From positions 1,676-65,675 of the IMG/VR virus record IMGVR_UViG_3300027816_000103: DNA of 64,000 bases, one strand, 5' to 3'. This DNA comes from a virus (lineage: Duplodnaviria; Caudoviricetes). The translations under genes were made by a program, and so were the position numbers. The notes under the pieces were generated by a model, which was not told where the DNA came from, did no database searches, and saw nothing but the letters and a program-made list of their open reading frames with translations. Of the stretch, positions 1 to 64,000 are shown in pieces; positions within the stretch are counted from its first letter, which is position 1, and each line of letters starts with the position of its first letter.

Positions 1-457
1 CAGACTTAAATCCAACTTGTATTACATCTCCCGCCACTAAAGACAAAATACCAGAATTTGTACAAACAGTAACTATTGGAGTTAGTATTTCTGATTCACC
101 AATCCAAACCTCTCTTGACTTTCTATCTGAATTAGTAACCATTACAGTATTCTTAAAAAGAGCGTACTCAATTAATGTTTCAGTTTCATCATAAGCAACG
201 CAACCTTCAAATAATATTAAATAATTTCCACTCTCTGTTATATTAAAAGTATCTGTATATTCATACACAGATGGAATTTCTGGAATATAAGAATAAGTGT
301 CTGGATTTGAAAATATATAAACATTTGTAAGTCCATCTTGGCCTGGAATTCCTTGAGGACCAACAACACCTCTGTCTCCTTTAGGGCCTCTTTTTCCTCT
401 AACAGAAATTAGTTTTTCACAACAACATGGATTTTTATGGCAACTATTACAATTCAT
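1..457 (-). CDS. Cys-rich collagen-like structural protein, partial (runs off window); paralog of 457..969
   Basis: ATG overlaps the upstream stop (TAATG). Hand translation MNCNSCHKNPCCCEKLISVRGKRGPKGDRGVVGPQGIPGQDG...GILSLVAGDVIQ; not in the ORF track. Confidence 0.75.
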   Translation of the reverse strand, partial: MNCNSCHKNPCCCEKLISVRGKRGPKGDRGVVGPQGIPGQDGLTNVYIFSNPDTYSYIPEIPSVYEYTDTFNITESGNYLILFEGCVAYDETETLIEYALFKNTVMVTNSDRKSREVWIGESEILTPIVTVCTNSGILSLVAGDVIQVGFKS

Positions 458-969
458 TATAATACTGTTAATTGTGTTGTTTTTAACATTGTTAAACTTT
501 TTGTCATTGTAAAATATCTTTGATTCCCTCTATATCTTATGCTAATAACATCTCCCGCTACTAATGATGGAATACCAACGTGCATTTTATTTTTTTTGAT
601 TTTGTTTTGACCCAAAGAGTCTAAGGCATCTCCCCTTAATGCTCTTAAAGCATTAGGTATTAAAACCCCATTTTTTAATGCTTGATACGATATTGATGTT
701 TGATCTATAAATATTTTTGTATCTGATTCATACATCATCAAATAGTCTCCTGGATCAGTAACAGTATAACTAATTACAATATAATCAATATTTGGAAATC
801 TTTGAGTTTCTGAAATATCTGTGTCTATGTAAGCACTTCTAACTCCATCTGGAGTATCTTGTCCTGGAACACCTTGTTCTCCTCTATCTCCCCGATCACC
901 TTTTGGTCCATCGCAGAACTTTTCATTGTCGCAAGTACAAATATGGCTATAGCAAGTAGTGCAACTCAT
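457..969 (-). CDS. Cys-rich, short collagen-repeat virion protein
   Basis: MSCTTCYSHICTC, then GPKGDRGDRGEQGVPGQD (Gly-X-Y); C-terminal SLVAGDVI shared with the neighbour. Confidence 0.7.
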   Translation of the reverse strand: MSCTTCYSHICTCDNEKFCDGPKGDRGDRGEQGVPGQDTPDGVRSAYIDTDISETQRFPNIDYIVISYTVTDPGDYLMMYESDTKIFIDQTSISYQALKNGVLIPNALRALRGDALDSLGQNKIKKNKMHVGIPSLVAGDVISIRYRGNQRYFTMTKSLTMLKTTQLTVL

Positions 970-972
970 GAT

Positions 973-1530
973 TTATACGCAACCACAGCAGGCGCATTGA
1001 AGGTTTATATGTTTAAGGATTTTCTGTGCATTGGTTGGGAAACAATCTTTCATCATCTTAACAGATTGTAATTCATTCCATAATTCTAAAGCAAGTTTCT
1101 GTTTTGCATTACTAAAAGCATTTGGAGAAACTTCTTTAAGTAACTTATCTATACAACACTCAGCAGAGTTAGTAAAGACAATTACTATTGATGTTTTTTT
1201 CGTGTAATTATTTCCCGCGTTATCTTTTCCTGTTACCACATAAACTATCTTCCATGTACCACTTTCAATATGTTGCATACTAAGCATTGAAGGAGTTATC
1301 TCATACCCTAACTGAGAATCAGTAGTAGGAAAATCAGGATATACGTCAATTTGAATAGGAGCAAGTGCCTCTGGAGGATAAATTTCAAATATAGCACTCG
1401 TTACATTCTCAATTTTTGGATTGCTACCTCCCCAACCACCTTGATTTGAAGAAGAATAAGTTCCGGTACAATCGTAAATAGCAAATGAATTTTTAAGTTC
1501 CTTTGCAGATATGTTTATTTGAAGTGCCAT
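973..1530 (-). CDS. Putative virion protein (beta-rich, Cys-rich C-terminus)
   Basis: 185-aa ORF in the late arm ending CACCGCV, with its own promoter motif. Confidence 0.6.
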   Translation of the reverse strand: MALQINISAKELKNSFAIYDCTGTYSSSNQGGWGGSNPKIENVTSAIFEIYPPEALAPIQIDVYPDFPTTDSQLGYEITPSMLSMQHIESGTWKIVYVVTGKDNAGNNYTKKTSIVIVFTNSAECCIDKLLKEVSPNAFSNAKQKLALELWNELQSVKMMKDCFPTNAQKILKHINLQCACCGCV

Positions 1531-1537
1531 TTGGTAG

Positions 1538-1545
1538 CAAAAATA
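1538..1545 (-). promoter_or_regulatory. Bacteroidota-type -7 promoter box TATTTTTG
   Basis: Matches TAnnTTTG, 7 nt before the ATG at 1530. Confidence 0.55.
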
Positions 1546-1573
1546 ACAAATTTTTTGATAAAAAACCTAAAAA

Positions 1574-4456
1574 TTAATACTCAAGACTACCAACTTTTTC
1601 AACCTGTTTCTTTTTTTCTATCTTTTGCTTTTTTAAGTCTTTATATTTTTCCTTTAAATTTTTCTTTGCCTCATTTAAACCTTTTGAATATTGCTCAGAC
1701 AAATATTTCTTTTTAGTATCAAAAGTATCATCATCAAAGTTTTTTGACATTACATAAGGAGTAGCATAAAGCATCCTAAACATACTTGCTTGAGATTGAA
1801 GATATCCATATTGCTCTTCATTTAATTTAACGTATATAGGCTTTTTTGAAGTACCAATATTTATTTCATCTTTTGGTATTGATGGAAAAATGGATGACCT
1901 ATCTTTGTCTGGTATTGTTCTTGAGTATTCCCATAACCTTGTAACAGGAGTTTCCCCGCTTTCTTTTATTTTATCTATATCTTTCTGTGTCAATGGTTTA
2001 AAACCTGATTTTAACAAAGGCTTCTTTAATCTTTCAAGTACAGTTTTCTCGTAGTCAGATATTGTTTCTGTTTCTGTAGGCTTAAAAGGATCATTTGCAT
2101 ATATGAATCTTCCTAATATATTATCAAAGAAATGATATTCTTTTTTCTTTACAGCTTCTCTTTCACTTGTGGTTAGTTTTCTATATCTATTTTTTAAATC
2201 TTCCCCGCCAAAAGCTACTCTATATTGAAAAACATCAAATAAATTCTGTGAGAATGTTTTTTCCTTATCAAATGTTTGCTTTATTTCTGGTATTCCTGCC
2301 TTAGATATATTCTGATATGTTGATGGTATAAATCCACCAACCAATGTCATTATTTGATTTGACAAATATTTTTCTGCTCTTTTACCTTCTTTATCTTTAG
2401 CCACATCTACTATTTGGTTATATCCAGATAAGAATGGAGCATCCATTGTAGCTGAAAGTTCATTTAGGGCCAAGTTAAATGGCATTGTAGCAAAATTTGC
2501 ACCATTCATGTATTTAGTCATGTTATCCCTCATCTCCTTATCATATCCATTATAAGTATGGGCATAAGCTCCTAAAGTAATTCCTAATGCACCCAAAGAA
2601 CTTAAATCAACCCACTTATCACCTTTCTGCTTTTTAACTTCCCCGCCAATCAATCCTCTTAGCATAGCATTTATGTTTATCTTGTTTGCTCCCCCTGCAA
2701 CCTTTTCTCTTGCATCTTTTTCCTCATCATCTTGATAACCGGCAGACATTAAACCTTGAGCAACCATTTGTAAGGCAACAACTCTTATCCATGTAGAAGC
2801 AACTGTATCTCCCATTGTTTCGGCAAATATTGCTTTTCTTTCATTATTTAATGCTTCTTTTGTTTGATTGTCTGTTGCATTATTATATTCATTTGTTTTA
2901 TTCCAATACTTAAACATTCCCCTTGCCAAGTTATATTCTGGCAATAACATTTTTGCTGCTACTCCAAACATATTTGCAGGCACTTTAACAAATGGAAATA
3001 CCAATGATTTTGCAACATAAGCCAAACCATCAACTTCTCTTGCTATGATAGGATTAGTCCCTTTTTCAATTAATGACTTTTCTATTAATCTGCTTTGAAA
3101 TGGTTTTGACAATATCTTATCAAGCCAATTCTCTGTTTGGAATGTAACTTCTTGGCCTCTTTTCTTTGCCCTTTCCATTGATAATTCATCAGGATTAAGT
3201 ACAAATGCCTCTAACGCTACTCCACTTAATCCTTTTTCTTTACCTATTCTATATAATTCAGACTGCTCAACTGAATGCCTAACAAAAAAATCAGGAGCAG
3301 TTAATCCTCTTGATATAATATCTGGGTGAATTTTTAGTAGAAAAGATATAGTTTTTAATGCTTTATCTTTTGTTCCCTGCGCATCAATAATCTTTCTAAA
3401 TGCTTCTACTGCACTAACATAATTTGGTTGAGCCAATCCTGTTCTTGTTATAAATGGACTACCTAATTTTAATGTTTTTAATGTTTTTGATAAAGCTCCA
3501 GACTTTAAAGAACCAATAACTCTTGCTCCTACTAAATTTTTCCTCATTAATCCTGATGCAATAGGAGAAGAAGCTATAGAAGATAAAGCTCTGAATATAG
3601 AATCAGATGCCATACCTGTTATATTCTTTAATAAAGAACCTACACCCATCATATTCAAAGTAACAAAATCACCAAACTGATGCAAATACCCTCTTTCCTT
3701 TGCTAATGCGTTTGAGAATGCTACAGTATTTGTAACGTTTGAATTGTAAGCATTCTGATAATTTTGAAACGCTGTATTAAATTGATTTTGAAATTGTTGA
3801 GACTGAGCCTGTGTAAGTCCTGCTGAGTTTAATCCTTGAACATTATTTGCTTTATTCTCTGCTACAGTTTGGTTAATTTGATTAACTATATCATTTATTT
3901 CAGAAACAGATCCATCAAGGTCCTTTTGTGATTGAGCAGTATCAGATATAAGTTTATTAAATTTATCTGTCATGGCAGGTAATCCTGCTGCTTCTGCATA
4001 AGCGTTTTTTATGTCCTCGTTTGTAAGTAGTCCTTTCTTAGATATTTTTTCAAATAGCAAGTCCTCAAATCTTTTCTTCCCCTCAGCATTTAATTTCTTA
4101 ACCCTTTCAGCCATGCTCTTAACAAGTTTTTCTTCTGATGTTTTTTTCCTTTCCTCAGCTCTTTTTTCTTTTCTTGCTTGTTTTTCTTCCTCCGTTAATG
4201 TTGTTCTTTTTTTAGCTTCTTTTTTCTCAAAAGTAAAAGAGCTTGAAACAACACCTTTTTCCTTTAATGTTTTAACGAGTGGGTCCGTAAAAGAATTTGT
4301 ATCAAAATTAAAATTTGGATATTTTTCCTGCACTTTATTTATTGCATACTGCAAAGATTTTCTAACATCTCCTGTTGCATTATAGGCATTTCTAAATGCT
4401 TCCAAGCCATCATTATAAGCCTGGTTATTTTCTTCAATATTACAAGGATTTCCCAT
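1574..4456 (-). CDS. Large internal virion/ejection protein
   Basis: 960 aa with helical and hydrophobic segments, directly after the 1952-aa protein, at the usual ejectosome position. Confidence 0.6.
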   Translation of the reverse strand: MGNPCNIEENNQAYNDGLEAFRNAYNATGDVRKSLQYAINKVQEKYPNFNFDTNSFTDPLVKTLKEKGVVSSSFTFEKKEAKKRTTLTEEEKQARKEKRAEERKKTSEEKLVKSMAERVKKLNAEGKKRFEDLLFEKISKKGLLTNEDIKNAYAEAAGLPAMTDKFNKLISDTAQSQKDLDGSVSEINDIVNQINQTVAENKANNVQGLNSAGLTQAQSQQFQNQFNTAFQNYQNAYNSNVTNTVAFSNALAKERGYLHQFGDFVTLNMMGVGSLLKNITGMASDSIFRALSSIASSPIASGLMRKNLVGARVIGSLKSGALSKTLKTLKLGSPFITRTGLAQPNYVSAVEAFRKIIDAQGTKDKALKTISFLLKIHPDIISRGLTAPDFFVRHSVEQSELYRIGKEKGLSGVALEAFVLNPDELSMERAKKRGQEVTFQTENWLDKILSKPFQSRLIEKSLIEKGTNPIIAREVDGLAYVAKSLVFPFVKVPANMFGVAAKMLLPEYNLARGMFKYWNKTNEYNNATDNQTKEALNNERKAIFAETMGDTVASTWIRVVALQMVAQGLMSAGYQDDEEKDAREKVAGGANKININAMLRGLIGGEVKKQKGDKWVDLSSLGALGITLGAYAHTYNGYDKEMRDNMTKYMNGANFATMPFNLALNELSATMDAPFLSGYNQIVDVAKDKEGKRAEKYLSNQIMTLVGGFIPSTYQNISKAGIPEIKQTFDKEKTFSQNLFDVFQYRVAFGGEDLKNRYRKLTTSEREAVKKKEYHFFDNILGRFIYANDPFKPTETETISDYEKTVLERLKKPLLKSGFKPLTQKDIDKIKESGETPVTRLWEYSRTIPDKDRSSIFPSIPKDEINIGTSKKPIYVKLNEEQYGYLQSQASMFRMLYATPYVMSKNFDDDTFDTKKKYLSEQYSKGLNEAKKNLKEKYKDLKKQKIEKKKQVEKVGSLEY

Positions 4457-4457
4457 T

Positions 4458-7400
4458 TTAACAATCTGATAAGTTTACTTTTAACGAATCTATAATATCA
4501 TTGAATTTTTTTGTTTTTTCAGCACCTTCTCTTGCTTCTCCAATTTTCTTTAATTCTTCAGCGGTAGCCTGTTCTACTTCTTTTGCAAATTCATTTGACT
4601 TTCTATATTCATCTATTATTGTTTGAGCCGACTTTATATCATTCTTTTGAGCTTCTGACATAGCATTATCTTGCATTTCAGAAAATTGCTTTTTAGCATA
4701 TCTTCTCATGTATATCTCATTTGAGAACATACGAGTATCTCTATTCCTTATTAATGCTAATTGTTGTGCTGCTGTTGTTGTGTTCTTAGCTGTTTTTTCA
4801 AACACTTGTTCAGCCTTGTCAAATAGCGTTTCTCTAACAAACTCATTCTGTTCTTTAGTTGCTATATCCTCAAGTTTCTTTGTAAGAAAGTCTCCGAACA
4901 ATAATTTTTGATTATCTGGTATGACATCGCTCTTGTCGGCCATATATTCATTAACCAAGTCATCTAACTTGCCATTAGCCTCATATTCATCTATAACAGC
5001 ATTAACAAATTCTTCTGATTTCTTTACGCTTGTTGGCTCATAGAATATAGCTTCATTAGATAGTCTTTTAACAACATCTTCATGGAATTTCTTGTTCTCC
5101 AATATCCTTGTTGCTGTTGCTCTTTCTTTTTTACCCTCTGGAGTAGGTCCTTTTTCTGCTTCTGTAGTTACAGGTGGTTTTGCAGGAGGAGCTTCTTTCT
5201 TTGCTTCCTCTTCTTTCTTTTTAGCCTCTTCCTGCGCCCTAGTCTCTTCTTCCTTAATTAAGTCGGCGTAATTATCTCTAACTTGCTTTTCAAAGTTCTC
5301 TTCGTTTATTTGTCCTGCCTCAACAAATCTCTTATATCTTGGGTGATTTTTAATGGCATTTATACCATCATTTACAGCCTGTGCTATTGTTGCTCCGGCA
5401 GTAATACTCTTTTTAATTACAGCAGATGATAAGTCTATTAAATCACTTATCATTTTTGGGGTAATCATTGGAGCAGAGAATAACCTATTATTAGCGTTTT
5501 TATCTACTATAGTATTTTTTAATTTTTCTGTAGCAGCATCAATTTTTTTATTTAAGTCTTCTGCTTTTTGCTTTATTGTTTTTTCTTCGGCTGTTGGCTC
5601 TGCTTTTTCTCCGACTGTTGTTTCAGTTTCAGCAATACCTCTTCCGCCTTCTTCAATACCTCCTTCGGCAACGCGTTGTAAATTCTGTTTAGCTTTTTCA
5701 TAGTTTGATACTAAATTTTGTAATCCTCTTTCTAATAGTGCTTGTTTTCCCGTATCTTCTCCCATCAAATTTTCAACACCAACATCTTGATTGTAATTTG
5801 ATAAGAATTGTTTTAATTTATTTGGAGAGTTTGTTTCAAGTAATAAACCCATTAACATTTCCCCCAAAGAGTATGATTTTTCCTCAAATGCTGATGTTTG
5901 TGAAAGAAAGTCTGCAACAGATACTTTTGCAGCTTTTGCTTTTTGTACAATATCAATAGCTCCTTTTATTTCAGATGTTAAAGCATTTTCTCCTTTTGTA
6001 GCATTTTGAATTAATCCTACAGTATTCTTTATAATCATCTTTCTGATATTCCCCATTCCATCAACTCCCAATGCCCTTATTCCATCTTCATCTAATGCTG
6101 AACCAAGTATTATTCCCTCCAACAAGCTAACTCCATCAGGAGTAGCAACACCTTTATCATAAAACCTCGGTAATTCAACAGATTGAATTAATCCTTCTGA
6201 AACAAGTATATCTACAGCTTGTTTCATCATTTTTGGATTAGATGTAACTTCGCTTGGAGTTTCTACTTGGTCATATAATGATGCTAATTTTCTTTTTGCC
6301 TTGTCTGATATTGATTTACTAATTGCTACAGCTCTTTGAATTGGTCCTTGAGACTTTTTCTCCTGCTTATTGAATTTAGCCATTGTTTCTGTTGTAAATG
6401 GTAAATCTTCTTCAACCTCAAAAACCAATGTTGGATTTTTTACAGAAGCAACTTGTTCTTTTGTAAATCCATACATTTCAGCCTGTTCATTCAAGTCATC
6501 TAAATATTGAGAATCAGTTTGATTTTCAGCAGCTAATTGCCTACTCATTGTTCTGTTATTACCATCATACACAATACCTTCTTTTGAAACTATTGGAGTT
6601 TGAGTAACAGCAGTACCATCAATATTTTGAGCAATATTTATTACTTGTCCTTGAGCATCTTTGTCTGTTTCATAGTCTCTATCATTTATTGTCTTTCCCT
6701 CCTTATTTTGAGGAAAAGACTCGTTCTTTGAAAATGTTTTAGGATTATGACTTGGCAATAAATCTTCGGCGGAAACAAGTTTAAATGTACCTTTTATTCT
6801 TGTTCCATCAGGAGCAGTTCTTGTTACTGTTCTTCCTTTTGGATTTTCTTTTGCAACATAAGTTGTACTACCAACAGTTCTTCCCGCTTGATCCTTTGGA
6901 AGTTTTGCTCGGGGTGTTTCTTTGAGGGATTGTTCTACTGCTTTTACAAGTTCTTTAGGAGCTAATAGTTCTTCTACTGCTTTTACAAGTTCAGGATTGC
7001 TTCCATCTGCTTTAGCTTTATGGTAGGCTTCGGAGATAGCTTTAGTGTTATTTGAAATTATATCTTCACTAAGGCTTATTTGCTCTTTTATTGACCTATA
7101 TTCAGGATTATTTTCAAAATCTCTTACACCACTTTGCAACAACTCTTTTTGCTTAGCTAACAAGTTATTATATAATTGCTTGTTTAGTGCGTTTATTTCT
7201 TTTGGAGGGATAATAGTTGTAATATCTTTACCCTCCAACGCACGCGCCGTGCTTTCAACGTCTTTTAATGCATCTACTTTTTCTTCTACTTTGACTTCTT
7301 CTTTGGCGATTGGCTTTTCTTCAACTTTTTGGGCAGAGATTTCAAGTTCTGTTTGGGGTTTTCTTTCCTCCATTTCTCCGCCAATTTTGGTTTCTGGCTG

Positions 7401-10316
7401 TAAAGGTACTTGACCTGTTGCTTGCTTTTGAACGGCATCTTCTTGTTTTTTAGTTTCTTGTTCTACTTCAGTTTCTTCTTCTGGTTTTATTTCTTCTTCA
7501 ACTTGTCTTTCATAAACAATATTTGCTGTTGGATTTGCTTGTTTATATGCTTCAAACTCTTCTTTTGGTATTTCTGTAACACTTGGAAATCTTTGTCCTT
7601 CCGGCAATACCTCTACAGTAACCAATGTTTTTGTTGTTTTTTCAGCCTTTGGCTTTTTATAATCATCAACAAATTTGTTTAGTTCATCAAGTTTCTTTTG
7701 TTCGGCTTCTGTAATTACTCCATTATCCTTCTTAAACTTTAAATCTTCTAATTCATCATTCTGTTCTAATGTAAGACCATTATCATCTCTGCTTATATCT
7801 TTTTTAATTTCAGCATCCTTTTCTTTTATTTGAGCATCTATATTTTCGTGGAATACAGGATCTATTTCTTTCTTTTTATTTTCAAGTATTTTTTTGTCTA
7901 CTAAAAGACTTAATGCTGTTGCTTTTTTATCATCTGAATATTCTTTTGGAATTGACTTTAATCCTTCTTCTGCAATCTTTATTCTTTCCCGCGCAGTATT
8001 TGCTTGTTCCTCTGTTATTACTTTCGAATCAAGTAAATCTTGTATATTTTGCAATACTTCGTTTGGCTTATTAGCAGCTAAAAACAAAGACTGATTTTCC
8101 ATTTGATTTTTAACGCCCTTTGCTCCAACAATACCAAATGGAGCTGTAAGTATGCTTGTAACAAGAACTGTGCTTTTAACTTGATTCATAAGGTCATCAT
8201 CAACCTTAAAATCTGTTCCTGTAGCTTTTTCAGCAATTACCTTTGCAGCATAATCTGTACCCAAGGCAGCTAATTCTTCCACATTCTCTCCAACAACATT
8301 TCCTAGTGTTTTTTTTGTTACTCTAGAAATAGCATCTTTTAATGGAACTCCTTTTGATAAATATTGAGCAGTTAATTTTGCAGCAGATTTTCTTACTGTT
8401 GGAGTTATTAATTTTTGTTCTGGAAATATTAATTCAATCGCTCCATCTGCTATGGATTTGTATTTTGAATATGCAATAGCATCTGCTTCAGACATACCAT
8501 TAGCCTTCGCCTCATCATAATTACCTTTTGCAGACATTGTATATCCCATAGCAAAAGTTCCAATTTTATTTAAGGCATTTACACCTCTAGCACCAAGTCC
8601 TATTTTTGACAATAAATTTGCTGACTCAAGCGCTGTTCCTGCACCACCACTAACTATAAACAAAGCTAAATTTCCTGCGCCATTACTTACTTGGTATGGT
8701 ATTGCAGACCAATTTGTTTTTTCTATTTTGTTTCCTTTTTCATCTAACTTTGGAGTGCCATCAAGGTTTCTTTCATAGTCAAAAATATCTTTTTTTGCAT
8801 TTGGAGATATTGGAGCTTCAATTCTTTCGTAGTTACTTATCATTTTATCCGAGAATTCGGCAAATTTATCTGTCCAACCATAACCTGCTTTCTCTCCAAA
8901 TACTTTTGGTAAAAATGTAAGACCTTTAATTAATTCAGTCCCTGCCCTTTTAACTCCACTAAAAGAATCTACGCTCCATTTGACCCATTCTGGCATTTCA
9001 TCCCAAAATTTATTTTCTGTTTCTTTTAAAAACGCTTCTTCTATTAATTGTTTTTTTAATTCTGGATATTTGTCAGATTCTTTTATTGTTTTTTCTAAAT
9101 TAATAGCATAATCATAATTTTTTTTATCTTCCTGAGCCAATTCATCTGCTTTCTTTATAAGTGTTCCAAAATCAGAATTTAACAATTCATCTCTTTGACC
9201 TGTAATAGTTTGATATTTTTGATATTCTGTTTTATAATCAGAAATTAATTTTTCTACCTTTCTTTTATTTGTTTCATTTATAATTATGTTTCCATTTTGA
9301 TCTTTTGGATAAGAAGATAATTCAGAATTAATCTGTTCTATTTTTGGAACTAAAACATCTAACTGACTATTTATATCTTTAAACCTTTGTATATCATCAG
9401 CGTAACCTAATGATTCATCTGATAACGCTCTGCTTATTTCTCTTGATTTACCTGCAATAGCTTTTCTTTTTAAGTCTAGTCCTTTATTTATAAACTCAAC
9501 TTCTATTTTTTGTCTTTCTAAAGGATTGTCTTTATTATAATTCAATCTTTCTGATTGGTACTTATATTCATCTGGATCATTAGACTTTAAATAATCTAAA
9601 TAAAAATTAGTAGCCTCTTGTATTTCCCCAAAACCTTGATCCTTTGACTTTAATTTAAAATTATCAAAAGCCTTTGAAACAGTTGACAGCTCAACATCTT
9701 TTTTCTTTTCTTCAATTTGTTTTTTTGTTTCTTCAGAAACTAAATAACCTGTTTTTTCAGTTACTCCTTTTACTCCTTTTTCAGTAGTTTTAATCTCAAC
9801 ACCCATGGCTCCTGTCATGGGTTTTTGTTGTGAAACTTGTTTTTGCGTTGAAATTACTTGGTCTTTCTTTTTTAAATCAGTAGCACCTGTTACTCCAACC
9901 GCTCCTGTTGCCCCCATAGGACCTGTAACATTTTTTAAATCTGTTAATCCGGTAGGACCTTGAACACCTGTAACTCCTTTTCCAACTTGAGACGTTTGTT
10001 TTACTGATGGCTCTTTTTTTGGAGCCATTGGTATTTGAGAAGTTGTTTTTTTAGGAGTTAATTTTTCTTCTGCGGTCTGGAATGTTAAGTAATCCGATGT
10101 AGTAGCTCCCAATCCTGATGTACCACCTTCCGAAATTGATACCCCGCTTCCTCTTGGTACTTGAGGTGCGGGGCCTACTTTTTTTGGCTGATTAGATTGA
10201 GCCGGAACAGAAGCATTTAAAGCATCTAACTCTTCTTGGTCAGAAGAATATGTTTGATTATTTAAAGCATCTAATTCTGCCTGATCTTGTGCAGATAATT
10301 TTTCTTTTTTTCCCAT
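4458..10316 (-). CDS. Giant polyvalent ejection protein with DdrB-like ParB domain
   Basis: 1952 aa. Segment LLPSHNP...NDRDYETD...TPIVSKEGIVYDGNNRTM resembles the ddrB-ParB domain of phage polyvalent proteins; GVTGVQGPTG low-complexity repeats; coiled coils. Confidence 0.65.
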   Translation of the reverse strand: MGKKEKLSAQDQAELDALNNQTYSSDQEELDALNASVPAQSNQPKKVGPAPQVPRGSGVSISEGGTSGLGATTSDYLTFQTAEEKLTPKKTTSQIPMAPKKEPSVKQTSQVGKGVTGVQGPTGLTDLKNVTGPMGATGAVGVTGATDLKKKDQVISTQKQVSQQKPMTGAMGVEIKTTEKGVKGVTEKTGYLVSEETKKQIEEKKKDVELSTVSKAFDNFKLKSKDQGFGEIQEATNFYLDYLKSNDPDEYKYQSERLNYNKDNPLERQKIEVEFINKGLDLKRKAIAGKSREISRALSDESLGYADDIQRFKDINSQLDVLVPKIEQINSELSSYPKDQNGNIIINETNKRKVEKLISDYKTEYQKYQTITGQRDELLNSDFGTLIKKADELAQEDKKNYDYAINLEKTIKESDKYPELKKQLIEEAFLKETENKFWDEMPEWVKWSVDSFSGVKRAGTELIKGLTFLPKVFGEKAGYGWTDKFAEFSDKMISNYERIEAPISPNAKKDIFDYERNLDGTPKLDEKGNKIEKTNWSAIPYQVSNGAGNLALFIVSGGAGTALESANLLSKIGLGARGVNALNKIGTFAMGYTMSAKGNYDEAKANGMSEADAIAYSKYKSIADGAIELIFPEQKLITPTVRKSAAKLTAQYLSKGVPLKDAISRVTKKTLGNVVGENVEELAALGTDYAAKVIAEKATGTDFKVDDDLMNQVKSTVLVTSILTAPFGIVGAKGVKNQMENQSLFLAANKPNEVLQNIQDLLDSKVITEEQANTARERIKIAEEGLKSIPKEYSDDKKATALSLLVDKKILENKKKEIDPVFHENIDAQIKEKDAEIKKDISRDDNGLTLEQNDELEDLKFKKDNGVITEAEQKKLDELNKFVDDYKKPKAEKTTKTLVTVEVLPEGQRFPSVTEIPKEEFEAYKQANPTANIVYERQVEEEIKPEEETEVEQETKKQEDAVQKQATGQVPLQPETKIGGEMEERKPQTELEISAQKVEEKPIAKEEVKVEEKVDALKDVESTARALEGKDITTIIPPKEINALNKQLYNNLLAKQKELLQSGVRDFENNPEYRSIKEQISLSEDIISNNTKAISEAYHKAKADGSNPELVKAVEELLAPKELVKAVEQSLKETPRAKLPKDQAGRTVGSTTYVAKENPKGRTVTRTAPDGTRIKGTFKLVSAEDLLPSHNPKTFSKNESFPQNKEGKTINDRDYETDKDAQGQVINIAQNIDGTAVTQTPIVSKEGIVYDGNNRTMSRQLAAENQTDSQYLDDLNEQAEMYGFTKEQVASVKNPTLVFEVEEDLPFTTETMAKFNKQEKKSQGPIQRAVAISKSISDKAKRKLASLYDQVETPSEVTSNPKMMKQAVDILVSEGLIQSVELPRFYDKGVATPDGVSLLEGIILGSALDEDGIRALGVDGMGNIRKMIIKNTVGLIQNATKGENALTSEIKGAIDIVQKAKAAKVSVADFLSQTSAFEEKSYSLGEMLMGLLLETNSPNKLKQFLSNYNQDVGVENLMGEDTGKQALLERGLQNLVSNYEKAKQNLQRVAEGGIEEGGRGIAETETTVGEKAEPTAEEKTIKQKAEDLNKKIDAATEKLKNTIVDKNANNRLFSAPMITPKMISDLIDLSSAVIKKSITAGATIAQAVNDGINAIKNHPRYKRFVEAGQINEENFEKQVRDNYADLIKEEETRAQEEAKKKEEEAKKEAPPAKPPVTTEAEKGPTPEGKKERATATRILENKKFHEDVVKRLSNEAIFYEPTSVKKSEEFVNAVIDEYEANGKLDDLVNEYMADKSDVIPDNQKLLFGDFLTKKLEDIATKEQNEFVRETLFDKAEQVFEKTAKNTTTAAQQLALIRNRDTRMFSNEIYMRRYAKKQFSEMQDNAMSEAQKNDIKSAQTIIDEYRKSNEFAKEVEQATAEELKKIGEAREGAEKTKKFNDIIDSLKVNLSDC
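6933..6992. repeat. 21-bp direct repeat inside the giant gene (ELVKAVE twice)
   Basis: TTCTACTGCTTTTACAAGTTC at 6933-6953 and 6972-6992. Confidence 0.9.
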
Positions 10317-10317
10317 A

Positions 10318-12063
10318 TTATTTTAATTGCCATTTACCGTTTGTAAATATAGCTGTTTTTCCACTACCCAATGTTTTTGTATCTCCTTCTTTTGGAGCTC
10401 TAGATTGTTGTTGGGTTTGTTGCTGACCACCTTTAACAATAATAGTTTTATTTGTAGAAACATCTACTTCTGCTGCGTATGGTTTTTTCCCTTTGTCAAG
10501 TTCTTTTGCTTTTTTTGCTTGAATATCTAATGGCGCACCGCTAATAACTTTTCCAGACCTATCCTTTTTAGATATTGCTGTTGAAACATCTTTTGCAGGT
10601 ATATAAAATGGAACTTGTTTTTTACCCTTTTGTCCTGTTGCCTCATCAATTTCCTCCTCAATAAAATAACCAGAAGCATAAGTTTCGTGCCTTGTTTTTA
10701 AACCTGGCTTTCTTTTTTTCATTTGAGCAGTAACAATTCTTCCATCATCAGATGTCCCAGGGGCATTTATAACTTCGTAATTCTTAACTTCTGATATAAT
10801 TGCATTTTGAGCACCTTTTGTAGTTGATTTTGAAATCATTCCACCCTCTTTAGCCTGTGGATATAGAATTCTTGTTCCTGTATTTATTACTGTTTTAACA
10901 GGAGATTTAAAAGTGTAACCATTATACCCAACTATTTGTTCTTCATCAGTAACACCTCCTTTTTTCATAAAATCAACATTCTCAACTGATGGCTCTTCTG
11001 AAAGCATTTCTTCTGTTACAACTTCTTCTGTTCCTTCTGGCTTTCTCTTTGATGCTGTTTGAATTGTACTTTCTTGTTTCTTTGGGAACATTGATCTCAT
11101 CCTATTGAATATCATGTCCTCTGTTATATTTTTGCTATCAAAATATTTTTCCCTTTTTAACTGAACAGCCAAATCTTTTAAAGTTTGGTCTGGAACTTCT
11201 TGCATTTTTGTAGATACAATTTGGTCATAATTAGGGTCAGATTTATTAACTCCAAAAGTTTCAGCCAATCCATATTTAACAGGCACTATAGATTCATTAA
11301 TTGACTTTGATAAGTCATATTCAGCAGACATAGTTGCTATACTATTTGCAAGATTATATCCTTGAGGAGCTAATTTACCCTGCGCCATTCCAGATACCCC
11401 TGCATCAAAATCATCTAATGATTTTCTTAATTCTGGAGTAGCCACGAATCTTCCGCCCTCTATATCTTTTTCAATTTTTGCTTTTTCGTTAACTAAATAA
11501 TCTTCTTGTTCTTTTAGAGTATTGGCATCTCTAATCCAACTTTGAAATGACAAATCATTTTTTAATGCTTGCGCCCAATTATCACCATATTTTTTCTGAG
11601 AATTTGTAACCCAATTATTTAAACCATCAAAATAAACTTTATTTAATTCTTTTTGTACGGATGAATGTTTTGTTACAGGTGGAGCTCCATATAATTTATT
11701 AAAATCCTCTATTTGTTTTGCTTTCTTTAATGCTGCTGCTTCTAATGCTTTTTCCCGCGCATCTATTACAGTATAAGGAGTTAATCCTCCCCCTGGAGCA
11801 AATAAAGAAACAGTACCTATTGTAGGGCCAGAATAAGTACCCCGTAAGGTTCTTTCATTTAAATCAGGAAAATAATCTTGTGGTTTTAAATCTGGTGAAC
11901 CTGGAGCATTCATTTTTGCTATTTCTTCTGAAGAAGCAGTAGGCTCGTATGAATATATTCCATCTGTAGTTATTTTTCCTTCATCGCCTACTTTTGACTC
12001 TATACCATCAAGAACATTGTTTTCTGTGGTATTTGTAGCATTATTTTCTATTGGCTCTGCCAT
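10318..12063 (-). CDS. Putative internal virion/ejection protein
   Basis: 581-aa ORF between the pilot-like protein and the giant cargo gene. Confidence 0.55.
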   Translation of the reverse strand: MAEPIENNATNTTENNVLDGIESKVGDEGKITTDGIYSYEPTASSEEIAKMNAPGSPDLKPQDYFPDLNERTLRGTYSGPTIGTVSLFAPGGGLTPYTVIDAREKALEAAALKKAKQIEDFNKLYGAPPVTKHSSVQKELNKVYFDGLNNWVTNSQKKYGDNWAQALKNDLSFQSWIRDANTLKEQEDYLVNEKAKIEKDIEGGRFVATPELRKSLDDFDAGVSGMAQGKLAPQGYNLANSIATMSAEYDLSKSINESIVPVKYGLAETFGVNKSDPNYDQIVSTKMQEVPDQTLKDLAVQLKREKYFDSKNITEDMIFNRMRSMFPKKQESTIQTASKRKPEGTEEVVTEEMLSEEPSVENVDFMKKGGVTDEEQIVGYNGYTFKSPVKTVINTGTRILYPQAKEGGMISKSTTKGAQNAIISEVKNYEVINAPGTSDDGRIVTAQMKKRKPGLKTRHETYASGYFIEEEIDEATGQKGKKQVPFYIPAKDVSTAISKKDRSGKVISGAPLDIQAKKAKELDKGKKPYAAEVDVSTNKTIIVKGGQQQTQQQSRAPKEGDTKTLGSGKTAIFTNGKWQLK

Positions 12064-12076
12064 TTTTTATTTTATT

Positions 12077-12808
12077 TTAAACTTCACCACTTTTTTTTAG
12101 TTTTTCGCTTAAATTCTGTTCTCTTCTTGCTCTAATTTCATCAAATATACCTGTAAAGGCATTTTGAGGTGATAAATAATTTGTATCTCCTGTTTCCCCC
12201 CTAGTTAAATCTGCTCTTAAATTTTGATTTAATTGCTGTTGCATTTTCGCCCATTCAGCCATCTTTTGTTGACTTTGAGCTAATCCCAATTCCATTTTTC
12301 TTGCAGATATTAAATTACCCAAAGATATTTCTAATGGAGTTAACTGCGCCCTTCTTTCAGCAGCTTGACCATAGGCTTGATTTATCTGTTGCCCTCCAAC
12401 TCTTTGGGATTGCAGTAATCCTTGAAGCGCACCACCAACATCACCACCTGTTGACCTAACAATCCCTGCTTGAGTACCCGCTACATTTTGCATCGCTGTA
12501 TCTCTTGCTCCTTGAAACTCCGCTCCTGTCTCAAGAGACTTTTGCATTTGCTGTAATCTTGCAAGTTGAGCTAATTGTCTTGGGTCTTCATATTGTGGAA
12601 AAAGACTTTCGGCTTCTGTTTTTAATTTTTTAGCAGCTCTTGATTGCATAGGTCTTTTTATTAAAGAACCTAAAGAGCCTCCTATTTTTCCGCCTGTAGC
12701 AGCTCCGGCAGGACCTCCAATAGCTCCTCCAATAACAGAGCCTAATGCTTTACCCATAAATGGTGATGCTTCACCAACGTTTTGCATTTGATAAGGATCC
12801 ATAGACAA
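12077..12808 (-). CDS. Putative DNA pilot/ejection protein
   Basis: Gly/Ala-rich hydrophobic N-terminus (GGAIGGPAGAATGG) followed by a Gln-rich coiled coil. Confidence 0.6.
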   Translation of the reverse strand: MSMDPYQMQNVGEASPFMGKALGSVIGGAIGGPAGAATGGKIGGSLGSLIKRPMQSRAAKKLKTEAESLFPQYEDPRQLAQLARLQQMQKSLETGAEFQGARDTAMQNVAGTQAGIVRSTGGDVGGALQGLLQSQRVGGQQINQAYGQAAERRAQLTPLEISLGNLISARKMELGLAQSQQKMAEWAKMQQQLNQNLRADLTRGETGDTNYLSPQNAFTGIFDEIRARREQNLSEKLKKSGEV

Positions 12809-12832
12809 ATTTTTTGCTAATTTACAATTTTT

Positions 12833-15800
12833 TTACTGACCTTTCAATATTTTATATTGAATACCTGTATCAATAATCTTAAATTCTGATTCTTCATCGT
12901 GAATTATTTCAACAATAATTACCCTTTGCTGAAATCTTGGTCTATCAGGATTTATGCTTGCCAATATCCTTCCTATATATTGTTCAAATCCTCTATAGTT
13001 TTTCAAGTATAAACTTCCCTGCGAAGGGTCTAAGAATGTTTGAACTGAACCATCAATCTCTTTATAAAAATCAACTCTTGTTGGCTTTTGTGATTGGTCC
13101 TTTGTATTTATTCTTATTCTTATAAATTCTTTGTCGACAAATTGTTGTGGAGAAGCAGAAAAAGTAACAGAATATTTAACAGGATCTCCGTTTATAATAT
13201 ACCCTTGATTTAACTCGTAAGTCTCTAAATTTCTATGCCCATAAGTTTTAGTTCCTATTGCAGTTAATTTATCAAACTTAAAATCAAAAGTTCCAACCCA
13301 TCTTCCTGTTTTTTGACTAAACACAAACATATTGTCTACCTCTGGCCTTGGGCCTGCATTCTTCGCGTAAACCATATATCTTTGGTTTAAGTCATCATAA
13401 ACACCTGTTAGTGTGGCAACATACCCTGCGCTTATTTGAGTTATAAGTTTATCGTATAGCTTTGAATAATATTTAATTCTTCCAATGTCAACAACTTGAT
13501 TATCAACGAATCTGAATATTGAAGTATTATTCATAAAGAATATTCCCTCTTGCCTAACCTCTGAACCATCAGCTCCTATCATAGGTATAAATCCTTCTGC
13601 CTTTGCCCTCCACATTTCATCACTCATGCCTATATTTCTTGATAGCCAATATTGGTCTTTTATGAATGAATCTGATGCCATATATGCTAATTCCCCGCCA
13701 TCCAAATCAGAAAGTATAGATTTATTTGTAAGCAATAAGCATATACCTTTTTCTGTGAAAGCATACAAATTTTCACCTTTACCGGAGACAGCGCTATAAG
13801 CAAATTTAATCTCGCCTTGATTATCATCTATATCAAAAGCATTATTTGCAGGGAATGTTTTTAGTCCTGGAATATCTTGAGAATTTATAGCTCTTGGTAA
13901 GGACCACATTATTCTTGTGCAAAACTCTCTTTTCTCTACAAATCCAAAATCAGGCTTTGAAAAATATTCTTTTGGAGGCTCATTTGAATAATCTGGATTC
14001 ATTTGCTGAGTAAACCTAAATCCTCCCCACTTCCACCTATCTTTTTCATCAGCACCATAATCATCAACGTAATCTTGATAAATACCATTGTCAACTATTG
14101 ACTTTGTTTCATCCCACCTATTAGGCCTAATAACATAATTTATTAGCGGAAAGAATTGCAAAGGATATGTTGTGTTGTAAGCGTAAGAAGTCGATATTTT
14201 ACTTTCAACAGTAAACATAAAACACATTTGTCTTATGTAACCTAACCTTGTCCACAATTCATCTTGAATAACATTGAAAGTAGCTCCTGCCTCTCTTATA
14301 GTATAATACCTTGGATTTAACTTCCAAACCCTATAAGGAAATCCTATTCCAAAAGCAAATTGAGTTTCTGCAACATTACTATCTGCATCAGCTTCTCTGT
14401 CAATAGGGGAAAATATAGACTCTCCAATTACAGTATCTCCACCCATAACCCTAATAGGCATTGTCTTATCATATTTAACAACTACCCTATAATTTTGCAA
14501 TGGGTAATAATTCAATACATCAAAAACAATATTAAAAAACCTATTCTTGTTGTCATTAGTAGGGTTTCCATTAGAATCTACAACTTCATGAGTGTACATT
14601 CCCTGCACATTCGTTCCAAAAGGGCCTGTATAAGAACCAAAAGCAACTATGTCGGCATCTATTGTTGCAATTTGCAATGGAGTTAAAAATGTAACATTAA
14701 CCCATTTTTGCTCAATATTATTTGTGTCTCTTATGTAAATGTATCTTGGTATTGAAGCGAATGGAGAGCTTGGGTTATAATGAGGAATACAGTCTTCCCA
14801 TCTTTCATCAACTAATATAAATTTCTGTCCAGAAAAACCTGCTCCTTCTCCAATTATACTTTCAAGTTTTTGATAGTGGCCTGTTTGTTTATAAGAGTCA
14901 ATATTTACATCTGGAACATTTGCCCCTAAAGAAACAATATTCACAATATAAACAGGCTCTGTCCAAGCCTTCATCCCATCTTCATCAAAATTATTATTGA
15001 ATGTTCCTCCTGTATTTGCTACTCCGTATATATTGGTATTAAATTCAAGTTCAAGATAGTTTCCTCTTCCATCAGTTTTCCTTGAAACCTTTGCTAAATT
15101 AAATGCTGTATTTCCAGCCAATGGACCATTAAATGTTGGTGGTATTTGAGGAGTACCTCCGCCTGTGTTTCTCCATCTTGCATAGCCAACATAGTCATAT
15201 CCATCACCTCCATCTATACCCATATTTGGATCCTCATTTGGATTTAATTGTCCTCCAACTTCATCCCTAATAATTCTTGCATAAGAAATCATATCAACAA
15301 GCCTGTCTCTTCCTGTTATGGTTGCATTTTCAAAAGAATAAACTTCTGAAAAGAAGCCAAGTGGAGATACCAATTGAACCTCATAACTCTGAGGATTTGC
15401 AATAATATCATCTAATATGCTACTTGAAACAACTCCATTCTCTATATCTGGAGAAAAAAACCATAATTTATTTGTTTCTTTTGTTGCTAAGTTTCTATTT
15501 CCAATTCCTTGATAGTCTGCCGGAAGAAGTGCATAAGTTCCTAATCCTTGAGCGACAAATCTTCTTGCTGTGTCTGTTCTTACAACAGAAAATGCTTTTG
15601 CCCAGGAAGGAAAATTATCCACCCCTGCAACTACTAACCCTTGACCATAATAATTTGGCGCAAATCCTCTTGGCCTATAATCAGGACCAACTTCATTGCT
15701 ATCAACAGATATTTTTGTATTTACAACATAATTATGTCCATTTGTATCTGGATCTCCTGCCCTTACAGGAGTAAATGGCTGATAAGAAACTGAAACTAAT

Positions 15801-17356
15801 CCTGCTGTTACTTTTGCGCCATGAGATTCTATTTCTCCATTGTTTTCATCGCAGTCTTCATTAACCTTTACTGTTGACCTTGTGCCTGTTATACCAAGAA
15901 CAGAACCGCTCCTTATAATATTCTTAAAAGAGCAAACATCTGATTTTGCAACTCTATTTGTCAAATCAAATACCTCATGTGTCTGTCTTATATTGTTTTC
16001 ATTTGTGGCAGCAGTTACACTACCATTATATGAAAATGTTTGAGAGTCTACTGTTAATTCATCTCTTCTATTTGGAAAGTAGAAGTTTTCTAAAGTAGGT
16101 ATTTTTGTTACAAATCCTTTCCCGCCTATACCATCAAACAACTGAATTCCGAAACCACACTTTTCACCTCTAGGATAAGACTTCTTATAAGCGTGGTTAT
16201 ATGAATCATTATATCCTGCTGTACCTAAATTTTCAATAAATTCAAAACCTTCTTTTCCGTTATATTGCTCAAATGTTAAATCGGCTTCTTTAGAAGCAAT
16301 TTTAACATTCATCAATGTTAATCTTCTATCAATGTATCTTAATGTCTTTGCAGCTTCAATATACGATATTTCTCTTGTTTCTTCTTCTCCTGTTAAAACA
16401 ACATTATCTGTTGCTTGAACAGGATCTAAAAAATCTCTAACACTTATTTCTCCATTATTTATCCCAACTTTTGCAATCAGCACAGCGCTTGGAGTAAAGC
16501 CTATTCCCGCACCTGCATTTAATGCTGTTCTTTTTATTTCAATGAATTCATAGTTAAATACATTTGTAACCCTAAATCTTAATTTTATAGCATACCTTGT
16601 TTTTATCAAGGGGTCTGGTTGGCTACCATAAGTTTGAACATAAGGATATGTAGAACTTGAATTATTTAGATTTTGAACAACAGGTATTGGAGGAGTTGAA
16701 ACAGTCCAATTAGTTCTGTCTCCCTGCGCATTGGAATATCTTATAGAATATTGATACTGACCAACTGGAAGTCCACCTCCACCACCAACATTTACTAATT
16801 CAACAAACACAGGTATATCTAGCGGAATCTGTTGATTTATCTCATATTCCGCAGGGTTAAATCCTGCAAAATATTTTGTTGGATTTGTAATTACAGAATC
16901 AATTAAGTCTTCAACATTAAATATCATTGGAGGAGTTCTGAAGTTTGTTATATAAACTTCACCTCCTATACAATTTTCGTTTTTTTCTATCTGAAAATTC
17001 TCGTTAACTCTATAATCAAACAAAGGATTTTCAAGAACAACAATACCATTTACTCTAATTAAAGAATTTAATACTCCAGAACTATCTGCCCAAAATTCAA
17101 CAATATTTCCGTTAACACCGATAGATCCGATACACTCGTAACTAAATTGATTTGGATTATTGGCCTGATACTTTATTATCTCACCCTTTATCTTTTCATG
17201 GGACATCTCGTTCCCATTGTAAGATGTTGGCTGACCATTTATAGAGTCTATATATTCACCTGTTGCAGGTTGACCTCCAACCATCTCTGGGTCATTGTCT
17301 CTATTTGCACCAACACTAAATGTATTGATATGAGTATTTTGATTTTCAGGCTTCAT
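12833..17356 (-). CDS. Tail nozzle/stabilisation protein (P22 gp10 / T7 gp12 / crAss muzzle-like)
   Basis: 1507 aa, beta-rich; follows the ring genes and precedes the ejection genes. Confidence 0.65.
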   Translation of the reverse strand: MKPENQNTHINTFSVGANRDNDPEMVGGQPATGEYIDSINGQPTSYNGNEMSHEKIKGEIIKYQANNPNQFSYECIGSIGVNGNIVEFWADSSGVLNSLIRVNGIVVLENPLFDYRVNENFQIEKNENCIGGEVYITNFRTPPMIFNVEDLIDSVITNPTKYFAGFNPAEYEINQQIPLDIPVFVELVNVGGGGGLPVGQYQYSIRYSNAQGDRTNWTVSTPPIPVVQNLNNSSSTYPYVQTYGSQPDPLIKTRYAIKLRFRVTNVFNYEFIEIKRTALNAGAGIGFTPSAVLIAKVGINNGEISVRDFLDPVQATDNVVLTGEEETREISYIEAAKTLRYIDRRLTLMNVKIASKEADLTFEQYNGKEGFEFIENLGTAGYNDSYNHAYKKSYPRGEKCGFGIQLFDGIGGKGFVTKIPTLENFYFPNRRDELTVDSQTFSYNGSVTAATNENNIRQTHEVFDLTNRVAKSDVCSFKNIIRSGSVLGITGTRSTVKVNEDCDENNGEIESHGAKVTAGLVSVSYQPFTPVRAGDPDTNGHNYVVNTKISVDSNEVGPDYRPRGFAPNYYGQGLVVAGVDNFPSWAKAFSVVRTDTARRFVAQGLGTYALLPADYQGIGNRNLATKETNKLWFFSPDIENGVVSSSILDDIIANPQSYEVQLVSPLGFFSEVYSFENATITGRDRLVDMISYARIIRDEVGGQLNPNEDPNMGIDGGDGYDYVGYARWRNTGGGTPQIPPTFNGPLAGNTAFNLAKVSRKTDGRGNYLELEFNTNIYGVANTGGTFNNNFDEDGMKAWTEPVYIVNIVSLGANVPDVNIDSYKQTGHYQKLESIIGEGAGFSGQKFILVDERWEDCIPHYNPSSPFASIPRYIYIRDTNNIEQKWVNVTFLTPLQIATIDADIVAFGSYTGPFGTNVQGMYTHEVVDSNGNPTNDNKNRFFNIVFDVLNYYPLQNYRVVVKYDKTMPIRVMGGDTVIGESIFSPIDREADADSNVAETQFAFGIGFPYRVWKLNPRYYTIREAGATFNVIQDELWTRLGYIRQMCFMFTVESKISTSYAYNTTYPLQFFPLINYVIRPNRWDETKSIVDNGIYQDYVDDYGADEKDRWKWGGFRFTQQMNPDYSNEPPKEYFSKPDFGFVEKREFCTRIMWSLPRAINSQDIPGLKTFPANNAFDIDDNQGEIKFAYSAVSGKGENLYAFTEKGICLLLTNKSILSDLDGGELAYMASDSFIKDQYWLSRNIGMSDEMWRAKAEGFIPMIGADGSEVRQEGIFFMNNTSIFRFVDNQVVDIGRIKYYSKLYDKLITQISAGYVATLTGVYDDLNQRYMVYAKNAGPRPEVDNMFVFSQKTGRWVGTFDFKFDKLTAIGTKTYGHRNLETYELNQGYIINGDPVKYSVTFSASPQQFVDKEFIRIRINTKDQSQKPTRVDFYKEIDGSVQTFLDPSQGSLYLKNYRGFEQYIGRILASINPDRPRFQQRVIIVEIIHDEESEFKIIDTGIQYKILKGQ

Positions 17357-17365
17357 GTTTGTTTT

Positions 17366-18160
17366 TTACCTATTAGCACCCCAATCACCCCTGCCAAGAT
17401 AAGTTGCAAGTTCTTGTCTTTGAGAAGCATTCATTTTCTTTGCTCTATTAATAGCTTCTGTCCAACTTCCATTCATGGGATTGTTTAACCTATTATCATA
17501 TATCTTCCAAAGACTAATTAATCCTTGACTTGGCTCTTGACCCATTTTTTCCCGCAAAACGAATTCACAAACATAGTCTTCTATTGCTGTTCTAAATATT
17601 GCAGGTATCAATGGAGCTTCACCAAACTTACAGCCAAGGCCGTTATAATGCAACATAACCCTTTCTCCACCGCTTAAACATGAAGGAGAAAACATTACAA
17701 CACCATTTTGAATATTATAAAAATAAATTTGATCTACAGCGTTTCCTGCCTCTCTTCTCAATATTGGCTCGTATGTTCTTGGTCCAATATTGTGAGAAGG
17801 ATAATATGGGTCATTATGATTCTCCCACTTATCATTAGCTACATATCCTTTTCCTTGAGTGTAATAATTTCTTTTCCAATATACCTTTCTACTTTTTTCT
17901 ATATTACACTTTTGACCATTAAACAAATAAATATCGCGAATATTAAAACAATCCTCCGGCATTTGAAGGACTAAATCTTTTGGCATTTCAAAATCATTCC
18001 AAATCTCTTCAAAATAAGAATATATGGCAAGCTCCTCAACAGCTTTTTGAACAATAGAAATATATCCTGCCTTAGATTTAAACTCATAAGAAGAATCTCC
18101 AACAAGTGAAGACGCTTTGCTTATAATGATTTCGGGTGTGTGGTATCTTCCTGTGTTCAT
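17366..18160 (-). CDS. Putative tail ring/adaptor protein
   Basis: 264 aa; third of three similar-sized ORFs between capsid and nozzle. Confidence 0.55.
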   Translation of the reverse strand: MNTGRYHTPEIIISKASSLVGDSSYEFKSKAGYISIVQKAVEELAIYSYFEEIWNDFEMPKDLVLQMPEDCFNIRDIYLFNGQKCNIEKSRKVYWKRNYYTQGKGYVANDKWENHNDPYYPSHNIGPRTYEPILRREAGNAVDQIYFYNIQNGVVMFSPSCLSGGERVMLHYNGLGCKFGEAPLIPAIFRTAIEDYVCEFVLREKMGQEPSQGLISLWKIYDNRLNNPMNGSWTEAINRAKKMNASQRQELATYLGRGDWGANR

Positions 18161-18164
18161 TTTA

Positions 18165-18905
18165 TTATTCTTCTGGTTGTTCTGATGGAGCTTGGTTTAC
18201 ACTCATTACTTTCGGTGTTGATACAGGAGACTGCATAGCCGAATCCTCACCTAAATTAGCTCCATTTGAAGCAGGGAAGAAATAAGAAAACCTTGCAAGA
18301 TTTATAACTCTCATTTTTAACTGCTCAATAAGTTCATCTGGAAATTCTAAATCTTGGTCTATATCAATTTTATCAATAGGAGGAACGGTTGTATAAAGTC
18401 CAACCTCAACAGTTTGTATGTTTACTCTTTCGATTCCTAAAAAATAAACATAATCTCCTGCCCTATAAAAGTATGGATTTCTAGGTGATGGTACTGTATA
18501 TGGATCTTCAAATAAATTAGCAGCAGCAGCAGGGTCTGTCCTTGTAAATGTTTGCCTTGTGAAATCAGGCTCACAAATTGGGTCCTCTGAATAATTATAA
18601 GCTATGTAATGTATTCCTCTGTCTAAATCAAAATCAAATATTGATGCAGGTAGTACAATATGTTTTCTTCCCGCAATTCTATTTGGATTTCCCGCTTGAG
18701 ATGGAGTTAACTGATTTACAGGAATATTATTGAATATATTTAAAAATTGACCAGATCTTCTTTTTAGAATATGTTGACCCTTCAGAGTATTGGCACAAAG
18801 AATTATCCAATACACAATATTAGCATAAGAAATAGTTTTATCATCAAATGTTTGTTTGATTGTTAATTCAATTTCATCAGCAATATATCTTACTTTGGTT
18901 CCCAT
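18165..18905 (-). CDS. Putative tail ring/adaptor protein
   Basis: 246 aa; C-terminal DLEFPDEL resembles TLEFPDTM in the upstream ORF. Confidence 0.55.
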   Translation of the reverse strand: MGTKVRYIADEIELTIKQTFDDKTISYANIVYWIILCANTLKGQHILKRRSGQFLNIFNNIPVNQLTPSQAGNPNRIAGRKHIVLPASIFDFDLDRGIHYIAYNYSEDPICEPDFTRQTFTRTDPAAAANLFEDPYTVPSPRNPYFYRAGDYVYFLGIERVNIQTVEVGLYTTVPPIDKIDIDQDLEFPDELIEQLKMRVINLARFSYFFPASNGANLGEDSAMQSPVSTPKVMSVNQAPSEQPEE

Positions 18906-19663
18906 TAAATTCTAAATAAAGTTGATAATTGATTAATTTCATTATTCGTAACAATATATAGTGTTGTTTGGTCTCCTTGCTTATGAGAAATAAATCTCAA
19001 TGCTTGTTGAGTTAAAAAATCAAACATAGTGTCAGGAAACTCTAAAGTATCGTTTATTGTATTTATTTCTTCTGGAGATTTTAAATATGCAAGCGCAACT
19101 AATCTTCCCGCCACAGTTGGTCTGATTTCAAACTCAGGAGTAGATACACTATAAGTTGTAGAATTGTAGTCTGCCATATCTAAATACGCATACTCCTTTA
19201 ATTCTCCTTGCAAAGTACCATTACCTTGAATAAATATATTTTTCTTAGTTGAATTCCATTGTTCAAATGAAAGTCTTTTTGCAGATTTATCTGCTGATAT
19301 ATATGACAAGTTTGGTCTATAAATAGACTTCTCTGGAGCAGCAGGTATTACCCCCGCAAAACCATTCGCAGTTATATCAGGATAAATAGCAAGTAGTGTC
19401 CATAAATTATGTCCTGTATCAGCAGAATCATAATTAACTCTTGAGTATTGACTTGCTTGCCAAACTTTTACTCTTGTTAACTCCCTAAGAGATTCTGGAG
19501 ATATTTTATTGTCTGCAAAAGCTCTATTAAATACTGCTACCGAAAAGTTTATAGCATAATTGATAGCATAAACATAATCTTGAGCAAAAGTATATCTGTC
19601 GCTTCCTTCGGCATCCAATTGAGAGGCCATACTTGCGACAATATTATTTACAGGTATTGGCAT
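18905..19663 (-). CDS. Putative tail ring/head-tail adaptor protein (start re-called at 19663)
   Basis: The track start (19693) lies inside a terminator hairpin. The ATG at 19663 (MPIPVNN) follows a TATATTTG box. Confidence 0.6.
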   Translation of the reverse strand: MPIPVNNIVASMASQLDAEGSDRYTFAQDYVYAINYAINFSVAVFNRAFADNKISPESLRELTRVKVWQASQYSRVNYDSADTGHNLWTLLAIYPDITANGFAGVIPAAPEKSIYRPNLSYISADKSAKRLSFEQWNSTKKNIFIQGNGTLQGELKEYAYLDMADYNSTTYSVSTPEFEIRPTVAGRLVALAYLKSPEEINTINDTLEFPDTMFDFLTQQALRFISHKQGDQTTLYIVTNNEINQLSTLFRI

Positions 19664-19670
19664 TATACTG

Positions 19671-19678
19671 CAAATATA
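19671..19678 (-). promoter_or_regulatory. -7 promoter box TATATTTG
   Basis: TAnnTTTG immediately after a terminator and 7 nt before the ATG. Confidence 0.6.
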
Positions 19679-19708
19679 AAAAAATCCCCTCAAAAATTAA
19701 GGGGATTT
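19678..19708 (-). terminator. Intrinsic terminator
   Basis: Minus strand AAATCCCCT-loop-AGGGGATTT followed by a T run. Confidence 0.75.
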
Positions 19709-19729
19709 GTCTGATTATTATTATTTTAA

Positions 19730-20584
19730 TTAGTAACCATGTCTATCAATATCCTCTGCTAATTGCAAAGAATTCTTGATTTCCTGATTTCTCTTTAACA
19801 TTGAAGCGTTAAAAGTAGTATCATTCATTCCTGATTCTTCCTTCAACTCATTGTCAGTTAACCTTTCGATTAACTTTATCTTAGCTGCCGGTATGTTATC
19901 TGGAGTAAATTCAACACCATAAGTCTTACACATATCAATAACTCTAACAGCAGACATATCTTGCAACGCTTCTGAGAACTTAATGATTTTTGCTACTTTC
20001 TTATAGTCATTTTTATCCTTTACATCAGACCACTCCCAGAATTTAATTCCAAATTTGGTATGATTTCTTAACCAAGCTGATAACTTCTTGCTGTGACTTT
20101 TAAATACAGCATAGTTTATAATTTGGTCTGCCATTCCTGCATTAACAACTTTAGTATAAGCCAAAGTAAATGTAACAGGACCTATTGGAGACTGAACAGG
20201 AACCCCCATTCTTTTGTCATCACCAACAACAAAAGTTGTAGCATAAGTGTAAAACACATCAGCTTTTTCCAAAAAGTCTTTTGGGTCTATTGAGTCAGGA
20301 CTTTTATAGGCATTAGGATTATACTGTCCTTCGTTCTGTCTTTCTTGTGTTTTTGCAAGATTATTGATTGCACTTGCTAAATTTGAATCTTGAGATTGTG
20401 CAGGAGCAGCTACTGATATATTTTTAATTAGTGACTTTAACTCCTCAAGTTCTTTTGCTTGATTTTCAAGTTGAACTTTTAATGAATCTACTTCGTTTGA
20501 TTCTTTCTTTTCTTTCTTTTTAGGCGTTTCTTTATTTTCGTTTCCCCCGCCTATTGGTGGAAATAAATCTTTATCATCACTCAT
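19730..20584 (-). CDS. Hypothetical head-associated protein
   Basis: 284-aa ORF directly after the capsid gene. Confidence 0.6.
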   Translation of the reverse strand: MSDDKDLFPPIGGGNENKETPKKKEKKESNEVDSLKVQLENQAKELEELKSLIKNISVAAPAQSQDSNLASAINNLAKTQERQNEGQYNPNAYKSPDSIDPKDFLEKADVFYTYATTFVVGDDKRMGVPVQSPIGPVTFTLAYTKVVNAGMADQIINYAVFKSHSKKLSAWLRNHTKFGIKFWEWSDVKDKNDYKKVAKIIKFSEALQDMSAVRVIDMCKTYGVEFTPDNIPAAKIKLIERLTDNELKEESGMNDTTFNASMLKRNQEIKNSLQLAEDIDRHGY

Positions 20585-20610
20585 TTGTTTTATTTTTAAT
20601 TGTTAATATA

Positions 20611-20640
20611 AAAAAGGAGGGGAAATAAATCCCCTCCTAT
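20611..20640 (-). terminator. Intrinsic terminator after the capsid gene
   Basis: Minus strand AGGAGGGGA-TTTATT-TCCCCTCCT-TTTTT. Confidence 0.8.
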
Positions 20641-20652
20641 TATTTTGACTTC

Positions 20653-21933
20653 TTACAGAACATCAACTGAGAAAGAAGACAATGGATTGTGCATACGTAG
20701 AGATAAGTTACCTCTTACATACCAATCCTTGAATCTTTCACGACTTCCGTTCATTCCTTCAGCCATTAAAGTACCACCCATTTCGAATTGTGGTAAACCA
20801 CGCATCTTAATTGGAGTGATAGTCTCTTGGTCTAATACAAGAAGACGTCTTGCCCAAGAAGAAGGGAAACATGAAGGCTCGCGGAACAATTCACAAGGAA
20901 CTGGAACAAACTTCATTCCTCCAAAATCGTATTCCATAAGACCTAACTTAGCGATAGAGTCATTTGGAGTGTAACGAAGTCCAGGAACTTTGTAGATTTT
21001 GCTCAATTCATGAAGAATTTCCTGAGTACCATAGATGAAACGAGTTGCACCTTCAGCCTTGAAGTTAGTTTGAAGAGCAAGAGTTTCAAATGTTGACTGT
21101 AAACCTGCAAGGGTAGTAGTACCGGAAGCAGACTGAGCGTTAACCATTGTAGGATAGATACCCCACATTGTCTTTGCAGCGTTGTTGTTAGAGATTGAGA
21201 ATTCTCCTCCTTCACCATTGAAAAGAATGTTGAACATATCAGTACGGATAGCTTTTACTAAGTTCTCGCGATCAATGTCAAGATAATTAGTAGTACCCAT
21301 GTTCTGAAACTTCAACAATTCAACACGATCCCAACGCTTTGCGCGACAGAAAAGGTGAACAAAATTGTAACGAGTGATTACGTTAGTTCTTTCGTAGATT
21401 GAGAAATAATCAAGACCATCAGCATCAATAGATGACATGATAGCGAATACATCTCCTACTGCTGTAGCAGGTAAACCTTGACCTGTTACAGAACCTACTG
21501 TGATTTGATTACCACCAAGAAGTGCTTTTACAACACCTTTTTCATTGGTTGGGTAAACAATAATCATGTCAGGAGAAACGTAACCATAAGTAGCAGCAGT
21601 TAAAGTAACAGTTTGAGTTACTTGAGTGTTAGGAACACCTGGAACAGCAGCAGCGATAGCGTTACTCTCAAGAGCAGTTCTGTGGAAAGTTTGCTCTTTG
21701 TATTCGAATTCATCAGAACCAACTTCTTCAAATTCTTTTTGGAAGATGATTTTTAACGCATTATACTGAGCAGGAGCTGCATCAAATATTTCACGTTGGA
21801 TTTCTTTTGCAATCAGGTCAGTCTCAGTTGGAGAAAACGCTGATAATGCAGGGTAAAACGAACCATCAGGATTTGCCTGTAGAAGTCCGTACGGCGCGTT
21901 CTGTGCGCCTGGGGTGTAAGCATTTTGTGACAT
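20653..21933 (-). CDS. Major capsid protein (HK97 fold)
   Basis: 426 aa after portal and scaffold; E-loop-like EFEYKEQTF; highly-expressed-style codons (TTC, AAC, CGT); terminator directly after. Confidence 0.85.
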   Translation of the reverse strand: MSQNAYTPGAQNAPYGLLQANPDGSFYPALSAFSPTETDLIAKEIQREIFDAAPAQYNALKIIFQKEFEEVGSDEFEYKEQTFHRTALESNAIAAAVPGVPNTQVTQTVTLTAATYGYVSPDMIIVYPTNEKGVVKALLGGNQITVGSVTGQGLPATAVGDVFAIMSSIDADGLDYFSIYERTNVITRYNFVHLFCRAKRWDRVELLKFQNMGTTNYLDIDRENLVKAIRTDMFNILFNGEGGEFSISNNNAAKTMWGIYPTMVNAQSASGTTTLAGLQSTFETLALQTNFKAEGATRFIYGTQEILHELSKIYKVPGLRYTPNDSIAKLGLMEYDFGGMKFVPVPCELFREPSCFPSSWARRLLVLDQETITPIKMRGLPQFEMGGTLMAEGMNGSRERFKDWYVRGNLSLRMHNPLSSFSVDVL

Positions 21934-21959
21934 TTGCTAAATTTTTGTTTTTTTTGTTT

Positions 21960-23180
21960 TTAAAAGGTTGATTTTCTTCCTCCCATACCTTTGATAAAAG
22001 TCTTCGCTTTTTCAAATTGCTCTGAATGTTTGCTTGGAGCTGAATTACCATTGGTTTGTTTTTTCGGTGGTGTTGTGGGAGAACGTCTAATGAATTCTTC
22101 ATTCATCTTGGTTTCAACACGCAATTCGGCAGCTTCTATTGCACTACGGAGTTCTTGCTCTCCGTACTTAAGTAGCATAAGTTTCTTGGCTGCATCGGAC
22201 TTATAGCTACCATCACTATTCAAGAATTCGGACAATATGTTCCCACCTTCAAGGACTTGGGTGACTTCATTAACCACCGTAAGGTCCACATCAGGGAAGG
22301 ACTGTCTTAACGCTTGTACGGAACCATCTATTGATTTTTTCTGCCTATCAAGTTTTAATTTGGCGTCTTCAATTCTGGCACGTTTTGCATTTTTCTCGGC
22401 TTCTTGTTTCGCGATAAATTTTTCTTTTGCTGTTTGTTCAGCTATTTCTAAAGCTGTTGGTTTATCATCAGATTCAAAATCATCATCTGTAAACTTTCCT
22501 GGAAAGTAATAGTCTACAAGTGTTTTTGTATCAATGCTATCAACAGGCTTACTAATATCAAACGGAACAGAGGTATTTACAACTTTTCTCCAATCCTGTC
22601 CATTATAATATGTTTGTATAGCTTCTAAAAGGTCTGGTTCAAGATTTTCAAATATATCTTGAAACTGAGATACTTTCTTTTCTGTTTCAGATAGTTTTTG
22701 AGAGTCTGCCCTCCATTTGTCAACAGATTTAACTACTTTAGCGTAGTCTCCTTTATCTTTTATTTCAATTCCCCACTTCTTTGAAAACTTTGCAAAATCA
22801 TCAAGAGATTCAATTGTAATGTTCTCTTGTTTTTCCTGCTTCTTTGTTCCAAAAATGAGGCTTTTCTTTTCTTCTTTTGTGGTTTCAGTTTGTGGAGCTT
22901 CCGCGCCATCTGTCAATGAACCATCAATATTTTCTTCAACAACCTCTTCAGTTTTTACCTCTGTTTTTGGTTGTTGGTTTTGAGGTACACTTTTTTGTTG
23001 AGGTTGCTGAACTTGACCTTGAGTTTTTTCTCTTTCCTCAATAAGTCTTTTTTTAGCTTCCTCTACTCTTTGAGCTGAACCAGGATTAATTCCCTTCAAC
23101 ATATTCAGCTTCATCATATTAATGTCAGGTGCTTGAGCCTGTGGCTGTTCAACCTGATTACCTTGTTCCATATTTTCCAT
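21960..23180 (-). CDS. Capsid scaffolding protein
   Basis: 406 aa, charged and helical, between portal and capsid. Confidence 0.7.
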   Translation of the reverse strand: MENMEQGNQVEQPQAQAPDINMMKLNMLKGINPGSAQRVEEAKKRLIEEREKTQGQVQQPQQKSVPQNQQPKTEVKTEEVVEENIDGSLTDGAEAPQTETTKEEKKSLIFGTKKQEKQENITIESLDDFAKFSKKWGIEIKDKGDYAKVVKSVDKWRADSQKLSETEKKVSQFQDIFENLEPDLLEAIQTYYNGQDWRKVVNTSVPFDISKPVDSIDTKTLVDYYFPGKFTDDDFESDDKPTALEIAEQTAKEKFIAKQEAEKNAKRARIEDAKLKLDRQKKSIDGSVQALRQSFPDVDLTVVNEVTQVLEGGNILSEFLNSDGSYKSDAAKKLMLLKYGEQELRSAIEAAELRVETKMNEEFIRRSPTTPPKKQTNGNSAPSKHSEQFEKAKTFIKGMGGRKSTF

Positions 23181-23218
23181 TTATTCCTTTTGTAAATTTT
23201 AACAAAATTATATTTATT

Positions 23219-25498
23219 TTATCTATTTTGCAAGTCTTCAAATTGTTTTTTGGCTTCATCAGGTGTTATTTGTCCTGCTTTTGCCATATCACCTAAAGAC
23301 TTTGCGTACTTTTCTTTTAGTTTAAATTGTCTGTCTTTTTCTTTTTCCTCCGCGTTAACTGCTAGTGCAGACAACATTTCTCCCTCTTGAGCAGACTCTT
23401 GTTCTATCTGCTGCATTCCTTGCTGCCTAATCATTTCTTGTTGTTGAATAGCGGCATCTTTTTCTTGCATAATGGAAAGTATCTTGTTTTGTTTAGCGGC
23501 AGTTCTAAGAGCAGCAACAACATCTTGAGGAGTTGACCTACCATAAAGGTCAGCAAACTGTTCTTGATTAAGTAACTGCATCTGCAACATCATCATTAGC
23601 ATTTGGTTTCCAGAGTTGAGCAACATTTCATCAGTATTTGTTCTTGTTACAAAACAACGGAAATCTTCAATATTCATGTCTTTTGTAACATTAAATATCC
23701 TTACCCCTCCATCACCTGTTGCTATTGCCAATTGTCTTTCATTGTCGGCATATATTCTCTTTCCAACAGTAACTATACTTTGATACATTTGCTCAAATAT
23801 ATTTACTATGGCATTATAGAATGGCTCCTGCATTAAAGAACCTCTTTGTAATAACAATTGGGTGACGCCAACTAATTGATCTGAGCCTGTTGACTCTCCC
23901 TTTAGTGCCTCGTTAACACCGGTAACATCTTGAACGTGCTTTGACATCATATCAAGCATATTGAATATCACCATTGTTCCTTGTCTTACTGTTCCATCAT
24001 AGTTTCCTACAACATTCTGAATTCCCCTTCCCCTAGCATCAACAATAATAGGCTTTGACAAGTTCATGTTTCTCAAAGTCTCTTGTTCTCCCATGTCAGG
24101 ATCAACAACTGACCTATCAACAATAGTTCCTGCTCCCCTTGAGTTGTTAACTTGATTTTCTGCTATTGAAAACAATCTATTTATAAATCTTTGTGGGTCA
24201 ATAACGTCATCAATAGGAGACAATACTTCACCATCTACATATCCCCAACAATAAGTTTTATAAGGAAATTTAACGTGGTTATAATCATAAACATCAGTTT
24301 CTTGATAAGGAACAATTCCCCATTCAAGCATTACATCTTTTTTATCTTCTTTCTTTGAGTCTGTAGGATAAGCTAAACATTCAACAGGAATAATAATTCC
24401 CTGTCTTAATGTTTCAATATACATATTGGCTTTTTTATTTCCTTTTAATCTTGTTCTTGATATTTCATTATTTACTTCAATCAAGTCTTTATCTGTATAT
24501 CTTGGCTTGTCTTCTCCAGGATAAGTGAAATTTATCTTTGTAAAATGAGGATAACCAAACTTATCATATACATATCCCATTTCATACTTTTCGGTATCTT
24601 TCCAATAGTTATGATAAACAGGAACCCTACCATTTGGAGCATACATATTATTATTAAATGTATTGTTGCTCATTGAAGTGTTGGCAGACCATGTAACAGA
24701 GAAATTTTCAATAGCTTTTTTCTGATAATCAGGAATGTTTGGCCATTGTTCAAATATCTCTTCTGGAGTCATATATTCAACCTCTCCCATGTATGAAGCA
24801 TCATTCAAGTCTGGGTAAATAGCAGTTCTGTCAAAGTAGAAGTTTTCCGCCTTGATTTGCTTAAATACCTGTTGAGCAGCATATTCAAATTCTTTTATAA
24901 TACCTATTCCATTCAAAGCAAGGTCAAGAGCAAGTAAAGGTTGAAGGTTGTGAAATTTATTGTATTTTTCCACATACTCAACAAGATAATTCATCACCTT
25001 TTCATACTGATCTACATACAAATTATCAAACATTATCTCTGTTTCTTCCATGTTTTTTCCAATAGGAAGTTTTTCTCTCAAAAAGTCTCCAAAAGGACCT
25101 TCTGCCATCTCTGTATAAAAATACATTTCAGATAGTTTCTTTTCTCTTCTTGAAACAGCTCTCGATGATATACTTTGAACTTTAAAATTAATAGCCATAC
25201 GAACAGCATTCCCTCTGAACTGTTCAACTATTGGTCTAATAATGTTCTTTGTTAATTTTAAACGATTTCTTTCATTTCCCTCGTCATCCTTCAAGAAAGA
25301 CTCAAGGTCAACATCAAAAACCCATTGGTCATTGATGTAAAATCTTTTGTTTATCCAAGCCTTGTCTAAAAACCTTGCGTGTTGAGGCGTGTTAGCAGCA
25401 GACAAACAATAACGCGACCACTTTCTATGGTAGTCAATGTCTTTTTCTTCTGTTAAAGTGTTTGGCCTTGGCTCTGATTGAGGGAATAAGAATAACAT
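23219..25498 (-). CDS. Portal protein
   Basis: 759 aa, NIIRPIVEQFRG, Gln-rich C-terminal barrel; located between terminase and scaffold. Confidence 0.85.
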   Translation of the reverse strand: MLFLFPQSEPRPNTLTEEKDIDYHRKWSRYCLSAANTPQHARFLDKAWINKRFYINDQWVFDVDLESFLKDDEGNERNRLKLTKNIIRPIVEQFRGNAVRMAINFKVQSISSRAVSRREKKLSEMYFYTEMAEGPFGDFLREKLPIGKNMEETEIMFDNLYVDQYEKVMNYLVEYVEKYNKFHNLQPLLALDLALNGIGIIKEFEYAAQQVFKQIKAENFYFDRTAIYPDLNDASYMGEVEYMTPEEIFEQWPNIPDYQKKAIENFSVTWSANTSMSNNTFNNNMYAPNGRVPVYHNYWKDTEKYEMGYVYDKFGYPHFTKINFTYPGEDKPRYTDKDLIEVNNEISRTRLKGNKKANMYIETLRQGIIIPVECLAYPTDSKKEDKKDVMLEWGIVPYQETDVYDYNHVKFPYKTYCWGYVDGEVLSPIDDVIDPQRFINRLFSIAENQVNNSRGAGTIVDRSVVDPDMGEQETLRNMNLSKPIIVDARGRGIQNVVGNYDGTVRQGTMVIFNMLDMMSKHVQDVTGVNEALKGESTGSDQLVGVTQLLLQRGSLMQEPFYNAIVNIFEQMYQSIVTVGKRIYADNERQLAIATGDGGVRIFNVTKDMNIEDFRCFVTRTNTDEMLLNSGNQMLMMMLQMQLLNQEQFADLYGRSTPQDVVAALRTAAKQNKILSIMQEKDAAIQQQEMIRQQGMQQIEQESAQEGEMLSALAVNAEEKEKDRQFKLKEKYAKSLGDMAKAGQITPDEAKKQFEDLQNR

Positions 25499-25500
25499 TT

Positions 25501-26094
25501 TTAGTCTTTTATTTTATGGAATTTTTCTATTGATTTTTCTCCTGGCTTTTTATCCTTGTCTTTGGTTGTAACTCCAAATCCTTGTTCTGCTGTTGCTATT
25601 AAATCAGGCAACATCTGTGAAGTTGTCCTACAAAAATTAGCATACTGATTTCTTGCTGACCAATCTACTTTTTTTGTTGGATTTCCCTCGTTATCAAATT
25701 GTATAAAGTCATCATCTGATACATCTACCATTCTCTCAAGATTAACAATCATCTTCTCAATCATTTTTTTAGACCTAGACCTAAATTCGGGCCTCATTGA
25801 CTTCCATTTTTCGATTGCATCTTGAATATAAGAAGGCCATTTTTTAGATAGCCACATTAAATAGAATTCTTTTTCTACATTATCAGAACTTTCAAAAACA
25901 GCTTTTATTGATAATTCAACTGATTTTTCGTGTCCTAATGTTAAAAAATAATATGGAGATGTTGGATTAGAATAGTACCAAGTAAGCAATAATTCATTTT
26001 TTGTGAGAGGCTTAAACTGGACAATATCATGTAATTCTGGATATTGAATCCTTAAATCTTTGTTATTTTTAGGTTCATATAAAACCTCACTCAT
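25501..26094 (-). CDS. Hypothetical packaging-module protein (possible terminase small subunit)
   Basis: 197 aa between TerL and portal; function inferred from position only. Confidence 0.5.
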   Translation of the reverse strand: MSEVLYEPKNNKDLRIQYPELHDIVQFKPLTKNELLLTWYYSNPTSPYYFLTLGHEKSVELSIKAVFESSDNVEKEFYLMWLSKKWPSYIQDAIEKWKSMRPEFRSRSKKMIEKMIVNLERMVDVSDDDFIQFDNEGNPTKKVDWSARNQYANFCRTTSQMLPDLIATAEQGFGVTTKDKDKKPGEKSIEKFHKIKD

Positions 26095-28277
26095 ATCTTT
26101 TTCTTTATGTTAACTCTTTTTAAATTCCAATTTTTATCATAAGCTAATCTGCTCACAATTTTTAATTTTTTACTCTCAACTGCCTTATTTTCACAAACTT
26201 TGTTTGGAAAAGAAAGCATACAAATATACGAAAAAGCTGTTGCATCCAAAACATCATCTCGATGATACCTTCTATCTATTGGCCCCCACGTCTCTTTTCC
26301 TGTTCCTGTTATCTCACAAGTAAATGTTTTTAATTGATAATAGAATATAGGCATATATATCCTTTCTCCGTATATATTTATTAATTCAAATAGTTTATCA
26401 ACAACAAGTCTTTTCCTGCGCTCCTTTGTGTCAATACCAACCAAAAGATTTGAAGAAGTCCTAAACATTTGTGGTAATTCTGAATTTAAAACAAGTGAAT
26501 TCTCAAAATTTCTACCCTTACTTATTTTATATTGCCTATATGCCATCCCAATATTTGATTCAAGTAATTCTGGTATAGGATTCACTCCATCGCTTGAATA
26601 GAATAAACCAAGCAACATTACTTGTAAATATATATAGTGAGTATCTGTACTTCTAAAATTTAATGTTGCTGTTATTGTGCTATATTCTTTATCCCACACG
26701 CATGAAGCCATATTTGACAATCCTGCATCAGAAGCAATAGGGTCAGTTCCTTGATAATACCTGTTTACCCAACCCTTTTCCGGCATCAAGAATATGGAAA
26801 CAGTTTTTCTTGGATCATTGTCCTCTGTTGGAATAAAGTTAGCGCCTATTACTTTATAAGGAATATCGGAACTTTCATCGTAAGGTTGGGAATAATCAAA
26901 AACAGGCTCAAAATATCCATTCTTTATAATTGTATTAGACCTTGCTATTCTTGTTATCTGATTATTTATAAAAGAGCCATCTACAAGTGTCTTTGCTTGT
27001 GTCATGAACACATCATCAAGAGTTGTAGGGTATTGTTGGTGGAATTCTATCTTTGATTTCTCCGCATCAGGACCATCTTTACTATAAAATATATTTTTCA
27101 TAGTATCGTAGAAAGATTGGTCTATTCCAGGTCTTGTTGTCCAATCAAAGAATATAGGAACTATACATGGCCTAAAGTCTCTTTCGTTCCATTTCTTGTA
27201 TACAGACATAAATTCTGTGTAAAGAGCCTGTCCGCCTTTTGCCATTTCCCCTCCTGTACCCCAAGCTATAAATCTTCTCAACATTTTTATCTTTCCTGTT
27301 GAAGCATCCTTTCTAAATAATGTTGGCATTCCATTCTCCAATATTCGTGAGAGTATTCTAATATTTCCCGCCTCATCTATAAATATCTCTGAAGGAGATC
27401 CACCGGAAATAGCTGTTTCAGTTGGAGCTGCTACCTGCATCCTTGAGTTAGCACCCTCTTTCTCACCCTTTTTACCATAACCAAATGCAAATGTATTTTG
27501 GGAAGAGTTTTTAACTGTCGGTCTCATGAACTCTGGAAGTTCAGTATAAGGATATTGCACCTTATCATTAAAAATCTCTATACCTTTTTCCTCATCTTGA
27601 GTAATAAACTTTATAAAATGGTTTCTTCTGAAGATTAGGCTTTTAAGCGCACAAGCATTCAGCGTAGTAGTTGCAGCAACCTGTCTTGGTTTAACAAATA
27701 TAATATTGTAGCCACAATCATATAAATATATCAATGTTCTTAATGAAGGTGTACTCTTATATTTAAAAGAGCCTCTTTCTTCCTCAGAATCTTTTACATA
27801 TAGGTATTTATCTATAAAGTAAAGGGTATTTTCGTAGCACCTGTCAATCTCTTGCATCTCATACTCTTCATCATCTAAATTCTCATTCTTCTCCTGCGAC
27901 ATCCAATAATCAGCCTGATTACAATACAACTCAAACTTTTCGTAATAAACCCTGTTTTTAAAGCCTGAGTTTATAGAGTCAACAAATTCTACAAAGTCTT
28001 TTTCATGTTCTGTCTTAGATTCTGGTAGCCACTCTTCTCTTGTAATATCAGACCTTAATCTTCTATTACTCTCTTTCTCCTTTAATTCTTTTCTCGCTAA
28101 CTCTTTTATAGATACTTCTTCCTCTTCTGTATTAGCAAATACATAGTTTTTGTCTGCAATTAATCCATTATCAGACAATATTTTTAACTTCTTTTTATCT
28201 AAATCAGTTCCACTATCGTACAACTGCTTTAAAAATGATAAGTATTTATCTGATATTACTTTGTTTTCCAATTCCAT
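26091..28277 (-). CDS. terL: Terminase large subunit
   Basis: Walker A-like VKPRQVAATT, Walker B IFIDEAG, motif III WGTGG, RNase H-type GTDP and DDVLDA. Confidence 0.9.
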   Translation of the reverse strand: MELENKVISDKYLSFLKQLYDSGTDLDKKKLKILSDNGLIADKNYVFANTEEEEVSIKELARKELKEKESNRRLRSDITREEWLPESKTEHEKDFVEFVDSINSGFKNRVYYEKFELYCNQADYWMSQEKNENLDDEEYEMQEIDRCYENTLYFIDKYLYVKDSEEERGSFKYKSTPSLRTLIYLYDCGYNIIFVKPRQVAATTTLNACALKSLIFRRNHFIKFITQDEEKGIEIFNDKVQYPYTELPEFMRPTVKNSSQNTFAFGYGKKGEKEGANSRMQVAAPTETAISGGSPSEIFIDEAGNIRILSRILENGMPTLFRKDASTGKIKMLRRFIAWGTGGEMAKGGQALYTEFMSVYKKWNERDFRPCIVPIFFDWTTRPGIDQSFYDTMKNIFYSKDGPDAEKSKIEFHQQYPTTLDDVFMTQAKTLVDGSFINNQITRIARSNTIIKNGYFEPVFDYSQPYDESSDIPYKVIGANFIPTEDNDPRKTVSIFLMPEKGWVNRYYQGTDPIASDAGLSNMASCVWDKEYSTITATLNFRSTDTHYIYLQVMLLGLFYSSDGVNPIPELLESNIGMAYRQYKISKGRNFENSLVLNSELPQMFRTSSNLLVGIDTKERRKRLVVDKLFELINIYGERIYMPIFYYQLKTFTCEITGTGKETWGPIDRRYHRDDVLDATAFSYICMLSFPNKVCENKAVESKKLKIVSRLAYDKNWNLKRVNIKKKI

Positions 28278-29052
28278 CTCTCAGTTCTTTTTGTATTATT
28301 CCAAGTAAATTTTCCAATTTCTCAATTAATCTTTTTTCTTTATTTTTTATGCTTATTGTCTTTACAATCATTGGTCCATCGGGAGGCAAAATAAAATCAG
28401 TATTATTTATTACAATAAGATCTCCTATACAACTATGCAACATTTTTACAGCATCAAATAAAAAGTTACTTTTTGCCGTAGAACTATTTATTTGTGGAAC
28501 ACTTCTTTTATGTATTCTTGCAACTTTTGAATAAACAAGATTCTTTTGCTTTCTTTTTGTTCCAAACATCTCAAAAACATCATCATTTATTTCGTCAATA
28601 AATTCTATTATATTCTTACTATATTTATATGAATTATCTATAAAGCATAAAAGGAAACTGCCATTTTCAATATATTGCAAAGTTTTACATACGCTTATTT
28701 GTATATGTTTAATTTTAAAATTATAATCCGCCAATTTTATACTTACATCTAAATCTGAATAACTTGTTCCCTCTTCCCATCTATTATCTGGACACTTTTC
28801 CAACAATGACCTTGTTTTAGCTGCTATAGGACATTTACATAATCCGCATACAGAACCTTTTTTTAACTTTTGTTTTAAAGCCTTATTTGTTACTGTGTCA
28901 ACTATTGCCTCAACAAACTTTGATTGTTCTATATGAGTACATTGAGCACACTTTAATGCTCTTGATATTGCAATAGTTTCAATAGCTTGTGAAGGAAAAA
29001 TTAAATTACCCCAACCATTTATTATACTTCTTAAATTAAAAACTTTACTCAT
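28246..29052 (-). CDS. Zn-ribbon hypothetical protein (start re-called at ATG 29052)
   Basis: CAQC...CGLCKCPIAAKTRSLLEKCPDNRW; the promoter box overlaps the track's non-ATG start. Confidence 0.6.
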   Translation of the reverse strand: MSKVFNLRSIINGWGNLIFPSQAIETIAISRALKCAQCTHIEQSKFVEAIVDTVTNKALKQKLKKGSVCGLCKCPIAAKTRSLLEKCPDNRWEEGTSYSDLDVSIKLADYNFKIKHIQISVCKTLQYIENGSFLLCFIDNSYKYSKNIIEFIDEINDDVFEMFGTKRKQKNLVYSKVARIHKRSVPQINSSTAKSNFLFDAVKMLHSCIGDLIVINNTDFILPPDGPMIVKTISIKNKEKRLIEKLENLLGIIQKELRDGIGKQSNIR

Positions 29053-29058
29053 ATATTG

Positions 29059-29066
29059 CAAAAATA
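29059..29066 (-). promoter_or_regulatory. Late-arm -7 promoter box TATTTTTG
   Basis: TTAACA-N10-TATTTTTG just upstream of ATG 29052. Confidence 0.6.
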
Positions 29067-29085
29067 GTTATTTATTTGTTAAAAC

Positions 29086-29215
29086 GTTAACTATACAATT
29101 GTCAATAGTAATTAGTTAACTATAATTAACTAGCGAACTATATAACTTTGAATAAATAGATAACTGTTTAACTAGCGAACTCAATAACTATAGGCTATAT
29201 ATAAATTTGTAACTC
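29086..29215. repeat. Iteron-like TAACT / TTAACTAGCGAACT repeats (candidate origin)
   Basis: Exact 14-bp repeat at 29126-29139 and 29168-29181, plus several TAACT copies in the AT-rich divergent intergenic region. Confidence 0.55.
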
Positions 29216-29299
29216 TTGAGTAGTGGTTGTCAATAATTATTTTTAAAAGAAAAGAAAAGGAAAAAAGAAACAAGTCAGAGAAGAAACTTAAAAAGGAAA

Positions 29300-29560
29300 A
29301 GAAAAGAAAAAGCTCCCCCGAAAACTTATCTTAACCTGATTTGCTCCTCAAAGGAGCATTTACCTGGTCCAACATTATCTCTAATGAAGTTTGCCTTTTA
29401 CAATCACCTTTGGCTTTGATGATGTTGGTTTAAATACAATCAAGAGGAATAAAAAGGAGGCAAGCCGTTGTAACAAAGCGCACTCATGGACAAAAGACCA
29501 TAATTACTCAACGACTTGCCTATATGATTAGTAAATTTTAAATCCATCGCGCTAACTTTG
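29300..29560 (-). ncRNA. Candidate structured RNA or late-leader RNA
   Basis: Follows promoter box 29567-29574; 13-bp stem (29458-29470/29509-29521) with one G-U pair on the minus strand; hairpin TGCTCCT-N3-AGGAGCA at 29343-29359. Confidence 0.35.
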
Positions 29561-29566
29561 TTAAGG

Positions 29567-29574
29567 CAAATGTA
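29567..29574 (-). promoter_or_regulatory. -7 promoter box TACATTTG with upstream TTTG
   Basis: Minus strand TTGTTTG...TACATTTG; no ORF within about 500 nt downstream. Confidence 0.55.
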
Positions 29575-29640
29575 TATACTATTATTTAAACAAACAAGCA
29601 ATATTTTCAATCAATTTTGATTTTTAACAAATATTTTTTA

Positions 29641-29648
29641 TAAATTTG
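29641..29648 (+). promoter_or_regulatory. -7 promoter box TAAATTTG
   Basis: TTAACA-N11-TAAATTTG before ORF 29680. Confidence 0.55.
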
Positions 29649-29679
29649 TGGCAATTAATAACTTAAATAAAAATAATTT

Positions 29680-29928
29680 ATGCCCTCAAACCAACAATTC
29701 GTTAACACAAATACAGCAACTTGTGTTAATCCACAGCCTGTTAATATGGCAGATTGTTTAGCTTTTTCATCAGCAGATGCTTCTGCTCTTCCAAATGCTA
29801 ATCCTGCATATTACTACATTGTGTTTAAAATGGTTAATGGTGTAGATGTGAAATGGTCATATACGGATTCAACTGATAGAGATACTGATTACGCAAATGT
29901 AATAGTAGCAGTAGCAACAACTGTTTAA
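29680..29928 (+). CDS. Small hypothetical protein, paralog 1
   Basis: Aligns by eye with 29948..30193 (PAYYYIVFKM..KWSY..DRD versus PAKYLIVFNM..KWNY..DRN). Confidence 0.75.
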   Translation: MPSNQQFVNTNTATCVNPQPVNMADCLAFSSADASALPNANPAYYYIVFKMVNGVDVKWSYTDSTDRDTDYANVIVAVATTV

Positions 29929-29947
29929 CAATTAAAAATTAAAAATT

Positions 29948-30193
29948 ATGCCAGTAAATAACGATCAGTTTTTAATGTCAACTTACGCTACTGATGCAAA
30001 ACCAATAAACGCTAATGAATGTGGCGCTATTCAAAAATTAGATTTACCTGCAATTCCAAATTCAACACCTGCAAAATATTTGATTGTTTTCAATATGAAT
30101 GATGGAAATACTTATAAATGGAACTATCAAAAAATAGGAGATAGGAACGCAGAGTATAACAACATACAAGCTGTTATTACACAAACAGTATAA
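29948..30193 (+). CDS. Small hypothetical protein, paralog 2
   Basis: Tandem paralog of 29680..29928. Confidence 0.75.
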   Translation: MPVNNDQFLMSTYATDAKPINANECGAIQKLDLPAIPNSTPAKYLIVFNMNDGNTYKWNYQKIGDRNAEYNNIQAVITQTV

Positions 30194-30252
30194 AAAACAT
30201 TGTTGGGAACTCAGACAGAATCTGAGGATTCGACAATACATAAAATAAACTT

Positions 30253-30282
30253 CCGAGTGGCCAACTACCACTCGGTTTTTTT
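30253..30282 (+). terminator. Intrinsic terminator
   Basis: CCGAGTGG-CCAACTA-CCACTCGG followed by a T run. Confidence 0.85.
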
Positions 30283-30294
30283 TAAATACAAAAC

Positions 30295-30669
30295 ATGACA
30301 AAAAAATACTTAAACATTTTTGACCTATCTCTATATCCTAATGCTACAGTTTTTATAATATCAGCAAAAGAATATGGAAAGATAGTATCAATAAATTACG
30401 AGTTAAATACAGTAACCGTAAAATTATCAAACGGAAATAAAGAAGTATTTCATCCATCAAGAATAAGGCTGTGCCTTATAGATGTACAATCAATACACAA
30501 GCATATATCAGAAGAATCAGAAAGAATAGGTAAAGAAGAAGGAGAAGAAATAGAAATGCTATACATGATTAAAAAGAATGTAGATGTATTTGGTTGGATA
30601 GAAAAAAAACTAGCTGTCAAGAAAAAAAGGTCCTTTAACAAAAATTGTGTTGTGGAACAAAATAACTAA
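30295..30669 (+). CDS. Hypothetical protein
   Basis: 124-aa ORF with AAAAC-ATG leader. Confidence 0.6.
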   Translation: MTKKYLNIFDLSLYPNATVFIISAKEYGKIVSINYELNTVTVKLSNGNKEVFHPSRIRLCLIDVQSIHKHISEESERIGKEEGEEIEMLYMIKKNVDVFGWIEKKLAVKKKRSFNKNCVVEQNN

Positions 30670-31084
30670 CTTTAGTTTTGCATCCATGATTTCAATTATT
30701 TTAATAGCTATATCAGGAATGTGCTTTGCAGTTGCAGATTCACTAGGTGTTCTGTTTTATGATAGCATTTTCTATAGAATTATATGTTGGAAAAGTCAAC
30801 ATAGAGAACAATGGTGGAACTCTTCTATATCTTGGAAAAATAAATATAGAAATGGATTAGTGTATAGGGGAAGAAAATCATTTAGATTATTCTCAGTTAA
30901 GTTTCCTATACCATCTTTGTTTTTCTCCGCGTTTGACCTATTTAATACTATTCATATAATCACAATGCTATTGTCAATATCTTTATACACTACCATTGTA
31001 TCTCCTTTTTATGTTGATTTTATTATTCTTTTATTAATATGGAACTCTTCATTTATATTTTTTAAATCAATTTTTGTAAAGTAA
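30647..31084 (+). CDS. Membrane protein
   Basis: About three hydrophobic helices; SISWKNKY motif. Confidence 0.6.
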   Translation: MLWNKITNFSFASMISIILIAISGMCFAVADSLGVLFYDSIFYRIICWKSQHREQWWNSSISWKNKYRNGLVYRGRKSFRLFSVKFPIPSLFFSAFDLFNTIHIITMLLSISLYTTIVSPFYVDFIILLLIWNSSFIFFKSIFVK

Positions 31085-31105
31085 AAACATTAAAATTTGT
31101 AAAAT

Positions 31106-31303
31106 ATGAACAAACAAGAATCTAAGTTTTTTATAATAATGTTAATGGCGGGATTTACGCTATGCTGTTGGTTTTTGATTTTGATACACAATGATAATAT
31201 GGACCTTAAAAAAGAAATAAAAGAATACAAAAAACATGAACTACTACCTAAACAGATACCCGCTTGTTGCGATAGTATCAAAAGAAGCTCTACCGGAGTT
31301 TAA
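31106..31303 (+). CDS. Small single-TM protein
   Basis: N-terminal TM helix plus short coiled coil; overlaps the next ORF. Confidence 0.45.
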   Translation: MNKQESKFFIIMLMAGFTLCCWFLILIHNDNMDLKKEIKEYKKHELLPKQIPACCDSIKRSSTGV

Positions 31304-31721
31304 AAGATTCGGCTCACAAGACATGGGTTGGGATGAGGAAAAAGACATTCCACTATTAAGCGAACATCTACATAAAGTTGTTTGGATAGATGAAGATGCT
31401 TTTGAAAGCAATATGAAGAGGCTTGTTAAGTTTCTTTTTAGAGCAACAATGAATCAAAGCCAGGCTCTACAGTTAGCAGAGGATCAACTATCAAGCATAC
31501 TTAGAAGAGATCCATTCATACCTGAGTATTTTGGGTTTGAGGATAAAGGCAATATGATTTTCCAGAAAGAAGATGTTATAATGGAGATGATAGGCGGGGG
31601 AAGATATAGGATTAATTTTGGAGACAGCATAGAGTTAGAGTTATTTATTCCCACCGCACTTGTAGGATTTTTTGTTATGGCTTCCTTTGGAATTATTTCA
31701 TTTGAAGATGATAAAATATAA
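31236..31721 (+). CDS. Hypothetical protein
   Basis: 161-aa ORF; start uncertain. Confidence 0.55.
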   Translation: MNYYLNRYPLVAIVSKEALPEFKRFGSQDMGWDEEKDIPLLSEHLHKVVWIDEDAFESNMKRLVKFLFRATMNQSQALQLAEDQLSSILRRDPFIPEYFGFEDKGNMIFQKEDVIMEMIGGGRYRINFGDSIELELFIPTALVGFFVMASFGIISFEDDKI

Positions 31722-31723
31722 GT

Positions 31724-31936
31724 ATGCCAGATATAACTAAATGCACAGGAGAAGATTGCCCTGTAAAAATAGAGTGCTACAGGTATACATCTGTACCCAA
31801 TCAACATTACCAAGCATACTTTACATCCCCTCCAATAAAAAAAGGAAAGTGTGATTTTTTTTGGGGAGAATTACAAAAATCAGTACATAGTCAATTAAAA
31901 GAGATAGTTAAACCAAATAAAAAAAAGAAAAAATGA
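31724..31936 (+). CDS. Small Cys-containing phage protein
   Basis: MPDITKCTGEDCPVKIECYRY. Confidence 0.7.
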   Translation: MPDITKCTGEDCPVKIECYRYTSVPNQHYQAYFTSPPIKKGKCDFFWGELQKSVHSQLKEIVKPNKKKKK

Positions 31937-32022
31937 AACCATTTATTTTTGGCCTATTATTAGGCGCAGTAGTAAGCTACATAATTATTTTAGCAATTCT
32001 AAAAACAATAAAAAAAATATAA
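31933..32022 (+). CDS. 29-aa single-TM peptide preceding the endolysin
   Basis: Hand translation MKPFIFGLLLGAVVSYIIILAILKTIKKI; ATGA overlap with the upstream gene. Confidence 0.5.
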   Translation: MKPFIFGLLLGAVVSYIIILAILKTIKKI

Positions 32023-32024
32023 GC

Positions 32025-32915
32025 ATGATACTAAAAGTAGGTTCAAAAGGAGAGGCAGTTAAATCTTTACAGACCTTTCTAAATATCACAGCAGATGGTA
32101 TATTCGGTAAAAACACAGAAGCTGCCGTTAAACAGTATCAAGAGAATCATGGTCTTGTACCAGATGGTATAGTCGGGAAAAGAACATGGACATCTATGGG
32201 ATTGGCAGCTACAGATAATGCAGAAAGGCCAGACATAATAGAAGAACAAGATATTACTCTTGATATTAAAAAGTCATACCTTCCAAAAGGACAATACATT
32301 GAGGCTAATGTTAAAAAGCAATGGATATTCCTACATCACACAGCAGGTTGGCAGAATCCATACGGAACTATATCTGGGTGGGCAAGAGATGATAGAGGAA
32401 TGGTTGCTACAGAGTTTGTTATCGGAGGGCAGTCAATTTATGGCAATGATAATAAATATGATGGAGAGGTAGTACAGGCTTTCCCTGCCGGAAGCTATGG
32501 TTGGCATCTTGGAATTGGAAGAACAGCCATGCACATGAACTCTGTAGGTATTGAAGTTTGCAATTTCGGGAATCTAAAGGATGGTAAGACTTGGGCGGGA
32601 GGGACAGTAGTTGAATCACAAATCGTTAAACTAAAACAAAAGTTTAAAGGAGCTGAATACTACCACAGATATTCAGACACTCAACTAAAAGCATTAAAGC
32701 AGCTAATACTATTTATAGCAGAAAGAGACAATATAGATCCAAGAAAAGGAATCAGGCAGTTAATTGAAGCAAAAGGAGTATTCCCAGCATTTGAAATGAC
32801 CGATGCTAAATACTGTTCAATGAATCCTGGAATGTACACACATGTTAATGTATTTGCGGGTAAATGCGATATGTTTCCACAGGTTGAAGTAGTGGATATG
32901 ATAATGAGTTTATGA
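32025..32915 (+). CDS. Endolysin: peptidoglycan-binding domain plus N-acetylmuramoyl-L-alanine amidase
   Basis: LKVGSKGEAVKSLQ...DGIFG...DGIVG (PG-binding); IFLHHTAG, SVGIEVCN, THVN (Zn amidase). Confidence 0.9.
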   Translation: MILKVGSKGEAVKSLQTFLNITADGIFGKNTEAAVKQYQENHGLVPDGIVGKRTWTSMGLAATDNAERPDIIEEQDITLDIKKSYLPKGQYIEANVKKQWIFLHHTAGWQNPYGTISGWARDDRGMVATEFVIGGQSIYGNDNKYDGEVVQAFPAGSYGWHLGIGRTAMHMNSVGIEVCNFGNLKDGKTWAGGTVVESQIVKLKQKFKGAEYYHRYSDTQLKALKQLILFIAERDNIDPRKGIRQLIEAKGVFPAFEMTDAKYCSMNPGMYTHVNVFAGKCDMFPQVEVVDMIMSL

Positions 32916-32986
32916 GTTATGTCGCATAACGAATGGTGCTATACGCTCGTTTTAATGGCGTATAGCACGTGTTACAGGTAGTAGGG
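32916..32986. other. attC-like imperfect palindrome
   Basis: GCATAAC...GTGCTATACGC-N11-GCGTATAGCAC...GTTACAG, preceded by GTTATG-TCG-CATAAC. Confidence 0.55.
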
Positions 32987-33746
32987 ATTTTTACCACAAA
33001 ACTTAATTAGAAGTACAAACTAAAAAGAATTAAAAAAAAGAGCGATGGCAAAAATATTAGTAGCTTGTGAAGAAAGTCAAGCAATAACAAAAGCATTTAG
33101 AAAATTAGGACACGAAGCATTTAGTTGTGATTTGCTTCCTTGTAGTGGAGGACATCCAGAATGGCATTATCAACAAGATGTTTTTGAAGTGATTGATAAA
33201 GGATGGGATATGATGATTGCCCACCCACCTTGTACGTATTTATCAGTTGCAGGTGCTTGGGCAATGTATAATAAAGATGGAAGTATAAATGAAGTGCGAA
33301 TGAAAAACCAAAATGATGCTTTGGATTTTGTAAGAAAACTAATGGATGCACCAATAAAACATATTGCGATAGAAAACCCTATAAGTGTTATTAGTAGCCA
33401 AATCAGAAAGCCCGACCAAATTGTGCATCCATATCATTTTGGAGAAAAGGCAAGCAAAAGCACTTGTTTATGGTTGAAAAATTTACCAAAATTAAAGCAT
33501 ACAAATGTTGTTGAAAAAGGCGAGTTTAAGGAGTGGGTGGATAAAAAGAGTGGTAAAACAAAACGACAATCTACTTGGATTTATGATTGCTTACAACAAG
33601 CAAAATCACCCGAACATTTAAGAACATTACGAAGCAAAACATTTCAAGGAATTGCAGATGCTATTTCAGAACAGTGGGGAGGTTTTTTAAATTCTTTTTC
33701 TAACGAAAATGTTTAATCGAAGCACTTCACCCCTATTACCTGTAAC
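32971..33746 (+). mobile_element. Single-gene cassette (integron-cassette-like) carrying the methyltransferase
   Basis: Terminal inverted repeat 15/16: GTTACAGGTAGTAGGG (32971-32986) and CCCTATTACCTGTAAC (33731-33746). Confidence 0.6.
33045..33716 (+). CDS. Short phage-type DNA cytosine-C5 methyltransferase
   Basis: Catalytic AHPPC and IENP motifs; ILVACEESQ N-terminus; RSKTFQGIADA C-terminus. Confidence 0.75.
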   Translation: MAKILVACEESQAITKAFRKLGHEAFSCDLLPCSGGHPEWHYQQDVFEVIDKGWDMMIAHPPCTYLSVAGAWAMYNKDGSINEVRMKNQNDALDFVRKLMDAPIKHIAIENPISVISSQIRKPDQIVHPYHFGEKASKSTCLWLKNLPKLKHTNVVEKGEFKEWVDKKSGKTKRQSTWIYDCLQQAKSPEHLRTLRSKTFQGIADAISEQWGGFLNSFSNENV

Positions 33747-33766
33747 TCGTTTATAAGCGCACCTTT

Positions 33767-33885
33767 TGTAACATATATAGTACAAAAATGTTACATTTTG
33801 TCCTTTATGTGATACATTAAAATTATACGCGATCAGGTATAAAACAACCTAAAGTAGCATATTTTATATGCGATAGGGTATAAAA
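33767..33885. repeat. Cluster of short palindromes
   Basis: TGTAACAT-N13-ATGTTACA (33767-33795); TTATACGCGATCAGGTATAA (33823-33842); TTTTATATGCGATAGGGTATAAAA (33862-33885). Confidence 0.7.
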
Positions 33886-33893
33886 ATAAAAAC

Positions 33894-34034
33894 ATGAACA
33901 AACAATTAATACAGAGAATAGAGGAGATCTTCTTAGAAAAGCTCAAAGAAAAGACAGGGTGGGGGAGAAATCAAATAATAAAGATTTTCAAAGAGTCCAT
34001 CAAAGAAGCTCTCTTAGAATTTGTAGATAAATAA
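33894..34034 (+). CDS. Small hypothetical protein (46 aa)
   Basis: Hand translation MNKQLIQRIEEIFLEKLKEKTGWGRNQ...; AAAAC-ATG leader. Confidence 0.6.
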   Translation: MNKQLIQRIEEIFLEKLKEKTGWGRNQIIKIFKESIKEALLEFVDK

Positions 34035-34040
34035 TACAGC

Positions 34041-34367
34041 ATGAACTACCATCAATCAACAGGAAAGACCATACAGCAGTCTTTCGAGGAATACCATTCC
34101 TTAAACCCAATAGTGTATAGCCACTTTAAAAGATTAGCATTTAAAGCCATTGATGCGGGGAAGAAAAAGATTTCCTTCAAGATGATTATGAATGTCATCC
34201 GGTGGGAAATATTCTTAACAGTAGAAGAGCCAACTCTATTCAACCTAGAAGGCAAATTAACAAAGTTTAAAATTAATGATGCTTATGGCAGCAGATACGC
34301 TCGTATCTTTGTCGAAGAATTCCCAGAGCATAAAGACAAAATAGAATTAAGAAGATTAAGGGCATGA
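34041..34367 (+). CDS. Hypothetical phage protein
   Basis: 108 aa in the operon. Confidence 0.65.
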   Translation: MNYHQSTGKTIQQSFEEYHSLNPIVYSHFKRLAFKAIDAGKKKISFKMIMNVIRWEIFLTVEEPTLFNLEGKLTKFKINDAYGSRYARIFVEEFPEHKDKIELRRLRA

Positions 34368-34618
34368 TTATAGAAATAGACACAAAAGAAGAAGTTATAG
34401 ATGTAGAACTAACATTCGAAACTTCAAAAGTAAATGACAGCATAGGCAACTATGACTACTCAGGATTCCAATACTATGATAGCCAGGATGATAGAATAGT
34501 TGTAGATAAGTTTGAGTGGGATGAGTCTCTATACTCAGAAGCTCAAAATAAAACAATAAAAAAGTACATTTATAATAACTTCCCAGAACTTGAGGAAAGA
34601 GTAATAGAAAAACTATGA
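34364..34618 (+). CDS. Hypothetical acidic protein
   Basis: ATGA-coupled ORF. Confidence 0.6.
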   Translation: MIIEIDTKEEVIDVELTFETSKVNDSIGNYDYSGFQYYDSQDDRIVVDKFEWDESLYSEAQNKTIKKYIYNNFPELEERVIEKL

Positions 34619-34830
34619 TGGACAATAAAACAGCAGTAATGTGGTTGGCAGAACAACTTGAAAAGTATGGAACCACAGAACATCTACAGATCTCGTGGGA
34701 AAAGCTAGATAAGTTGGTCCAAAGAGCAATCAAAATAGAACAGAGAGAAAGAGTAGAAATATTCAGAGGAGGAAATGAGATAGTTAGAATGGCTACCCAA
34801 ATAATAAGAAAAAAGAGAAACAATGAATAA
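34615..34830 (+). CDS. Hypothetical protein
   Basis: KTAVMWLAEQL motif; coupled ORF. Confidence 0.6.
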   Translation: MMDNKTAVMWLAEQLEKYGTTEHLQISWEKLDKLVQRAIKIEQRERVEIFRGGNEIVRMATQIIRKKRNNE

Positions 34831-35203
34831 AGAACAACAAGAAAAGCACCTAGAGCATATCTTCTCCAAAATGCGGGAAATAATGCTTAAAAAAGGAAAT
34901 GACTATGCCACACAAGACAGGCTAAGTAACTTCAAACTCGCAGGAAATATCTGTGGAATATCCCCAGAAATACAATGCCTATCCCTCATAGCCACAAAAG
35001 TAGCAAGACTATCCGTACTTTTGCATAACCAAAATAAGCCTAACTATGAAAGCATTAGTGATAGCATCATTGATCTTATCAATTACTCAGCTCTGTTGGA
35101 TATGCTACTCTTTGATAAAGAAGAAAAGAAAACAAAAACAAGCCTTAAAGAAATTGTCCAGAACAAAACAATTGAATATTGGACAAAAACACAAACAACA
35201 TAG
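34823..35203 (+). CDS. Nucleotide-modification-associated (DUF1599/Nmad1-like) protein
   Basis: KKGNDYA..DRLSNF...KVARL...ESISDSIIDLINYS pattern. Confidence 0.6.
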   Translation: MNKEQQEKHLEHIFSKMREIMLKKGNDYATQDRLSNFKLAGNICGISPEIQCLSLIATKVARLSVLLHNQNKPNYESISDSIIDLINYSALLDMLLFDKEEKKTKTSLKEIVQNKTIEYWTKTQTT

Positions 35204-35505
35204 CAATCATGAAAACATCAACAATCACACAAACAATCCTTAACGGAGAAACCTACTACAAAGGATTCTCAATCCAAAAGATTGAAAAGACAGACAGAAC
35301 AATAGACCACGAACAAAGAAAGAGATACTACGTCTACAGAGCCTATAGGCGGGGAATAATTGATAAGGTCCTCCCATCAAAACTAGAAGCCTGTAACTTT
35401 ATAGACAACTTCATAACAGGACTAACATCTTACCATACACTCCTTACAAACAACAAAGGACTACTCGATAACCTATTAACTGACATAGAACCTATAAACA
35501 ACTAA
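35179..35505 (+). CDS. Hypothetical protein
   Basis: Last ORF before a terminator. Confidence 0.55.
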   Translation: MDKNTNNIAIMKTSTITQTILNGETYYKGFSIQKIEKTDRTIDHEQRKRYYVYRAYRRGIIDKVLPSKLEACNFIDNFITGLTSYHTLLTNNKGLLDNLLTDIEPINN

Positions 35506-35528
35506 AACCAATAAATAACCAACCAAAC

Positions 35529-35560
35529 AAGAGCCTACTGTAAATTAGTAGGCTTCTTTA
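35529..35560 (+). terminator. Intrinsic terminator
   Basis: AGCCTACT-GTAAATT-AGTAGGCT followed by TCTTT. Confidence 0.7.
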
Positions 35561-35948
35561 TTTATACCCCCTCCCATATCACATAATCGGAAATAAACCG
35601 ATTAAACAAGTCGCATTTTGCGACCTCAAAATAAATAAGCCTTTAAAACAATAGAAAATACCCAAAAGGTATAAAAGGACACAAGAACATACAAAGTGCC
35701 TTAAAATCAATTTAAATCATGTTCTAATGGTATTTTAGATAGCATAAATAATATAGCGCCACAACACCCCCTCCGGTACAATAAAAACAGAAGCCAATTT
35801 CCTACTACAAATAATACACTTTGAACAAGTACCCATGTGATTTGCATTTCTATGTGGGTGGGGGAGTATGCGTACCTTTCACCCCCTCCCCCGTTCCCGT
35901 TTCCCCAAGCGAAGCCAAGCGAAGAGGGGGACAAGGGGACACAAAATA

Positions 35949-35976
35949 TTTTCTTATAATATCTATTATGTTAAGT
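35949..35976 (+). other. XerCD dif-like recombination site
   Basis: TTTTCTTATAA-TATCTA-TTATGTTAAGT versus E. coli dif GGTGCGCATAA-TGTATA-TTATGTTAAAT: 11-6-11 layout, XerD arm 10/11, inner ATAA conserved. Confidence 0.7.
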
Positions 35977-36064
35977 ACAGGTTTATGTAGCTGATATTCA
36001 GTTTTTTATCTGTGTTAAATGTATTTTTTGTAGTATTATTTCAGATTTTAACATATTTGCTTAT

Positions 36065-36092
36065 AGTACGTTTTAACAATTTTATGTTAAAT
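36065..36092 (+). other. Second, degenerate dif-like site
   Basis: AGTACGTTTTA-ACAATT-TTATGTTAAAT, with a perfect canonical XerD arm. Confidence 0.45.
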
Positions 36093-36358
36093 TAACAAAT
36101 AGGACCAAGAAAGGAACTGAAAAAGATTATTTGTTAAATTTGTTAATTGCTTATTTAGAATCGTTCTAAATAATGAACATTTAACAATTTTAACGTTTTT
36201 AACATTCACCATTTTTTTAGCTCAAAAAGTTAACGTGATAATATTATTATCAAAGTATTGATAATCTTATTTGCTCTGCTTCGCTCCTCTTTTTTTATGT
36301 TCTTTTTGTTATGTTTATTTTTTTAGGTAATTATTTAAAGGATATTTTTTTTATTGCC

Positions 36359-36394
36359 GGTACAACAGGATCTACAGGTACAACAGGATCTACA
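36359..36394. repeat. Perfect 18-bp tandem repeat
   Basis: GGTACAACAGGATCTACA twice. Confidence 0.9.
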
Positions 36395-36550
36395 TGTTTT
36401 GTTTATTGGTTTGTTTCTTATCTCTTCTCTCTCTGTGTTAGTTCTTATCTTTATATTTCCCGCCCGAGGCCTCACAAAGGCATTATTTTTATTTTCATTC
36501 TTATTTCCTACTATAATTAAGTATTTTAACATTCTTTAACATTTATACTA

Positions 36551-36580
36551 TTGACTTATTAGTTTATAGTAGTATATTTG
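36551..36580 (+). promoter_or_regulatory. Consensus Bacteroidota housekeeping promoter (early)
   Basis: TTG-N19-TATATTTG upstream of ORF 36617. Confidence 0.75.
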
Positions 36581-36616
36581 CACTCATAAAACAATAACAC
36601 AATAAAAACACACACA

Positions 36617-36814
36617 ATGAAAACAACACACAACACACAAAAAAAGTTAGTATTAAATTTTAATTACTTCCTTTATGTTTTAGCCTTATTTTTAATCTGT
36701 CTTTTATTCTCTTGTTCCTCTTCAAAATGTTGTACTGGAGTGCAAAGTAAAAAGGCAATAAATAAGGCAATAAGCCATAAAAGTAACTTTATTAAAAAGA
36801 AATACAATTTATAA
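36617..36814 (+). CDS. Small putative lipoprotein, first early gene
   Basis: Hydrophobic signal ending in the lipobox-like LLFS-C. Confidence 0.5.
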   Translation: MKTTHNTQKKLVLNFNYFLYVLALFLICLLFSCSSSKCCTGVQSKKAINKAISHKSNFIKKKYNL

Positions 36815-36822
36815 AACTTTAT

Positions 36823-36845
36823 TCCCCCGCTTTTTGTGGGGGATA
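36823..36845 (+). terminator. Hairpin (terminator or processing site)
   Basis: TCCCCCGC-TTTTT-GTGGGGGA. Confidence 0.5.
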
Positions 36846-37011
36846 TTTAAAAAATTTCAATCATGCAATATCTAAAATCATACACCGCCAACGATGGCAC
36901 AATACTAATAAGATACAAAGATAAAACAGGATATATTAATATAGTTCCTCTCTTTGTATGGAAACAAATTAAAAACAAATAAAAAAATAAACAACACAAA
37001 AAACACACACA

Positions 37012-38274
37012 ATGAACACACAAGAAAAAACAAACACAATTAGCGAATTAAGAGAGATAATAAATTTCGCTAATGAAAACGGAGAATATCCTAAAGACTT
37101 ATTTTCATTCATACAAGAAAAACAAATAAGTCTTAAAAATATCATATACTCAATAAAAAATCATGATATTTATTTAGATGATATTTTAGGAGATAAAAAT
37201 TGTTTTGAACACAATGGATATTTTTATAATTGCGAATTATGGATAATAACAAGAGAAGATGAAGTTGTTTACGTTGATGATGCTAACTTTTGCGAATACT
37301 CACAGGAATATACAACGGAAGATATTACAGAAGTAAAAATAAGTAGGAGAGAATCTCAATACTGGAGTGAAAGTAAAGCTGAAAGATACGCTTATTTATA
37401 TGGGGGTGATTATTACGAAAATTTAGAAAATTTCGACCTTGTTACCTGTACTGATGATGATGAAATTTACCACATTGATGACCTTTATTATTGGGAATCT
37501 GACCAAGAATACCACTTAGAATCCGAAGAAGAATCAGAAATTTATGTAAACGATTATCACTCAGGAAAACATGAAAAAATAACATTTACAGAAAATCAAA
37601 AATTCTTTATTGGTTATGAAATAGAGAAAGAAGATAAAGAGATAAAAGAATCTATTTGTATAAGTGATTTTAAGAGTAATTGCCCTAAGTGGAGAAAGGA
37701 AAGAGATGGTAGTTTAAATTCTGAATCAGGGTTTGAATTAATTTCACCCACAATGGAATTAAATGTACAAGAGATAGAAAAGTATATTAGAAAAAATAAA
37801 ACGCTCATAAGCCATATAAACGCGGAAAAATCGAATTCTTGTGGCGGGCATATAAATATTTCACAAATAGACTTAACAGGAGAAGAATTATTCGACAAAA
37901 TTAAAGGATATACGCCCCTATTTTATGCCTTATATCATAAAAGAGTAGATAAAGACTATTGCAAAGGAAAGAAAAATACAGAATTAAAAGGTCAAAACGA
38001 AAAATATCAAGCCATTAAGATACATGATAACAGGGTAGAATATAGAATTATTAGTGCTGTTCCGAATTTCAATACTTTAATCTGGAGAACTAAATTATTT
38101 GATTTTATTTTAAATAACCAATCTTCCTGCCCAAAAGACGTATTTTTTAAAATTAATACATCACCATTAAAGGAATTATTAATGGAGCAATACCCAAACG
38201 AAAAATTTGAAGTATTAGTTAACAGGATTATATCCTTTACTCTTCAGTTCGAAAACATACAACTAAAAAAATAA
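37012..38274 (+). CDS. Putative amidoligase (COOH-NH2 ligase, Amidoligase_2-like)
   Basis: IGYEIE, ERDGSL, GFELISP, SCGGHINIS, KYQAI and RVEYRI motifs; Tyr/Asp-rich repetitive N-terminal region. Confidence 0.8.
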   Translation: MNTQEKTNTISELREIINFANENGEYPKDLFSFIQEKQISLKNIIYSIKNHDIYLDDILGDKNCFEHNGYFYNCELWIITREDEVVYVDDANFCEYSQEYTTEDITEVKISRRESQYWSESKAERYAYLYGGDYYENLENFDLVTCTDDDEIYHIDDLYYWESDQEYHLESEEESEIYVNDYHSGKHEKITFTENQKFFIGYEIEKEDKEIKESICISDFKSNCPKWRKERDGSLNSESGFELISPTMELNVQEIEKYIRKNKTLISHINAEKSNSCGGHINISQIDLTGEELFDKIKGYTPLFYALYHKRVDKDYCKGKKNTELKGQNEKYQAIKIHDNRVEYRIISAVPNFNTLIWRTKLFDFILNNQSSCPKDVFFKINTSPLKELLMEQYPNEKFEVLVNRIISFTLQFENIQLKK

Positions 38275-38309
38275 AAATAACAATACAAAACAATTAAAAA
38301 ACAAAAATT

Positions 38310-39122
38310 ATGTGCATAGCAATTTTAAACACCAAAAACAAATTAAAACTTGATTATTTAGAAAATTCATGGGAAAATAATAATCAAGGCGGAGGATTAT
38401 TGTATAATCACAACGGAAAATTAATAACCTTTAAAACTTATTCTAAGGAAATATTTATCGAGGAATACTACAAAGTTAGAAAGAAAATCACCGGTAAAAT
38501 AGTGCTACATTTCAGAATAGCTACGTCAGGGCACACGCCTTATGTTAACTTACACCCATTCAAAGTCAATGATAATTTAGGCTTTGTACATAATGGAATA
38601 ATTAACGGAATAGGCAATAAAGAATATTCAGATACATATTTCTTTAATGAGATGTTAAGAGAATTAAAACACGATTTTTTAAACTGCAAACAGACTAAAA
38701 AATTAATAGCAAACTATATTGGTAGTAGTAAATTAGTTTTTCTTGATAGCAAAGATAACCACACTATTATAAACGAAAAATTAGGGCATTGGCACGAAGG
38801 GGATTGGTTTTCAAACGATAGTTATAAAAGCTATTCAGACTTTGTTTATTATGGTAATGAGAAAGTTTATAAGACAAGTAAAAAGAATGAAATCAGCGAA
38901 AAGGAATTTAACGACAGACTTTCTTGGTTTTCAAATACTATGACTTATAATTTAAGTTACTTGGCTGACTTGTTAGAAGTTGAGGAAAAAAGCTATGATC
39001 TAATAGAAAATATCGAAGATATTTCATTCACTATAAATTCATTAGATATTGAAAGAATCATTGATTATGTTCTTACAGAGCTTTATAATGATGAACAAAT
39101 TAATGATAAATTCCTATATTAA
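38310..39122 (+). CDS. Class II (Ntn) glutamine amidotransferase
   Basis: Cys2 (MCIAI), HFRIATSG, NLHPF, FVHNGII, SDT. Confidence 0.85.
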   Translation: MCIAILNTKNKLKLDYLENSWENNNQGGGLLYNHNGKLITFKTYSKEIFIEEYYKVRKKITGKIVLHFRIATSGHTPYVNLHPFKVNDNLGFVHNGIINGIGNKEYSDTYFFNEMLRELKHDFLNCKQTKKLIANYIGSSKLVFLDSKDNHTIINEKLGHWHEGDWFSNDSYKSYSDFVYYGNEKVYKTSKKNEISEKEFNDRLSWFSNTMTYNLSYLADLLEVEEKSYDLIENIEDISFTINSLDIERIIDYVLTELYNDEQINDKFLY

Positions 39123-39131
39123 AAAACTTTG

Positions 39132-39162
39132 CAGAGGGAGGGAATTTCCCGCCCTCTGTTTT
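39132..39162 (+). terminator. Intrinsic terminator
   Basis: CAGAGGGAGGGAA-T-TTCCCGCCCTCTG followed by TTTT. Confidence 0.7.
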
Positions 39163-39175
39163 AAAAAAAACAAAT

Positions 39176-39361
39176 ATGGAAAGCAATAAATTAAACGAAC
39201 AGGAAATTGTTGACACAATGGGAATGTACTTTGAAATTTTTTCTGTAATAGACAAATACAAAGAAATTAAGCCAACAGAAAAACTGATGAAAATACTACA
39301 TTCAGATTACAATAATTTAAAAATGCAATACACAGAAATTCAAAAACAAAGAAATAAATAA
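39176..39361 (+). CDS. Small early hypothetical protein
   Basis: 61 aa, A-rich leader. Confidence 0.55.
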   Translation: MESNKLNEQEIVDTMGMYFEIFSVIDKYKEIKPTEKLMKILHSDYNNLKMQYTEIQKQRNK

Positions 39362-39384
39362 ATAACAAATTAAAAAATAAACTT

Positions 39385-39585
39385 ATGGAAAAAATAGAAA
39401 TTAACAAATTAGAACTTGCTTCTGAACTTGCACACGAAAAATTAATGAATGAATGGAGTAATTCTATAAAAATTTATGAAAATGAAACTGATAGTGTAAC
39501 AAATTACACAGAAGAAGCACAAGAAATATTTAATCAATTCTATGATGAATATTTAATATTAATAGAGTCTTGCAAAACAAATTAA
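39385..39585 (+). CDS. Small acidic early protein
   Basis: 66 aa, Glu-rich. Confidence 0.6.
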   Translation: MEKIEINKLELASELAHEKLMNEWSNSIKIYENETDSVTNYTEEAQEIFNQFYDEYLILIESCKTN

Positions 39586-39609
39586 CAAACAATTTAAAAT
39601 AACAACATA

Positions 39610-40053
39610 ATGAAAAATATTAAAGAGTATAAAATTACTCCTGTAAAAAATGATATAAAAATACCGAAAGAAACTATAAAAGATAGCATATCTGCATACA
39701 ATGTTATAAGACAATTTTGGAATGAAGATATTGAAGTTTATGAATCTGTATTTATATTGTTAACTAATAGAAGAAATAATACAATAGGGTGGGCAAAAAT
39801 TAGTCAGGGAGGAATATCAAGTTCAATAATAGATATAAAAATTGTATGTAAATATGTAGTTGATAGCTTTGCATCTGGAGTAATTTTAGCACACAACCAC
39901 CCTACAGGAAACTTAAATCCTAGCGAAAGTGATATAAAAATAACCAAACAAGTAAAAGAAGCAATAAAAGTTTTTGATTGTGAATTAATAGATCACCTTA
40001 TAATAACACCAGAAAACAATTATTTCTCTTTTGCTGATGAAAGAGTAATATAA
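39610..40053 (+). CDS. RadC-like JAB/MPN metalloprotease domain protein
   Basis: ILAHNHPTGNLNPSESD and LIDHLII. Confidence 0.9.
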   Translation: MKNIKEYKITPVKNDIKIPKETIKDSISAYNVIRQFWNEDIEVYESVFILLTNRRNNTIGWAKISQGGISSSIIDIKIVCKYVVDSFASGVILAHNHPTGNLNPSESDIKITKQVKEAIKVFDCELIDHLIITPENNYFSFADERVI

Positions 40054-40075
40054 ACAATAAATAAAAAATAAATCT

Positions 40076-40333
40076 ATGAAAAACAAAAATCAAAAATCAA
40101 CTAATGTTTATGAAATAAACACAACTGCATGGGATGAAGAAAATTTTTACTTGCTAACTACCCTTACAGAAAAACAAGTTATAAAAGTAATTAAACCTAT
40201 TGTCAGTAAGGAAAGAAGAAGTAATTCAGATGAATATTTTTATGACAATGAAACACTAGTTAGTACTTTAATTGAAAAATATCCTGATGAAGTGGTAGAA
40301 TTTTATCAATCATTTGAAACAATAACAATTTAA
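40076..40333 (+). CDS. Hypothetical early protein
   Basis: 85 aa. Confidence 0.6.
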   Translation: MKNKNQKSTNVYEINTTAWDEENFYLLTTLTEKQVIKVIKPIVSKERRSNSDEYFYDNETLVSTLIEKYPDEVVEFYQSFETITI

Positions 40334-40346
40334 AAAATTAAACAAA

Positions 40347-40553
40347 ATGTATAAAACAAAATGCAACATGGAAAAAGAAAAAGCAATTGAAAGGATCGAA
40401 GAGATCCGACACGAAATAATTAACCAACGAGTTAGTTATGGTGAGTTACTAGAATTGTATGAGCTAAGAGAGTTTGTAGATATAAACGACCTTGAACTTA
40501 TGCAATGGATATATGATGAGGAAGAGTACAATGCTTTAAATAATAACCAATAA
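40347..40553 (+). CDS. Small acidic early protein
   Basis: 68 aa. Confidence 0.6.
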   Translation: MYKTKCNMEKEKAIERIEEIRHEIINQRVSYGELLELYELREFVDINDLELMQWIYDEEEYNALNNNQ

Positions 40554-40563
40554 AAACAAACCT

Positions 40564-40806
40564 ATGGAAAACACAGAAATCAAAATTGAAAAAAATGTAC
40601 CTATTCCAGACAATAAAAAGAAAGGTAGAAAAACCATGTACCCATTCCATGTAATGAATGTAGGAGATAGCTTCTTTGTAGATGATATGCTTCCCCGCTC
40701 ATTGTACCAAACATCAAGAACTTTTGCTAACAGAAATTCTTTAGATTGGAAATTTAAAGCATCTAAAGAAGGGGAAAACGGAACAAGGATATGGAGAATA
40801 AAATAA
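40564..40806 (+). CDS. Small putative DNA-binding phage protein
   Basis: IKIEKNVPIP...YPF..MNVGDSF...RIWRIK, a pattern common in phages. Confidence 0.65.
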   Translation: MENTEIKIEKNVPIPDNKKKGRKTMYPFHVMNVGDSFFVDDMLPRSLYQTSRTFANRNSLDWKFKASKEGENGTRIWRIK

Positions 40807-40935
40807 GCAAAAGAGAAATTTTAGTACAGGAACTAGAATTTCTCAAAATAGAAAAGAAAAAATGTACTCTAAATTCTGATAGATACAAATTCATACAGGC
40901 AGTAATAAATTACATAATTACAGAGATAAACTACT

Positions 40936-41244
40936 ATGGTGACAAAAATAAAGGTTACAGGGAATAAAACTATCCTGACAGAATGTAATAAAACAGAGCT
41001 GTCAAACCTCAAACAGAGAATAGAATTTATGAAACGATCTTATGAGGAAATAGATAAGCTGATAGGCTATATACAGGAATATCCAGATATGCCTATAGAT
41101 AAACTGATGAGAATATCTACAGGAAACTCCCCACGAATATACCGGAACACGAAAAAAGAAAAAGTTTACATTTATAAAAACATAAAAGTATATGAAAAAA
41201 CAAGAGAAAGAAAAACAAGAAAAAAACTCAGTCAAGATAACTGA
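40936..41244 (+). CDS. Hypothetical basic protein
   Basis: 102 aa. Confidence 0.5.
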   Translation: MVTKIKVTGNKTILTECNKTELSNLKQRIEFMKRSYEEIDKLIGYIQEYPDMPIDKLMRISTGNSPRIYRNTKKEKVYIYKNIKVYEKTRERKTRKKLSQDN

Positions 41245-41422
41245 GATATTATCTGAGGAAGAAATTAATACCCTCAAGAAATACTACGATTGCAACCAAT
41301 GGAACGAAGCAAGAAGGTACTTAAACGAGGAGGACAGAAAGAAACAACTACATGACAAAGGAATATTGGCTGACTACCTATTCTACTACCTGTTCTACAT
41401 TTTTTCGGACAACAAACAATAA
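41192..41422 (+). CDS. Hypothetical protein
   Basis: 76 aa. Confidence 0.5.
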   Translation: MKKQEKEKQEKNSVKITEILSEEEINTLKKYYDCNQWNEARRYLNEEDRKKQLHDKGILADYLFYYLFYIFSDNKQ

Positions 41423-41475
41423 ATGAACTAATTAATAGAAAAATCAAATAATAGAAAACTTTAAGAAAAAATAAA

Positions 41476-41542
41476 TACTTTTGCTATTGCGCGCAAAAAT
41501 AGGTGGGGGAAGTTTTATGTGTGTTTACTTCCTCCACTTTTT
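41476..41542 (+). ncRNA. Candidate ~55-nt sRNA or attenuator (promoter box plus terminator hairpin)
   Basis: TACTTTTG at 41476-41483; stem GTGGGGGAAGT/ACTTCCTCCAC with loop TTTATGTGTGTTT, then TTTTT. Confidence 0.45.
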
Positions 41543-41563
41543 AAAACAAACACAAAATATTAA

Positions 41564-41854
41564 ATGAACAAATTTTTAAACAACATGAATACAGAAAAAA
41601 TAACTCACAGAAAAATCTTTGAATTCTATCCTGGACTGATGCTGATAAAAACAGCTCCAAAAGAAATAAGAAGAATAAGAGAATTCATAATTGAAAAAGA
41701 CAATAAACTTTTTTTAATGGATGAATCATTTGAATTCTACGATACAGGGGAAATTGAATTCTGGCAAATAGTAAGCAACAAAGGATATACAAACCTAGAC
41801 CACCTATGCCAAGATATTCTAATGAAAAAACAATTACTAATAGGTCTTAATTGA
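41564..41854 (+). CDS. Hypothetical protein
   Basis: 96 aa; KIFEFYPGL resembles KIYEVYPFL of the next ORF. Confidence 0.6.
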   Translation: MNKFLNNMNTEKITHRKIFEFYPGLMLIKTAPKEIRRIREFIIEKDNKLFLMDESFEFYDTGEIEFWQIVSNKGYTNLDHLCQDILMKKQLLIGLN

Positions 41855-42144
41855 TAAGGGCAACAAAAATATACGAAGTTTACCCCTTTCTTTTGGATGA
41901 GCAGATGGGCACTCCAGAAGAAATTAAAAAACTATCGTATAAGGAAAGGAAAAAGATGAAAGAATATGTTGAATATATTGTACTAACTGAACATTCAAAA
42001 GTCTCATTATTTACGGAAATACCATTCGTGAACGAGGAAGGAGAACTAGATTGTATGTACATAATATTTGATGAATTTAATAGCATAGATGAACTGTTAG
42101 ATGGAAATAGATTGAAAAACATATCTTTAGTTTCACTTAATTAA
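41851..42144 (+). CDS. Hypothetical protein, probable diverged paralog of 41564..41854
   Basis: Similar length, N-terminal motif and C-terminal LN. Confidence 0.55.
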   Translation: MIRATKIYEVYPFLLDEQMGTPEEIKKLSYKERKKMKEYVEYIVLTEHSKVSLFTEIPFVNEEGELDCMYIIFDEFNSIDELLDGNRLKNISLVSLN

Positions 42145-42224
42145 TTCCTTAAAAAAACCTAAAAAATTAAACTATTAGAAAAAATTTCGATATTTGCAAG
42201 TATTAATTAAAAAACAAATAAAAA

Positions 42225-42395
42225 ATGAAAGCAAAAAAATCAGGCGCTAAAATGCCAGGTGCAGGAATGGCGAAGAAAGTAACCATGAAAGCAAGCAAAG
42301 GAAGTATTAAGCCTTCCGCTAAGAAAATGACAATGAAAATGGGAACTGCTAAAAAGGCTTCCGCTAAATTGTCATACGGAAAAAAGATGAAATAA
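42225..42395 (+). CDS. Lys/Ala/Met-rich histone-H1-like microprotein (56 aa)
   Basis: Hand translation MKAKKSGAKMPGAGMAKKVTMKASKGSIKPSAKKMTMKMGTAKKASAKLSYGKKMK. Confidence 0.7.
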   Translation: MKAKKSGAKMPGAGMAKKVTMKASKGSIKPSAKKMTMKMGTAKKASAKLSYGKKMK

Positions 42396-42398
42396 TTT

Positions 42399-42587
42399 AT
42401 GAAAAAATCATCTAAGCATCCAGGCTTCAAAGCTGTTCAAAAGAAAATTGCATCTAAGCAAGGAATATCTATGGACAGAGCAGGAGCTATCTTAGCAGCA
42501 GGGGCGAGAAAAGCATCTCCCTCCGCTATCAAAAAAAATCCAAGTCTGAAAAAAGTATCAGGCGTGGTAAAGAAAAAATCCAAATAA
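42399..42587 (+). CDS. Small basic phage protein
   Basis: HPGFKAVQKKIA...AGAILAAGARKAS...NPSLKKV. Confidence 0.75.
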   Translation: MKKSSKHPGFKAVQKKIASKQGISMDRAGAILAAGARKASPSAIKKNPSLKKVSGVVKKKSK

Positions 42588-42591
42588 ATAA

Positions 42592-42626
42592 AAATCCCCT
42601 TGCCAATTCTTAGGCGAGGGGAATTT
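42592..42626 (+). terminator. Hairpin/terminator after the basic microproteins
   Basis: TCCCCTTGCC-loop-GGCGAGGGGA. Confidence 0.55.
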
Positions 42627-42644
42627 AAAAAAATCAACTACAGA

Positions 42645-42860
42645 ATGGACATACCCTCAGAATTGAACGAGATTCATCAGTCACTTTTTTATAAAAACGA
42701 TAGACTGAGAGTATTGGAATTAAAGAAATTCCTTACAGAAAATTGTTACCTGCCGGAAACAATAGCGCAATTAGAAAAGTCAAAAATAGCCAAGCAATTA
42801 GCCGAACAATTACCATTATTAACCCTTAAAGAACTATTAAAAAAACATGGAATCAAGTGA
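42645..42860 (+). CDS. Hypothetical protein (start re-called to MDIPSEL)
   Basis: The track start lies inside the hairpin. Confidence 0.5.
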   Translation: MDIPSELNEIHQSLFYKNDRLRVLELKKFLTENCYLPETIAQLEKSKIAKQLAEQLPLLTLKELLKKHGIK

Positions 42861-43359
42861 ACATGAAGAAGTTTTAATTAAACACAGGATATTTTTATCC
42901 CTAATAGCAGTATCAACCCACCTAAGAGCTGACTATACTCCAAAGGCACTCAAACTATTTAAAGATGAACTTAATGTAGTGTATGAGGAAACTAGGAAAA
43001 AACTTGATGAGGAACTTGTAGATCAAGAACCTTTAATCAGAAAAAAGGCTTTCTCCCGCGCACAACATAAGTTAATCGACAAACCTTTCAGCGAGAAATA
43101 TAAGGCTGAACAAAAGATAAATAGAGTATTAACGGAAGTTATAGACCAGACAATAGCTGATGGGAATACAATCCTGCTTACACAAGTAATACAGGAACTA
43201 TGTAGGGCAAAAGACCTCAGAGATGTAGTAACATTAATGATAATGTACAACAAAGGAAATTTTGATGAAATATTTAAAAAAATAAAAGAAAATGAAAATT
43301 CTAAAATCATTACTAATAATATGCCTATCACTAATATTAGTGGTACTAATAATGCTTGA
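42847..43359 (+). CDS. Hypothetical protein
   Basis: 170 aa, helical. Confidence 0.6.
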   Translation: MESSEHEEVLIKHRIFLSLIAVSTHLRADYTPKALKLFKDELNVVYEETRKKLDEELVDQEPLIRKKAFSRAQHKLIDKPFSEKYKAEQKINRVLTEVIDQTIADGNTILLTQVIQELCRAKDLRDVVTLMIMYNKGNFDEIFKKIKENENSKIITNNMPITNISGTNNA

Positions 43360-43480
43360 TGGTTGGCAAAGGTTTAATTATGTAGCCATTCTATCTTTGA
43401 TTCTTGCAATAATATTTTGTATGGTACTTGCATACGAACTATTTGAGACAGAGAAAGATATATACGATAAAGAAGATTAG
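43292..43480 (+). CDS. Small two-TM membrane protein
   Basis: Two hydrophobic helices. Confidence 0.5.
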   Translation: MKILKSLLIICLSLILVVLIMLDGWQRFNYVAILSLILAIIFCMVLAYELFETEKDIYDKED

Positions 43481-43482
43481 CT

Positions 43483-43902
43483 ATGTTCAAACCCCACTTT
43501 GCAGAATGTATTTCCTGCCGAGAGAATAAACTGTTGGTAGTCAAGAAGTTGCTTTGCGAAAAATGTAATATGAAGTTAAAGTCTGGGAGAAAAAAACCAA
43601 ACATAAAAACTAAAAGAAAAAGAACAGGAGAAGGAGAACTATTTTTAAAGATATGGAACGAAAGACCACATATTTGTAAAGTATGTTCTAAGTACCTAAC
43701 AGATCCTCCAAAGACTTATTACTTCATGCACATTGTACCAAAGGGAAGACTACCGGAAGCAAGACTTGATGAGGAAAATATATGGCTAGGATGCTTTGAG
43801 TGTCATCAAGTATATGACAGAGGACTTCCACAAAACAATCCGCTATTTAACAAAATACTCAAGAAAAAGGAAGAGATAGAAATTAAGTACAATGCAAAAT
43901 AA
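43483..43902 (+). CDS. HNH-type Zn nuclease
   Basis: CxxC pairs; FMHIVPKG...ENIWLGCFECH. Confidence 0.7.
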   Translation: MFKPHFAECISCRENKLLVVKKLLCEKCNMKLKSGRKKPNIKTKRKRTGEGELFLKIWNERPHICKVCSKYLTDPPKTYYFMHIVPKGRLPEARLDEENIWLGCFECHQVYDRGLPQNNPLFNKILKKKEEIEIKYNAK

Positions 43903-43979
43903 CTAAATTAGCATATATGAAAAAGAATAAATTAGGAGTAGAAAATTCACTCTGGAACAATATCAGAAAAAAAGCAGAG

Positions 43980-44066
43980 ATGAATAAAAAATCAGGAGCT
44001 AAACCTAAAAAGCCAACTAAGGCTATGATAAAACAAGAAAGAAAAATCAAATCTAAAACAAAATAA
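43980..44066 (+). CDS. Lys-rich micropeptide (28 aa)
   Basis: Hand translation MNKKSGAKPKKPTKAMIKQERKIKSKTK; shares KKSGAK with 42225. Confidence 0.45.
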   Translation: MNKKSGAKPKKPTKAMIKQERKIKSKTK

Positions 44067-44122
44067 AAATGAAAAAGAAAGGTAAAAAATCAAAAGGATG
44101 TAAATAATTAAAATCAAAAAAC

Positions 44123-44386
44123 ATGGCAAAAGCACAACCCTCTCAGGGAAAACGATTCGTTAAAATCGTAAAGAACTCTGCTACCGGCAGGACAAAGAAA
44201 GTGTCTTACGGACAGGCAGGAAAAGCAAAAGATGGAGGAGACAGGATAAGACCTGGAACAAGTAAAGGTGATTCCTATTGCGCTCGTTCACTTAAAATAA
44301 AAGGAGATTGGAAAAGTGATCCAAATAGTCCTAATAACCTTTCCCGCAAAAAGTGGAAATGTAAAGGAAGTAAATCAATGAAATAA
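44123..44386 (+). CDS. Small basic phage protein (DUF6321-like)
   Basis: KKVSYGQAG...RPGTSKGDSYCARS...PNNLSRKKWKC. Confidence 0.7.
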   Translation: MAKAQPSQGKRFVKIVKNSATGRTKKVSYGQAGKAKDGGDRIRPGTSKGDSYCARSLKIKGDWKSDPNSPNNLSRKKWKCKGSKSMK

Positions 44387-44598
44387 TGAAAGCTACATTA
44401 GAGTTTGATATTAATGATTTTGATGATAGAATGGCTCATTACAGATGTGTAAAAGCATTAGACATGGCTATCGTACTTTGGGAAATAAAAGTTAATATAC
44501 TAAATCCAAAGCACGAATTAACATCAGAAGAAATTGCTGACAAGATAAATGAATTGTATCATCAGCACAATATAGACATAGACCAAATAATAACTTAA
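44386..44598 (+). CDS. Hypothetical phage protein
   Basis: MKATLEFD...CVKALDMA. Confidence 0.65.
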   Translation: MKATLEFDINDFDDRMAHYRCVKALDMAIVLWEIKVNILNPKHELTSEEIADKINELYHQHNIDIDQIIT

Positions 44599-44718
44599 AA
44601 AAAACAACAAAATGATTACAGCAACAACAAACATGATGTACTATCAATGGTGGGATAACTTTAATTGGTCCCTATACCATAGACTTCTTGAAATTAGAAT
44701 GGAGAAGGAGTTTAGAAG

Positions 44719-45186
44719 ATGATTGATGAGACTATTATTGAGGCAGAATGTACTGAAACAGGTTTCAACATTCTCTCCCTCCACGAAGAACTATTGTTCT
44801 GTGGAGCAAACATTGGAAAGAAAGTCCTACTTTCCGCTAAATTAGCTTCTGATGTATCTGAAAAGGATAAACTATTTGCTTACTACTATAAAGTTATTCT
44901 TCCCCGCGCCATAGTTGGATATTCCGATGCAGGATATGAGGGAATGGATAAAGTGTCTGCCGACTATATGCTATCAGCAGAATTGTTAAAAGGATATGTA
45001 AGAGACCCTGATGGTAAATACATTCCAACAGTAATATCTAAATCAACAATTACAAAAGATAAGTTACATAAGTTTGTCACAGACTGCATACATATAATTG
45101 AAAGCAGATTCGGTATTCCTGTACCAGATGCAACAGAGTATCTTGAAAGCATAAGGACAAATCGTAAGTTAAAAAAGGCTAAATAA
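44719..45186 (+). CDS. NinB/Orf-like recombination accessory protein
   Basis: AYYYKVIL and STITKDKLHKFVTDCIHIIESRFGIPVPD resemble the NinB family. Confidence 0.5.
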   Translation: MIDETIIEAECTETGFNILSLHEELLFCGANIGKKVLLSAKLASDVSEKDKLFAYYYKVILPRAIVGYSDAGYEGMDKVSADYMLSAELLKGYVRDPDGKYIPTVISKSTITKDKLHKFVTDCIHIIESRFGIPVPDATEYLESIRTNRKLKKAK

Positions 45187-45222
45187 AAATAAGAGTATAG
45201 CTATAAATTAACCAAAAGAGGT

Positions 45223-45230
45223 TATCTTTG
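45223..45230 (+). promoter_or_regulatory. -7 promoter box TATCTTTG for the replication/recombination operon
   Basis: TTAACC-N9-TATCTTTG before ATG 45254. Confidence 0.6.
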
Positions 45231-45253
45231 TAACCCTTTTAATACAAAACAAT

Positions 45254-46273
45254 ATGAGTAATGTTAAATTTACAAACAAGTTAAACCTGCCTGAGCCTTT
45301 AGTAAATGCCTTGCAGTATGATTCTCACAGGATGATGGGTCATGTTTCTGTAACACAACTAATTGAGCCTCCCCGCATCAGAGTTCTTAAAAAGTTTATT
45401 GAGAAAGAAGAAGATGTAACCGACAGAATGTGGATGCTATGGGGTAGTGCAATACACAATATCCTTGAGAAGTCAAACATGAGCGGGAAGAATAAAGATG
45501 CTATAAGAACTGTAGCAAACCTATTCAAGTCAAAGTCTCAAGCTCAAGATGATACCTATGATAGAGTAGCCAACTATTTAAAGTCTGAGGAAGAGAAGTT
45601 GGTATTTGACCCAAACGAAAGATACATCATTGAAAAGACATTTGTTGCCCCTATAGAAGGATGGGACTTATGCGGAACAGTTGACCTTTATGATAAGGAG
45701 AAGCAGATTATCCAGGATTGGAAGCTATGTAAAACGTACAAATGGACTTCTGCTGAATCTCGTAAACAATGGATAAAGCAATTAAATGTATATGCTTGGC
45801 TACTTGAAAAGAATGGTTTCCCTGTCAAAGGTTTACAGATTGTACCATTTTTTAGAGATTGGACTGCTTTAACACATAAATACAAGTCTCAAAGAGGACA
45901 AGACTATCCTGATACAGAGGTAGCAATAATTGATATTCCTCTAAAACCATTAGACCAGATTGAAGCATACGTTAAAAGCTGTATCAAAGATCATCAAAGA
46001 GCAGAAGATGGAGAGGTTAGAGATTGTACCGGAGAAGAGAGGTGGGCAGAAGCTGATGTATATGCAGTAATGGTTGAAGGAGGCTCAAGAGCTAAATTCA
46101 AATTTGCAACATACGAACAAGCACAAAACTATATAGAAGAGTTTGGATATAAATTCGTTAAGCCATTGTATGTTCAACATAGACCAGGCAAGTCTAAAAG
46201 ATGCGAGGAGTATTGTCCTGTCTTTGAACAATGCCCACAGATTAAAAAAATAGTACCAACAATTTTAGATTAA
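45254..46273 (+). CDS. PD-(D/E)XK (Cas4/RecB-like) exonuclease
   Basis: SVTQL, WGSAIH, GTVDL, IQDWK, QLNVY and C-terminal Cys residues. Confidence 0.8.
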   Translation: MSNVKFTNKLNLPEPLVNALQYDSHRMMGHVSVTQLIEPPRIRVLKKFIEKEEDVTDRMWMLWGSAIHNILEKSNMSGKNKDAIRTVANLFKSKSQAQDDTYDRVANYLKSEEEKLVFDPNERYIIEKTFVAPIEGWDLCGTVDLYDKEKQIIQDWKLCKTYKWTSAESRKQWIKQLNVYAWLLEKNGFPVKGLQIVPFFRDWTALTHKYKSQRGQDYPDTEVAIIDIPLKPLDQIEAYVKSCIKDHQRAEDGEVRDCTGEERWAEADVYAVMVEGGSRAKFKFATYEQAQNYIEEFGYKFVKPLYVQHRPGKSKRCEEYCPVFEQCPQIKKIVPTILD

Positions 46274-46276
46274 AGA

Positions 46277-47572
46277 ATGGACTTAAAATTTCAACACATC
46301 GATATTCACAACTTTAAGAATATCGAACAGAGGACTGTCGACATAAATGGTCGCAGCTTCTTGATAATGGGTAAGAATGGCTCTGGTAAATCTTCATTTA
46401 TTCAAGCACTACTTTCCCCGCTTGACACCAAGGTTATTGCTTCTATGCCTGTTAAAGATGGCGAGGAACAAGCAAAGATTGAGGTTGTATTGTCAGGAGA
46501 TGTTAATGGTAAAAGGACCAAGTACAGCCTTGAAATGTATTTTAGTGCCAAGACTAACAAAGGCAGGTTAGTTGTATATAACGAAACAGGAGAGAAGATA
46601 AGCGCCCCAAGTACATTTGTTAAATCTTTAATAGGTGATATATCTTTTGACATAATGGAGTTTGTTAATGCTCCTAAAAGTCATAAGATTAATACTCTAA
46701 GAATGCTATCTGGAAAGGACAGAGAGATAACTTTGATTGAAAGAGAGATTAAAGAAGTTAAGGATGGATTGCAATACCTTAAAAAAAGAGAGAAAGAACT
46801 TAATGCTTTTGTGGAAGAGCATGATCTTTCGCAGGAAGTAATTAAAAAGTATGAGCAACCTATCAATGTAAGTGATATTCATAAAAAGTTAGAGGAATTC
46901 AATAAAGTTGCTTTAAACTACTCAAAAATCAAAGATGGTGTTTCCTCAAGAAAGATGGAAGTTAACCTGTTTAAATCAAAAATAAATGATTTAGAGGTAA
47001 GGATGAGAGAGATGCAGAATGAGATTAACAATATGAATGAAGCAATTTCTCTCAAACTTGCTGAGATTAATAAAGGGGAGGAGTGGTTAGAAAATAATCA
47101 AATGCCTGATTTAACATCAATCCACAATGAATTAAACTTTGCCATAGAACATAATTCAGAGCATGATAAGATTAAGTCAGTTTACTCAAAGCATAAAGAA
47201 ATGGTTGAAACACAGAACAATATATCAACCAACGAAGCAATACTTAAAAAGATTGTAGCAGACAGAGACAATTTAATTAAGAAGTCTAAATTGCCTGTTA
47301 AGGGATTGACATGGACTGATGATGAAGTTTATATCAATGGACTTCCTCTTGAGTCTGAGCAGATTAATAAGTCAACTTTGTTTGAGATAGGAGCTGATAT
47401 ATCTATGGCTCTTAATCCTAATCTAAAAGTAATCTTCCTGCACGATGGCTCTCTATTCGACAAAGAACATTTAAAGGCAGTTGTTAAAAAGGTTGAGGAG
47501 AAAGGCTACCAATGTATAATTGAATACGTTGCCGAGAATCCAGAGTTTGAAATACAATTTTTAGAAAAATAA
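46277..47572 (+). CDS. SMC/SbcC-like ABC ATPase
   Basis: IHNFKNI, Walker A GKNGSGKSS, coiled coil, IFLHDGSLFD. Confidence 0.8.
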   Translation: MDLKFQHIDIHNFKNIEQRTVDINGRSFLIMGKNGSGKSSFIQALLSPLDTKVIASMPVKDGEEQAKIEVVLSGDVNGKRTKYSLEMYFSAKTNKGRLVVYNETGEKISAPSTFVKSLIGDISFDIMEFVNAPKSHKINTLRMLSGKDREITLIEREIKEVKDGLQYLKKREKELNAFVEEHDLSQEVIKKYEQPINVSDIHKKLEEFNKVALNYSKIKDGVSSRKMEVNLFKSKINDLEVRMREMQNEINNMNEAISLKLAEINKGEEWLENNQMPDLTSIHNELNFAIEHNSEHDKIKSVYSKHKEMVETQNNISTNEAILKKIVADRDNLIKKSKLPVKGLTWTDDEVYINGLPLESEQINKSTLFEIGADISMALNPNLKVIFLHDGSLFDKEHLKAVVKKVEEKGYQCIIEYVAENPEFEIQFLEK

Positions 47573-47574
47573 AT

Positions 47575-47814
47575 ATGAAAAGAAAAGAAGGAATAGATAC
47601 AATGATTTTTGATATTACACCAAAAGAATTTGCAAAAGACTTATTTAACAGATTCTATGGTATAAATGGAGTTGGATATTATCAGGCTAAAACCTGCGCT
47701 CTCATGGCAGTAGATTTATTAATTGAAGAACTAGACCCTAAGTCTGAAACTGAAATATTCATACCTAAAATTGACCTATACGAAGCAGCTAAAAAACAAC
47801 TTCTTAAAATATGA
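47575..47814 (+). CDS. Hypothetical phage protein
   Basis: TPKEFAKDL...AKTCALMAVD. Confidence 0.65.
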   Translation: MKRKEGIDTMIFDITPKEFAKDLFNRFYGINGVGYYQAKTCALMAVDLLIEELDPKSETEIFIPKIDLYEAAKKQLLKI

Positions 47815-49520
47815 ATGATGTTTCTGTCTTTGGCAGGAACATCATTTGTAAAAAAATTAAATGGTCTCCAAGCGAATTAATACTCGCTTCCTGCCTAAAC
47901 TTTGAATATAACGAACAAGATAGCATAATAACTATCAACACTCATAAGACCTCTCAAAAGGCTTTGGCTATTTTTTTGAACGTTTCATTCATTAATTTAA
48001 TGCAGAGTAATGAACTTAAAAATAAAAGAGATGCATTGTTTAATTCAATTAAGTTAATATACTCTGAAATGCAAAAGGAATTCATGGGTGAGCTGAACTC
48101 AACAGTACCATACCATGATAAACTTTGGAATAGACCAGGACAGAAGTTTGCGTATCAACCACACGCTATATTTGAAATGAGGAATAGGCAGCACAACCTT
48201 CTTGCTTTTGATATGAGACTTGGCAAGACATTGACTTCTATATCCCTTTCACTATTAGACAAGAGCGATACTACTTTAATTATCTGTCCTGGATCTACAA
48301 AGTTTACAGCTTGGTATGATGATTTAATTGGGTGGGGTTTCAATCCTTTAAACTTTACAATATATGATTCTAAGGTTAAATATTGTAGAAGAGCATTCAA
48401 TGAGAAGTACATAGTGATTAACTATGAAATGCTATCTAAAAATATGGATAAGATTTTAAATAGTAATATACAACACATAATCATTGATGAGGCACACAGA
48501 GTTAAAACAATTCAGACACAAACATTTAAGAATGTTCAAAGCATTGTACACAATTTCCCAAACTCAAGATTGACACTCCTTTCCGGTACTCCAATAGCAA
48601 ATAGAGTTGATGATATGTACGCATACTTTAAACTTATAAATCATCCATTAGGAGCTTCATTAAAAAGATTTAGAGATATGTATGGTATTATGAAGAATGG
48701 CAGGAGAGGAGCAGTTGTTAAAAAGGCTAAGAACACAAAAGATTTATCAGATAAGCTATCAAACTTTATGATAAGAAGAACTCAATCAGAAGTATTTGAT
48801 ATGCCTCAAAAACAGCAAATTAGATATAAGATTGATAAAGATGATTTCAAAGTTGAATATGATGGACTGATAAATGAACTTAAAAATAAAACAAATTACG
48901 CTGCAATACATGGTCATATTATGGCCATCAATAAATTGACATCTACTATTAAAGTTAAGGAGGCTATAAACATTACAGAAGAAGTTTTAGAGTATGGTAA
49001 AAAGATAGTTATATTCTGCTCCTTTACAGAGCCTATTATAACATTAAAAAACATATTTGCATCAAAAAATATTAAGTCTGTTTTAGTGGATGGCTCTGTA
49101 GATATGAATGAAAGAAGGAAATTAATTAAGCAGTTCTGGGAAGATGATGAGTGTAATGTATTCTTAGGCAACATGAGAGCTGCGGGGGAAGGTATTAATC
49201 TTTCCTGCGCCTCAGATATAATAATCATGAACTATCCATTCACTCCAAAAGAGTTAGAACAACCAATAGAAAGATGTACTAATCCTTCTAATCCTAAAAT
49301 CAATACAATTCATTATCTTGTTTGTGAGGACAGTATAGATGAAATACTATACGAGATTTTAATTGATAAAAAGGAAGATATAAACGCTATAGTTGATAAA
49401 GGCAAAGGAGTTCAATCCTATGACAATGTAACTAATAGCATATACAGAAGATTATTCGGTTCCAATATAAATACTCAAAATAAACTAAATGAGCAAGAAA
49501 GCGAAGTTCAAAGTATCTGA
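47811..49520 (+). CDS. SNF2-family helicase
   Basis: DMRLGKT, IIIDEAH, LSGTP, AAGEGINL. Confidence 0.9.
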   Translation: MNDVSVFGRNIICKKIKWSPSELILASCLNFEYNEQDSIITINTHKTSQKALAIFLNVSFINLMQSNELKNKRDALFNSIKLIYSEMQKEFMGELNSTVPYHDKLWNRPGQKFAYQPHAIFEMRNRQHNLLAFDMRLGKTLTSISLSLLDKSDTTLIICPGSTKFTAWYDDLIGWGFNPLNFTIYDSKVKYCRRAFNEKYIVINYEMLSKNMDKILNSNIQHIIIDEAHRVKTIQTQTFKNVQSIVHNFPNSRLTLLSGTPIANRVDDMYAYFKLINHPLGASLKRFRDMYGIMKNGRRGAVVKKAKNTKDLSDKLSNFMIRRTQSEVFDMPQKQQIRYKIDKDDFKVEYDGLINELKNKTNYAAIHGHIMAINKLTSTIKVKEAINITEEVLEYGKKIVIFCSFTEPIITLKNIFASKNIKSVLVDGSVDMNERRKLIKQFWEDDECNVFLGNMRAAGEGINLSCASDIIIMNYPFTPKELEQPIERCTNPSNPKINTIHYLVCEDSIDEILYEILIDKKEDINAIVDKGKGVQSYDNVTNSIYRRLFGSNINTQNKLNEQESEVQSI

Positions 49521-49830
49521 GGATATGATACTTGTAACCGAAAAGAATAGAAAGATGGCTATAGTTATAGGTAGAATAATATACAGAGTTAAAAAAAGTG
49601 GAGATGTTTCTTTAGCTGTTGTAAGGCCAAGAATTGTTAAAGGTAAGTGGACCATTGAAGGAGATCCACATTTGGGAGCTAAATTTACATTCCAAACAAG
49701 TAAAGATGAACCCCAAGAAGAGTGGGAAAGGATGCACAAGGAGATATTTAAAAAGATTGTCGAAGAACAAAATGGCTACATAAAGCCAAGTGAACCATTG
49801 GTCAAATACAAAATAAACAAATTAAAATGA
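49489..49830 (+). CDS. Hypothetical protein
   Basis: 113 aa, coupled to the primase gene. Confidence 0.6.
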   Translation: MSKKAKFKVSEDMILVTEKNRKMAIVIGRIIYRVKKSGDVSLAVVRPRIVKGKWTIEGDPHLGAKFTFQTSKDEPQEEWERMHKEIFKKIVEEQNGYIKPSEPLVKYKINKLK

Positions 49831-51833
49831 TTGTTTCATGCTTCAAGGATGCTTTCACTTCTGAAAGTCCTATAAACTTGCCTATTGTTGATGTACTTAG
49901 GCTTATAAAATCAGGTAAATGGAAAGATAAAGTTGAAAGACTCCGTAGTTTACCAATAGAAGAATATAAAAAACAGAAGTTATTTCTTCCTGCCGTTACT
50001 TTCTCAGGTATATTCAACCAAAGACTTGATAAACAAGTTGCTGAATATTCAAGACTCATGATTATTGATATTGATAACCTTGAAAGTGAATTGTTAATTA
50101 ACTTATCAAGCCTACTCAAAGATGATGAATATACTTATGCTATGTTTATCTCTCCAAGTGGTAATGGATTAAAGGTTTTATTCAAGCTAACAAATGATAA
50201 TCCAGATAGACACAAGGCTTATTTTAGCGCTATCCAAAAACACTTTGAAGAGAATTACGCTGTATTAATAGATAAGAGCGGGAAGAACATATCAAGACTA
50301 TGCTTTGTATCTTATGATGAAGAACTGTACATTAATGAGAATTCAAAAGAATTTGATTGTCCTGGAATAATTGAACGATTCCCTCAAAAACAATACAGAA
50401 AGACAGAAGAACTTAAAAATGCTAACCCTGACCAAATTGATCCTACAGAGGTACTAAGAATATGCTGTAAGTGGACCGATAAACATTACAACTACGTTGA
50501 AGGAGAAAGGAATACATACCTACATTCTCTATGCTGTGCTATGAATAGAGTAGGAGTTGAAATGGATGATACAATAGAAGTGTTTTTAAATAACTTTGAT
50601 TTACCAATAGAAGAAGTTGATATTCTTGTAAAAGGAGTTTATTTTAGAAATAGAAACGAATTCGGCACATATCCATTAGACAAAGAACAGAATTTTAAAA
50701 GACAAGATTATTCTTCTCTACTTACAGATAACGAAGTTCTTAATGACTTTGCAGAGATAATTAAGTCTGTTTATACCAATACTGTCTCCCGCGAAGGACT
50801 ATTAAAAATCCTTACTGCTTATATAAAAACTCAAATTAATGATGGGTTTATCAATATAACACGCGAGGAGACAGCCAAATTTATAACTGAAACAATTAAG
50901 AAGATTGATGAAGTTAGATTAGGAACCATAGGAGAGAAAGGATATGACCATGAAGATATAACTCAACTCGCTGAAATGTATGCAAAAGCAAGCAATAGAA
51001 GCGGTGAAATAAGATTCCACTTAGGTCTATTCGATAATTTTGATTTATTAATGCCCGAGTGCTTCTATGGTATGGTAGGTATGCCAAGAACATTTAAGTC
51101 TGTCCTCGCCACTCATTTAGTTACTCAGAATGCAAAGAATGATATTCCCTGCCTATACCTATCAGGAGAGATGTCAAGAGGGCAAATGTTTGAAAGGCTA
51201 TCTACAAAGGAGTGCGGAATTAATTGGAAGATGAGTCCTCACAAAGAAAAGTTAGCAGATGCAAATTTTGTGGCAGGAGTAGGTGAAATGATAGACCAAA
51301 CATTTAAAAAGAATCTATTTATAGTTACCCTAAAAGATTTCAATAGAGAGAACATTGTTGCGACAGTTAACAAGATTGAGATTAAAACAGGTAAAAAGAT
51401 TAAACTGATAGTTTTAGATGGACTATCTGAAATGGATTGGTTAGGAAGAGAAGAAATACAAGCAGCTATATTTAATTGTAGAGAGGCAAAGGAGATAGCT
51501 AAAGATACAGGATGCGCTGTTATTGGTTTAATGCACACTTCCGGTAGGCTTGAGAAATATTACAGGAATACTTCTGCTTGGGTGAGAGGAGCTAATAAGA
51601 CTATTGCCTCTATGGATGGAATATTCATGAATTCTTTGATAGTTCACCCAGAAACTAATAACTTGCAGAATGATGATATAATGTACTATCAAGATAAATT
51701 CTTCCTTAGATTCGAAGATAAGAGAGGAAATGCAGGTACAGTTGATTCAATAGTTAGCGTAGATGATAGAATGAGGCTATCATACTTAGATTCTGATACT
51801 AATAAATATGAAGTAAAGATAAATAAGCAATAA
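49827..51833 (+). CDS. Primase-helicase fusion (BT4734/VirE-N primase, PriCT, DnaB-like helicase)
   Basis: LPAVTFSG, IIDID, ISPSGNGLK, SRLCFVSYD; EGERNTYL; LYLSGEM, IVLDGL. Confidence 0.8.
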   Translation: MIVSCFKDAFTSESPINLPIVDVLRLIKSGKWKDKVERLRSLPIEEYKKQKLFLPAVTFSGIFNQRLDKQVAEYSRLMIIDIDNLESELLINLSSLLKDDEYTYAMFISPSGNGLKVLFKLTNDNPDRHKAYFSAIQKHFEENYAVLIDKSGKNISRLCFVSYDEELYINENSKEFDCPGIIERFPQKQYRKTEELKNANPDQIDPTEVLRICCKWTDKHYNYVEGERNTYLHSLCCAMNRVGVEMDDTIEVFLNNFDLPIEEVDILVKGVYFRNRNEFGTYPLDKEQNFKRQDYSSLLTDNEVLNDFAEIIKSVYTNTVSREGLLKILTAYIKTQINDGFINITREETAKFITETIKKIDEVRLGTIGEKGYDHEDITQLAEMYAKASNRSGEIRFHLGLFDNFDLLMPECFYGMVGMPRTFKSVLATHLVTQNAKNDIPCLYLSGEMSRGQMFERLSTKECGINWKMSPHKEKLADANFVAGVGEMIDQTFKKNLFIVTLKDFNRENIVATVNKIEIKTGKKIKLIVLDGLSEMDWLGREEIQAAIFNCREAKEIAKDTGCAVIGLMHTSGRLEKYYRNTSAWVRGANKTIASMDGIFMNSLIVHPETNNLQNDDIMYYQDKFFLRFEDKRGNAGTVDSIVSVDDRMRLSYLDSDTNKYEVKINKQ

Positions 51834-52171
51834 TGATTAAAATTGATTTAAAGATAAAGCCTATGTCAATTAACAAGGCTTTTCAAGGAAGAAGGTTTAA
51901 AACAAAGGAATATATCAAGTATTCAGAAGTAGTTACTATGATGCTTCCTAAACTTAAATTTCCCGACCCTCCATTCAAATTCTACATTGAATATGGCTTC
52001 TCAAATGTTGCTTCTGATATAGATAATCCAACCAAACTAATCATTGATATAATGCAAAAGAAATACGATTTCAATGACAAGAACATATTTGAAATGAAGT
52101 TAAAAAAGGTTAAGGTAGTTAAGGGAGAAGAATATATAAAGATATTTGTAGAAGAATATACAAATGAGTAA
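51833..52171 (+). CDS. rusA: RusA-like Holliday junction resolvase
   Basis: KPMSIN, SDIDNPTKLIID and NDKNI motifs. Confidence 0.75.
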   Translation: MIKIDLKIKPMSINKAFQGRRFKTKEYIKYSEVVTMMLPKLKFPDPPFKFYIEYGFSNVASDIDNPTKLIIDIMQKKYDFNDKNIFEMKLKKVKVVKGEEYIKIFVEEYTNE

Positions 52172-52183
52172 TTTAGCAAAAAA

Positions 52184-52504
52184 ATGGAACAAATGATATT
52201 TATAGAAGTTAAAAAAATCATCCCTGTAGGAGATGATGTAAGAATTGAGAAAGAGTTCATAAGAGCAGATAAAATAGAAACATTTCGCTCTTACAAAAAG
52301 AACGAGGAACATTCCTTTTCAAAGGTTAAAGGTGATATTATTAAAGTTATAATGAAATCACTATCTAATTATTCTAACAGAGAATCAAAAGGAATCTACG
52401 AGGTTTATGTTAATGAATCACCAGAATCCTTTCAGTCAAGACTAAATGGTAACGGAGTAACAGTTATATCAGATGGAGGAAAAGGACTTCATAACACCCC
52501 TTAA
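52184..52504 (+). CDS. Hypothetical protein
   Basis: 106 aa. Confidence 0.6.
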   Translation: MEQMIFIEVKKIIPVGDDVRIEKEFIRADKIETFRSYKKNEEHSFSKVKGDIIKVIMKSLSNYSNRESKGIYEVYVNESPESFQSRLNGNGVTVISDGGKGLHNTP

Positions 52505-52844
52505 AGACATCATCAATATACTTACACAGCTTGGAGAGATTGCAGCAGAAGCTGAGACTATACATAGTCCGGAGGCATACAACGTTCTTAGAAACGAAAT
52601 ACAAGTTGTTCAGTTAAGGCATATTCAAGAATATATTGAGATGATTGATAAGCATTATCCAAATGCTCCTAGAGAAAGTATGAAGAAGATAGCAGGAGTT
52701 AAACAAATGGATAAATTAAGATTTGAAATAGCGTTGAAAACAATAAAATACAAAAAAAGAAAAAATGGAAACAAGACAAAGAAATCTAAAGAGCCAAAAA
52801 GCAACAGCGACTGGCGAAACTTGGGAACCACAAGCGAATGGTAA
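52473..52844 (+). CDS. Hypothetical protein
   Basis: 123 aa; overlaps the next gene. Confidence 0.55.
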   Translation: MEEKDFITPLKDIINILTQLGEIAAEAETIHSPEAYNVLRNEIQVVQLRHIQEYIEMIDKHYPNAPRESMKKIAGVKQMDKLRFEIALKTIKYKKRKNGNKTKKSKEPKSNSDWRNLGTTSEW

Positions 52845-53334
52845 AAACAACTTCTTCTTTGATGAAAAGAACCCTAATAATACATTAGAAGGTTATTTGG
52901 TTGAAGTTAAAGAAGGAGTAGGACAAAACAACTCTACTATCTATGTAATTCATGAATCAGATGAATATGGAGCATTGAAATCTAAAAGGTCAATCTGGGA
53001 AGATACTGTACTTGCAGATCAAATGGATGCAGCAATAAATAATCATGGAATAAATTGCTTTGTTGTAATTAAGTACAAAGGAAGAGCCTTGAAAAGACAA
53101 GCAAAGCAAATGAATCCTAATCAGGCATGGTCTCAAACAAATTCATATCATTTATGGGAAGTATTTGTAGATATTGATGCTCCTGTTTATTCAAGTGGTA
53201 AACAATCTTCTCCTGCACAACAGCAAATGCAAGTTGTAAAAGAAGTTGCTCAGCCAACAAAACAGAATTCAGATGCTTTTAATGTAGGCGGAAATCCTTT
53301 TGGAGACACGAACTCAGGAGACCTACCTTGGTAA
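52765..53334 (+). CDS. Single-stranded DNA-binding protein
   Basis: OB-fold-like N-terminus, flexible linker and acidic SGDLPW tail. Confidence 0.7.
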   Translation: METRQRNLKSQKATATGETWEPQANGKNNFFFDEKNPNNTLEGYLVEVKEGVGQNNSTIYVIHESDEYGALKSKRSIWEDTVLADQMDAAINNHGINCFVVIKYKGRALKRQAKQMNPNQAWSQTNSYHLWEVFVDIDAPVYSSGKQSSPAQQQMQVVKEVAQPTKQNSDAFNVGGNPFGDTNSGDLPW

Positions 53335-53361
53335 TAAATTAATAAACAATCAACGCTATAA

Positions 53362-53397
53362 AAACAAAATCCCCGAATTAATCGGGGTTTTTTGTTT
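53362..53397. terminator. Bidirectional terminator between the convergent arms
   Basis: AAACAAAATCCCCGA-ATTAA-TCGGGGTTTTTTGTTT. Confidence 0.85.
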
Positions 53398-53419
53398 ATA
53401 TATGGAAACAACAACTTTT

Positions 53420-53695
53420 TTAATCTTCTCCTTCTTCTTCTCCGCCTTCTTCCTCATAACCTTCTTCACCCTCACCCATTCCACCATACTCTCCAGAGTA
53501 ATTAGATAATTCCATGAACCTATTCATAGCCTTTAATTTCTCAGCATTACTTCCCGCCTTAAATTCATAGACTTCTTTATGTTCCATTGTAGAGTAATCA
53601 AATGTTCTACCTTCCATAGGTGAACGCATCATATAGCAGATAACAACTCCGTTGTCAGCAGCTTTCATTTTTACATCAAATATTTCGTATGACAT
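53420..53695 (-). CDS. Small protein with a Gly/Glu acidic tail
   Basis: Ends GEGEEGYEEEGGEEEGED. Confidence 0.65.
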   Translation of the reverse strand: MSYEIFDVKMKAADNGVVICYMMRSPMEGRTFDYSTMEHKEVYEFKAGSNAEKLKAMNRFMELSNYSGEYGGMGEGEEGYEEEGGEEEGED

Positions 53696-53705
53696 ATTTT
53701 ATATT

Positions 53706-54068
53706 TTATAATATTTGGTAAATATCAGCTATTGCTTGGTCCAAAGCAGATTGAGTACCTGCTGCCCAACCTGCCGTTCCCCCAACAAATGCAACAACAT
53801 CTTGCAATTCAATTTGCTCTCTATCATCATCAACCATAACAATATTAATTATTGTCCTTGTTGGATAAGGATAGTTCCACATGTTTGAATCAGCATCAGC
53901 AGTATTTGGTGATACCTGTATATTAGTTCCGGTAGGCTTAGAAGTATAAACTCCTGCTATCTTTTTGATATTAGCCTTGTTTAAAACAACAACTTGAGTA
54001 ACTCCTGTAGGATCTGGAGATACAAGTATTGCATTTGTAGCCGTTGTTAAATCAATGTATTTTGCCAT
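53706..54068 (-). CDS. Hypothetical (probable virion) protein
   Basis: 120 aa with its own promoter box. Confidence 0.65.
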   Translation of the reverse strand: MAKYIDLTTATNAILVSPDPTGVTQVVVLNKANIKKIAGVYTSKPTGTNIQVSPNTADADSNMWNYPYPTRTIINIVMVDDDREQIELQDVVAFVGGTAGWAAGTQSALDQAIADIYQIL

Positions 54069-54084
54069 TGTCTATTTATTTATG

Positions 54085-54092
54085 CAAATATA
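54085..54092 (-). promoter_or_regulatory. -7 promoter box TATATTTG
   Basis: TAnnTTTG upstream of ATG 54068. Confidence 0.55.
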
Positions 54093-54097
54093 GTTAA

Positions 54098-54325
54098 TTA
54101 TTCTACTGGTGGTATTGGTGGAGGAGTAGGTGCAACCCATTCAATAAGTGGTAAATCTTTTACCCACATAAAATTTGGATTAACACATTGGTCAATTTCT
54201 TCTGTTGATATTATCCAATTAGGAGGAGTATTTCCATCTTCTATTGGATTAAAGTATGAATCGGGTGCAAACCATTGCCCTACTAATTCATCTTTTTGTT
54301 CTATTGTTAGTTTTCCTACTTGCAT
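54098..54325 (-). CDS. Tail-fibre-associated small protein (chaperone-like)
   Basis: Follows the RBP gene; YFNPIED...WIISTEE...WVKDLPLI. Confidence 0.55.
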   Translation of the reverse strand: MQVGKLTIEQKDELVGQWFAPDSYFNPIEDGNTPPNWIISTEEIDQCVNPNFMWVKDLPLIEWVAPTPPPIPPVE

Positions 54326-54334
54326 ATTTTTATT

Positions 54335-55906
54335 TTAAACTTGTCTACCTAAAGTTGTTTGAAAATTTTGAACTGCTGTGTAAAAATTAGATGCTTCTGC
54401 ATCTGTCAATCCATCACCAATTGAGGCAAACGCACATTGTTTTGTAGTATAATATAATATTGATGATGAATTTAAAGCACCTATAAAAAAATTTCTATTT
54501 GGTCTTAAAGTTGAAGTTGTTGTACCATTAACTTGTTTAATACCATTTTTCCATCCATCAATATCGTTACTTGCTTGTCTATTACCAACATAAAAACCTT
54601 GTGAATTTGCATCACTAAATGAAGTTAATGCAGATTGATTTATTAAAGGATATGTTAATCCTGATGTTCTAATTTCAAGTGCATTATAATCTGAACCAGT
54701 TTGACACCCAATTTCAATTTCAGTACCATTGCTATTTGTCCTTGAATAATATGAAAGATGTGCTGAATTAAGAGTGCCACTAACAGATGGATTATGGAAT
54801 GTATCTGCATAAGCATTAGTCCCATTAGGCAAAGCACCATTTGAACTATGTGTCCAACCTCCTGCAAATGTTAGTCTGAATGCCTCATTAGTATCTTGGC
54901 TATTAACTAAATTAAACTTTTGAGTAGTAGCAGTTGAACCTGCAAATGGATAAAGTGCTTTCATTTTAGTCCATATACCATAACCCTTTAAGTCAGAAAC
55001 TAAAGTGTTTATAGCACCTTGTGTAGTTACATCAGTTATTTGTGTACTATACAAATAGGCATTTGTTTCAACACTATAATTTCTATTATAATAGAATGAT
55101 TGGCTTGGATTAATATTTCTACTCAAAGCAAACTGATAACCCTCTACTATCTGATTAAACACTTGTGCTTCTAAATCAGTAAGACCGCTGCCTATTGATG
55201 AAAAAGCTATTTGTTGTGTTGTGTAACTTACCGCTGTATTATTTTGATTTCTTGCGCCAATAAATACATTTAAACTTGGATTATTTGTTGTTATTGCCGA
55301 AGTTAAAGATGCTAAAGCTGTACCGTTTCTAAATATTTTTCTGTCATTTGAAGCTCTTTGGCTACCCATAAAAAAGCCTTTTGAATCAGCAATTGCAGAT
55401 AAAACTTCGGTTGATAAACCGCCAGTATAAAAATAATATCCTGTTCCAGTACTAATATTTAATTGAAATAACAATGTACTACCTAAATTAAATGCACCTA
55501 TTGGAACTGCATTGGTAGTTTGATTTGTTCTAACGTAAATACTTAAATGATTAGAATTAAGAGTTGTATTTGTTGAAGCATTTAGAAATGTATCTGCATA
55601 AGCATTTGTTCCGTTAGGAGTAGCACCATTACTTGAATGTGTCCATCCTCCACTAAATTGTAGTCTAAATGCTGCATCCGTATCTAAAGGGTTTTTTAAG
55701 TTGAATTTATGTTGAGTTGCTGTGCCACCTATAAATGGATATAGAGCATTGAACTTTGTCCAAATGTTAGCATTCTTTAAATTAAGTACAAGTTCATTAA
55801 TAGCAGTAGCTTCAGTACCGCTTATTCCTGTAGCAGTAATAAATGCAGCAGCATCTGGGTCATAAGGAGGAGTACCTGGTACAACTAAATATGGATTGAT
55901 TATCAT
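54335..55906 (-). CDS. Receptor-binding/tail fibre protein with two tandem LamG-like repeats
   Basis: IWTK..ALYPF.G..AT..KFNL...RL.F.GGWTHSSNGA.PNGTNAYADTF occurs twice. Confidence 0.7.
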   Translation of the reverse strand: MIINPYLVVPGTPPYDPDAAAFITATGISGTEATAINELVLNLKNANIWTKFNALYPFIGGTATQHKFNLKNPLDTDAAFRLQFSGGWTHSSNGATPNGTNAYADTFLNASTNTTLNSNHLSIYVRTNQTTNAVPIGAFNLGSTLLFQLNISTGTGYYFYTGGLSTEVLSAIADSKGFFMGSQRASNDRKIFRNGTALASLTSAITTNNPSLNVFIGARNQNNTAVSYTTQQIAFSSIGSGLTDLEAQVFNQIVEGYQFALSRNINPSQSFYYNRNYSVETNAYLYSTQITDVTTQGAINTLVSDLKGYGIWTKMKALYPFAGSTATTQKFNLVNSQDTNEAFRLTFAGGWTHSSNGALPNGTNAYADTFHNPSVSGTLNSAHLSYYSRTNSNGTEIEIGCQTGSDYNALEIRTSGLTYPLINQSALTSFSDANSQGFYVGNRQASNDIDGWKNGIKQVNGTTTSTLRPNRNFFIGALNSSSILYYTTKQCAFASIGDGLTDAEASNFYTAVQNFQTTLGRQV

Positions 55907-57096
55907 GCTCTAACACCTTTTAATGTAATTTTTAAACCTTTAGCAGTACCATCACCAACTTGGTCAATATCAATAGTCATTTCAGCATCATCAGCTAAAG
56001 TTGAATCAGATATTACAGGAGGAGTTACAGCAGTAACAGAAGTCTTTTCTGTATTATCAATAGTCAATTTTGTTGATAATATAGTTGAGCCACTTTCATT
56101 TATGTCAACTGTAAATATACTACCACTTGTTTGTGCAGTAGATAAAGAAGCTCTAACTGATGTAACAGTCATAGCATAAGGCATCCTAAATGTAACCTTA
56201 GCAGTTCCTGTTGTTAATGCAGTTGTTTCATCAGAAGCAGCTAATTGAATTTCGCATGGTGTACCAACTAAATTTGAATCAGGAATTCTTAACCAACCTG
56301 TATCGCTTCCTAAACCACTTGCTTTTATATATAATTCCCCTGCGTTTCCTGTTGTTTGAATAAAACAAATATCGCCAGGGAAGCCATTTATATTTGTATT
56401 TGGGTTTCTGTCGCTAACAAAAAATACAATATCAGCATCAATGTTTGTAATTCTATATATGCCTGTTTTTCTTGATAATTTTGTATCAATATGTAACTTA
56501 TTTTGAGGAGAAATAGTATTTATGCCAACATTACCTGACGTTGTAACCCTTGCAAATTCAGTATTATTTGTAATAATTGGTAGGTCAAAATTATCAATAG
56601 TGCCTATCTTTTTAATTGACCCTACATTGTTTCCGTTCAATGCCCAAAAACTACCCGTAGGAGATGATTGAGCAACTATTTGAGCAACAGTCTCAGATAC
56701 TTGATAAAATACTAAATTAGGATCTCCATCTTCTCCAACATAAAATTGTGTTCCCCCAGAAACAGGTATAAAAACACCTGATATTATGTTTGTTGGAAAT
56801 ACTCTTTTGTAACTTACTGAATACTGAGGACCAAAACCTTTTCTATAAGTAACGTTTGCTAAAAAAAAATCATCAGACAAACCTACAATGGTAGTCAAGT
56901 CTTCTTGAACTTCATATATATATTTAGCGTTAGACCTTGCTTGTTGGTCTATGCCTTTCACATCTCTTGAAACAATAGTAGAGTAAATTCCATCATTGCT
57001 AATAGGTGCTACTATATCATCTGTTTCAAAACCATAAGCTATTGGAGTTATAGGCTTTCCGTTAATACTTACAACTGTTAGGGAAATTGCGCTCAT
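55903..57096 (-). CDS. Tail fibre protein, paralog B
   Basis: N-terminal ~270 aa shared with 61373..62233; GNVGINT fibre motif; extra C-terminal beta domain. Confidence 0.7.
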   Translation of the reverse strand: MSAISLTVVSINGKPITPIAYGFETDDIVAPISNDGIYSTIVSRDVKGIDQQARSNAKYIYEVQEDLTTIVGLSDDFFLANVTYRKGFGPQYSVSYKRVFPTNIISGVFIPVSGGTQFYVGEDGDPNLVFYQVSETVAQIVAQSSPTGSFWALNGNNVGSIKKIGTIDNFDLPIITNNTEFARVTTSGNVGINTISPQNKLHIDTKLSRKTGIYRITNIDADIVFFVSDRNPNTNINGFPGDICFIQTTGNAGELYIKASGLGSDTGWLRIPDSNLVGTPCEIQLAASDETTALTTGTAKVTFRMPYAMTVTSVRASLSTAQTSGSIFTVDINESGSTILSTKLTIDNTEKTSVTAVTPPVISDSTLADDAEMTIDIDQVGDGTAKGLKITLKGVRA

Positions 57097-57118
57097 TTTA
57101 TAGATGTTAAATTTTGTT

Positions 57119-57126
57119 CAAATATA
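57119..57126 (-). promoter_or_regulatory. -7 promoter box TATATTTG
   Basis: TTAACT-N8-TATATTTG before the fibre B module. Confidence 0.55.
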
Positions 57127-57137
57127 GTAAATTTTAG

Positions 57138-57470
57138 TTAATTTTCTTTAAAATAAATATTTAACAATGGTATGTATGTTTCGTTCATCCATTTGTCAAA
57201 TGCCTCCCAAGAATAGGCTCCATAAATATATGTTTGGTCCACAAATGTTATCTTAATACACCTTGTTCCAGGATCATCAGAATCCTCAAAAAGAACATAT
57301 TCTCTATAGTCTGTTATTTCGTTAAAATGAATGTTAAATGTCCTGTTGAATCTTTTCCATCCCTTATCCCTTAAAATAAGTTTATCCCCGCCCTTGTAGA
57401 ACTCTTGTATCTCATGGCGGTCAAATATCCTTATTGTATAAAACGGATTAATAAAGTTTTCCATCTTCAA
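57138..57470 (-). CDS. Hypothetical protein
   Basis: 110 aa. Confidence 0.6.
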   Translation of the reverse strand: MKMENFINPFYTIRIFDRHEIQEFYKGGDKLILRDKGWKRFNRTFNIHFNEITDYREYVLFEDSDDPGTRCIKITFVDQTYIYGAYSWEAFDKWMNETYIPLLNIYFKEN

Positions 57471-58446
57471 TTAAATAATTTCTTACTTTAAAATTATCTC
57501 CACTCATTTCAACTATTGCAAAGCCATGTGCGTGGTTATTCACTTCAAAAAATTCTGGCTCTAGTTCGCACAAACAAGCAACCGAAAATGTAGTTACAAG
57601 ACTGCCATCATAAATTTTTTCAACATGTTCAGATTTTCTATGGAAATGTCCTGTTAATATATGTCTTTTGTATCTCATGTAAAGTGAACGAGCAGGATTG
57701 ACTCCCCCATTGCCCTTCATGCGGTCTCCATGCTCTATTAAGAGATCTCCGAAATAAGTTTTAGTACGTTTTTCAATAAATATAATCTTGTGTTTGGCAA
57801 GTTCCAATAACACTTTAAGTTGAAATTCCTCGCAGTCTAACAACTCAGGTGCTTTCAAATAAAGGTATCTTTCAAGCCTATATTCATGATTACCAGGTTT
57901 AAAGTATATTGTTACGTTTGGAAATTCTTGTCTTAGATAAGCAAAAAACTCCCGAGCCATGTCAAGTTCATTTTTTAAACTTGGTCTGTTCTTTGGATTT
58001 TTCTCATGAAACGATAGCATAAAGAAATCCATTATGTCACCGTTCAAATATATAGTATCAATACCTTGTTGTTTTCCCTCGTTTAAAGCTGTTTTAATCG
58101 CTTCAACATCATGGTATGGTATATGAATGTCAGATAAAATTAAAATTTTTTTATTGGTCTTTGGTAGCTTCCAAACCTCAACGTGCTTGGTATGGCTTTC
58201 TGGAATTAAATGTGGTTTGTTTTTAATATTTACAAAGGTTTTGTTTGCTAATTTATTCTTTTGAGAAGCGCCTTGTTTGCCCTTATAATATCTAATATGA
58301 GTGCGCACATAATCAACTGAACTAAATAATTCTTTATTTTCTAAATATATTTTTTTTGATAAAGTAAGATTAGGTAAATTAGGAAATCTTTTAAGATATT
58401 CTAAAACTATTTCACCATTCGTGCTTAAAGGTCTTCCTCTTTTCAT
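57448..58446 (-). CDS. Calcineurin-like metallophosphoesterase
   Basis: LSDIHIP, LNGD, PGNHE, EHGD, GHFH. Confidence 0.9.
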   Translation of the reverse strand: MKRGRPLSTNGEIVLEYLKRFPNLPNLTLSKKIYLENKELFSSVDYVRTHIRYYKGKQGASQKNKLANKTFVNIKNKPHLIPESHTKHVEVWKLPKTNKKILILSDIHIPYHDVEAIKTALNEGKQQGIDTIYLNGDIMDFFMLSFHEKNPKNRPSLKNELDMAREFFAYLRQEFPNVTIYFKPGNHEYRLERYLYLKAPELLDCEEFQLKVLLELAKHKIIFIEKRTKTYFGDLLIEHGDRMKGNGGVNPARSLYMRYKRHILTGHFHRKSEHVEKIYDGSLVTTFSVACLCELEPEFFEVNNHAHGFAIVEMSGDNFKVRNYLIEDGKLY

Positions 58447-58674
58447 TTATATTATTGAATAATTTATTAATTCGTTGTACTTAGCGGAAACAATGTCTCC
58501 GTTTTTTAAATCTAATTCAAGCACCCGAAGATTTGGTGCACCAAAACAACTTTCTGATAACCAAACATCATCAAATATTATGTCATTAATATAAACAATA
58601 CTTTGAGTAGCTATCATATTTGTAATATCTAATTCTTTTTTTTCGTCTTTATTTGCAATATATATTAATGTCAT
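58447..58674 (-). CDS. Hypothetical protein
   Basis: 75 aa. Confidence 0.5.
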   Translation of the reverse strand: MTLIYIANKDEKKELDITNMIATQSIVYINDIIFDDVWLSESCFGAPNLRVLELDLKNGDIVSAKYNELINYSII

Positions 58675-59234
58675 ATTTCAAAACATATTTGTCCACTTAC
58701 AACTTTTGATCCCGATGCAGTCCAAGTTGGAGTATAACTTGTAACTAATTGCCAATAATTAAATGTTACTAGATTTGATGCTGGCAATATAATTCCAAAT
58801 CCATGATACCAAACTCCATTGTTTTGACTCCTGTTTGGATTTTCAGTTTGTACAATTGCATTATTTGGTAATGTAAATGATGTTGTATTTGCATTAGATA
58901 TACCATATAAAGCATAATTTACAAACATCATATTACCAACAATTTTATATTTTAATTGTTTTAATGTAAATGACGCCCAACCTGTAATAGTAGATGTTGC
59001 TGAATAATCAATCCATACGGTATTGTCTAATTTACCATTAAATGTACTCCAATCAGTTGATGATAAATAACCGCTTGTTGATGCTGTTGCTTGACTTAAA
59101 ATATTTTGCTTATTTAATAATCCATTATCTACATAAGTTTTTGTAGCTTTTTGGGAAGCAACAAGTAAATCACTATTATTAGATAGTGTAGGATCTATAT
59201 CAATGGGTACACCCCTAGTTGTTCCTTGTGCCAT
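58671..59234 (-). CDS. Short tail fibre/spike component
   Basis: ASQKATKTYVD and SGYLSSTDWSTFNGK fibre-shaft motifs. Confidence 0.65.
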   Translation of the reverse strand: MAQGTTRGVPIDIDPTLSNNSDLLVASQKATKTYVDNGLLNKQNILSQATASTSGYLSSTDWSTFNGKLDNTVWIDYSATSTITGWASFTLKQLKYKIVGNMMFVNYALYGISNANTTSFTLPNNAIVQTENPNRSQNNGVWYHGFGIILPASNLVTFNYWQLVTSYTPTWTASGSKVVSGQICFEI

Positions 59235-60484
59235 TATCTTATTTCTCTAAATTTAATTGATGAATAAATTGTTTGAGTACCACTTAATGATGTAGCTTTT
59301 AAAGTTAGTGTGCCTAATGACCTATGTAATCCTGCTGCATCTAAAGTAATAGGGTATCTTGATATAATAGCTGTATTAGTAACACCTTTAGCTCCACCAG
59401 ATGATGAAACAAAACCACCATCTATAACTACAGAAGGACTACCACTAAGCGTGCCTAAAACATTATATTCAGAACTACTATAAGTAGTATTAACATTATT
59501 AAATGTAGTGGTACCTGATATAGCCTGGCCGATGCATAATTGCCATTGAATAGGCTGAGTACCTCCGTTATATATTTCAACATCTATATAAGCTACTCTT
59601 GTTCTATTGGTTAAACCATTAAATGTGGTTCTTGGTCTAAGGCTCAACATGTGTGTGCCACCTGTAGTTACACTTACAGGACCACTATCTTGCTGAAAAG
59701 TATAACCATACACGTTTATATCTTCACTACCTCCTTCAGATATTACAGCAGCACAAATAAAGTTCATTGTTGTACTAACGGTTCCTGTACAAGTCATACC
59801 ACATCTAACAGGTAAATTAGCTGTTTGTATGTATGGATTTGATATTAAGTTAGCGTGTAAAAATTCATGAGCATATATTATTGAACCACCCATATCAAAA
59901 CCAATTCTTACCCTGCCAACGTATAATGCTTGTATATCAATAATTAATATTTGTGTTTTAGTAATATCAAGAGTAATACCACTAGGACCTGTACCATCTA
60001 ATTTATCTAAGTTCCAATTAGTTTGAGCAACTGTTTCATTGCCGGCGGAACTAGCTGAATAAACAACAAATTGATTAACAGTACCATTGTTTTGAAATTC
60101 TATACCATTAATACCATCAGAATATCCTGCAAACTTTAATGTATTAGCTACAGAGGATACCATATTAAAAGTGACAAATATAAGTTGTGACCTACCTGGT
60201 TGGTATGGTAAATACTCATAACTCTGCATATATGCTTTACCTCCTGTAGGAGTAGAGCTAAATGTCATTAACGCTTGTCTGTTAGTAACATCATGAGTTA
60301 TTGTAGCACCAGTACCATTAGTAACTTGCTCATTAATAACAGGAGCTAAATCATAAGTAAATTGAGAATTATATAATATAAGAGGATTTGATACACGTAG
60401 CCTACTAAATGCATCCAAATTAGCTGAATCCCTAATAGCAAAATCATTGTCTATTATACTATATCCTGAATATCCTTGTGCCAT
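59234..60484 (-). CDS. Virion structural protein (DAFxRLRVS-type)
   Basis: DAFSRLRVSNP, YQPGRS, WNLDKLDGTG, GRVRIGF. Confidence 0.65.
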   Translation of the reverse strand: MAQGYSGYSIIDNDFAIRDSANLDAFSRLRVSNPLILYNSQFTYDLAPVINEQVTNGTGATITHDVTNRQALMTFSSTPTGGKAYMQSYEYLPYQPGRSQLIFVTFNMVSSVANTLKFAGYSDGINGIEFQNNGTVNQFVVYSASSAGNETVAQTNWNLDKLDGTGPSGITLDITKTQILIIDIQALYVGRVRIGFDMGGSIIYAHEFLHANLISNPYIQTANLPVRCGMTCTGTVSTTMNFICAAVISEGGSEDINVYGYTFQQDSGPVSVTTGGTHMLSLRPRTTFNGLTNRTRVAYIDVEIYNGGTQPIQWQLCIGQAISGTTTFNNVNTTYSSSEYNVLGTLSGSPSVVIDGGFVSSSGGAKGVTNTAIISRYPITLDAAGLHRSLGTLTLKATSLSGTQTIYSSIKFREIR

Positions 60485-60485
60485 A

Positions 60486-60812
60486 TTAACTTATTTCTGT
60501 GCCAAACAATTGAAAACTTAAATTATTATTACCAGAATACACTTTAATAACATCAGTACTTGTTAAGGTAATACCTATAGTAGCTATAAATGTATCATTA
60601 CCCGCCAAAGTAACATCATAGTACAAATAATCCTTAATAGTTGTACTTGAACCTGATTCACTTATAGCTACTCTAAATGTAGTTTTAGCTACATCTGTAT
60701 TACAGATAGATATAGAACTACATACAGTAGATATTAAAGCAGGTACTGTATATAATACAGTTTCTGTAGTAGTGGCAGGATTAACCTGGCCTAATATTTT
60801 ATATACGTTCAT
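60486..60812 (-). CDS. Small beta-sandwich tail-associated protein
   Basis: YKILGQVNP...LYTVP...SFQLFGTEIS. Confidence 0.65.
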   Translation of the reverse strand: MNVYKILGQVNPATTTETVLYTVPALISTVCSSISICNTDVAKTTFRVAISESGSSTTIKDYLYYDVTLAGNDTFIATIGITLTSTDVIKVYSGNNNLSFQLFGTEIS

Positions 60813-61371
60813 TTTTTTCTAACTTTTTACTTAAGTTATGTCCCCAATTTTTTATATGACTTGGTTTTTCTTTATTAAATGTATGTTTATAGTGACAGTC
60901 CATACAAAGAGTTTCACAATTATTAATGTCAAACCTTAACTCTGGAAACTTTGACCATTCTTTTATATGGTTTACTTGTAAATATCCTCCTTTTTTATAA
61001 CAATGTTTACAAGAATAATTATCTCTTTCAAATATCAATTTTTGTAAAGTTGCTCTAAATCTTTGTCTGTCTCTATAATTTTCTGAATATTTTGAATTTT
61101 CTTTTCTTTTACCCAAACTATACTTGTTTCCAGTATGAGCTTTTATTAATCCTTGTTTTCTTTTTTCTTTTTCTTCTTCAGTCCATACTCTTTTTTTAGC
61201 TCCTTCTGACATTTTTTGTTTAGTTTCTTCAGAAGGTATCCATCCTTTACGAGATTCAGATATTTTTTTATAGGAACATTTTCTACAAACTCTATTGCTT
61301 CTATCTCCTCTTACGAACCTTCCAATTCCACAACTTGGACAATTACATTTTATTTTTGTAGTTTTTGCCAT
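60799..61371 (-). CDS. HNH homing endonuclease with NUMOD3-like motif
   Basis: SEETKQKMS, ERDNYSCKHC, LQVNHIKEWSKFPELRFDINNCETLCMDCH. Confidence 0.85.
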   Translation of the reverse strand: MAKTTKIKCNCPSCGIGRFVRGDRSNRVCRKCSYKKISESRKGWIPSEETKQKMSEGAKKRVWTEEEKEKRKQGLIKAHTGNKYSLGKRKENSKYSENYRDRQRFRATLQKLIFERDNYSCKHCYKKGGYLQVNHIKEWSKFPELRFDINNCETLCMDCHYKHTFNKEKPSHIKNWGHNLSKKLEKNERI

Positions 61372-61372
61372 A

Positions 61373-62233
61373 CTATGCCCCCATTAATAAAAAGTTTTTA
61401 TTAAATCCCAAATCGTTTAAATCAACGTACAAATTAACCCAACCTGTGTTTGTGGCTGTACCTGTTTTTTTTATAAATAACTCTCCGTTAGTTCCATCAT
61501 CAACAATACATATATCACCTTTATTTGCAGAAATTATAGTCTCAGGACTAGAGTCACTTGTAAATATTCTAAATTCATTATCTATATTTCCAAATCTTGC
61601 TATGGCATTCAGCAATGACTGAGAAGTATTTACATCAAACTTGTAAGATGGATTTAATCCAACACCAAAATTACCAGAACTCGTAAACCTTCCAACTTCT
61701 GAATTATTTGTTATTACAGGTAAATCATAATTGTCTTTTGTTCCTATTGTTTTTATTCCCCCAACAGTATTTCCGTTTAAGGCCCAAAACACACTTGATG
61801 GAGATACTTGGTTTATTATCTGTATTATAGATTGAGAAACCTCATAAAAAATAGGTAATAAATTTTCATTCTCATAAAAATTAAATTGAGTAGATGTAAC
61901 ATTTGGATTAAATATTGTCCTTATTTTTTCTAAAGGAAATACTCTTTGATAACTTACAGCGTATTGAGCTGTCCTGCCTCTAAAATAAGTTACATCTCCA
62001 AGAAATAACTCAGTAGACAAAGAAACAATAGTTGCAAGACTTTCCTGCACCTCATACCTTGCTTCTATTAAAGAAGATTTATCGTTTAATCTGCCATAAG
62101 TTCTAATAATAACTAAAGAATAAGTACCATCGTTACTTATAGGCTCTGCTATTTCATCAATATCAAATCCATATAGTGTTGGAGCTACAGGATTATTATT
62201 TATTGAAACTACTGTTAGAGCTATTGCGCCCAT
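61373..62233 (-). CDS. Tail fibre protein, paralog A
   Basis: MGAIALTVVSIN... parallels MSAISLTVVSIN... of 55903..57096. Confidence 0.7.
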   Translation of the reverse strand: MGAIALTVVSINNNPVAPTLYGFDIDEIAEPISNDGTYSLVIIRTYGRLNDKSSLIEARYEVQESLATIVSLSTELFLGDVTYFRGRTAQYAVSYQRVFPLEKIRTIFNPNVTSTQFNFYENENLLPIFYEVSQSIIQIINQVSPSSVFWALNGNTVGGIKTIGTKDNYDLPVITNNSEVGRFTSSGNFGVGLNPSYKFDVNTSQSLLNAIARFGNIDNEFRIFTSDSSPETIISANKGDICIVDDGTNGELFIKKTGTATNTGWVNLYVDLNDLGFNKNFLLMGA

Positions 62234-62693
62234 TATAAAAGAATTTTATATAAATAAAAAACAAAAATACAATAAGTAATGGAAGCCACCAATAAATCCT
62301 AAGATAGGTCCAAACATTGTCTTGATAAATTATTTTTTCGTATGGTACTTTTACCTCTCTTATTATTCTTATTGTGTCGCACTTTCCACTAATGTAAACC
62401 AAGCTATCTTTAGTGTTATAAAAATACTTTAAAGTTAGTTTCCCTTCTTTTATAACAACAGTATCTTTTGTGTTATAATAGAAAATGGTATCTTTTTCTG
62501 ATACCATTGTATATATAGTGTCTCTTATTTTTAATGTGTCTTTTTTAACTAACTCTGGACAGTTTTTTTTAATCCTTGCAAGTTTTTTTTCACAAGTGCA
62601 ACTGCTTAATAAAGAAAATAAAAGTATTAAAATCCAAAAACTAATTAGTATTAAGACTATCGTCTTTAATGGATTTTTCTTTCTTATTGTCAT
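62196..62693 (-). CDS. Putative unimolecular spanin-like lipoprotein
   Basis: N-terminal lipobox LLSS-C, beta-rich DT repeats and a C-terminal TM helix. Confidence 0.55.
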   Translation of the reverse strand: MTIRKKNPLKTIVLILISFWILILLFSLLSSCTCEKKLARIKKNCPELVKKDTLKIRDTIYTMVSEKDTIFYYNTKDTVVIKEGKLTLKYFYNTKDSLVYISGKCDTIRIIREVKVPYEKIIYQDNVWTYLRIYWWLPLLIVFLFFIYIKFFYNGRNSSNSSFNK

Positions 62694-62946
62694 TAGTAGA
62701 GTTTTTTATTTTCTCATAAGTAGTCATCCCTAAACATATACATATAATTCCATAATCAATAACTAATATTTCCGGCAATAAAGAATAATCCGCTTTATAG
62801 TAAGAGTGTTTCAACCAACAAGCATGAGAAATAACAACAAGCAACATTATAACAAAGGCTGTTAATTTTTTTGAAGACCATATACTATCTTTTATAGTAA
62901 ATGTAGCCTCAAACTTATTAAATATTCCCTTTATAAAAAGTATCAT
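62641..62946 (-). CDS. Putative holin (2 TM)
   Basis: WSSKKLTAF, two TM helices, GMTTYEK. Confidence 0.55.
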   Translation of the reverse strand: MILFIKGIFNKFEATFTIKDSIWSSKKLTAFVIMLLVVISHACWLKHSYYKADYSLLPEILVIDYGIICICLGMTTYEKIKNSTNDNKKEKSIKDDSLNTN

Positions 62947-63161
62947 TTTTTTCCTTTAAAGTGTTTATATATTGTTATAAGGCCTGTTATTATTGCCACT
63001 ATCCAAGCAAATATCTGAAGCGAATGCAATACAACAGGAGGAAAATCCCAATGTAATAATATTGATTCATTTAATTGAAGCAATATTCCGCTTATAAAAC
63101 TAATAACCATAGTTGATAGGCTATTGTCACTATTAAAGTCTATGTTTGGAGAGTTTGCCAT
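62943..63161 (-). CDS. Putative holin/antiholin (2 TM)
   Basis: 72 aa, two hydrophobic segments, basic C-terminus. Confidence 0.5.
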   Translation of the reverse strand: MANSPNIDFNSDNSLSTMVISFISGILLQLNESILLHWDFPPVVLHSLQIFAWIVAIITGLITIYKHFKGKK

Positions 63162-63162
63162 T

Positions 63163-63504
63163 TTATGCTTTTGCTACTAATGGAAGACCATCAATTGTAA
63201 CAGTAGTTGTATTCCCGCCACTTGTACTTGTAATAGTCCAACCACTCTCTTTTATGGTCAAGAACTCATCAGCAGTTATAATACCTTTTCTCAAAGCACA
63301 AGTCAAATCAGAAATATATTTTCCTGTTATTTCAATCAAGGCACTTTCGGCAGTTGTATTTCCTGTTGGAGAAACATATACATATACATTTCCCAAATCA
63401 TCTTTGTAAGATAACTTGTTCTCATTGGTTGTATCAAAGAAATAAGTTACTTCTCCTGTTCCCGGAGTGGGAACTTCAGAGGGAGCTAAATATTGTACGT
63501 TCAT
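63163..63504 (-). CDS. Hypothetical virion-associated protein
   Basis: 113 aa in the late arm. Confidence 0.6.
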   Translation of the reverse strand: MNVQYLAPSEVPTPGTGEVTYFFDTTNENKLSYKDDLGNVYVYVSPTGNTTAESALIEITGKYISDLTCALRKGIITADEFLTIKESGWTITSTSGGNTTTVTIDGLPLVAKA

Positions 63505-63509
63505 TTTAT

Positions 63510-63842
63510 TTAAGGATTAAGAGTTGTATAAATAGTTACAAATACATCTTGGGTAACACAACCAAGAAATTGACCTGTTGAGTCATAAATCTTTACATAT
63601 CCATCTTGACAAACATAAGATGATTTTGTAAATAATTCAGCATCATTAGGAGTTAAACAACCTGAGTGTTCTCCTTTGTCATTGTATATTGCAACAAGAC
63701 CTGGAGGGCAGCAAGAACATTTATCCTCGCAACCGCAATCATTACAACCGCAATCAGATTTATCGCAACCGCAATCATCTTCGCAGCATCCATTACCTTC
63801 TAAAAGGTATTTGGCATAAATTTGTGAATTATCGTATGGCAT
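63510..63842 (-). CDS. Metallothionein-like Cys-rich protein
   Basis: GCCEDDCGCDKSDCGCNDCGCEDKCSCCPPG. Confidence 0.65.
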   Translation of the reverse strand: MPYDNSQIYAKYLLEGNGCCEDDCGCDKSDCGCNDCGCEDKCSCCPPGLVAIYNDKGEHSGCLTPNDAELFTKSSYVCQDGYVKIYDSTGQFLGCVTQDVFVTIYTTLNP

Positions 63843-63855
63843 TTTTTATAGTTTA

Positions 63856-64000
63856 TTAATTACATTTACAATTACAACTTGAGCAAAAAAAGTTTATTTT
63901 TTCAATTATATAACAAATTTCATCATCAGTCAAACAAGTATCACTACACTTGTATCTTTCAAGAATATCAACGTAGGCATTTAGCATAACCATAAAAAAT
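63856..64000 (-). CDS. Cys-rich protein, 3' part only
   Basis: Hand translation ...AYVDILERYKCSDTCLTDDEICYIIEKINFFCSSCNCKCN*. Confidence 0.6.
   Translation of the reverse strand, partial: FFMVMLNAYVDILERYKCSDTCLTDDEICYIIEKINFFCSSCNCKCN

What the first reader, a model, noticed from the sequence alone, without database searches (positions are those of the whole stretch)
30..63218. Over-represented polar motif GCGGG converges on the dif-like site: Chi/KOPS-like architecture in a phage
Seen (hand count): about 36 CCCGC and 12 GCGGG on the + strand, against roughly 10 in total expected at about 30% GC. Most read TTCCCGC or YCCCGC. Orientation changes by region: 1-27.4 kb has 21 CCCGC and 1 GCGGG; 31.1-35.4 kb has 1 CCCGC and 6 GCGGG (31148, 31594, 32595, 32856, 34155, 34873) plus 35349; 36.4-64 kb has 14 CCCGC and 4 GCGGG. 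GCGGG therefore points toward about 36 kb from both sides and away from about 29-31 kb. Genes are on + on both sides of the flip, and 36.4-53.3 kb has 10 CCCGC against 4 GCGGG, so coding-strand bias does not explain it. Established: Chi sites (E. coli GCTGGTGG, B. subtilis AGCGG, S. aureus GAAGCGG) and KOPS are polarised toward dif. Inference: the phage mimics a Bacteroidota Chi to protect linear genome ends near 36 kb from AddAB/RecBCD, or uses an FtsK-orienting motif to reach its own dif site.
Basis: partly seen in the sequence, partly recalled or inferred. Interest (0 to 1): 0.85.

Follow-up and report, generated by a model that had tools for sequence, protein, structure and literature searches.

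The report
Polar GCGGG-purine word in a phage
A short DNA word, GCGGG followed by purines, is truly over-used and strand-directed in this freshwater phage, while many related phages purge the same word; it may imitate a host DNA-repair signal, but this is unproven.

Summary
The counts are right: 36 CCCGC and 12 GCGGG on the + strand, at the stated places. The excess is real: 48 against 10.3 (order-1 Markov, top pentamer), 23.7 (maximal-order Markov) and, inside genes, 35+10 against 8.2+2.3 under synonymous-codon shuffling. About a third of it is a side effect of restriction-site avoidance such as GCTGG.

Genes diverge at 29.1-29.7 kb, so coding strand explains the polarity in about 48 kb. It does not explain the 36.3-53.3 kb replication module. 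There the word lies antisense (8 against 0.17-1.4 expected) and keeps its purine tail.

A second lineage (G001, L164) shows the same word and layout. In contrast, 23 of 62 related loci hold none at all, where 112.5 were expected. CCCGC is the FauI/SmuI restriction site.

Samples from 13 host-class genomes show no excess and no polarity, and the host is unknown.

My best reading is a host-specific, direction-dependent signal that acts like Chi (about 0.35). KOPS/dif is not supported.

The parts
30..27371 (-). Arm 1 (block R1: tail, capsid, portal 23219-25498, large terminase 26091-28277; all genes on the minus strand). 21 GCGGG on the minus strand, 1 on the plus strand. With the purine tail (GCGGGRR) 19:0. 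None lies between 20,546 and 27,367.
   Evidence: Synonymous opportunities realised: sense 21 of 279, antisense 1 of 193.
29062..29679 (.). Divergent intergenic region where gene strand and word orientation switch together. It holds TTAAC-type repeats and promoter-like hexamers.
31148..35353 (+). Arm 2 (block R2: small plus-strand genes and the amidase at 32025-32915). 7 GCGGG on the plus strand, 1 on the minus strand. GCGGGRR 5:0.
   Evidence: Sense 6 of 28 opportunities realised, antisense 1 of 18.
35506..36310 (.). Non-coding switch region between the last plus-oriented site (35,349) and the first minus-oriented site (36,459). It holds the R2 terminator at 35531-35555, ACCCCCTCCC three times (35566, 35766, 35881), about a dozen TTAAC(A) half-sites, and the palindrome at 36072-36091.
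   Evidence: A similar G/C-rich element occurs three times in the matching gap of G001.
36459..50792 (-). Arm 3 (block R3: plus-strand genes RadC, HNH, exonuclease, SbcC-like ATPase, SNF2 helicase, AEP-DnaB primase-helicase, RusA-like). 10 GCGGG on the minus strand, of which 8 lie antisense inside ORFs (7 read YCC-CGC, Ser/Pro-Arg; one ORF, 36311-36520, is small and doubtful) and 2 are intergenic. 4 on the plus strand. GCGGGRR 10:3, with eight in a row on the minus strand from 36,463 to 45,376.
   Evidence: Antisense 8 against 0.94, 0.17 and 1.39 expected under three null models. 7 of 31 [APST]-Arg dipeptides realised here against 0 of 124 elsewhere.
53371..53387 (.). Two-way terminator hairpin at the convergent R3/R4 junction. 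It argues against late transcripts reading into R3 from the antisense side.
53553..63218 (-). Arm 4 (block R4: minus-strand genes). 4 GCGGG on the minus strand, 0 on the plus strand. R4 runs on into R1 across the contig ends, as the gene order of the relative G308 shows.

Best explanation
GCGGG followed by two or three purines (about 8 nt) is a DNA-level word that selection keeps at high density, one per 1.4-1.8 kb, in this freshwater phage of Bacteroidota type. It runs in one direction over about 57 kb (36.4 kb through the contig ends to 27.4 kb, G-rich strand = minus) and in the other over about 4-6 kb (31.1-35.4 kb). The two arms converge on the 35.5-36.3 kb non-coding region. I read it as a host-specific, orientation-dependent signal for a DNA-translocating host enzyme. 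Most likely it is a Chi-like site that tames an AddAB-type helicase-nuclease acting on phage DNA ends or rolling-circle tails, as in the Chi-rich lambdoid phages. Shown: the excess, its independence of reading frame, the antisense enrichment in the replication module, recurrence in a second lineage, and purging of the same word in many relatives. Inferred: that an enzyme reads it, which enzyme, and where the DNA ends lie. Part of the excess (about a third) and most of the polarity outside R3 have ordinary causes: compensation for avoided words, and a G-rich coding strand.
For: (1) The excess survives every null I tried: 48 against 10.3 and against 23.7; 35+10 against 8.2+2.3; 35+10 against 13.4+3.6. 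(2) It is not a codon-pair effect. Sense sites fall in all three frames (17, 13 and 5). All 8 antisense sites in R3 carry the RRR tail although the antisense strand is pyrimidine-rich, and they share nothing else. (3) Orientation differs between two co-directional gene blocks. S:A is 6:1 in R2 against 4:8 in R3 (p 0.057), and 11:1 against 9:14 when pooled with G001 (p 0.004). For GCGGGRR it is 27:0 outside R3 against 3:10 inside (p 3e-7). In R3 the G-rich strand of the word runs against the local GC skew. (4) Replication in a second lineage. G001 (portal 41% identical) has 52 against 13.1, the top pentamer, with sense 25 against 6.8. Its layout is the same: GCGGGRR 24:1 outside and 4:6 inside its RadC-side block. 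Its close kin L164 has 18 against 2.4, with 7 sense and 11 antisense. (5) It depends on the host, not on phage genes. G308 has the same gene order, with helicase 61% and primase 53% identical, and has no excess (22 against 29.6). 23 of 62 related loci hold none where 112.5 were expected, while six words of the same composition are absent from only 0-8 loci. (6) Precedent and plausibility. Polar Chi-rich phages are described (passages of PMC12315714). Known Chi sites of AddAB/RexAB hosts are short, and two share the GCGG core (AGCGG, GAAGCGG; table in PMC5959072). Bacteroides has AddAB and its Chi was unknown in 2010 (passage of PMC2887965).
Against: No host chromosome with this word enriched or skewed was found. 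In 13 sampled genomes (1.67 Mb) GCGGG is 0.70-1.34 times the order-1 expectation, with no polarity beyond gene strand. No low-GC genome among 301 Bacteroidia (GCGGGRR) or 401 Flavobacteriales (GCGGGRAA) comes near the phage's density. The host is unknown, so this weakens the reading but does not refute it. The phage carries its own exonuclease, ATPase, helicase and RusA-like gene, whereas the Chi-rich lambdoid phages lack a recombination module. Three of four blocks are equally well described by a sense-strand preference. R3 holds both orientations (10:4). The arms are very unequal, and no DNA end or terminus is shown at 36 kb. Four-fold-site skews show no replication asymmetry. The R2-versus-R3 contrast within this phage alone is only p 0.057, and I chose the blocks after seeing the data.
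Confidence: 0.35

Rival explanations
1. No function. The excess is a by-product of restriction-site avoidance, of CpG being funnelled into a few allowed contexts, and of a purine/G-rich coding strand. Antisense copies are tolerated only in weakly expressed early genes, where rare codons cost little.
For: The phage avoids GCTGG/CCAGC (1 against 34.7; 2 against 19.8), CACTG (1 against 72), AAGCTT (0 against 75.7), CTAG and GATC. Forbidding these words in the shuffle raises the expectation from 8.2 to 13.4 (sense) and from 2.3 to 3.6 (antisense), and explains most of the GCAGG excess. CpG stands at 0.44 of expectation, with GCGG and GCGC the favoured contexts. Relatives that tolerate the word show a mild sense excess (1.7-1.9 times, z 2.5-3.0). 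Host-class genomes show a mild sense preference.
Against: After this correction, sense is still z about 7, antisense z about 4, and R3 antisense 8 against 1.39. The maximal-order Markov model, which fixes all tetramer counts, still gives a two-fold excess. Frames 1 and 2 cannot arise by replacing GCT-GG. The antisense sites keep the purine tail. The R2-type blocks are also made of small early-type genes, yet have 1 of 47 antisense opportunities realised against 14 of 106 in R3-type blocks (p 0.039). The same pattern arose in two lineages.
Confidence: 0.2
2. Priming signal. 5'-YYYCCCGC-3' on the lagging-strand template is the recognition site of the phage's AEP-DnaB primase-helicase. Replication would start in the 35.5-36.5 kb non-coding region and run both ways to ends or a terminus near 29-31 kb.
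For: The switch lies in an AT-rich, repeat-rich gap just upstream of the replication module. The orientation fits: the template strand would carry CCCGC on both arms and the primer would read GCGGGRR. The spacing, 1.4-1.8 kb, is about the length of an Okazaki fragment (the latter recalled). The phage encodes a BT4734-like-N plus DnaB_C protein at 49827-51833.
Against: G308 has a primase 53% identical and the same gene order but no excess and no polarity (22 against 29.6). The same TTAAC repeats also sit at the 29.1 kb promoter region, so they look like operators rather than iterons. About 40 kb of late genes would be transcribed head-on to replication. 45-51 kb holds both orientations. Four-fold-site skews show no switch at 36 kb.
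Confidence: 0.1
3. KOPS-like guide. The word orients host FtsK toward a phage dif site at about 36 kb for XerCD resolution of genome dimers.
For: The word converges on about 36 kb from both sides. A unique palindrome, TTTAACA-N6-TGTTAAA, lies at 36072-36091, and part of it resembles a Xer-binding arm (recalled, not tested).
Against: The half-sites are 6 bp apart, not set as two 11-bp arms around a 6-bp core (dif geometry recalled). They belong to an array of about a dozen TTAAC(A) sites that recurs at 29.1 kb. There is no recombinase gene. No skew of the word appeared in 13 sampled host-class genomes. I know of no case of a lytic tailed phage using FtsK guidance (recalled; no search made).
Confidence: 0.05
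4. Another direction-dependent process of the phage itself: strand-specific nick sites of the T5 kind, or sites read by a phage DNA-binding protein during packaging or ejection.
For: 32 of 40 GCGGGRR sites lie on one strand. Two HNH endonuclease genes are present, at 43483-43902 and 60799-61371. Packaging from near the terminase genes would run along the 57-kb arm (inference).
Against: The excess does not follow phage gene content (G308). R2 and three R3 sites lie on the other strand. Nothing links any phage protein to the word.
Confidence: 0.12

Closest known systems
Chi-rich lambdoid phages (E. coli phage LLS and 62 others; Pseudomonas phage MD8), PMC12315714
   Same: A short G-rich host-type word at about one per 1.4-1.9 kb, far above chance, with a strong orientation bias along the genome. 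It is present in some phage lineages and absent in close relatives.
   Different: There the word is the host's proven Chi, the ends (cos) are known, the sites cluster near one end, and the phages lack a recombination module. Here the host, its Chi and the DNA ends are unknown. The phage has its own nuclease and helicase genes, and most of the bias coincides with gene strand.
Chi sites of AddAB/RexAB hosts (B. subtilis AGCGG, S. aureus GAAGCGG, L. lactis GCGCGTG), table in PMC5959072
   Same: Length of 5-8 nt, G/C-rich, and a shared GCGG core with two of them. Bacteroides uses AddAB (PMC2887965).
   Different: No biochemical or genomic evidence ties GCGGGRRR to any AddAB. It is not enriched or skewed in the 13 Bacteroidia genomes sampled.
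FauI/SmuI-type restriction site CCCGC (PMC4309577) and restriction-site avoidance in phages
   Same: The same pentamer. 23 of 62 related loci hold none, as expected for a word under restriction pressure.
   Different: This phage and the G001 lineage hoard the word instead of purging it. This phage has no DNA methyltransferase gene, whereas G001 has a C5 and an N4/N6 methylase. The source organisms of FauI and SmuI (Flavobacterium, Sphingobacterium) are recalled from the enzyme names, not checked.
T7 and EcoP15I: 36 CAGCAG sites all in one orientation (recalled; no paper read here)
   Same: An asymmetric, over-frequent word with a one-strand bias that largely follows gene direction.
   Different: Here the orientation is not uniform (convergent at 36 kb, divergent at 29-31 kb), so it would not protect against an enzyme that needs inverted sites. 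The word has no adenine in its core.
KOPS/AIMS of bacterial chromosomes (PMC3384302, abstract in a search listing only)
   Same: A skewed G-rich word of about 8 nt that converges on one point.
   Different: A 66-kb phage genome with arms of about 6 and 57 kb, no demonstrated dif and no skew in sampled host-class chromosomes.

Membership tests
Chi (RecBCD/AddAB hotspot) mimicry in a phage | Word strongly over-represented against composition-aware and codon-aware nulls | tested here: met
   48 against 10.3 and 23.7; 35+10 against 8.2+2.3; 35+10 against 13.4+3.6
Chi (RecBCD/AddAB hotspot) mimicry in a phage | Orientation bias such that an enzyme entering from the exposed DNA end meets the word from its 3' side | tested here: inconclusive
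   The bias is real (GCGGGRR 32 on the minus strand, 8 on the plus) and would fit ends at about 36 kb. The ends are unknown: contigs bridge 27.0-33.1 kb and 33.1-36.6 kb, and the large terminase is only 22-24% identical to known ones.
Chi (RecBCD/AddAB hotspot) mimicry in a phage | The same word enriched and leading-strand skewed in the host chromosome | tested here: inconclusive
   Not seen in 13 sampled Bacteroidia or Flavobacteriales genomes (0.70-1.34 times expectation, Fisher p 0.06-1.0), nor in surveys of 301 and 401 genomes. The host itself is not identified.
Chi (RecBCD/AddAB hotspot) mimicry in a phage | Word recognised by the host helicase-nuclease (pause, attenuated degradation) | not testable with these tools
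   Needs biochemistry
KOPS / FtsK-XerCD-dif | Polar word converging on a dif site with two Xer-binding arms around a 6-bp core | tested here: inconclusive
   Convergence at about 36 kb is met. The only palindrome has 7-bp half-sites 6 bp apart within a TTAAC array. The dif geometry is recalled, and no dif model was run.
KOPS / FtsK-XerCD-dif | Word skewed along host replichores | tested here: inconclusive
   No polarity beyond gene strand in the 13 sampled genomes (same calls as above); host unknown
Restriction-site avoidance (FauI/SmuI CCCGC) | Word depleted against expectation and against words of the same composition | tested here: not met
   Not met in this phage, where it is enriched 2 to 4.7 times. 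Met in relatives: 23 of 62 loci have none where 112.5 were expected, against 0-8 loci for six control words.
Primase recognition site | Enrichment goes with the primase family | tested here: not met
   G308 has a primase 53% identical and no excess (22 against 29.6)
Primase recognition site | Word on the lagging-strand template with respect to a mapped origin | not testable with these tools
   Origin not mapped; four-fold-site skews are uninformative

The most novel reading that the evidence does not exclude
GCGGGRRR is the Chi-type recognition word of the AddAB nuclease of a freshwater Flavobacteriia-like host. It would be the first such word for Bacteroidota, found through phage mimicry. Its core is also a common restriction target (CCCGC) in this phylum, so related phages face opposite pressures: they purge it in hosts that cut it and hoard it, in a directed way, in hosts that read it as 'self'.
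Probability: 0.3. Interest if true: 0.75.

Novelty: new member of a known kind. Interest (0 to 1): 0.5.

Why it matters
No Chi sequence is known to me for Bacteroidota; the one paper I read on this says that of B. fragilis AddAB was unknown in 2010 (PMC2887965). A phage that hoards a directed 8-nt word gives a concrete candidate to test with purified AddAB and in host genomes. The contrast with relatives that purge the same pentamer is a clean example of one word under opposite selection in one phage family. It may also help predict hosts of uncultured phages. If the word turns out to be a by-product, the case is still a useful warning: heavy restriction avoidance can create strong apparent 'motifs'.

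Tried and rejected
1. Listing artefact. In one search the first places listed for several genomes were all on '+' (13 of 13), which looked like extreme leading-strand polarity. Reading the DNA showed both strands: the first 20 kb of G028:C1 has GCGGGRR 3 plus and 11 minus. The listing puts forward hits first, and I dropped the idea.

2. Finding the host. The nearest matches in the phage collection are a 128-base stretch and distant terminases only. Four genome contigs with portal relatives are labelled Flavobacteriia, Kordia, Ignavibacteriae and Paludibacteraceae MAGs. One portal homologue carries a Brocadiaceae MAG label. Amidase homologues carry no organism names. There are no tRNA genes. 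The runs holding the DNA are labelled freshwater, lake or 'fungus' metagenomes.

3. DNA ends. All runs are kept as contigs only. No begin/end pile-ups and no joint of note appeared, so this says nothing about termini.

4. Replication skew at four-fold sites gave no usable signal.

5. Very-short-patch repair as a driver. The transition neighbour ACGGG/CCCGT is low in this phage (3 against 9.7; 0 against 2.3), but ACGGG shows no obvious lack in G001 (16 raw counts, no expectation computed). This idea also gives no polarity.

6. Antisense late transcription through R3 is unlikely, given the two-way terminator at 53371-53387.

7. Escape from Type III or ISP restriction by uniform orientation is rejected, because the orientation is not uniform.

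8. A protein shared by the two enriched lineages (44719-45186) has no Pfam match. A search for it found only G001 and its kin L164.

9. There are no Rfam matches in the window.

Supplementary files of the papers were not opened. Those of PMC12315714 list the Chi counts of the phage panel and could refine the comparison.

11. The regional blocks R1-R4 were defined after seeing the data, so their p-values are descriptive. Eight small opposite-strand ORFs were dropped before the gene-based counts: 29440-29610, 34395-34823, 35707-35934, 36847-37023, 41274-41447, 42203-42430, 42437-42637 and 43883-44050.

Full report
WHAT THE WINDOW IS. The window is bases 1676-65675 of a single 65,675-base virus contig (32.5% G+C; CheckV completeness 95%; no end repeats).

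The ORFs form four blocks. R1 runs up to 29.06 kb on the minus strand. It holds tail-size proteins, a portal at 23219-25498 (PHROG portal; homologues carry PF16510) and a large terminase at 26091-28277. R2, 29.68-35.5 kb, is on the plus strand and holds small genes and an amidase. A non-coding stretch follows at about 35.5-36.3 kb. R3, 36.3-53.33 kb, is on the plus strand. It holds RadC, HNH, a PD-(D/E)XK-type exonuclease, an SbcC-like ATPase, an SNF2 helicase, a BT4734-N/DnaB primase-helicase and a RusA-like protein. R4, 53.42-64 kb, is on the minus strand.

The syntenic relative G308 shows that R4 runs straight on into R1, so the contig ends are arbitrary. The phage has no tRNA gene, no integrase and no DNA methyltransferase.

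Portal relatives are numerous in metagenomes, on contigs of about 65-75 kb. Four sit on genome contigs labelled Flavobacteriia, Kordia, Ignavibacteriae and Paludibacteraceae MAGs. The same DNA is held by runs labelled freshwater, lake and 'fungus' metagenomes.

THE OBSERVATION. The word is longer than five bases. In 43 of 48 sites the next base is a purine, then 45 of 48, then 39 of 48. That gives 40 GCGGGRR and 36 GCGGGRRR. GCGGGAA occurs 19 times against 1.33 expected and GCGGGGAA 9 times against 0.25.

The excess is real. Under an order-1 Markov model it is 48 against 10.3, the top of all pentamers. Under the maximal-order Markov model it is 48 against 23.7, z 5.0, second of all. When synonymous codons are shuffled within each of 79 ORFs, the sense count is 35 against 8.2 +/- 2.7 (rank 1 of 1024 words) and the antisense count 10 against 2.3 +/- 1.4. 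Sense sites use all three reading frames: 17 GCG-GGN, 13 nGC-GGG and 5 nnG-CGG-G.

ORDINARY CONTRIBUTIONS. The genome is heavily shaped by word avoidance. GCTGG is 1 against 34.7, CCAGC 2 against 19.8, CACTG 1 against 72, AAGCTT 0 against 75.7, and CTAG and GATC are also low. Ala-Gly can hardly be written GCT-GGN, which pushes codon choice toward GCA-GG and GCG-GG. A shuffle that may not create these words raises the expectation to 13.4 +/- 3.1 (sense) and 3.6 +/- 1.5 (antisense), and accounts for most of the GCAGG excess. That chain drifted to fewer forbidden words than the real genes hold (28 against 239), so it overstates the compensation. About a third of the excess is therefore indirect. 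The remainder is still z about 7 and z about 4.

Most of the polarity is also ordinary. GC skew follows the coding strand, and the flip at 29-31 kb is the divergent gene switch.

WHAT IS NOT ORDINARY. In R3 the genes are on the plus strand but the word is mostly on the minus strand (10 against 4). Eight copies lie antisense inside ORFs, seven of them written YCC-CGC for Ser/Pro-Arg with the rare Arg codon CGC. The expectation for these eight is 0.94 (within-gene shuffle), 0.17 (genome-wide codon usage with motif codons masked) or 1.39 (avoidance-constrained shuffle).

Counted as synonymous opportunities, 8 of 58 antisense chances are used in R3 against 2 of 256 in the other blocks (p 3e-5). 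In particular, 7 of 31 [APST]-Arg dipeptides are used in R3 against 0 of 124 elsewhere. All eight carry the RRR tail although they sit on the pyrimidine-rich strand, and they share no other sequence. The two antisense copies outside R3 lack the tail.

With the tail required, the picture sharpens. R1 has 19 on the minus strand and none on the plus, R2 none and 5, R3 10 and 3, and R4 3 and none. Eight consecutive minus-strand sites run from 36,463 to 45,376. The word therefore runs one way over about 57 kb and the other way over about 4-6 kb. It switches between 35,349 and 36,459 across the non-coding region. A model with this polarity fits better than one uniform enrichment factor (likelihood ratio p 0.005). 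A sense/antisense model does not (p 0.74). The blocks were chosen after seeing the data.

REPLICATION AND CONTRAST IN RELATIVES. Of 62 related loci of at least 10 kb, taken around the portal gene, only one (L048) has twice the expected count or more. Its contig G001 (40.5 kb; portal 41% identical) has GCGGG/CCCGC as its top pentamer (52 against 13.1). Its sense count is 25 against 6.8, z 8.1. It shares the extended forms: GCGGGGAA 9 and GCGGGAAA 9.

G001 has the mirror-image gene order. GCGGGRR is 17 sense and 1 antisense in and just beyond its structural block, 7:0 in the block next to the divergent promoter, and 4 sense to 6 antisense in the RadC-side block beyond a non-coding gap. That is 24:1 against 4:6, p 8e-4. 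L164, a close kin of G001 that extends this module through the exonuclease, ATPase and helicase genes, has 18 against 2.4, with 7 sense and 11 antisense. Pooled over the two lineages, the blocks on either side of the non-coding gap differ: S:A is 11:1 against 9:14, p 0.004.

By contrast G308, which is closer to this phage (portal 49%, helicase 61%, primase 53% identical), has no excess (22 against 29.6). The closest relative in hand (G002, portal 63%) has only a mild sense excess (17 against 9.2).

Most strikingly, 23 of the 62 loci contain no copy at all although 112.5 are expected in sum, and 31 of 62 have a quarter of the expected count or less. Six words of the same composition with one CpG are absent from only 0-8 loci. 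The sub-words CCGC and CCCG remain present. CCCGC is the recognition site of the Type IIS enzymes FauI and SmuI (PMC4309577, passage read). So this pentamer is 'seen' by host systems. It is purged in many lineages and hoarded in two. G001 carries a C5 and an N4/N6 methylase. This phage carries neither.

HOST-SIDE TESTS. I surveyed GCGGGRR in 301 Bacteroidia genomes and GCGGGRAA in 401 Flavobacteriales genomes. I then read 1.67 Mb from 13 of them, choosing most for a high ratio to the reversed control word. In those 13, GCGGG is 0.70-1.34 times the order-1 expectation. It is never among the top 100 pentamers, and its strand follows gene strand only mildly, with no extra polarity. An apparent '13 of 13 on plus' in the listing was an artefact of listing order. 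None of these genomes is known to be the host, so the test is negative for Bacteroidia in general and open for the true host.

THE 36-KB REGION. After the R2 terminator (35531-35555) come three copies of ACCCCCTCCC, a G/C-rich inverted repeat, an AT-rich stretch with about a dozen TTAAC(A) half-sites, and a promoter-like site at 36551-36578. Among the half-sites are two exact TTTAACAATTTTA and the single palindrome at 36072-36091. TTAAC repeats also fill the 29.1 kb divergent region, so they look like operators of one regulator. G001's matching gap holds a similar G/C-rich element three times. Nothing identifies an origin, a terminus, a dif site or DNA ends. Contigs of four runs pass through 27.0-33.1 kb and 33.1-36.6 kb, and four-fold-site skews are flat.

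INTERPRETATION. The combined properties are those of Chi-type words. The word is short and G-rich. It is frame-independent and direction-dependent. Its presence depends on the host lineage, not on the phage's own replication genes. Phages that hoard their host's Chi in one orientation are documented: LLS has 23 sites, 20 in the active orientation, one per 1.86 kb; 62 other lambdoid phages and MD8 (32:0) show the same (PMC12315714, passages). Chi of AddAB/RexAB hosts is short, and two of the listed words share the GCGG core (PMC5959072, table). Bacteroides uses AddAB, with an unknown Chi as of 2010 (PMC2887965, passage).

I therefore rank a Chi-like reading first, at about 0.35. There are real objections: no host evidence, the phage's own recombination genes, very unequal arms, and mixed orientation in 45-51 kb. 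A pure by-product (0.2) fails on the R3 antisense sites and on their recurrence. A priming-site model (0.1) fits the geometry if the origin is at 36 kb but fails on G308. KOPS/dif (0.05) has only the convergence in its favour. Other phage-autonomous directional processes, such as nicks or packaging, take about 0.12. The rest is unknown.

VERDICT. The mechanism is unproven. It is a good candidate for a Bacteroidota Chi-like word and a clear case of opposite selection on one pentamer within a phage family.

Noticed in passing
whole window: Very strong avoidance of GCTGG/CCAGC (1 against 34.7; 2 against 19.8 in genes), ACTGG, CACTG (1 against 72), AAGCTT (0 against 75.7), CTAG, GATC, CATG and TCGA. 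This is a restriction-avoidance fingerprint that could help find the host. GCAGG/CCTGC is raised about two-fold as compensation.
   Followed up: partly
window 35566-35575, 35766-35775, 35881-35890; G001 (L085) about 14245-14575: ACCCCCTCCC-type element three times in the non-coding gap. A similar G/C-rich element (complementary strand) occurs three times in the matching gap of the distant relative G001. Function unknown: promoter, origin or packaging signal are all possible.
   Followed up: partly
window 36010-36550 and 29070-29180: Arrays of TTAAC(A) half-sites in both large intergenic regions, including two exact TTTAACAATTTTA (36072, 36180) and one palindrome at 36072-36091. They look like operators of a single regulator.
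   Followed up: partly
window 4458-10316 (minus strand): A 1952-residue protein in the tail/virion block carries a ddrB-like ParB-superfamily domain (PF18763, residues 1170-1298, E 8e-11).
   Followed up: no
window 34823-35203, 37012-38274, 38310-39122: Weak Pfam hints, all below the curated cut-offs, to DUF1599 ('nucleotide modification associated domain 1'), Amidoligase_2 and GATase_6. A possible DNA-base modification pathway, unproven.
   Followed up: no
G001 (L085) 10372-10393, 12272-12293, 12954-12976: Three intergenic hairpins whose stems are the word and its complement (CCCCGC-N12-GCGGGG type), each just upstream of a gene. In the window, 36826 and 39148 also sit in hairpin-like contexts.
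   Followed up: no
window 36600-37400: Public metagenome contigs break into many short variant pieces here (an ACA-rich low-complexity stretch), and a diverged strain appears in run X13. This is a hypervariable spot in natural populations.
   Followed up: no
window 2-457 (ORF runs on upstream of the window) and 457-969 (minus strand): Two adjacent paralogous ORFs carry the word at the same place (peptide VAGDV), so these two sites are not independent.
   Followed up: no
related loci L001-L080: CGACG/CGTCG is absent from 36 of 62 related loci and CGCCG/CGGCG from 32. This may reflect further restriction targets, or a weakness of the order-1 expectation for words with two CpGs.
   Followed up: no

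Follow-up and report, generated by a model that had tools for sequence, protein, structure and literature searches.

The putative methyltransferase gene that follows the endolysin gene in the window, as we call the whole 64,000-nucleotide stretch of phage DNA analysed here, lies in a discrete mobile unit with TAAC at both of its junctions. We think it somewhat probable that this unit is a cassette that moves through site-specific recombination of an integron-like, structure-specific kind, catalysed by an enzyme provided in trans. It opens with a hairpin-bearing site that belongs to what is apparently a large and undescribed family of integron-like cassettes of Bacteroidota phages and hosts. 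Precise junctions, sites conserved in their fold and pairing between a unit's own two ends together point to a dedicated cassette mechanism.

The layout of the unit is given in Table 1. The motifs listed in the preliminary description of this DNA (the 32916-32930 palindrome, the 11-nt and 16-nt arms and the two boxes) all lie where it had placed them. The last four bases of the palindrome, TAAC (32927-32930), form the left junction, and GTTA stands at 32971-32974. The covariance model of the conserved site, R1, scores 62.5 bits (E 7e-11) on the window and has its sole match there. The hairpin is found at the left end of the unit only, the right end having no matching subterminal hairpin.

Table 1. 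Features of the methyltransferase unit and its flanks, in window coordinates
Feature	Start	End	Strand	Remarks
Endolysin gene	32025	32915	+	Backbone gene left of the unit; PG_binding_1 (E 1.3e-14), Amidase_2 (E 3.2e-09); PHROG endolysin families matched
Short palindrome GTTATG-TCG-CATAAC	32916	32930	+	Directly 3' of the endolysin stop; folds as a 6-bp stem
Conserved site	32923	32978	+	TAAC, G plus 4-nt spacer, 11-bp stem, loop TCGTTTTAATG, GT, GTTA; covariance model R1
Mobile unit	32931	33746	+	816 nt; opens with G, a spacer, the hairpin and the left arm, continues with leader and gene, and closes with the right arm, whose last bases are TAAC
First stem arm	32936	32946	+	11 nt, pairs perfectly with the second; followed by the 11-nt loop
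Second stem arm	32958	32968	+	11 nt
Left arm GTTACAGGTAGTAGGG	32971	32986	+	16 nt, starts with GTTA; pairs with the unit's own right arm
5' leader	32987	33044	+	Box TTAATTAGAAGTAC at 33003-33016, A-rich second arm at 33022-33038; kept in units with other cargo (L001, L003, L005, L008)
Cargo gene	33045	33716	+	223-aa putative DNA methyltransferase; phrog_757 'DNA methyltransferase' (E 4.7e-63)
Conserved 3' part	33683	33730	+	T-rich second arm at 33683-33699, last ~10 codons, box TTAATCGAAGCAC at 33713-33725
Right arm CCCTATTACCTGTAAC	33731	33746	+	Inverted partner of the left arm (15/16 match); final TAAC is the right junction
Right flank TCGTTTATAAGCGCACCTTTT...	33747	33770	+	Backbone; aligns with the sequence 3' of TAAC in L013 and L012

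Scanning the window with the 16-mer at up to three mismatches gave 3 matches against 0.18 expected, the two strong ones being the unit's two ends; none of 100 shuffles reached 3, so the inverted arms are not explained by chance. An apparent extension of the repeat to 20 nt (18/20) was rejected: the added positions belong to the flank and recur in neither L001 nor L003, hence we attribute the extension to chance. The second arm pair, 17 nt long and 94% complementary, had not been listed before. Joining of the unit's two ends gives a fold in which a 5/2 spacer separates a 16-bp stem from an 11-bp stem, with a dG of -23.7, versus -7.1 ± 2.5 for shuffles; with the second arm pair included, the values are -33.7 and -14.1 ± 2.8. 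The idea that the ends act as halves of a folded palindromic site is thus borne out by the joined-end fold as well as by own-end pairing. The 3' part is common to units with unrelated methyltransferases, which accounts for their common C-terminus, FLNSFS[N/D]ENV.

Copies of the unit occur in three viral contigs, the window, L011 and L006 (92% mean column identity, flanks included), the L006 copy carrying a swapped hairpin. The flanks of the three copies are unrelated before the left TAAC, which is followed by G, and after the right one: homology ends exactly at TAAC, and the junctions in the window fall at 32930/32931 (TAAC, then G) and 33746/33747 (TAAC, then T). The gene thus does sit in a discrete, mobile, cassette-like unit, as had been proposed, but the unit begins at the TAAC junction and not at the GTT of position 32971. 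In 6 further viral loci the region used as a right-end probe reads ...TAAC followed by unrelated sequence. Between the same ends, L001, L003, L005 and L009 carry PF00145 C5 methyltransferases, and a neighbouring unit of L001 holds a PF02086 adenine methyltransferase. At the ends of arrays, the last unit finishes in TAAC followed by T or A, without a hairpin.

The locus itself is variable. Endolysin homologues with 85% and 81% amino acid identity mark it in L012 and L013, respectively, and three states are seen: the 816-nt unit in the window, a different unit with a 100-aa ORF in L013 and 75 nt only in L012, all of them finishing in TAAC before the common flank. The expectation that relatives would show other content at this place, or the same ends around other genes, therefore held, while no exact empty site of the unit was found. 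The empty-site pattern (left and right flank 0-20 nt apart) had 0 matches in metagenome contigs, a gene-less mini unit had 0 in viral and 0 in metagenome contigs, and comparison of related loci gave no clean indels, the single candidate having proved unrelated. In contigs of four sequencing runs the phage is present in X10 and X11, and in the X11 contigs the unit's ends enclose different cargo (joint 33037 to 33684); the run contigs break at the unit's ends, and no excision joint or circle junction was present in the contigs of these four runs. A possible gene-less form of the unit was also noted among the run contigs.

The 15/16 inverted match at the two ends could belong to a transposon of the cut-and-paste kind, or one resembling a MITE, whose 16-bp terminal inverted repeats would be acted on by a DDE transposase in trans, a reading to which the possible gene-less form would lend itself. 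We give it almost no weight. Target-site duplications, which the preliminary description had named as the mark of an IS or MITE, are absent at the repeat boundaries in the window, L001 and L003, and copy homology runs 40 nt past the left repeat, through the hairpin. Moreover, the repeats vary between units yet stay complementary, which fits a fold and not a transposase binding site.

How the parts of the site travel can be read from shared alleles. Linkage of the hairpin with the downstream arm is seen in 29 pairs of sites versus 5: it moves mostly with the downstream gene and is not, as had been suggested, what is left of an upstream, hybrid attC. There are 66 pairs of sites that have a right arm in common but different hairpins, so breakpoints do not fall at TAAC only. 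The 32916-32930 palindrome is a possible entry site for the unit; a similar palindrome lies 5' of the unit in L003 and L013, and a palindromic left flank of this kind is found at 4 of 59 distinct viral sites.

As to the cargo, its homologues in phages are annotated as DNA or cytosine methyltransferases, and the closest clusters in the Atlas bear the names SAM-dependent methyltransferase or DNA cytosine methyltransferase; the nearest cluster with a family has PF00145 in 24% of its members. The protein has no sequence match in Pfam (E up to 0.01), NCBIfam or PDB; for membership in the C-5 cytosine methyltransferases, this means that a PF00145 profile match was not found at a Pfam E of up to 0.01. 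Its translation has PC and ENP motifs, as read by eye. Most likely, the cargo methyltransferase shields phage DNA against host restriction.

The site, of the form TAAC…stem…CGTTTTAAT…stem…GTTA, is found again in dozens of viral contigs, where it often forms arrays, and in Bacteroidota genomes. A family search pattern with no structure term found at least 115 stretches; among the 129 pattern matches listed, 54 have at least 11 stem pairs, as against 3.7% for permuted flanks. The sets of sites used for covariation, own-end pairing and arm comparison were chosen by a detector demanding a stem or complementarity, so that the counts below lean towards structure. Across 58 distinct aligned sites, covariation is seen at 10 of the 11 stem pairs, and the share of cells that pair is 88%, versus 35-57% when slid; TAAC and GTTA are invariant in 58/58, partly by construction as the detector required both. 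An own-end arm match (at least 14/18, downstream and ending in TAAC) is present at 15 of the 40 sites that have 1.5 kb on either side, whereas the controls on the same 40 sites gave 2 (upstream) and 2 (adjacent arm). The arm pairs with the unit's own far end and not with the neighbouring arm, which implies a circular or joined intermediate.

The sequence of the arms is unit-specific yet complementary, with a G.T pair at position 11 in 19 of 20 distinct units. In several pairs the left arm is one base longer at this position, a bulge that was read by eye rather than computed. Mismatches between arms are biased: there are 25 wobbles on the + strand versus 6 on the - strand. This bias would fit folding of single-stranded DNA, but it fits a fold of sense-strand RNA equally well.

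Alternatively, the hairpin may be a terminator or RNA-processing signal, and the two arms may join the 5' leader of the mRNA to its 3' end and so tune its stability or translation; when phages co-infect a cell, shared hairpins would let such regulatory modules be exchanged through recombination, either homologous or relying on short homology. Sites lie between co-oriented genes: 54 of the 59 viral sites are followed within 200 nt by an ORF on the same strand, and in 19/59 the upstream frame uses the TAA of TAAC as its stop codon. In 299 pairs of sites the hairpin alone is common, a few hairpin alleles being spread over many sites, which would give homology for exchange, and the phage has recombination genes of its own (exonuclease, SbcC-like and Mre11-like proteins). 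The excess of sense-strand G.T over A.C pairs, the second arm pair covering the A-rich leader just 5' of the start codon and the host chromosomal copies, often terminator-like with complete arms and then a T-run, are all in keeping with a role in RNA. A precedent is provided by the PeSL cassettes of T4-type phages (PMC2839356, PMC4122927), described as small stem-loop motifs between accessory genes in variable regions, marking gene gain, loss or replacement.

Like PeSLs, the sites described here are small conserved stem-loops between accessory genes, at points of gene turnover in lytic phages. PeSLs, however, are in those accounts promoter-bearing direct repeats that are exchanged through homologous recombination, whereas here the arms are complementary, the junctions lie outside the hairpin at TAAC, the last unit has no hairpin and the hosts are of another phylum. 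Nor do PeSLs have unit-specific arms that pair over 200-1000 nt. Arrays break off exactly at TAAC, no piece of hairpin following it, and the insertion in the window has no homology past TAAC on either side. For a basic host signal, the distribution of the site is oddly patchy (R1 matches in 8 of 151 Bacteroidota genomes), and no Rfam family matches the hairpin in the phage or host loci. Taken together, we consider the regulatory account rather unlikely.

Site-specific recombination of a cassette, the reading we favour, could proceed as follows. The 5' end of the cassette is the folded site (TAAC, a G-led spacer, a 10-15 bp stem, loop CGTTTTAAT, the return stem and GTTA), followed by a 16-22-nt arm, the leader, one gene and then the complementary arm finishing in TAAC. 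Once joined, as in a circle, the two ends would form a long two- or three-tier hairpin of outer stem, unpaired spacer and inner stem, arranged as in an attC site; the substrate may be a folded single strand. Were strands then exchanged within TAAC or immediately 3' of it, next to the spacer, the cassette would be inserted behind any ...TAAC. In the window the target would be the short palindrome 3' of the endolysin stop, and an empty join at this locus would read ...CATAAC, then TCGTTTATAAG...

Insertion by a fixed short target without duplication, with folded hairpins being recognised, is characteristic of IS200/IS605 elements and of folded-strand Xer integration of the CTX phage type. The units share this target habit and the hairpin fold with both. 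Single-strand transposition by an HUH (Y1) enzyme of the IS200/IS605 kind, inserting 3' of TAAC with the hairpin end adjoining and with a right end that is also TAAC, would explain why TAAC is invariant at the left flank and right end with no target duplication, why the hairpin sits 1-6 nt from the left junction and why insertion is orientation-specific. It would call for a Y1 enzyme and hairpins at both ends; the right end of our unit lacks one, no Y1 transposase was found here and the units have no mobility gene. None of 5 site-bearing viral records contained PF01797, the one HUH family covered by the search; a Y1 gene is also absent from host G054, which has 13 sites, and there is no R1 site near 9 Y1 loci. 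On these last three grounds the idea of a Y1 transposase or RAYT was rejected, and we regard HUH transposition as very unlikely.

Integrons are among the nearest known counterparts of the sites. Like attC, they are imperfect palindromes closed by ...AAC and GTT..., with two stems split by an unpaired spacer, and the sequence of the stems is free while pairing is kept (the inner stem covaries at 10/11 positions, and the arms vary but pair). Like integron cassettes, the units have one gene each, form co-oriented arrays, carry methyltransferases and have first bases that pair with the cassette's own far end. There are differences too. The phage-unit site is 5' of the gene, and arrays begin with a hairpin and finish without one; the junction is on the TAAC side and not between G and TT; the arms are of 16-22 nt and not 7; and the loop CGTTTTAAT is conserved. 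No integron integrase exceeded the TIGR02249 cut-off in 5 host genomes, and the phage Xer-like recombinases reached 151-159 bits on this model, matching in two stretches, versus a cut-off of 265. The interpretation given in the preliminary description is thus supported in part. In cellular contigs genes lie mostly on the opposite strand, which gives the integron order.

We found no description of the site family in the literature, the nearest accounts, compared by their main text, being those of Qi et al. 2023 and Ross et al. 2019. The main text of Qi et al. (PMC9892861) reports attC clusters without an integrase (CALINs), accompanied by methyltransferases, in virulent phages including P12002L, and recombination of P12002L_attC2 by IntI1. 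In the Polaribacter phage P12002L, which is named there, we find 5 sites of the hairpin family, the match to their attC being by description only.

Ross et al. (bioRxiv 10.1101/471110; PMC12247911) describe in their main text the rAID-1 arrays of Bacteroidales, in which a XerD-family recombinase is accompanied by co-oriented short genes with conserved intergenic motifs 'reminiscent of integrons', and state there that the mechanism is not known. The same outline is seen in L191, where a recombinase is followed by co-oriented ORFs with a site after each, and also in L011; an array in Flavivirga carries Tdi1-like immunity genes. The window differs in having one unit, no recombinase and a methyltransferase as cargo. 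R1 matches in 8/151 Bacteroidota genomes stand against recombinase homologues in 107/301, and the hairpin and the rAID motif probably differ in sequence.

A wider reading, which we put forward tentatively and hold a little short of probable, is that Bacteroidota and their phages have a second cassette system working without integron integrases. It would be built on the TAAC...CGTTTTAAT...GTTA fold and unit-specific arms, pass through circular intermediates and be served by small Xer-like recombinases; phages would trade methyltransferases that counter restriction, along with dozens of small accessory genes, by this route, and cells would hold opposite-strand arrays that include immunity genes. 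If true, this would explain mechanistically how rAID-type arrays arise and show that cassettes can pass directly between phages and hosts. Gain and swapping of small genes in lytic phages, anti-restriction methyltransferases for example, is mostly ascribed to homologous or illegitimate recombination; the mechanism pointed to here reaches many Bacteroidota phages, jumbo phages included, as well as host chromosomes. It suggests a possible answer to how the recombinase-associated gene arrays of Bacteroidota get built, and R1 is a concrete site model for finding such cassettes, to which a candidate enzyme can be added.

The window phage encodes neither a tyrosine recombinase (PF00589) nor a serine recombinase nor a Y1 transposase. 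Whatever enzyme is involved has to come from elsewhere, in agreement with the preliminary description; that the phage has only one site and no recombinase also weighs against the cassette reading. Serine recombinases were present in 0 of 5 site-bearing viral records. Our candidate is a small Xer-like tyrosine recombinase that other phages encode beside arrays, or else its homologue in a host. Close homologues of this protein of 265-277 aa (53-79% identity) are encoded in 7 of 50 site-bearing viral records versus 0 of 46 site-free ones, a link confounded by kinship as the site-bearing records are Bacteroidota phages, mostly of one large-phage group, and the controls are unrelated phages. The complete small phages with sites do not have the Xer-like recombinase, and a generic hairpin scan 3' of 30 host recombinase genes gave a signal too noisy to read. 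Sites lie within 1.5 kb of the recombinase gene in 6 of 9 loci. In L011 a homologue with 41% identity starts 59 nt past a site, two small ORFs 3' of the same methyltransferase unit.

The feature behind the endolysin gene is real: a mobile, hairpin-bounded cassette with a methyltransferase gene as its cargo. The window is a 64-kb portion of a viral record of 65,675 bases (CheckV completeness of the record about 95%). The motifs of the preliminary description (short palindrome, 11-bp hairpin and 15/16 arm pair) are all present, and the arm 16-mer, with up to three mismatches allowed, has three matches in the whole stretch where 0.18 would be expected, a count reached by 0 of 100 shuffles. The 223-aa protein has no match in Pfam, NCBIfam or PDB sequences; the Atlas clusters closest to it bear the name SAM-dependent or DNA cytosine methyltransferase. 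Immediately to the right of the unit lie a near-palindrome (12/12 nt, 33764-33787) and, at 33823-33885, two direct repeats (22 nt each, 41 nt apart) that are at the same time an inverted pair, upstream of a small ORF at 33894. This region may serve the next module as promoter or operator.

Features of the cassette and of the adjoining endolysin gene, in window coordinates
Feature	Position	Remarks
Endolysin gene	32025-32915	Domains PG_binding_1 and Amidase_2
GTTATG-TCG-CATAAC	32916-32930	Next after endolysin gene
Hairpin	32936-32946 / 32958-32968	Perfect 11-bp stem, 11-nt loop
Left arm, GTTACAGGTAGTAGGG	32971-32986	
Second arm pair	33022-33038 / 33683-33699	17 nt, 94% complementary
Methyltransferase gene, 223 aa	33045-33716	phrog_757 'DNA methyltransferase', E 4.7e-63
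Right arm, CCCTATTACCTGTAAC	33731-33746	15/16 match to left arm, inverted

Searching with a 21-nt probe taken within the unit's 3' part gives nine viral loci. Among these, L006, L010 (partial) and L011 also carry the 223-aa methyltransferase gene, and at others like ends enclose four further C5 methyltransferase types. When the window, L011 and L006 are aligned with their flanks (mean column identity 92%), homology begins between TAAC and G and ends exactly after the right TAAC, the outer flanks being unrelated; this places the unit at 32931-33746 (816 nt). Its presence in unrelated flanks bears out the proposal that the gene sits in a discrete mobile cassette, while the junction initially placed at GTT 32971 has to be moved 40 nt to the left, where the copies break. 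The L006 unit is otherwise the same, but its hairpin stem differs, with compensatory changes. In a blastn search of phage records, the uncultured 634-kb phage LR745206.1 matches both unit ends but not the methyltransferase gene: a 5' part of ~115 nt and a 3' part of ~65 nt flank a 302-aa C5 methyltransferase, with a D12 adenine methyltransferase gene just ahead of this unit.

Unrelated methyltransferase families (window, L001, L003) have the same first bases around the start codon and share FLNSFS[N/D]ENV in the last ~10 codons (window 33683-33716, L001 4985-5019, L003 4300-4333); the gene core was swapped within conserved ends. Between the two unit types the second arm pair differs by a single compensatory change. 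A contig form seen in sequencing runs X10, X11 and X12 joins 32993 to 33708 with four other letters between, keeping the hairpin and both arms and lacking the gene; it may be an ORF-less mini unit or, alternatively, an assembly artefact.

The same locus differs in content between relatives. Endolysin homologues at 85% and 81% identity occur in two viral contigs, L012 and L013. After the endolysin stop, L013 has a like short palindrome ending in TAAC and then a different unit, also ending in TAAC, whose 100-aa ORF matches no known family; L012 has merely 75 nt at this position, again ending in TAAC. The ~20 nt that follow TAAC can be aligned in all three. The presence/absence check proposed earlier is positive as regards content, and the breakpoints fall at TAAC; an exact empty site was searched for in metagenome contigs and none was found.

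The hairpin site belongs to a large family. The pattern TAACG, 10-24 nt, CGTTTTAATG, which has no structure term, matches at least 115 viral stretches, and 54 of the 129 matches listed have at least 11 stem pairs around the loop, compared with 3.7% when the 3' flanks are permuted. When 58 distinct sites are aligned, the loop, TAAC and GTTA never vary, 10 of the 11 stem pairs are altered on both sides somewhere, 88% of cells pair (35-57% with the partner slid) and doubly changed cells number 196, against 71 ± 7 in shuffles. Since these 58 sites were chosen by a stem-requiring detector, 54/129 against 3.7% is the fairer comparison. The site has no match among Rfam families. By our covariance model of the family, R1, the window has a single site (62.5 bits) and Polaribacter phage P12002L has five, each of them within its methyltransferase clusters. 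Several viral contigs hold arrays of 2-7 sites, on one strand in every array. Most distinct viral sites (54/59) have a same-strand ORF within 200 nt downstream, and in 19/59 the upstream frame stops at the TAA of TAAC.

Arm sequences vary among units while complementarity is maintained. For 40 sites with 1.5 kb either side, we took the 18 nt that follow the hairpin, in reverse complement, and matched them against all 18-mers ending in TAAC. At 200-1000 nt downstream, 15/40 sites have a match of at least 14/18 and 8/40 one of at least 16/18, compared with 2/40 and 0/40 in the upstream control; the arm just across the hairpin reaches at least 14/18 in 2/40. An example is the adenine methyltransferase unit of L001, in which GTTACCTGC... 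pairs with ...GCAGGTAAC. At arm position 11, a left-arm G stands opposite a right-arm T in 19 of 20 distinct units, and 25 arm mismatches wobble on the plus strand versus 6 that would on the minus strand. Joined in silico, the two ends of the window's unit give a fold in which a 5/2-nt spacer separates a 16-bp stem from an 11-bp stem with an 11-nt loop (DNA dG -23.7 versus -7.1 ± 2.5 for shuffles; -33.7 versus -14.1 ± 2.8 with the second arm pair). Own-end pairing is as expected if units go through a form with the right end joined to the hairpin end, which would then open at TAAC. The most likely reading, which we hold with somewhat better than even confidence, is that units recombine site-specifically at TAAC in an integron-like, fold-specific manner, by an enzyme supplied in trans.

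Among pairs of 178 distinct sites, 29 have hairpin and right arm in common and not the left arm, and 5 have left arm and hairpin and not the right arm; the right arm alone is common to 66 pairs, the left arm alone to 29 and the hairpin alone to 299. The hairpin travels mostly with the downstream gene, but there is exchange on its other side too. Arrays start with a hairpin; at their other end the base after TAAC is T or A, and no hairpin is present. On the minus strand of P12002L (29166-29247 and 37200-37304), both methyltransferase arrays end in ...TAAC and then the same ~70-nt sequence (AACGGATAAAACAAG...), a repeated landing or end module.

A stricter site pattern matched at least 120 stretches in prokaryote genomes, and 61 of 80 loci fetched from the matches listed contain a structured site; going by record title, the majority are contigs of Bacteroidota, among them isolates, while a minority have titles naming other phyla. 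R1 matches 4-13 times per genome in five isolate genomes; in an even draw of 151 Bacteroidota genomes, only 8 have any match. Genes share the strand of the site at 31 viral loci, opposite at 1 and unclear at 21; the corresponding counts for genome-contig loci are 22, 38 and 14. Cellular genes being mostly opposite, the gene usually precedes the site in cells, as in integrons. The three-site array of Flavivirga, with Tdi1-like and DUF7677 genes, obeys the own-end rule. No integron integrase scores above the cut-off in the five site-bearing isolate genomes; one site-rich genome lacks Y1 transposases altogether, and at the nine Y1 loci scanned with R1 no site lies nearby. Many chromosomal sites have complementary adjacent arms and a T-run, and this resemblance to terminators speaks for the main rival, a regulatory module shuffled by general recombination, which we regard as rather unlikely. 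One such site, with complete arms and T-run, stands beside a Flavo-1 RNA (51.9 bits) on a Wocania contig (L147 912-1093), upstream of a gene that by eye we take to be rpsU; other copies precede unrelated genes.

Phage systems working by homologous recombination do exist: PeSL cassettes, as described in PMC2839356 and PMC4122927, are the closest phage analogue of that type to the hairpin-bounded units. For the integron-like reading, Qi et al. 2023 (PMC9892861) describe 17 attC clusters without integrase in phages, including one in virulent P12002L that carries two methyltransferases, and IntI1 recombined one of the two P12002L sites tested. P12002L is common to their clusters and our R1 sites, a comparison at the level of description.

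The gene set of the window's phage is of lytic type (exonuclease, helicases, primase, SbcC-like and Mre11-like proteins, HNH nucleases) and includes no gene matching PF00589, PF01797 or PF00239. Two large phages that are rich in arrays have tyrosine recombinases, homologous to each other and 265-268 aa long, which are Xer-like and under all NCBIfam cut-offs (best XerA, 184-194 bits versus 220). As integron integrases they were rejected, with a model score of 151-159 in two stretches versus a cut-off of 265. Close homologues (53-79% identity) occur in 7/50 further site-bearing viral records, mostly large ones, and in 0/46 site-free records, where the best match has E 1e-12 and about 30% identity or less. 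At 6/9 loci the recombinase gene has sites within 1.5 kb; complete small phages carrying sites lack it. The link between this Xer-like recombinase and the sites is suggestive, the association being confounded by kinship. Homologues are found in 107/301 Bacteroidota genomes. The Bacteroidales rAID arrays of Ross et al. 2019 (10.1101/471110; PMC12247911) combine a XerD-like recombinase with short co-oriented genes and with intergenic motifs that are conserved, and their mechanism is stated there as unknown.

In L011, a 41% recombinase homologue (1828-2661) begins 59 nt past a site and is located two small ORFs downstream of the methyltransferase unit, the same unit as in the window. The recombinase gene directly follows the site as if it were cassette cargo (1720-2661) and belongs to the short array that includes the methyltransferase unit; next come genes for an HNH nuclease and a DnaB-like helicase. 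The region of the Flavivirga array (L166 967-1310 and 5536-5876; host contig G056:C29, 215-223 kb) contains a C-terminal tyrosine recombinase fragment of ~113 aa in six copies or more, co-oriented with the array genes. Directly past the stop of a host recombinase homologue, L314 (~2351-2420) has a TAAAC...hairpin...GTTATACAGTAGT element with the architecture of the family and a different loop.
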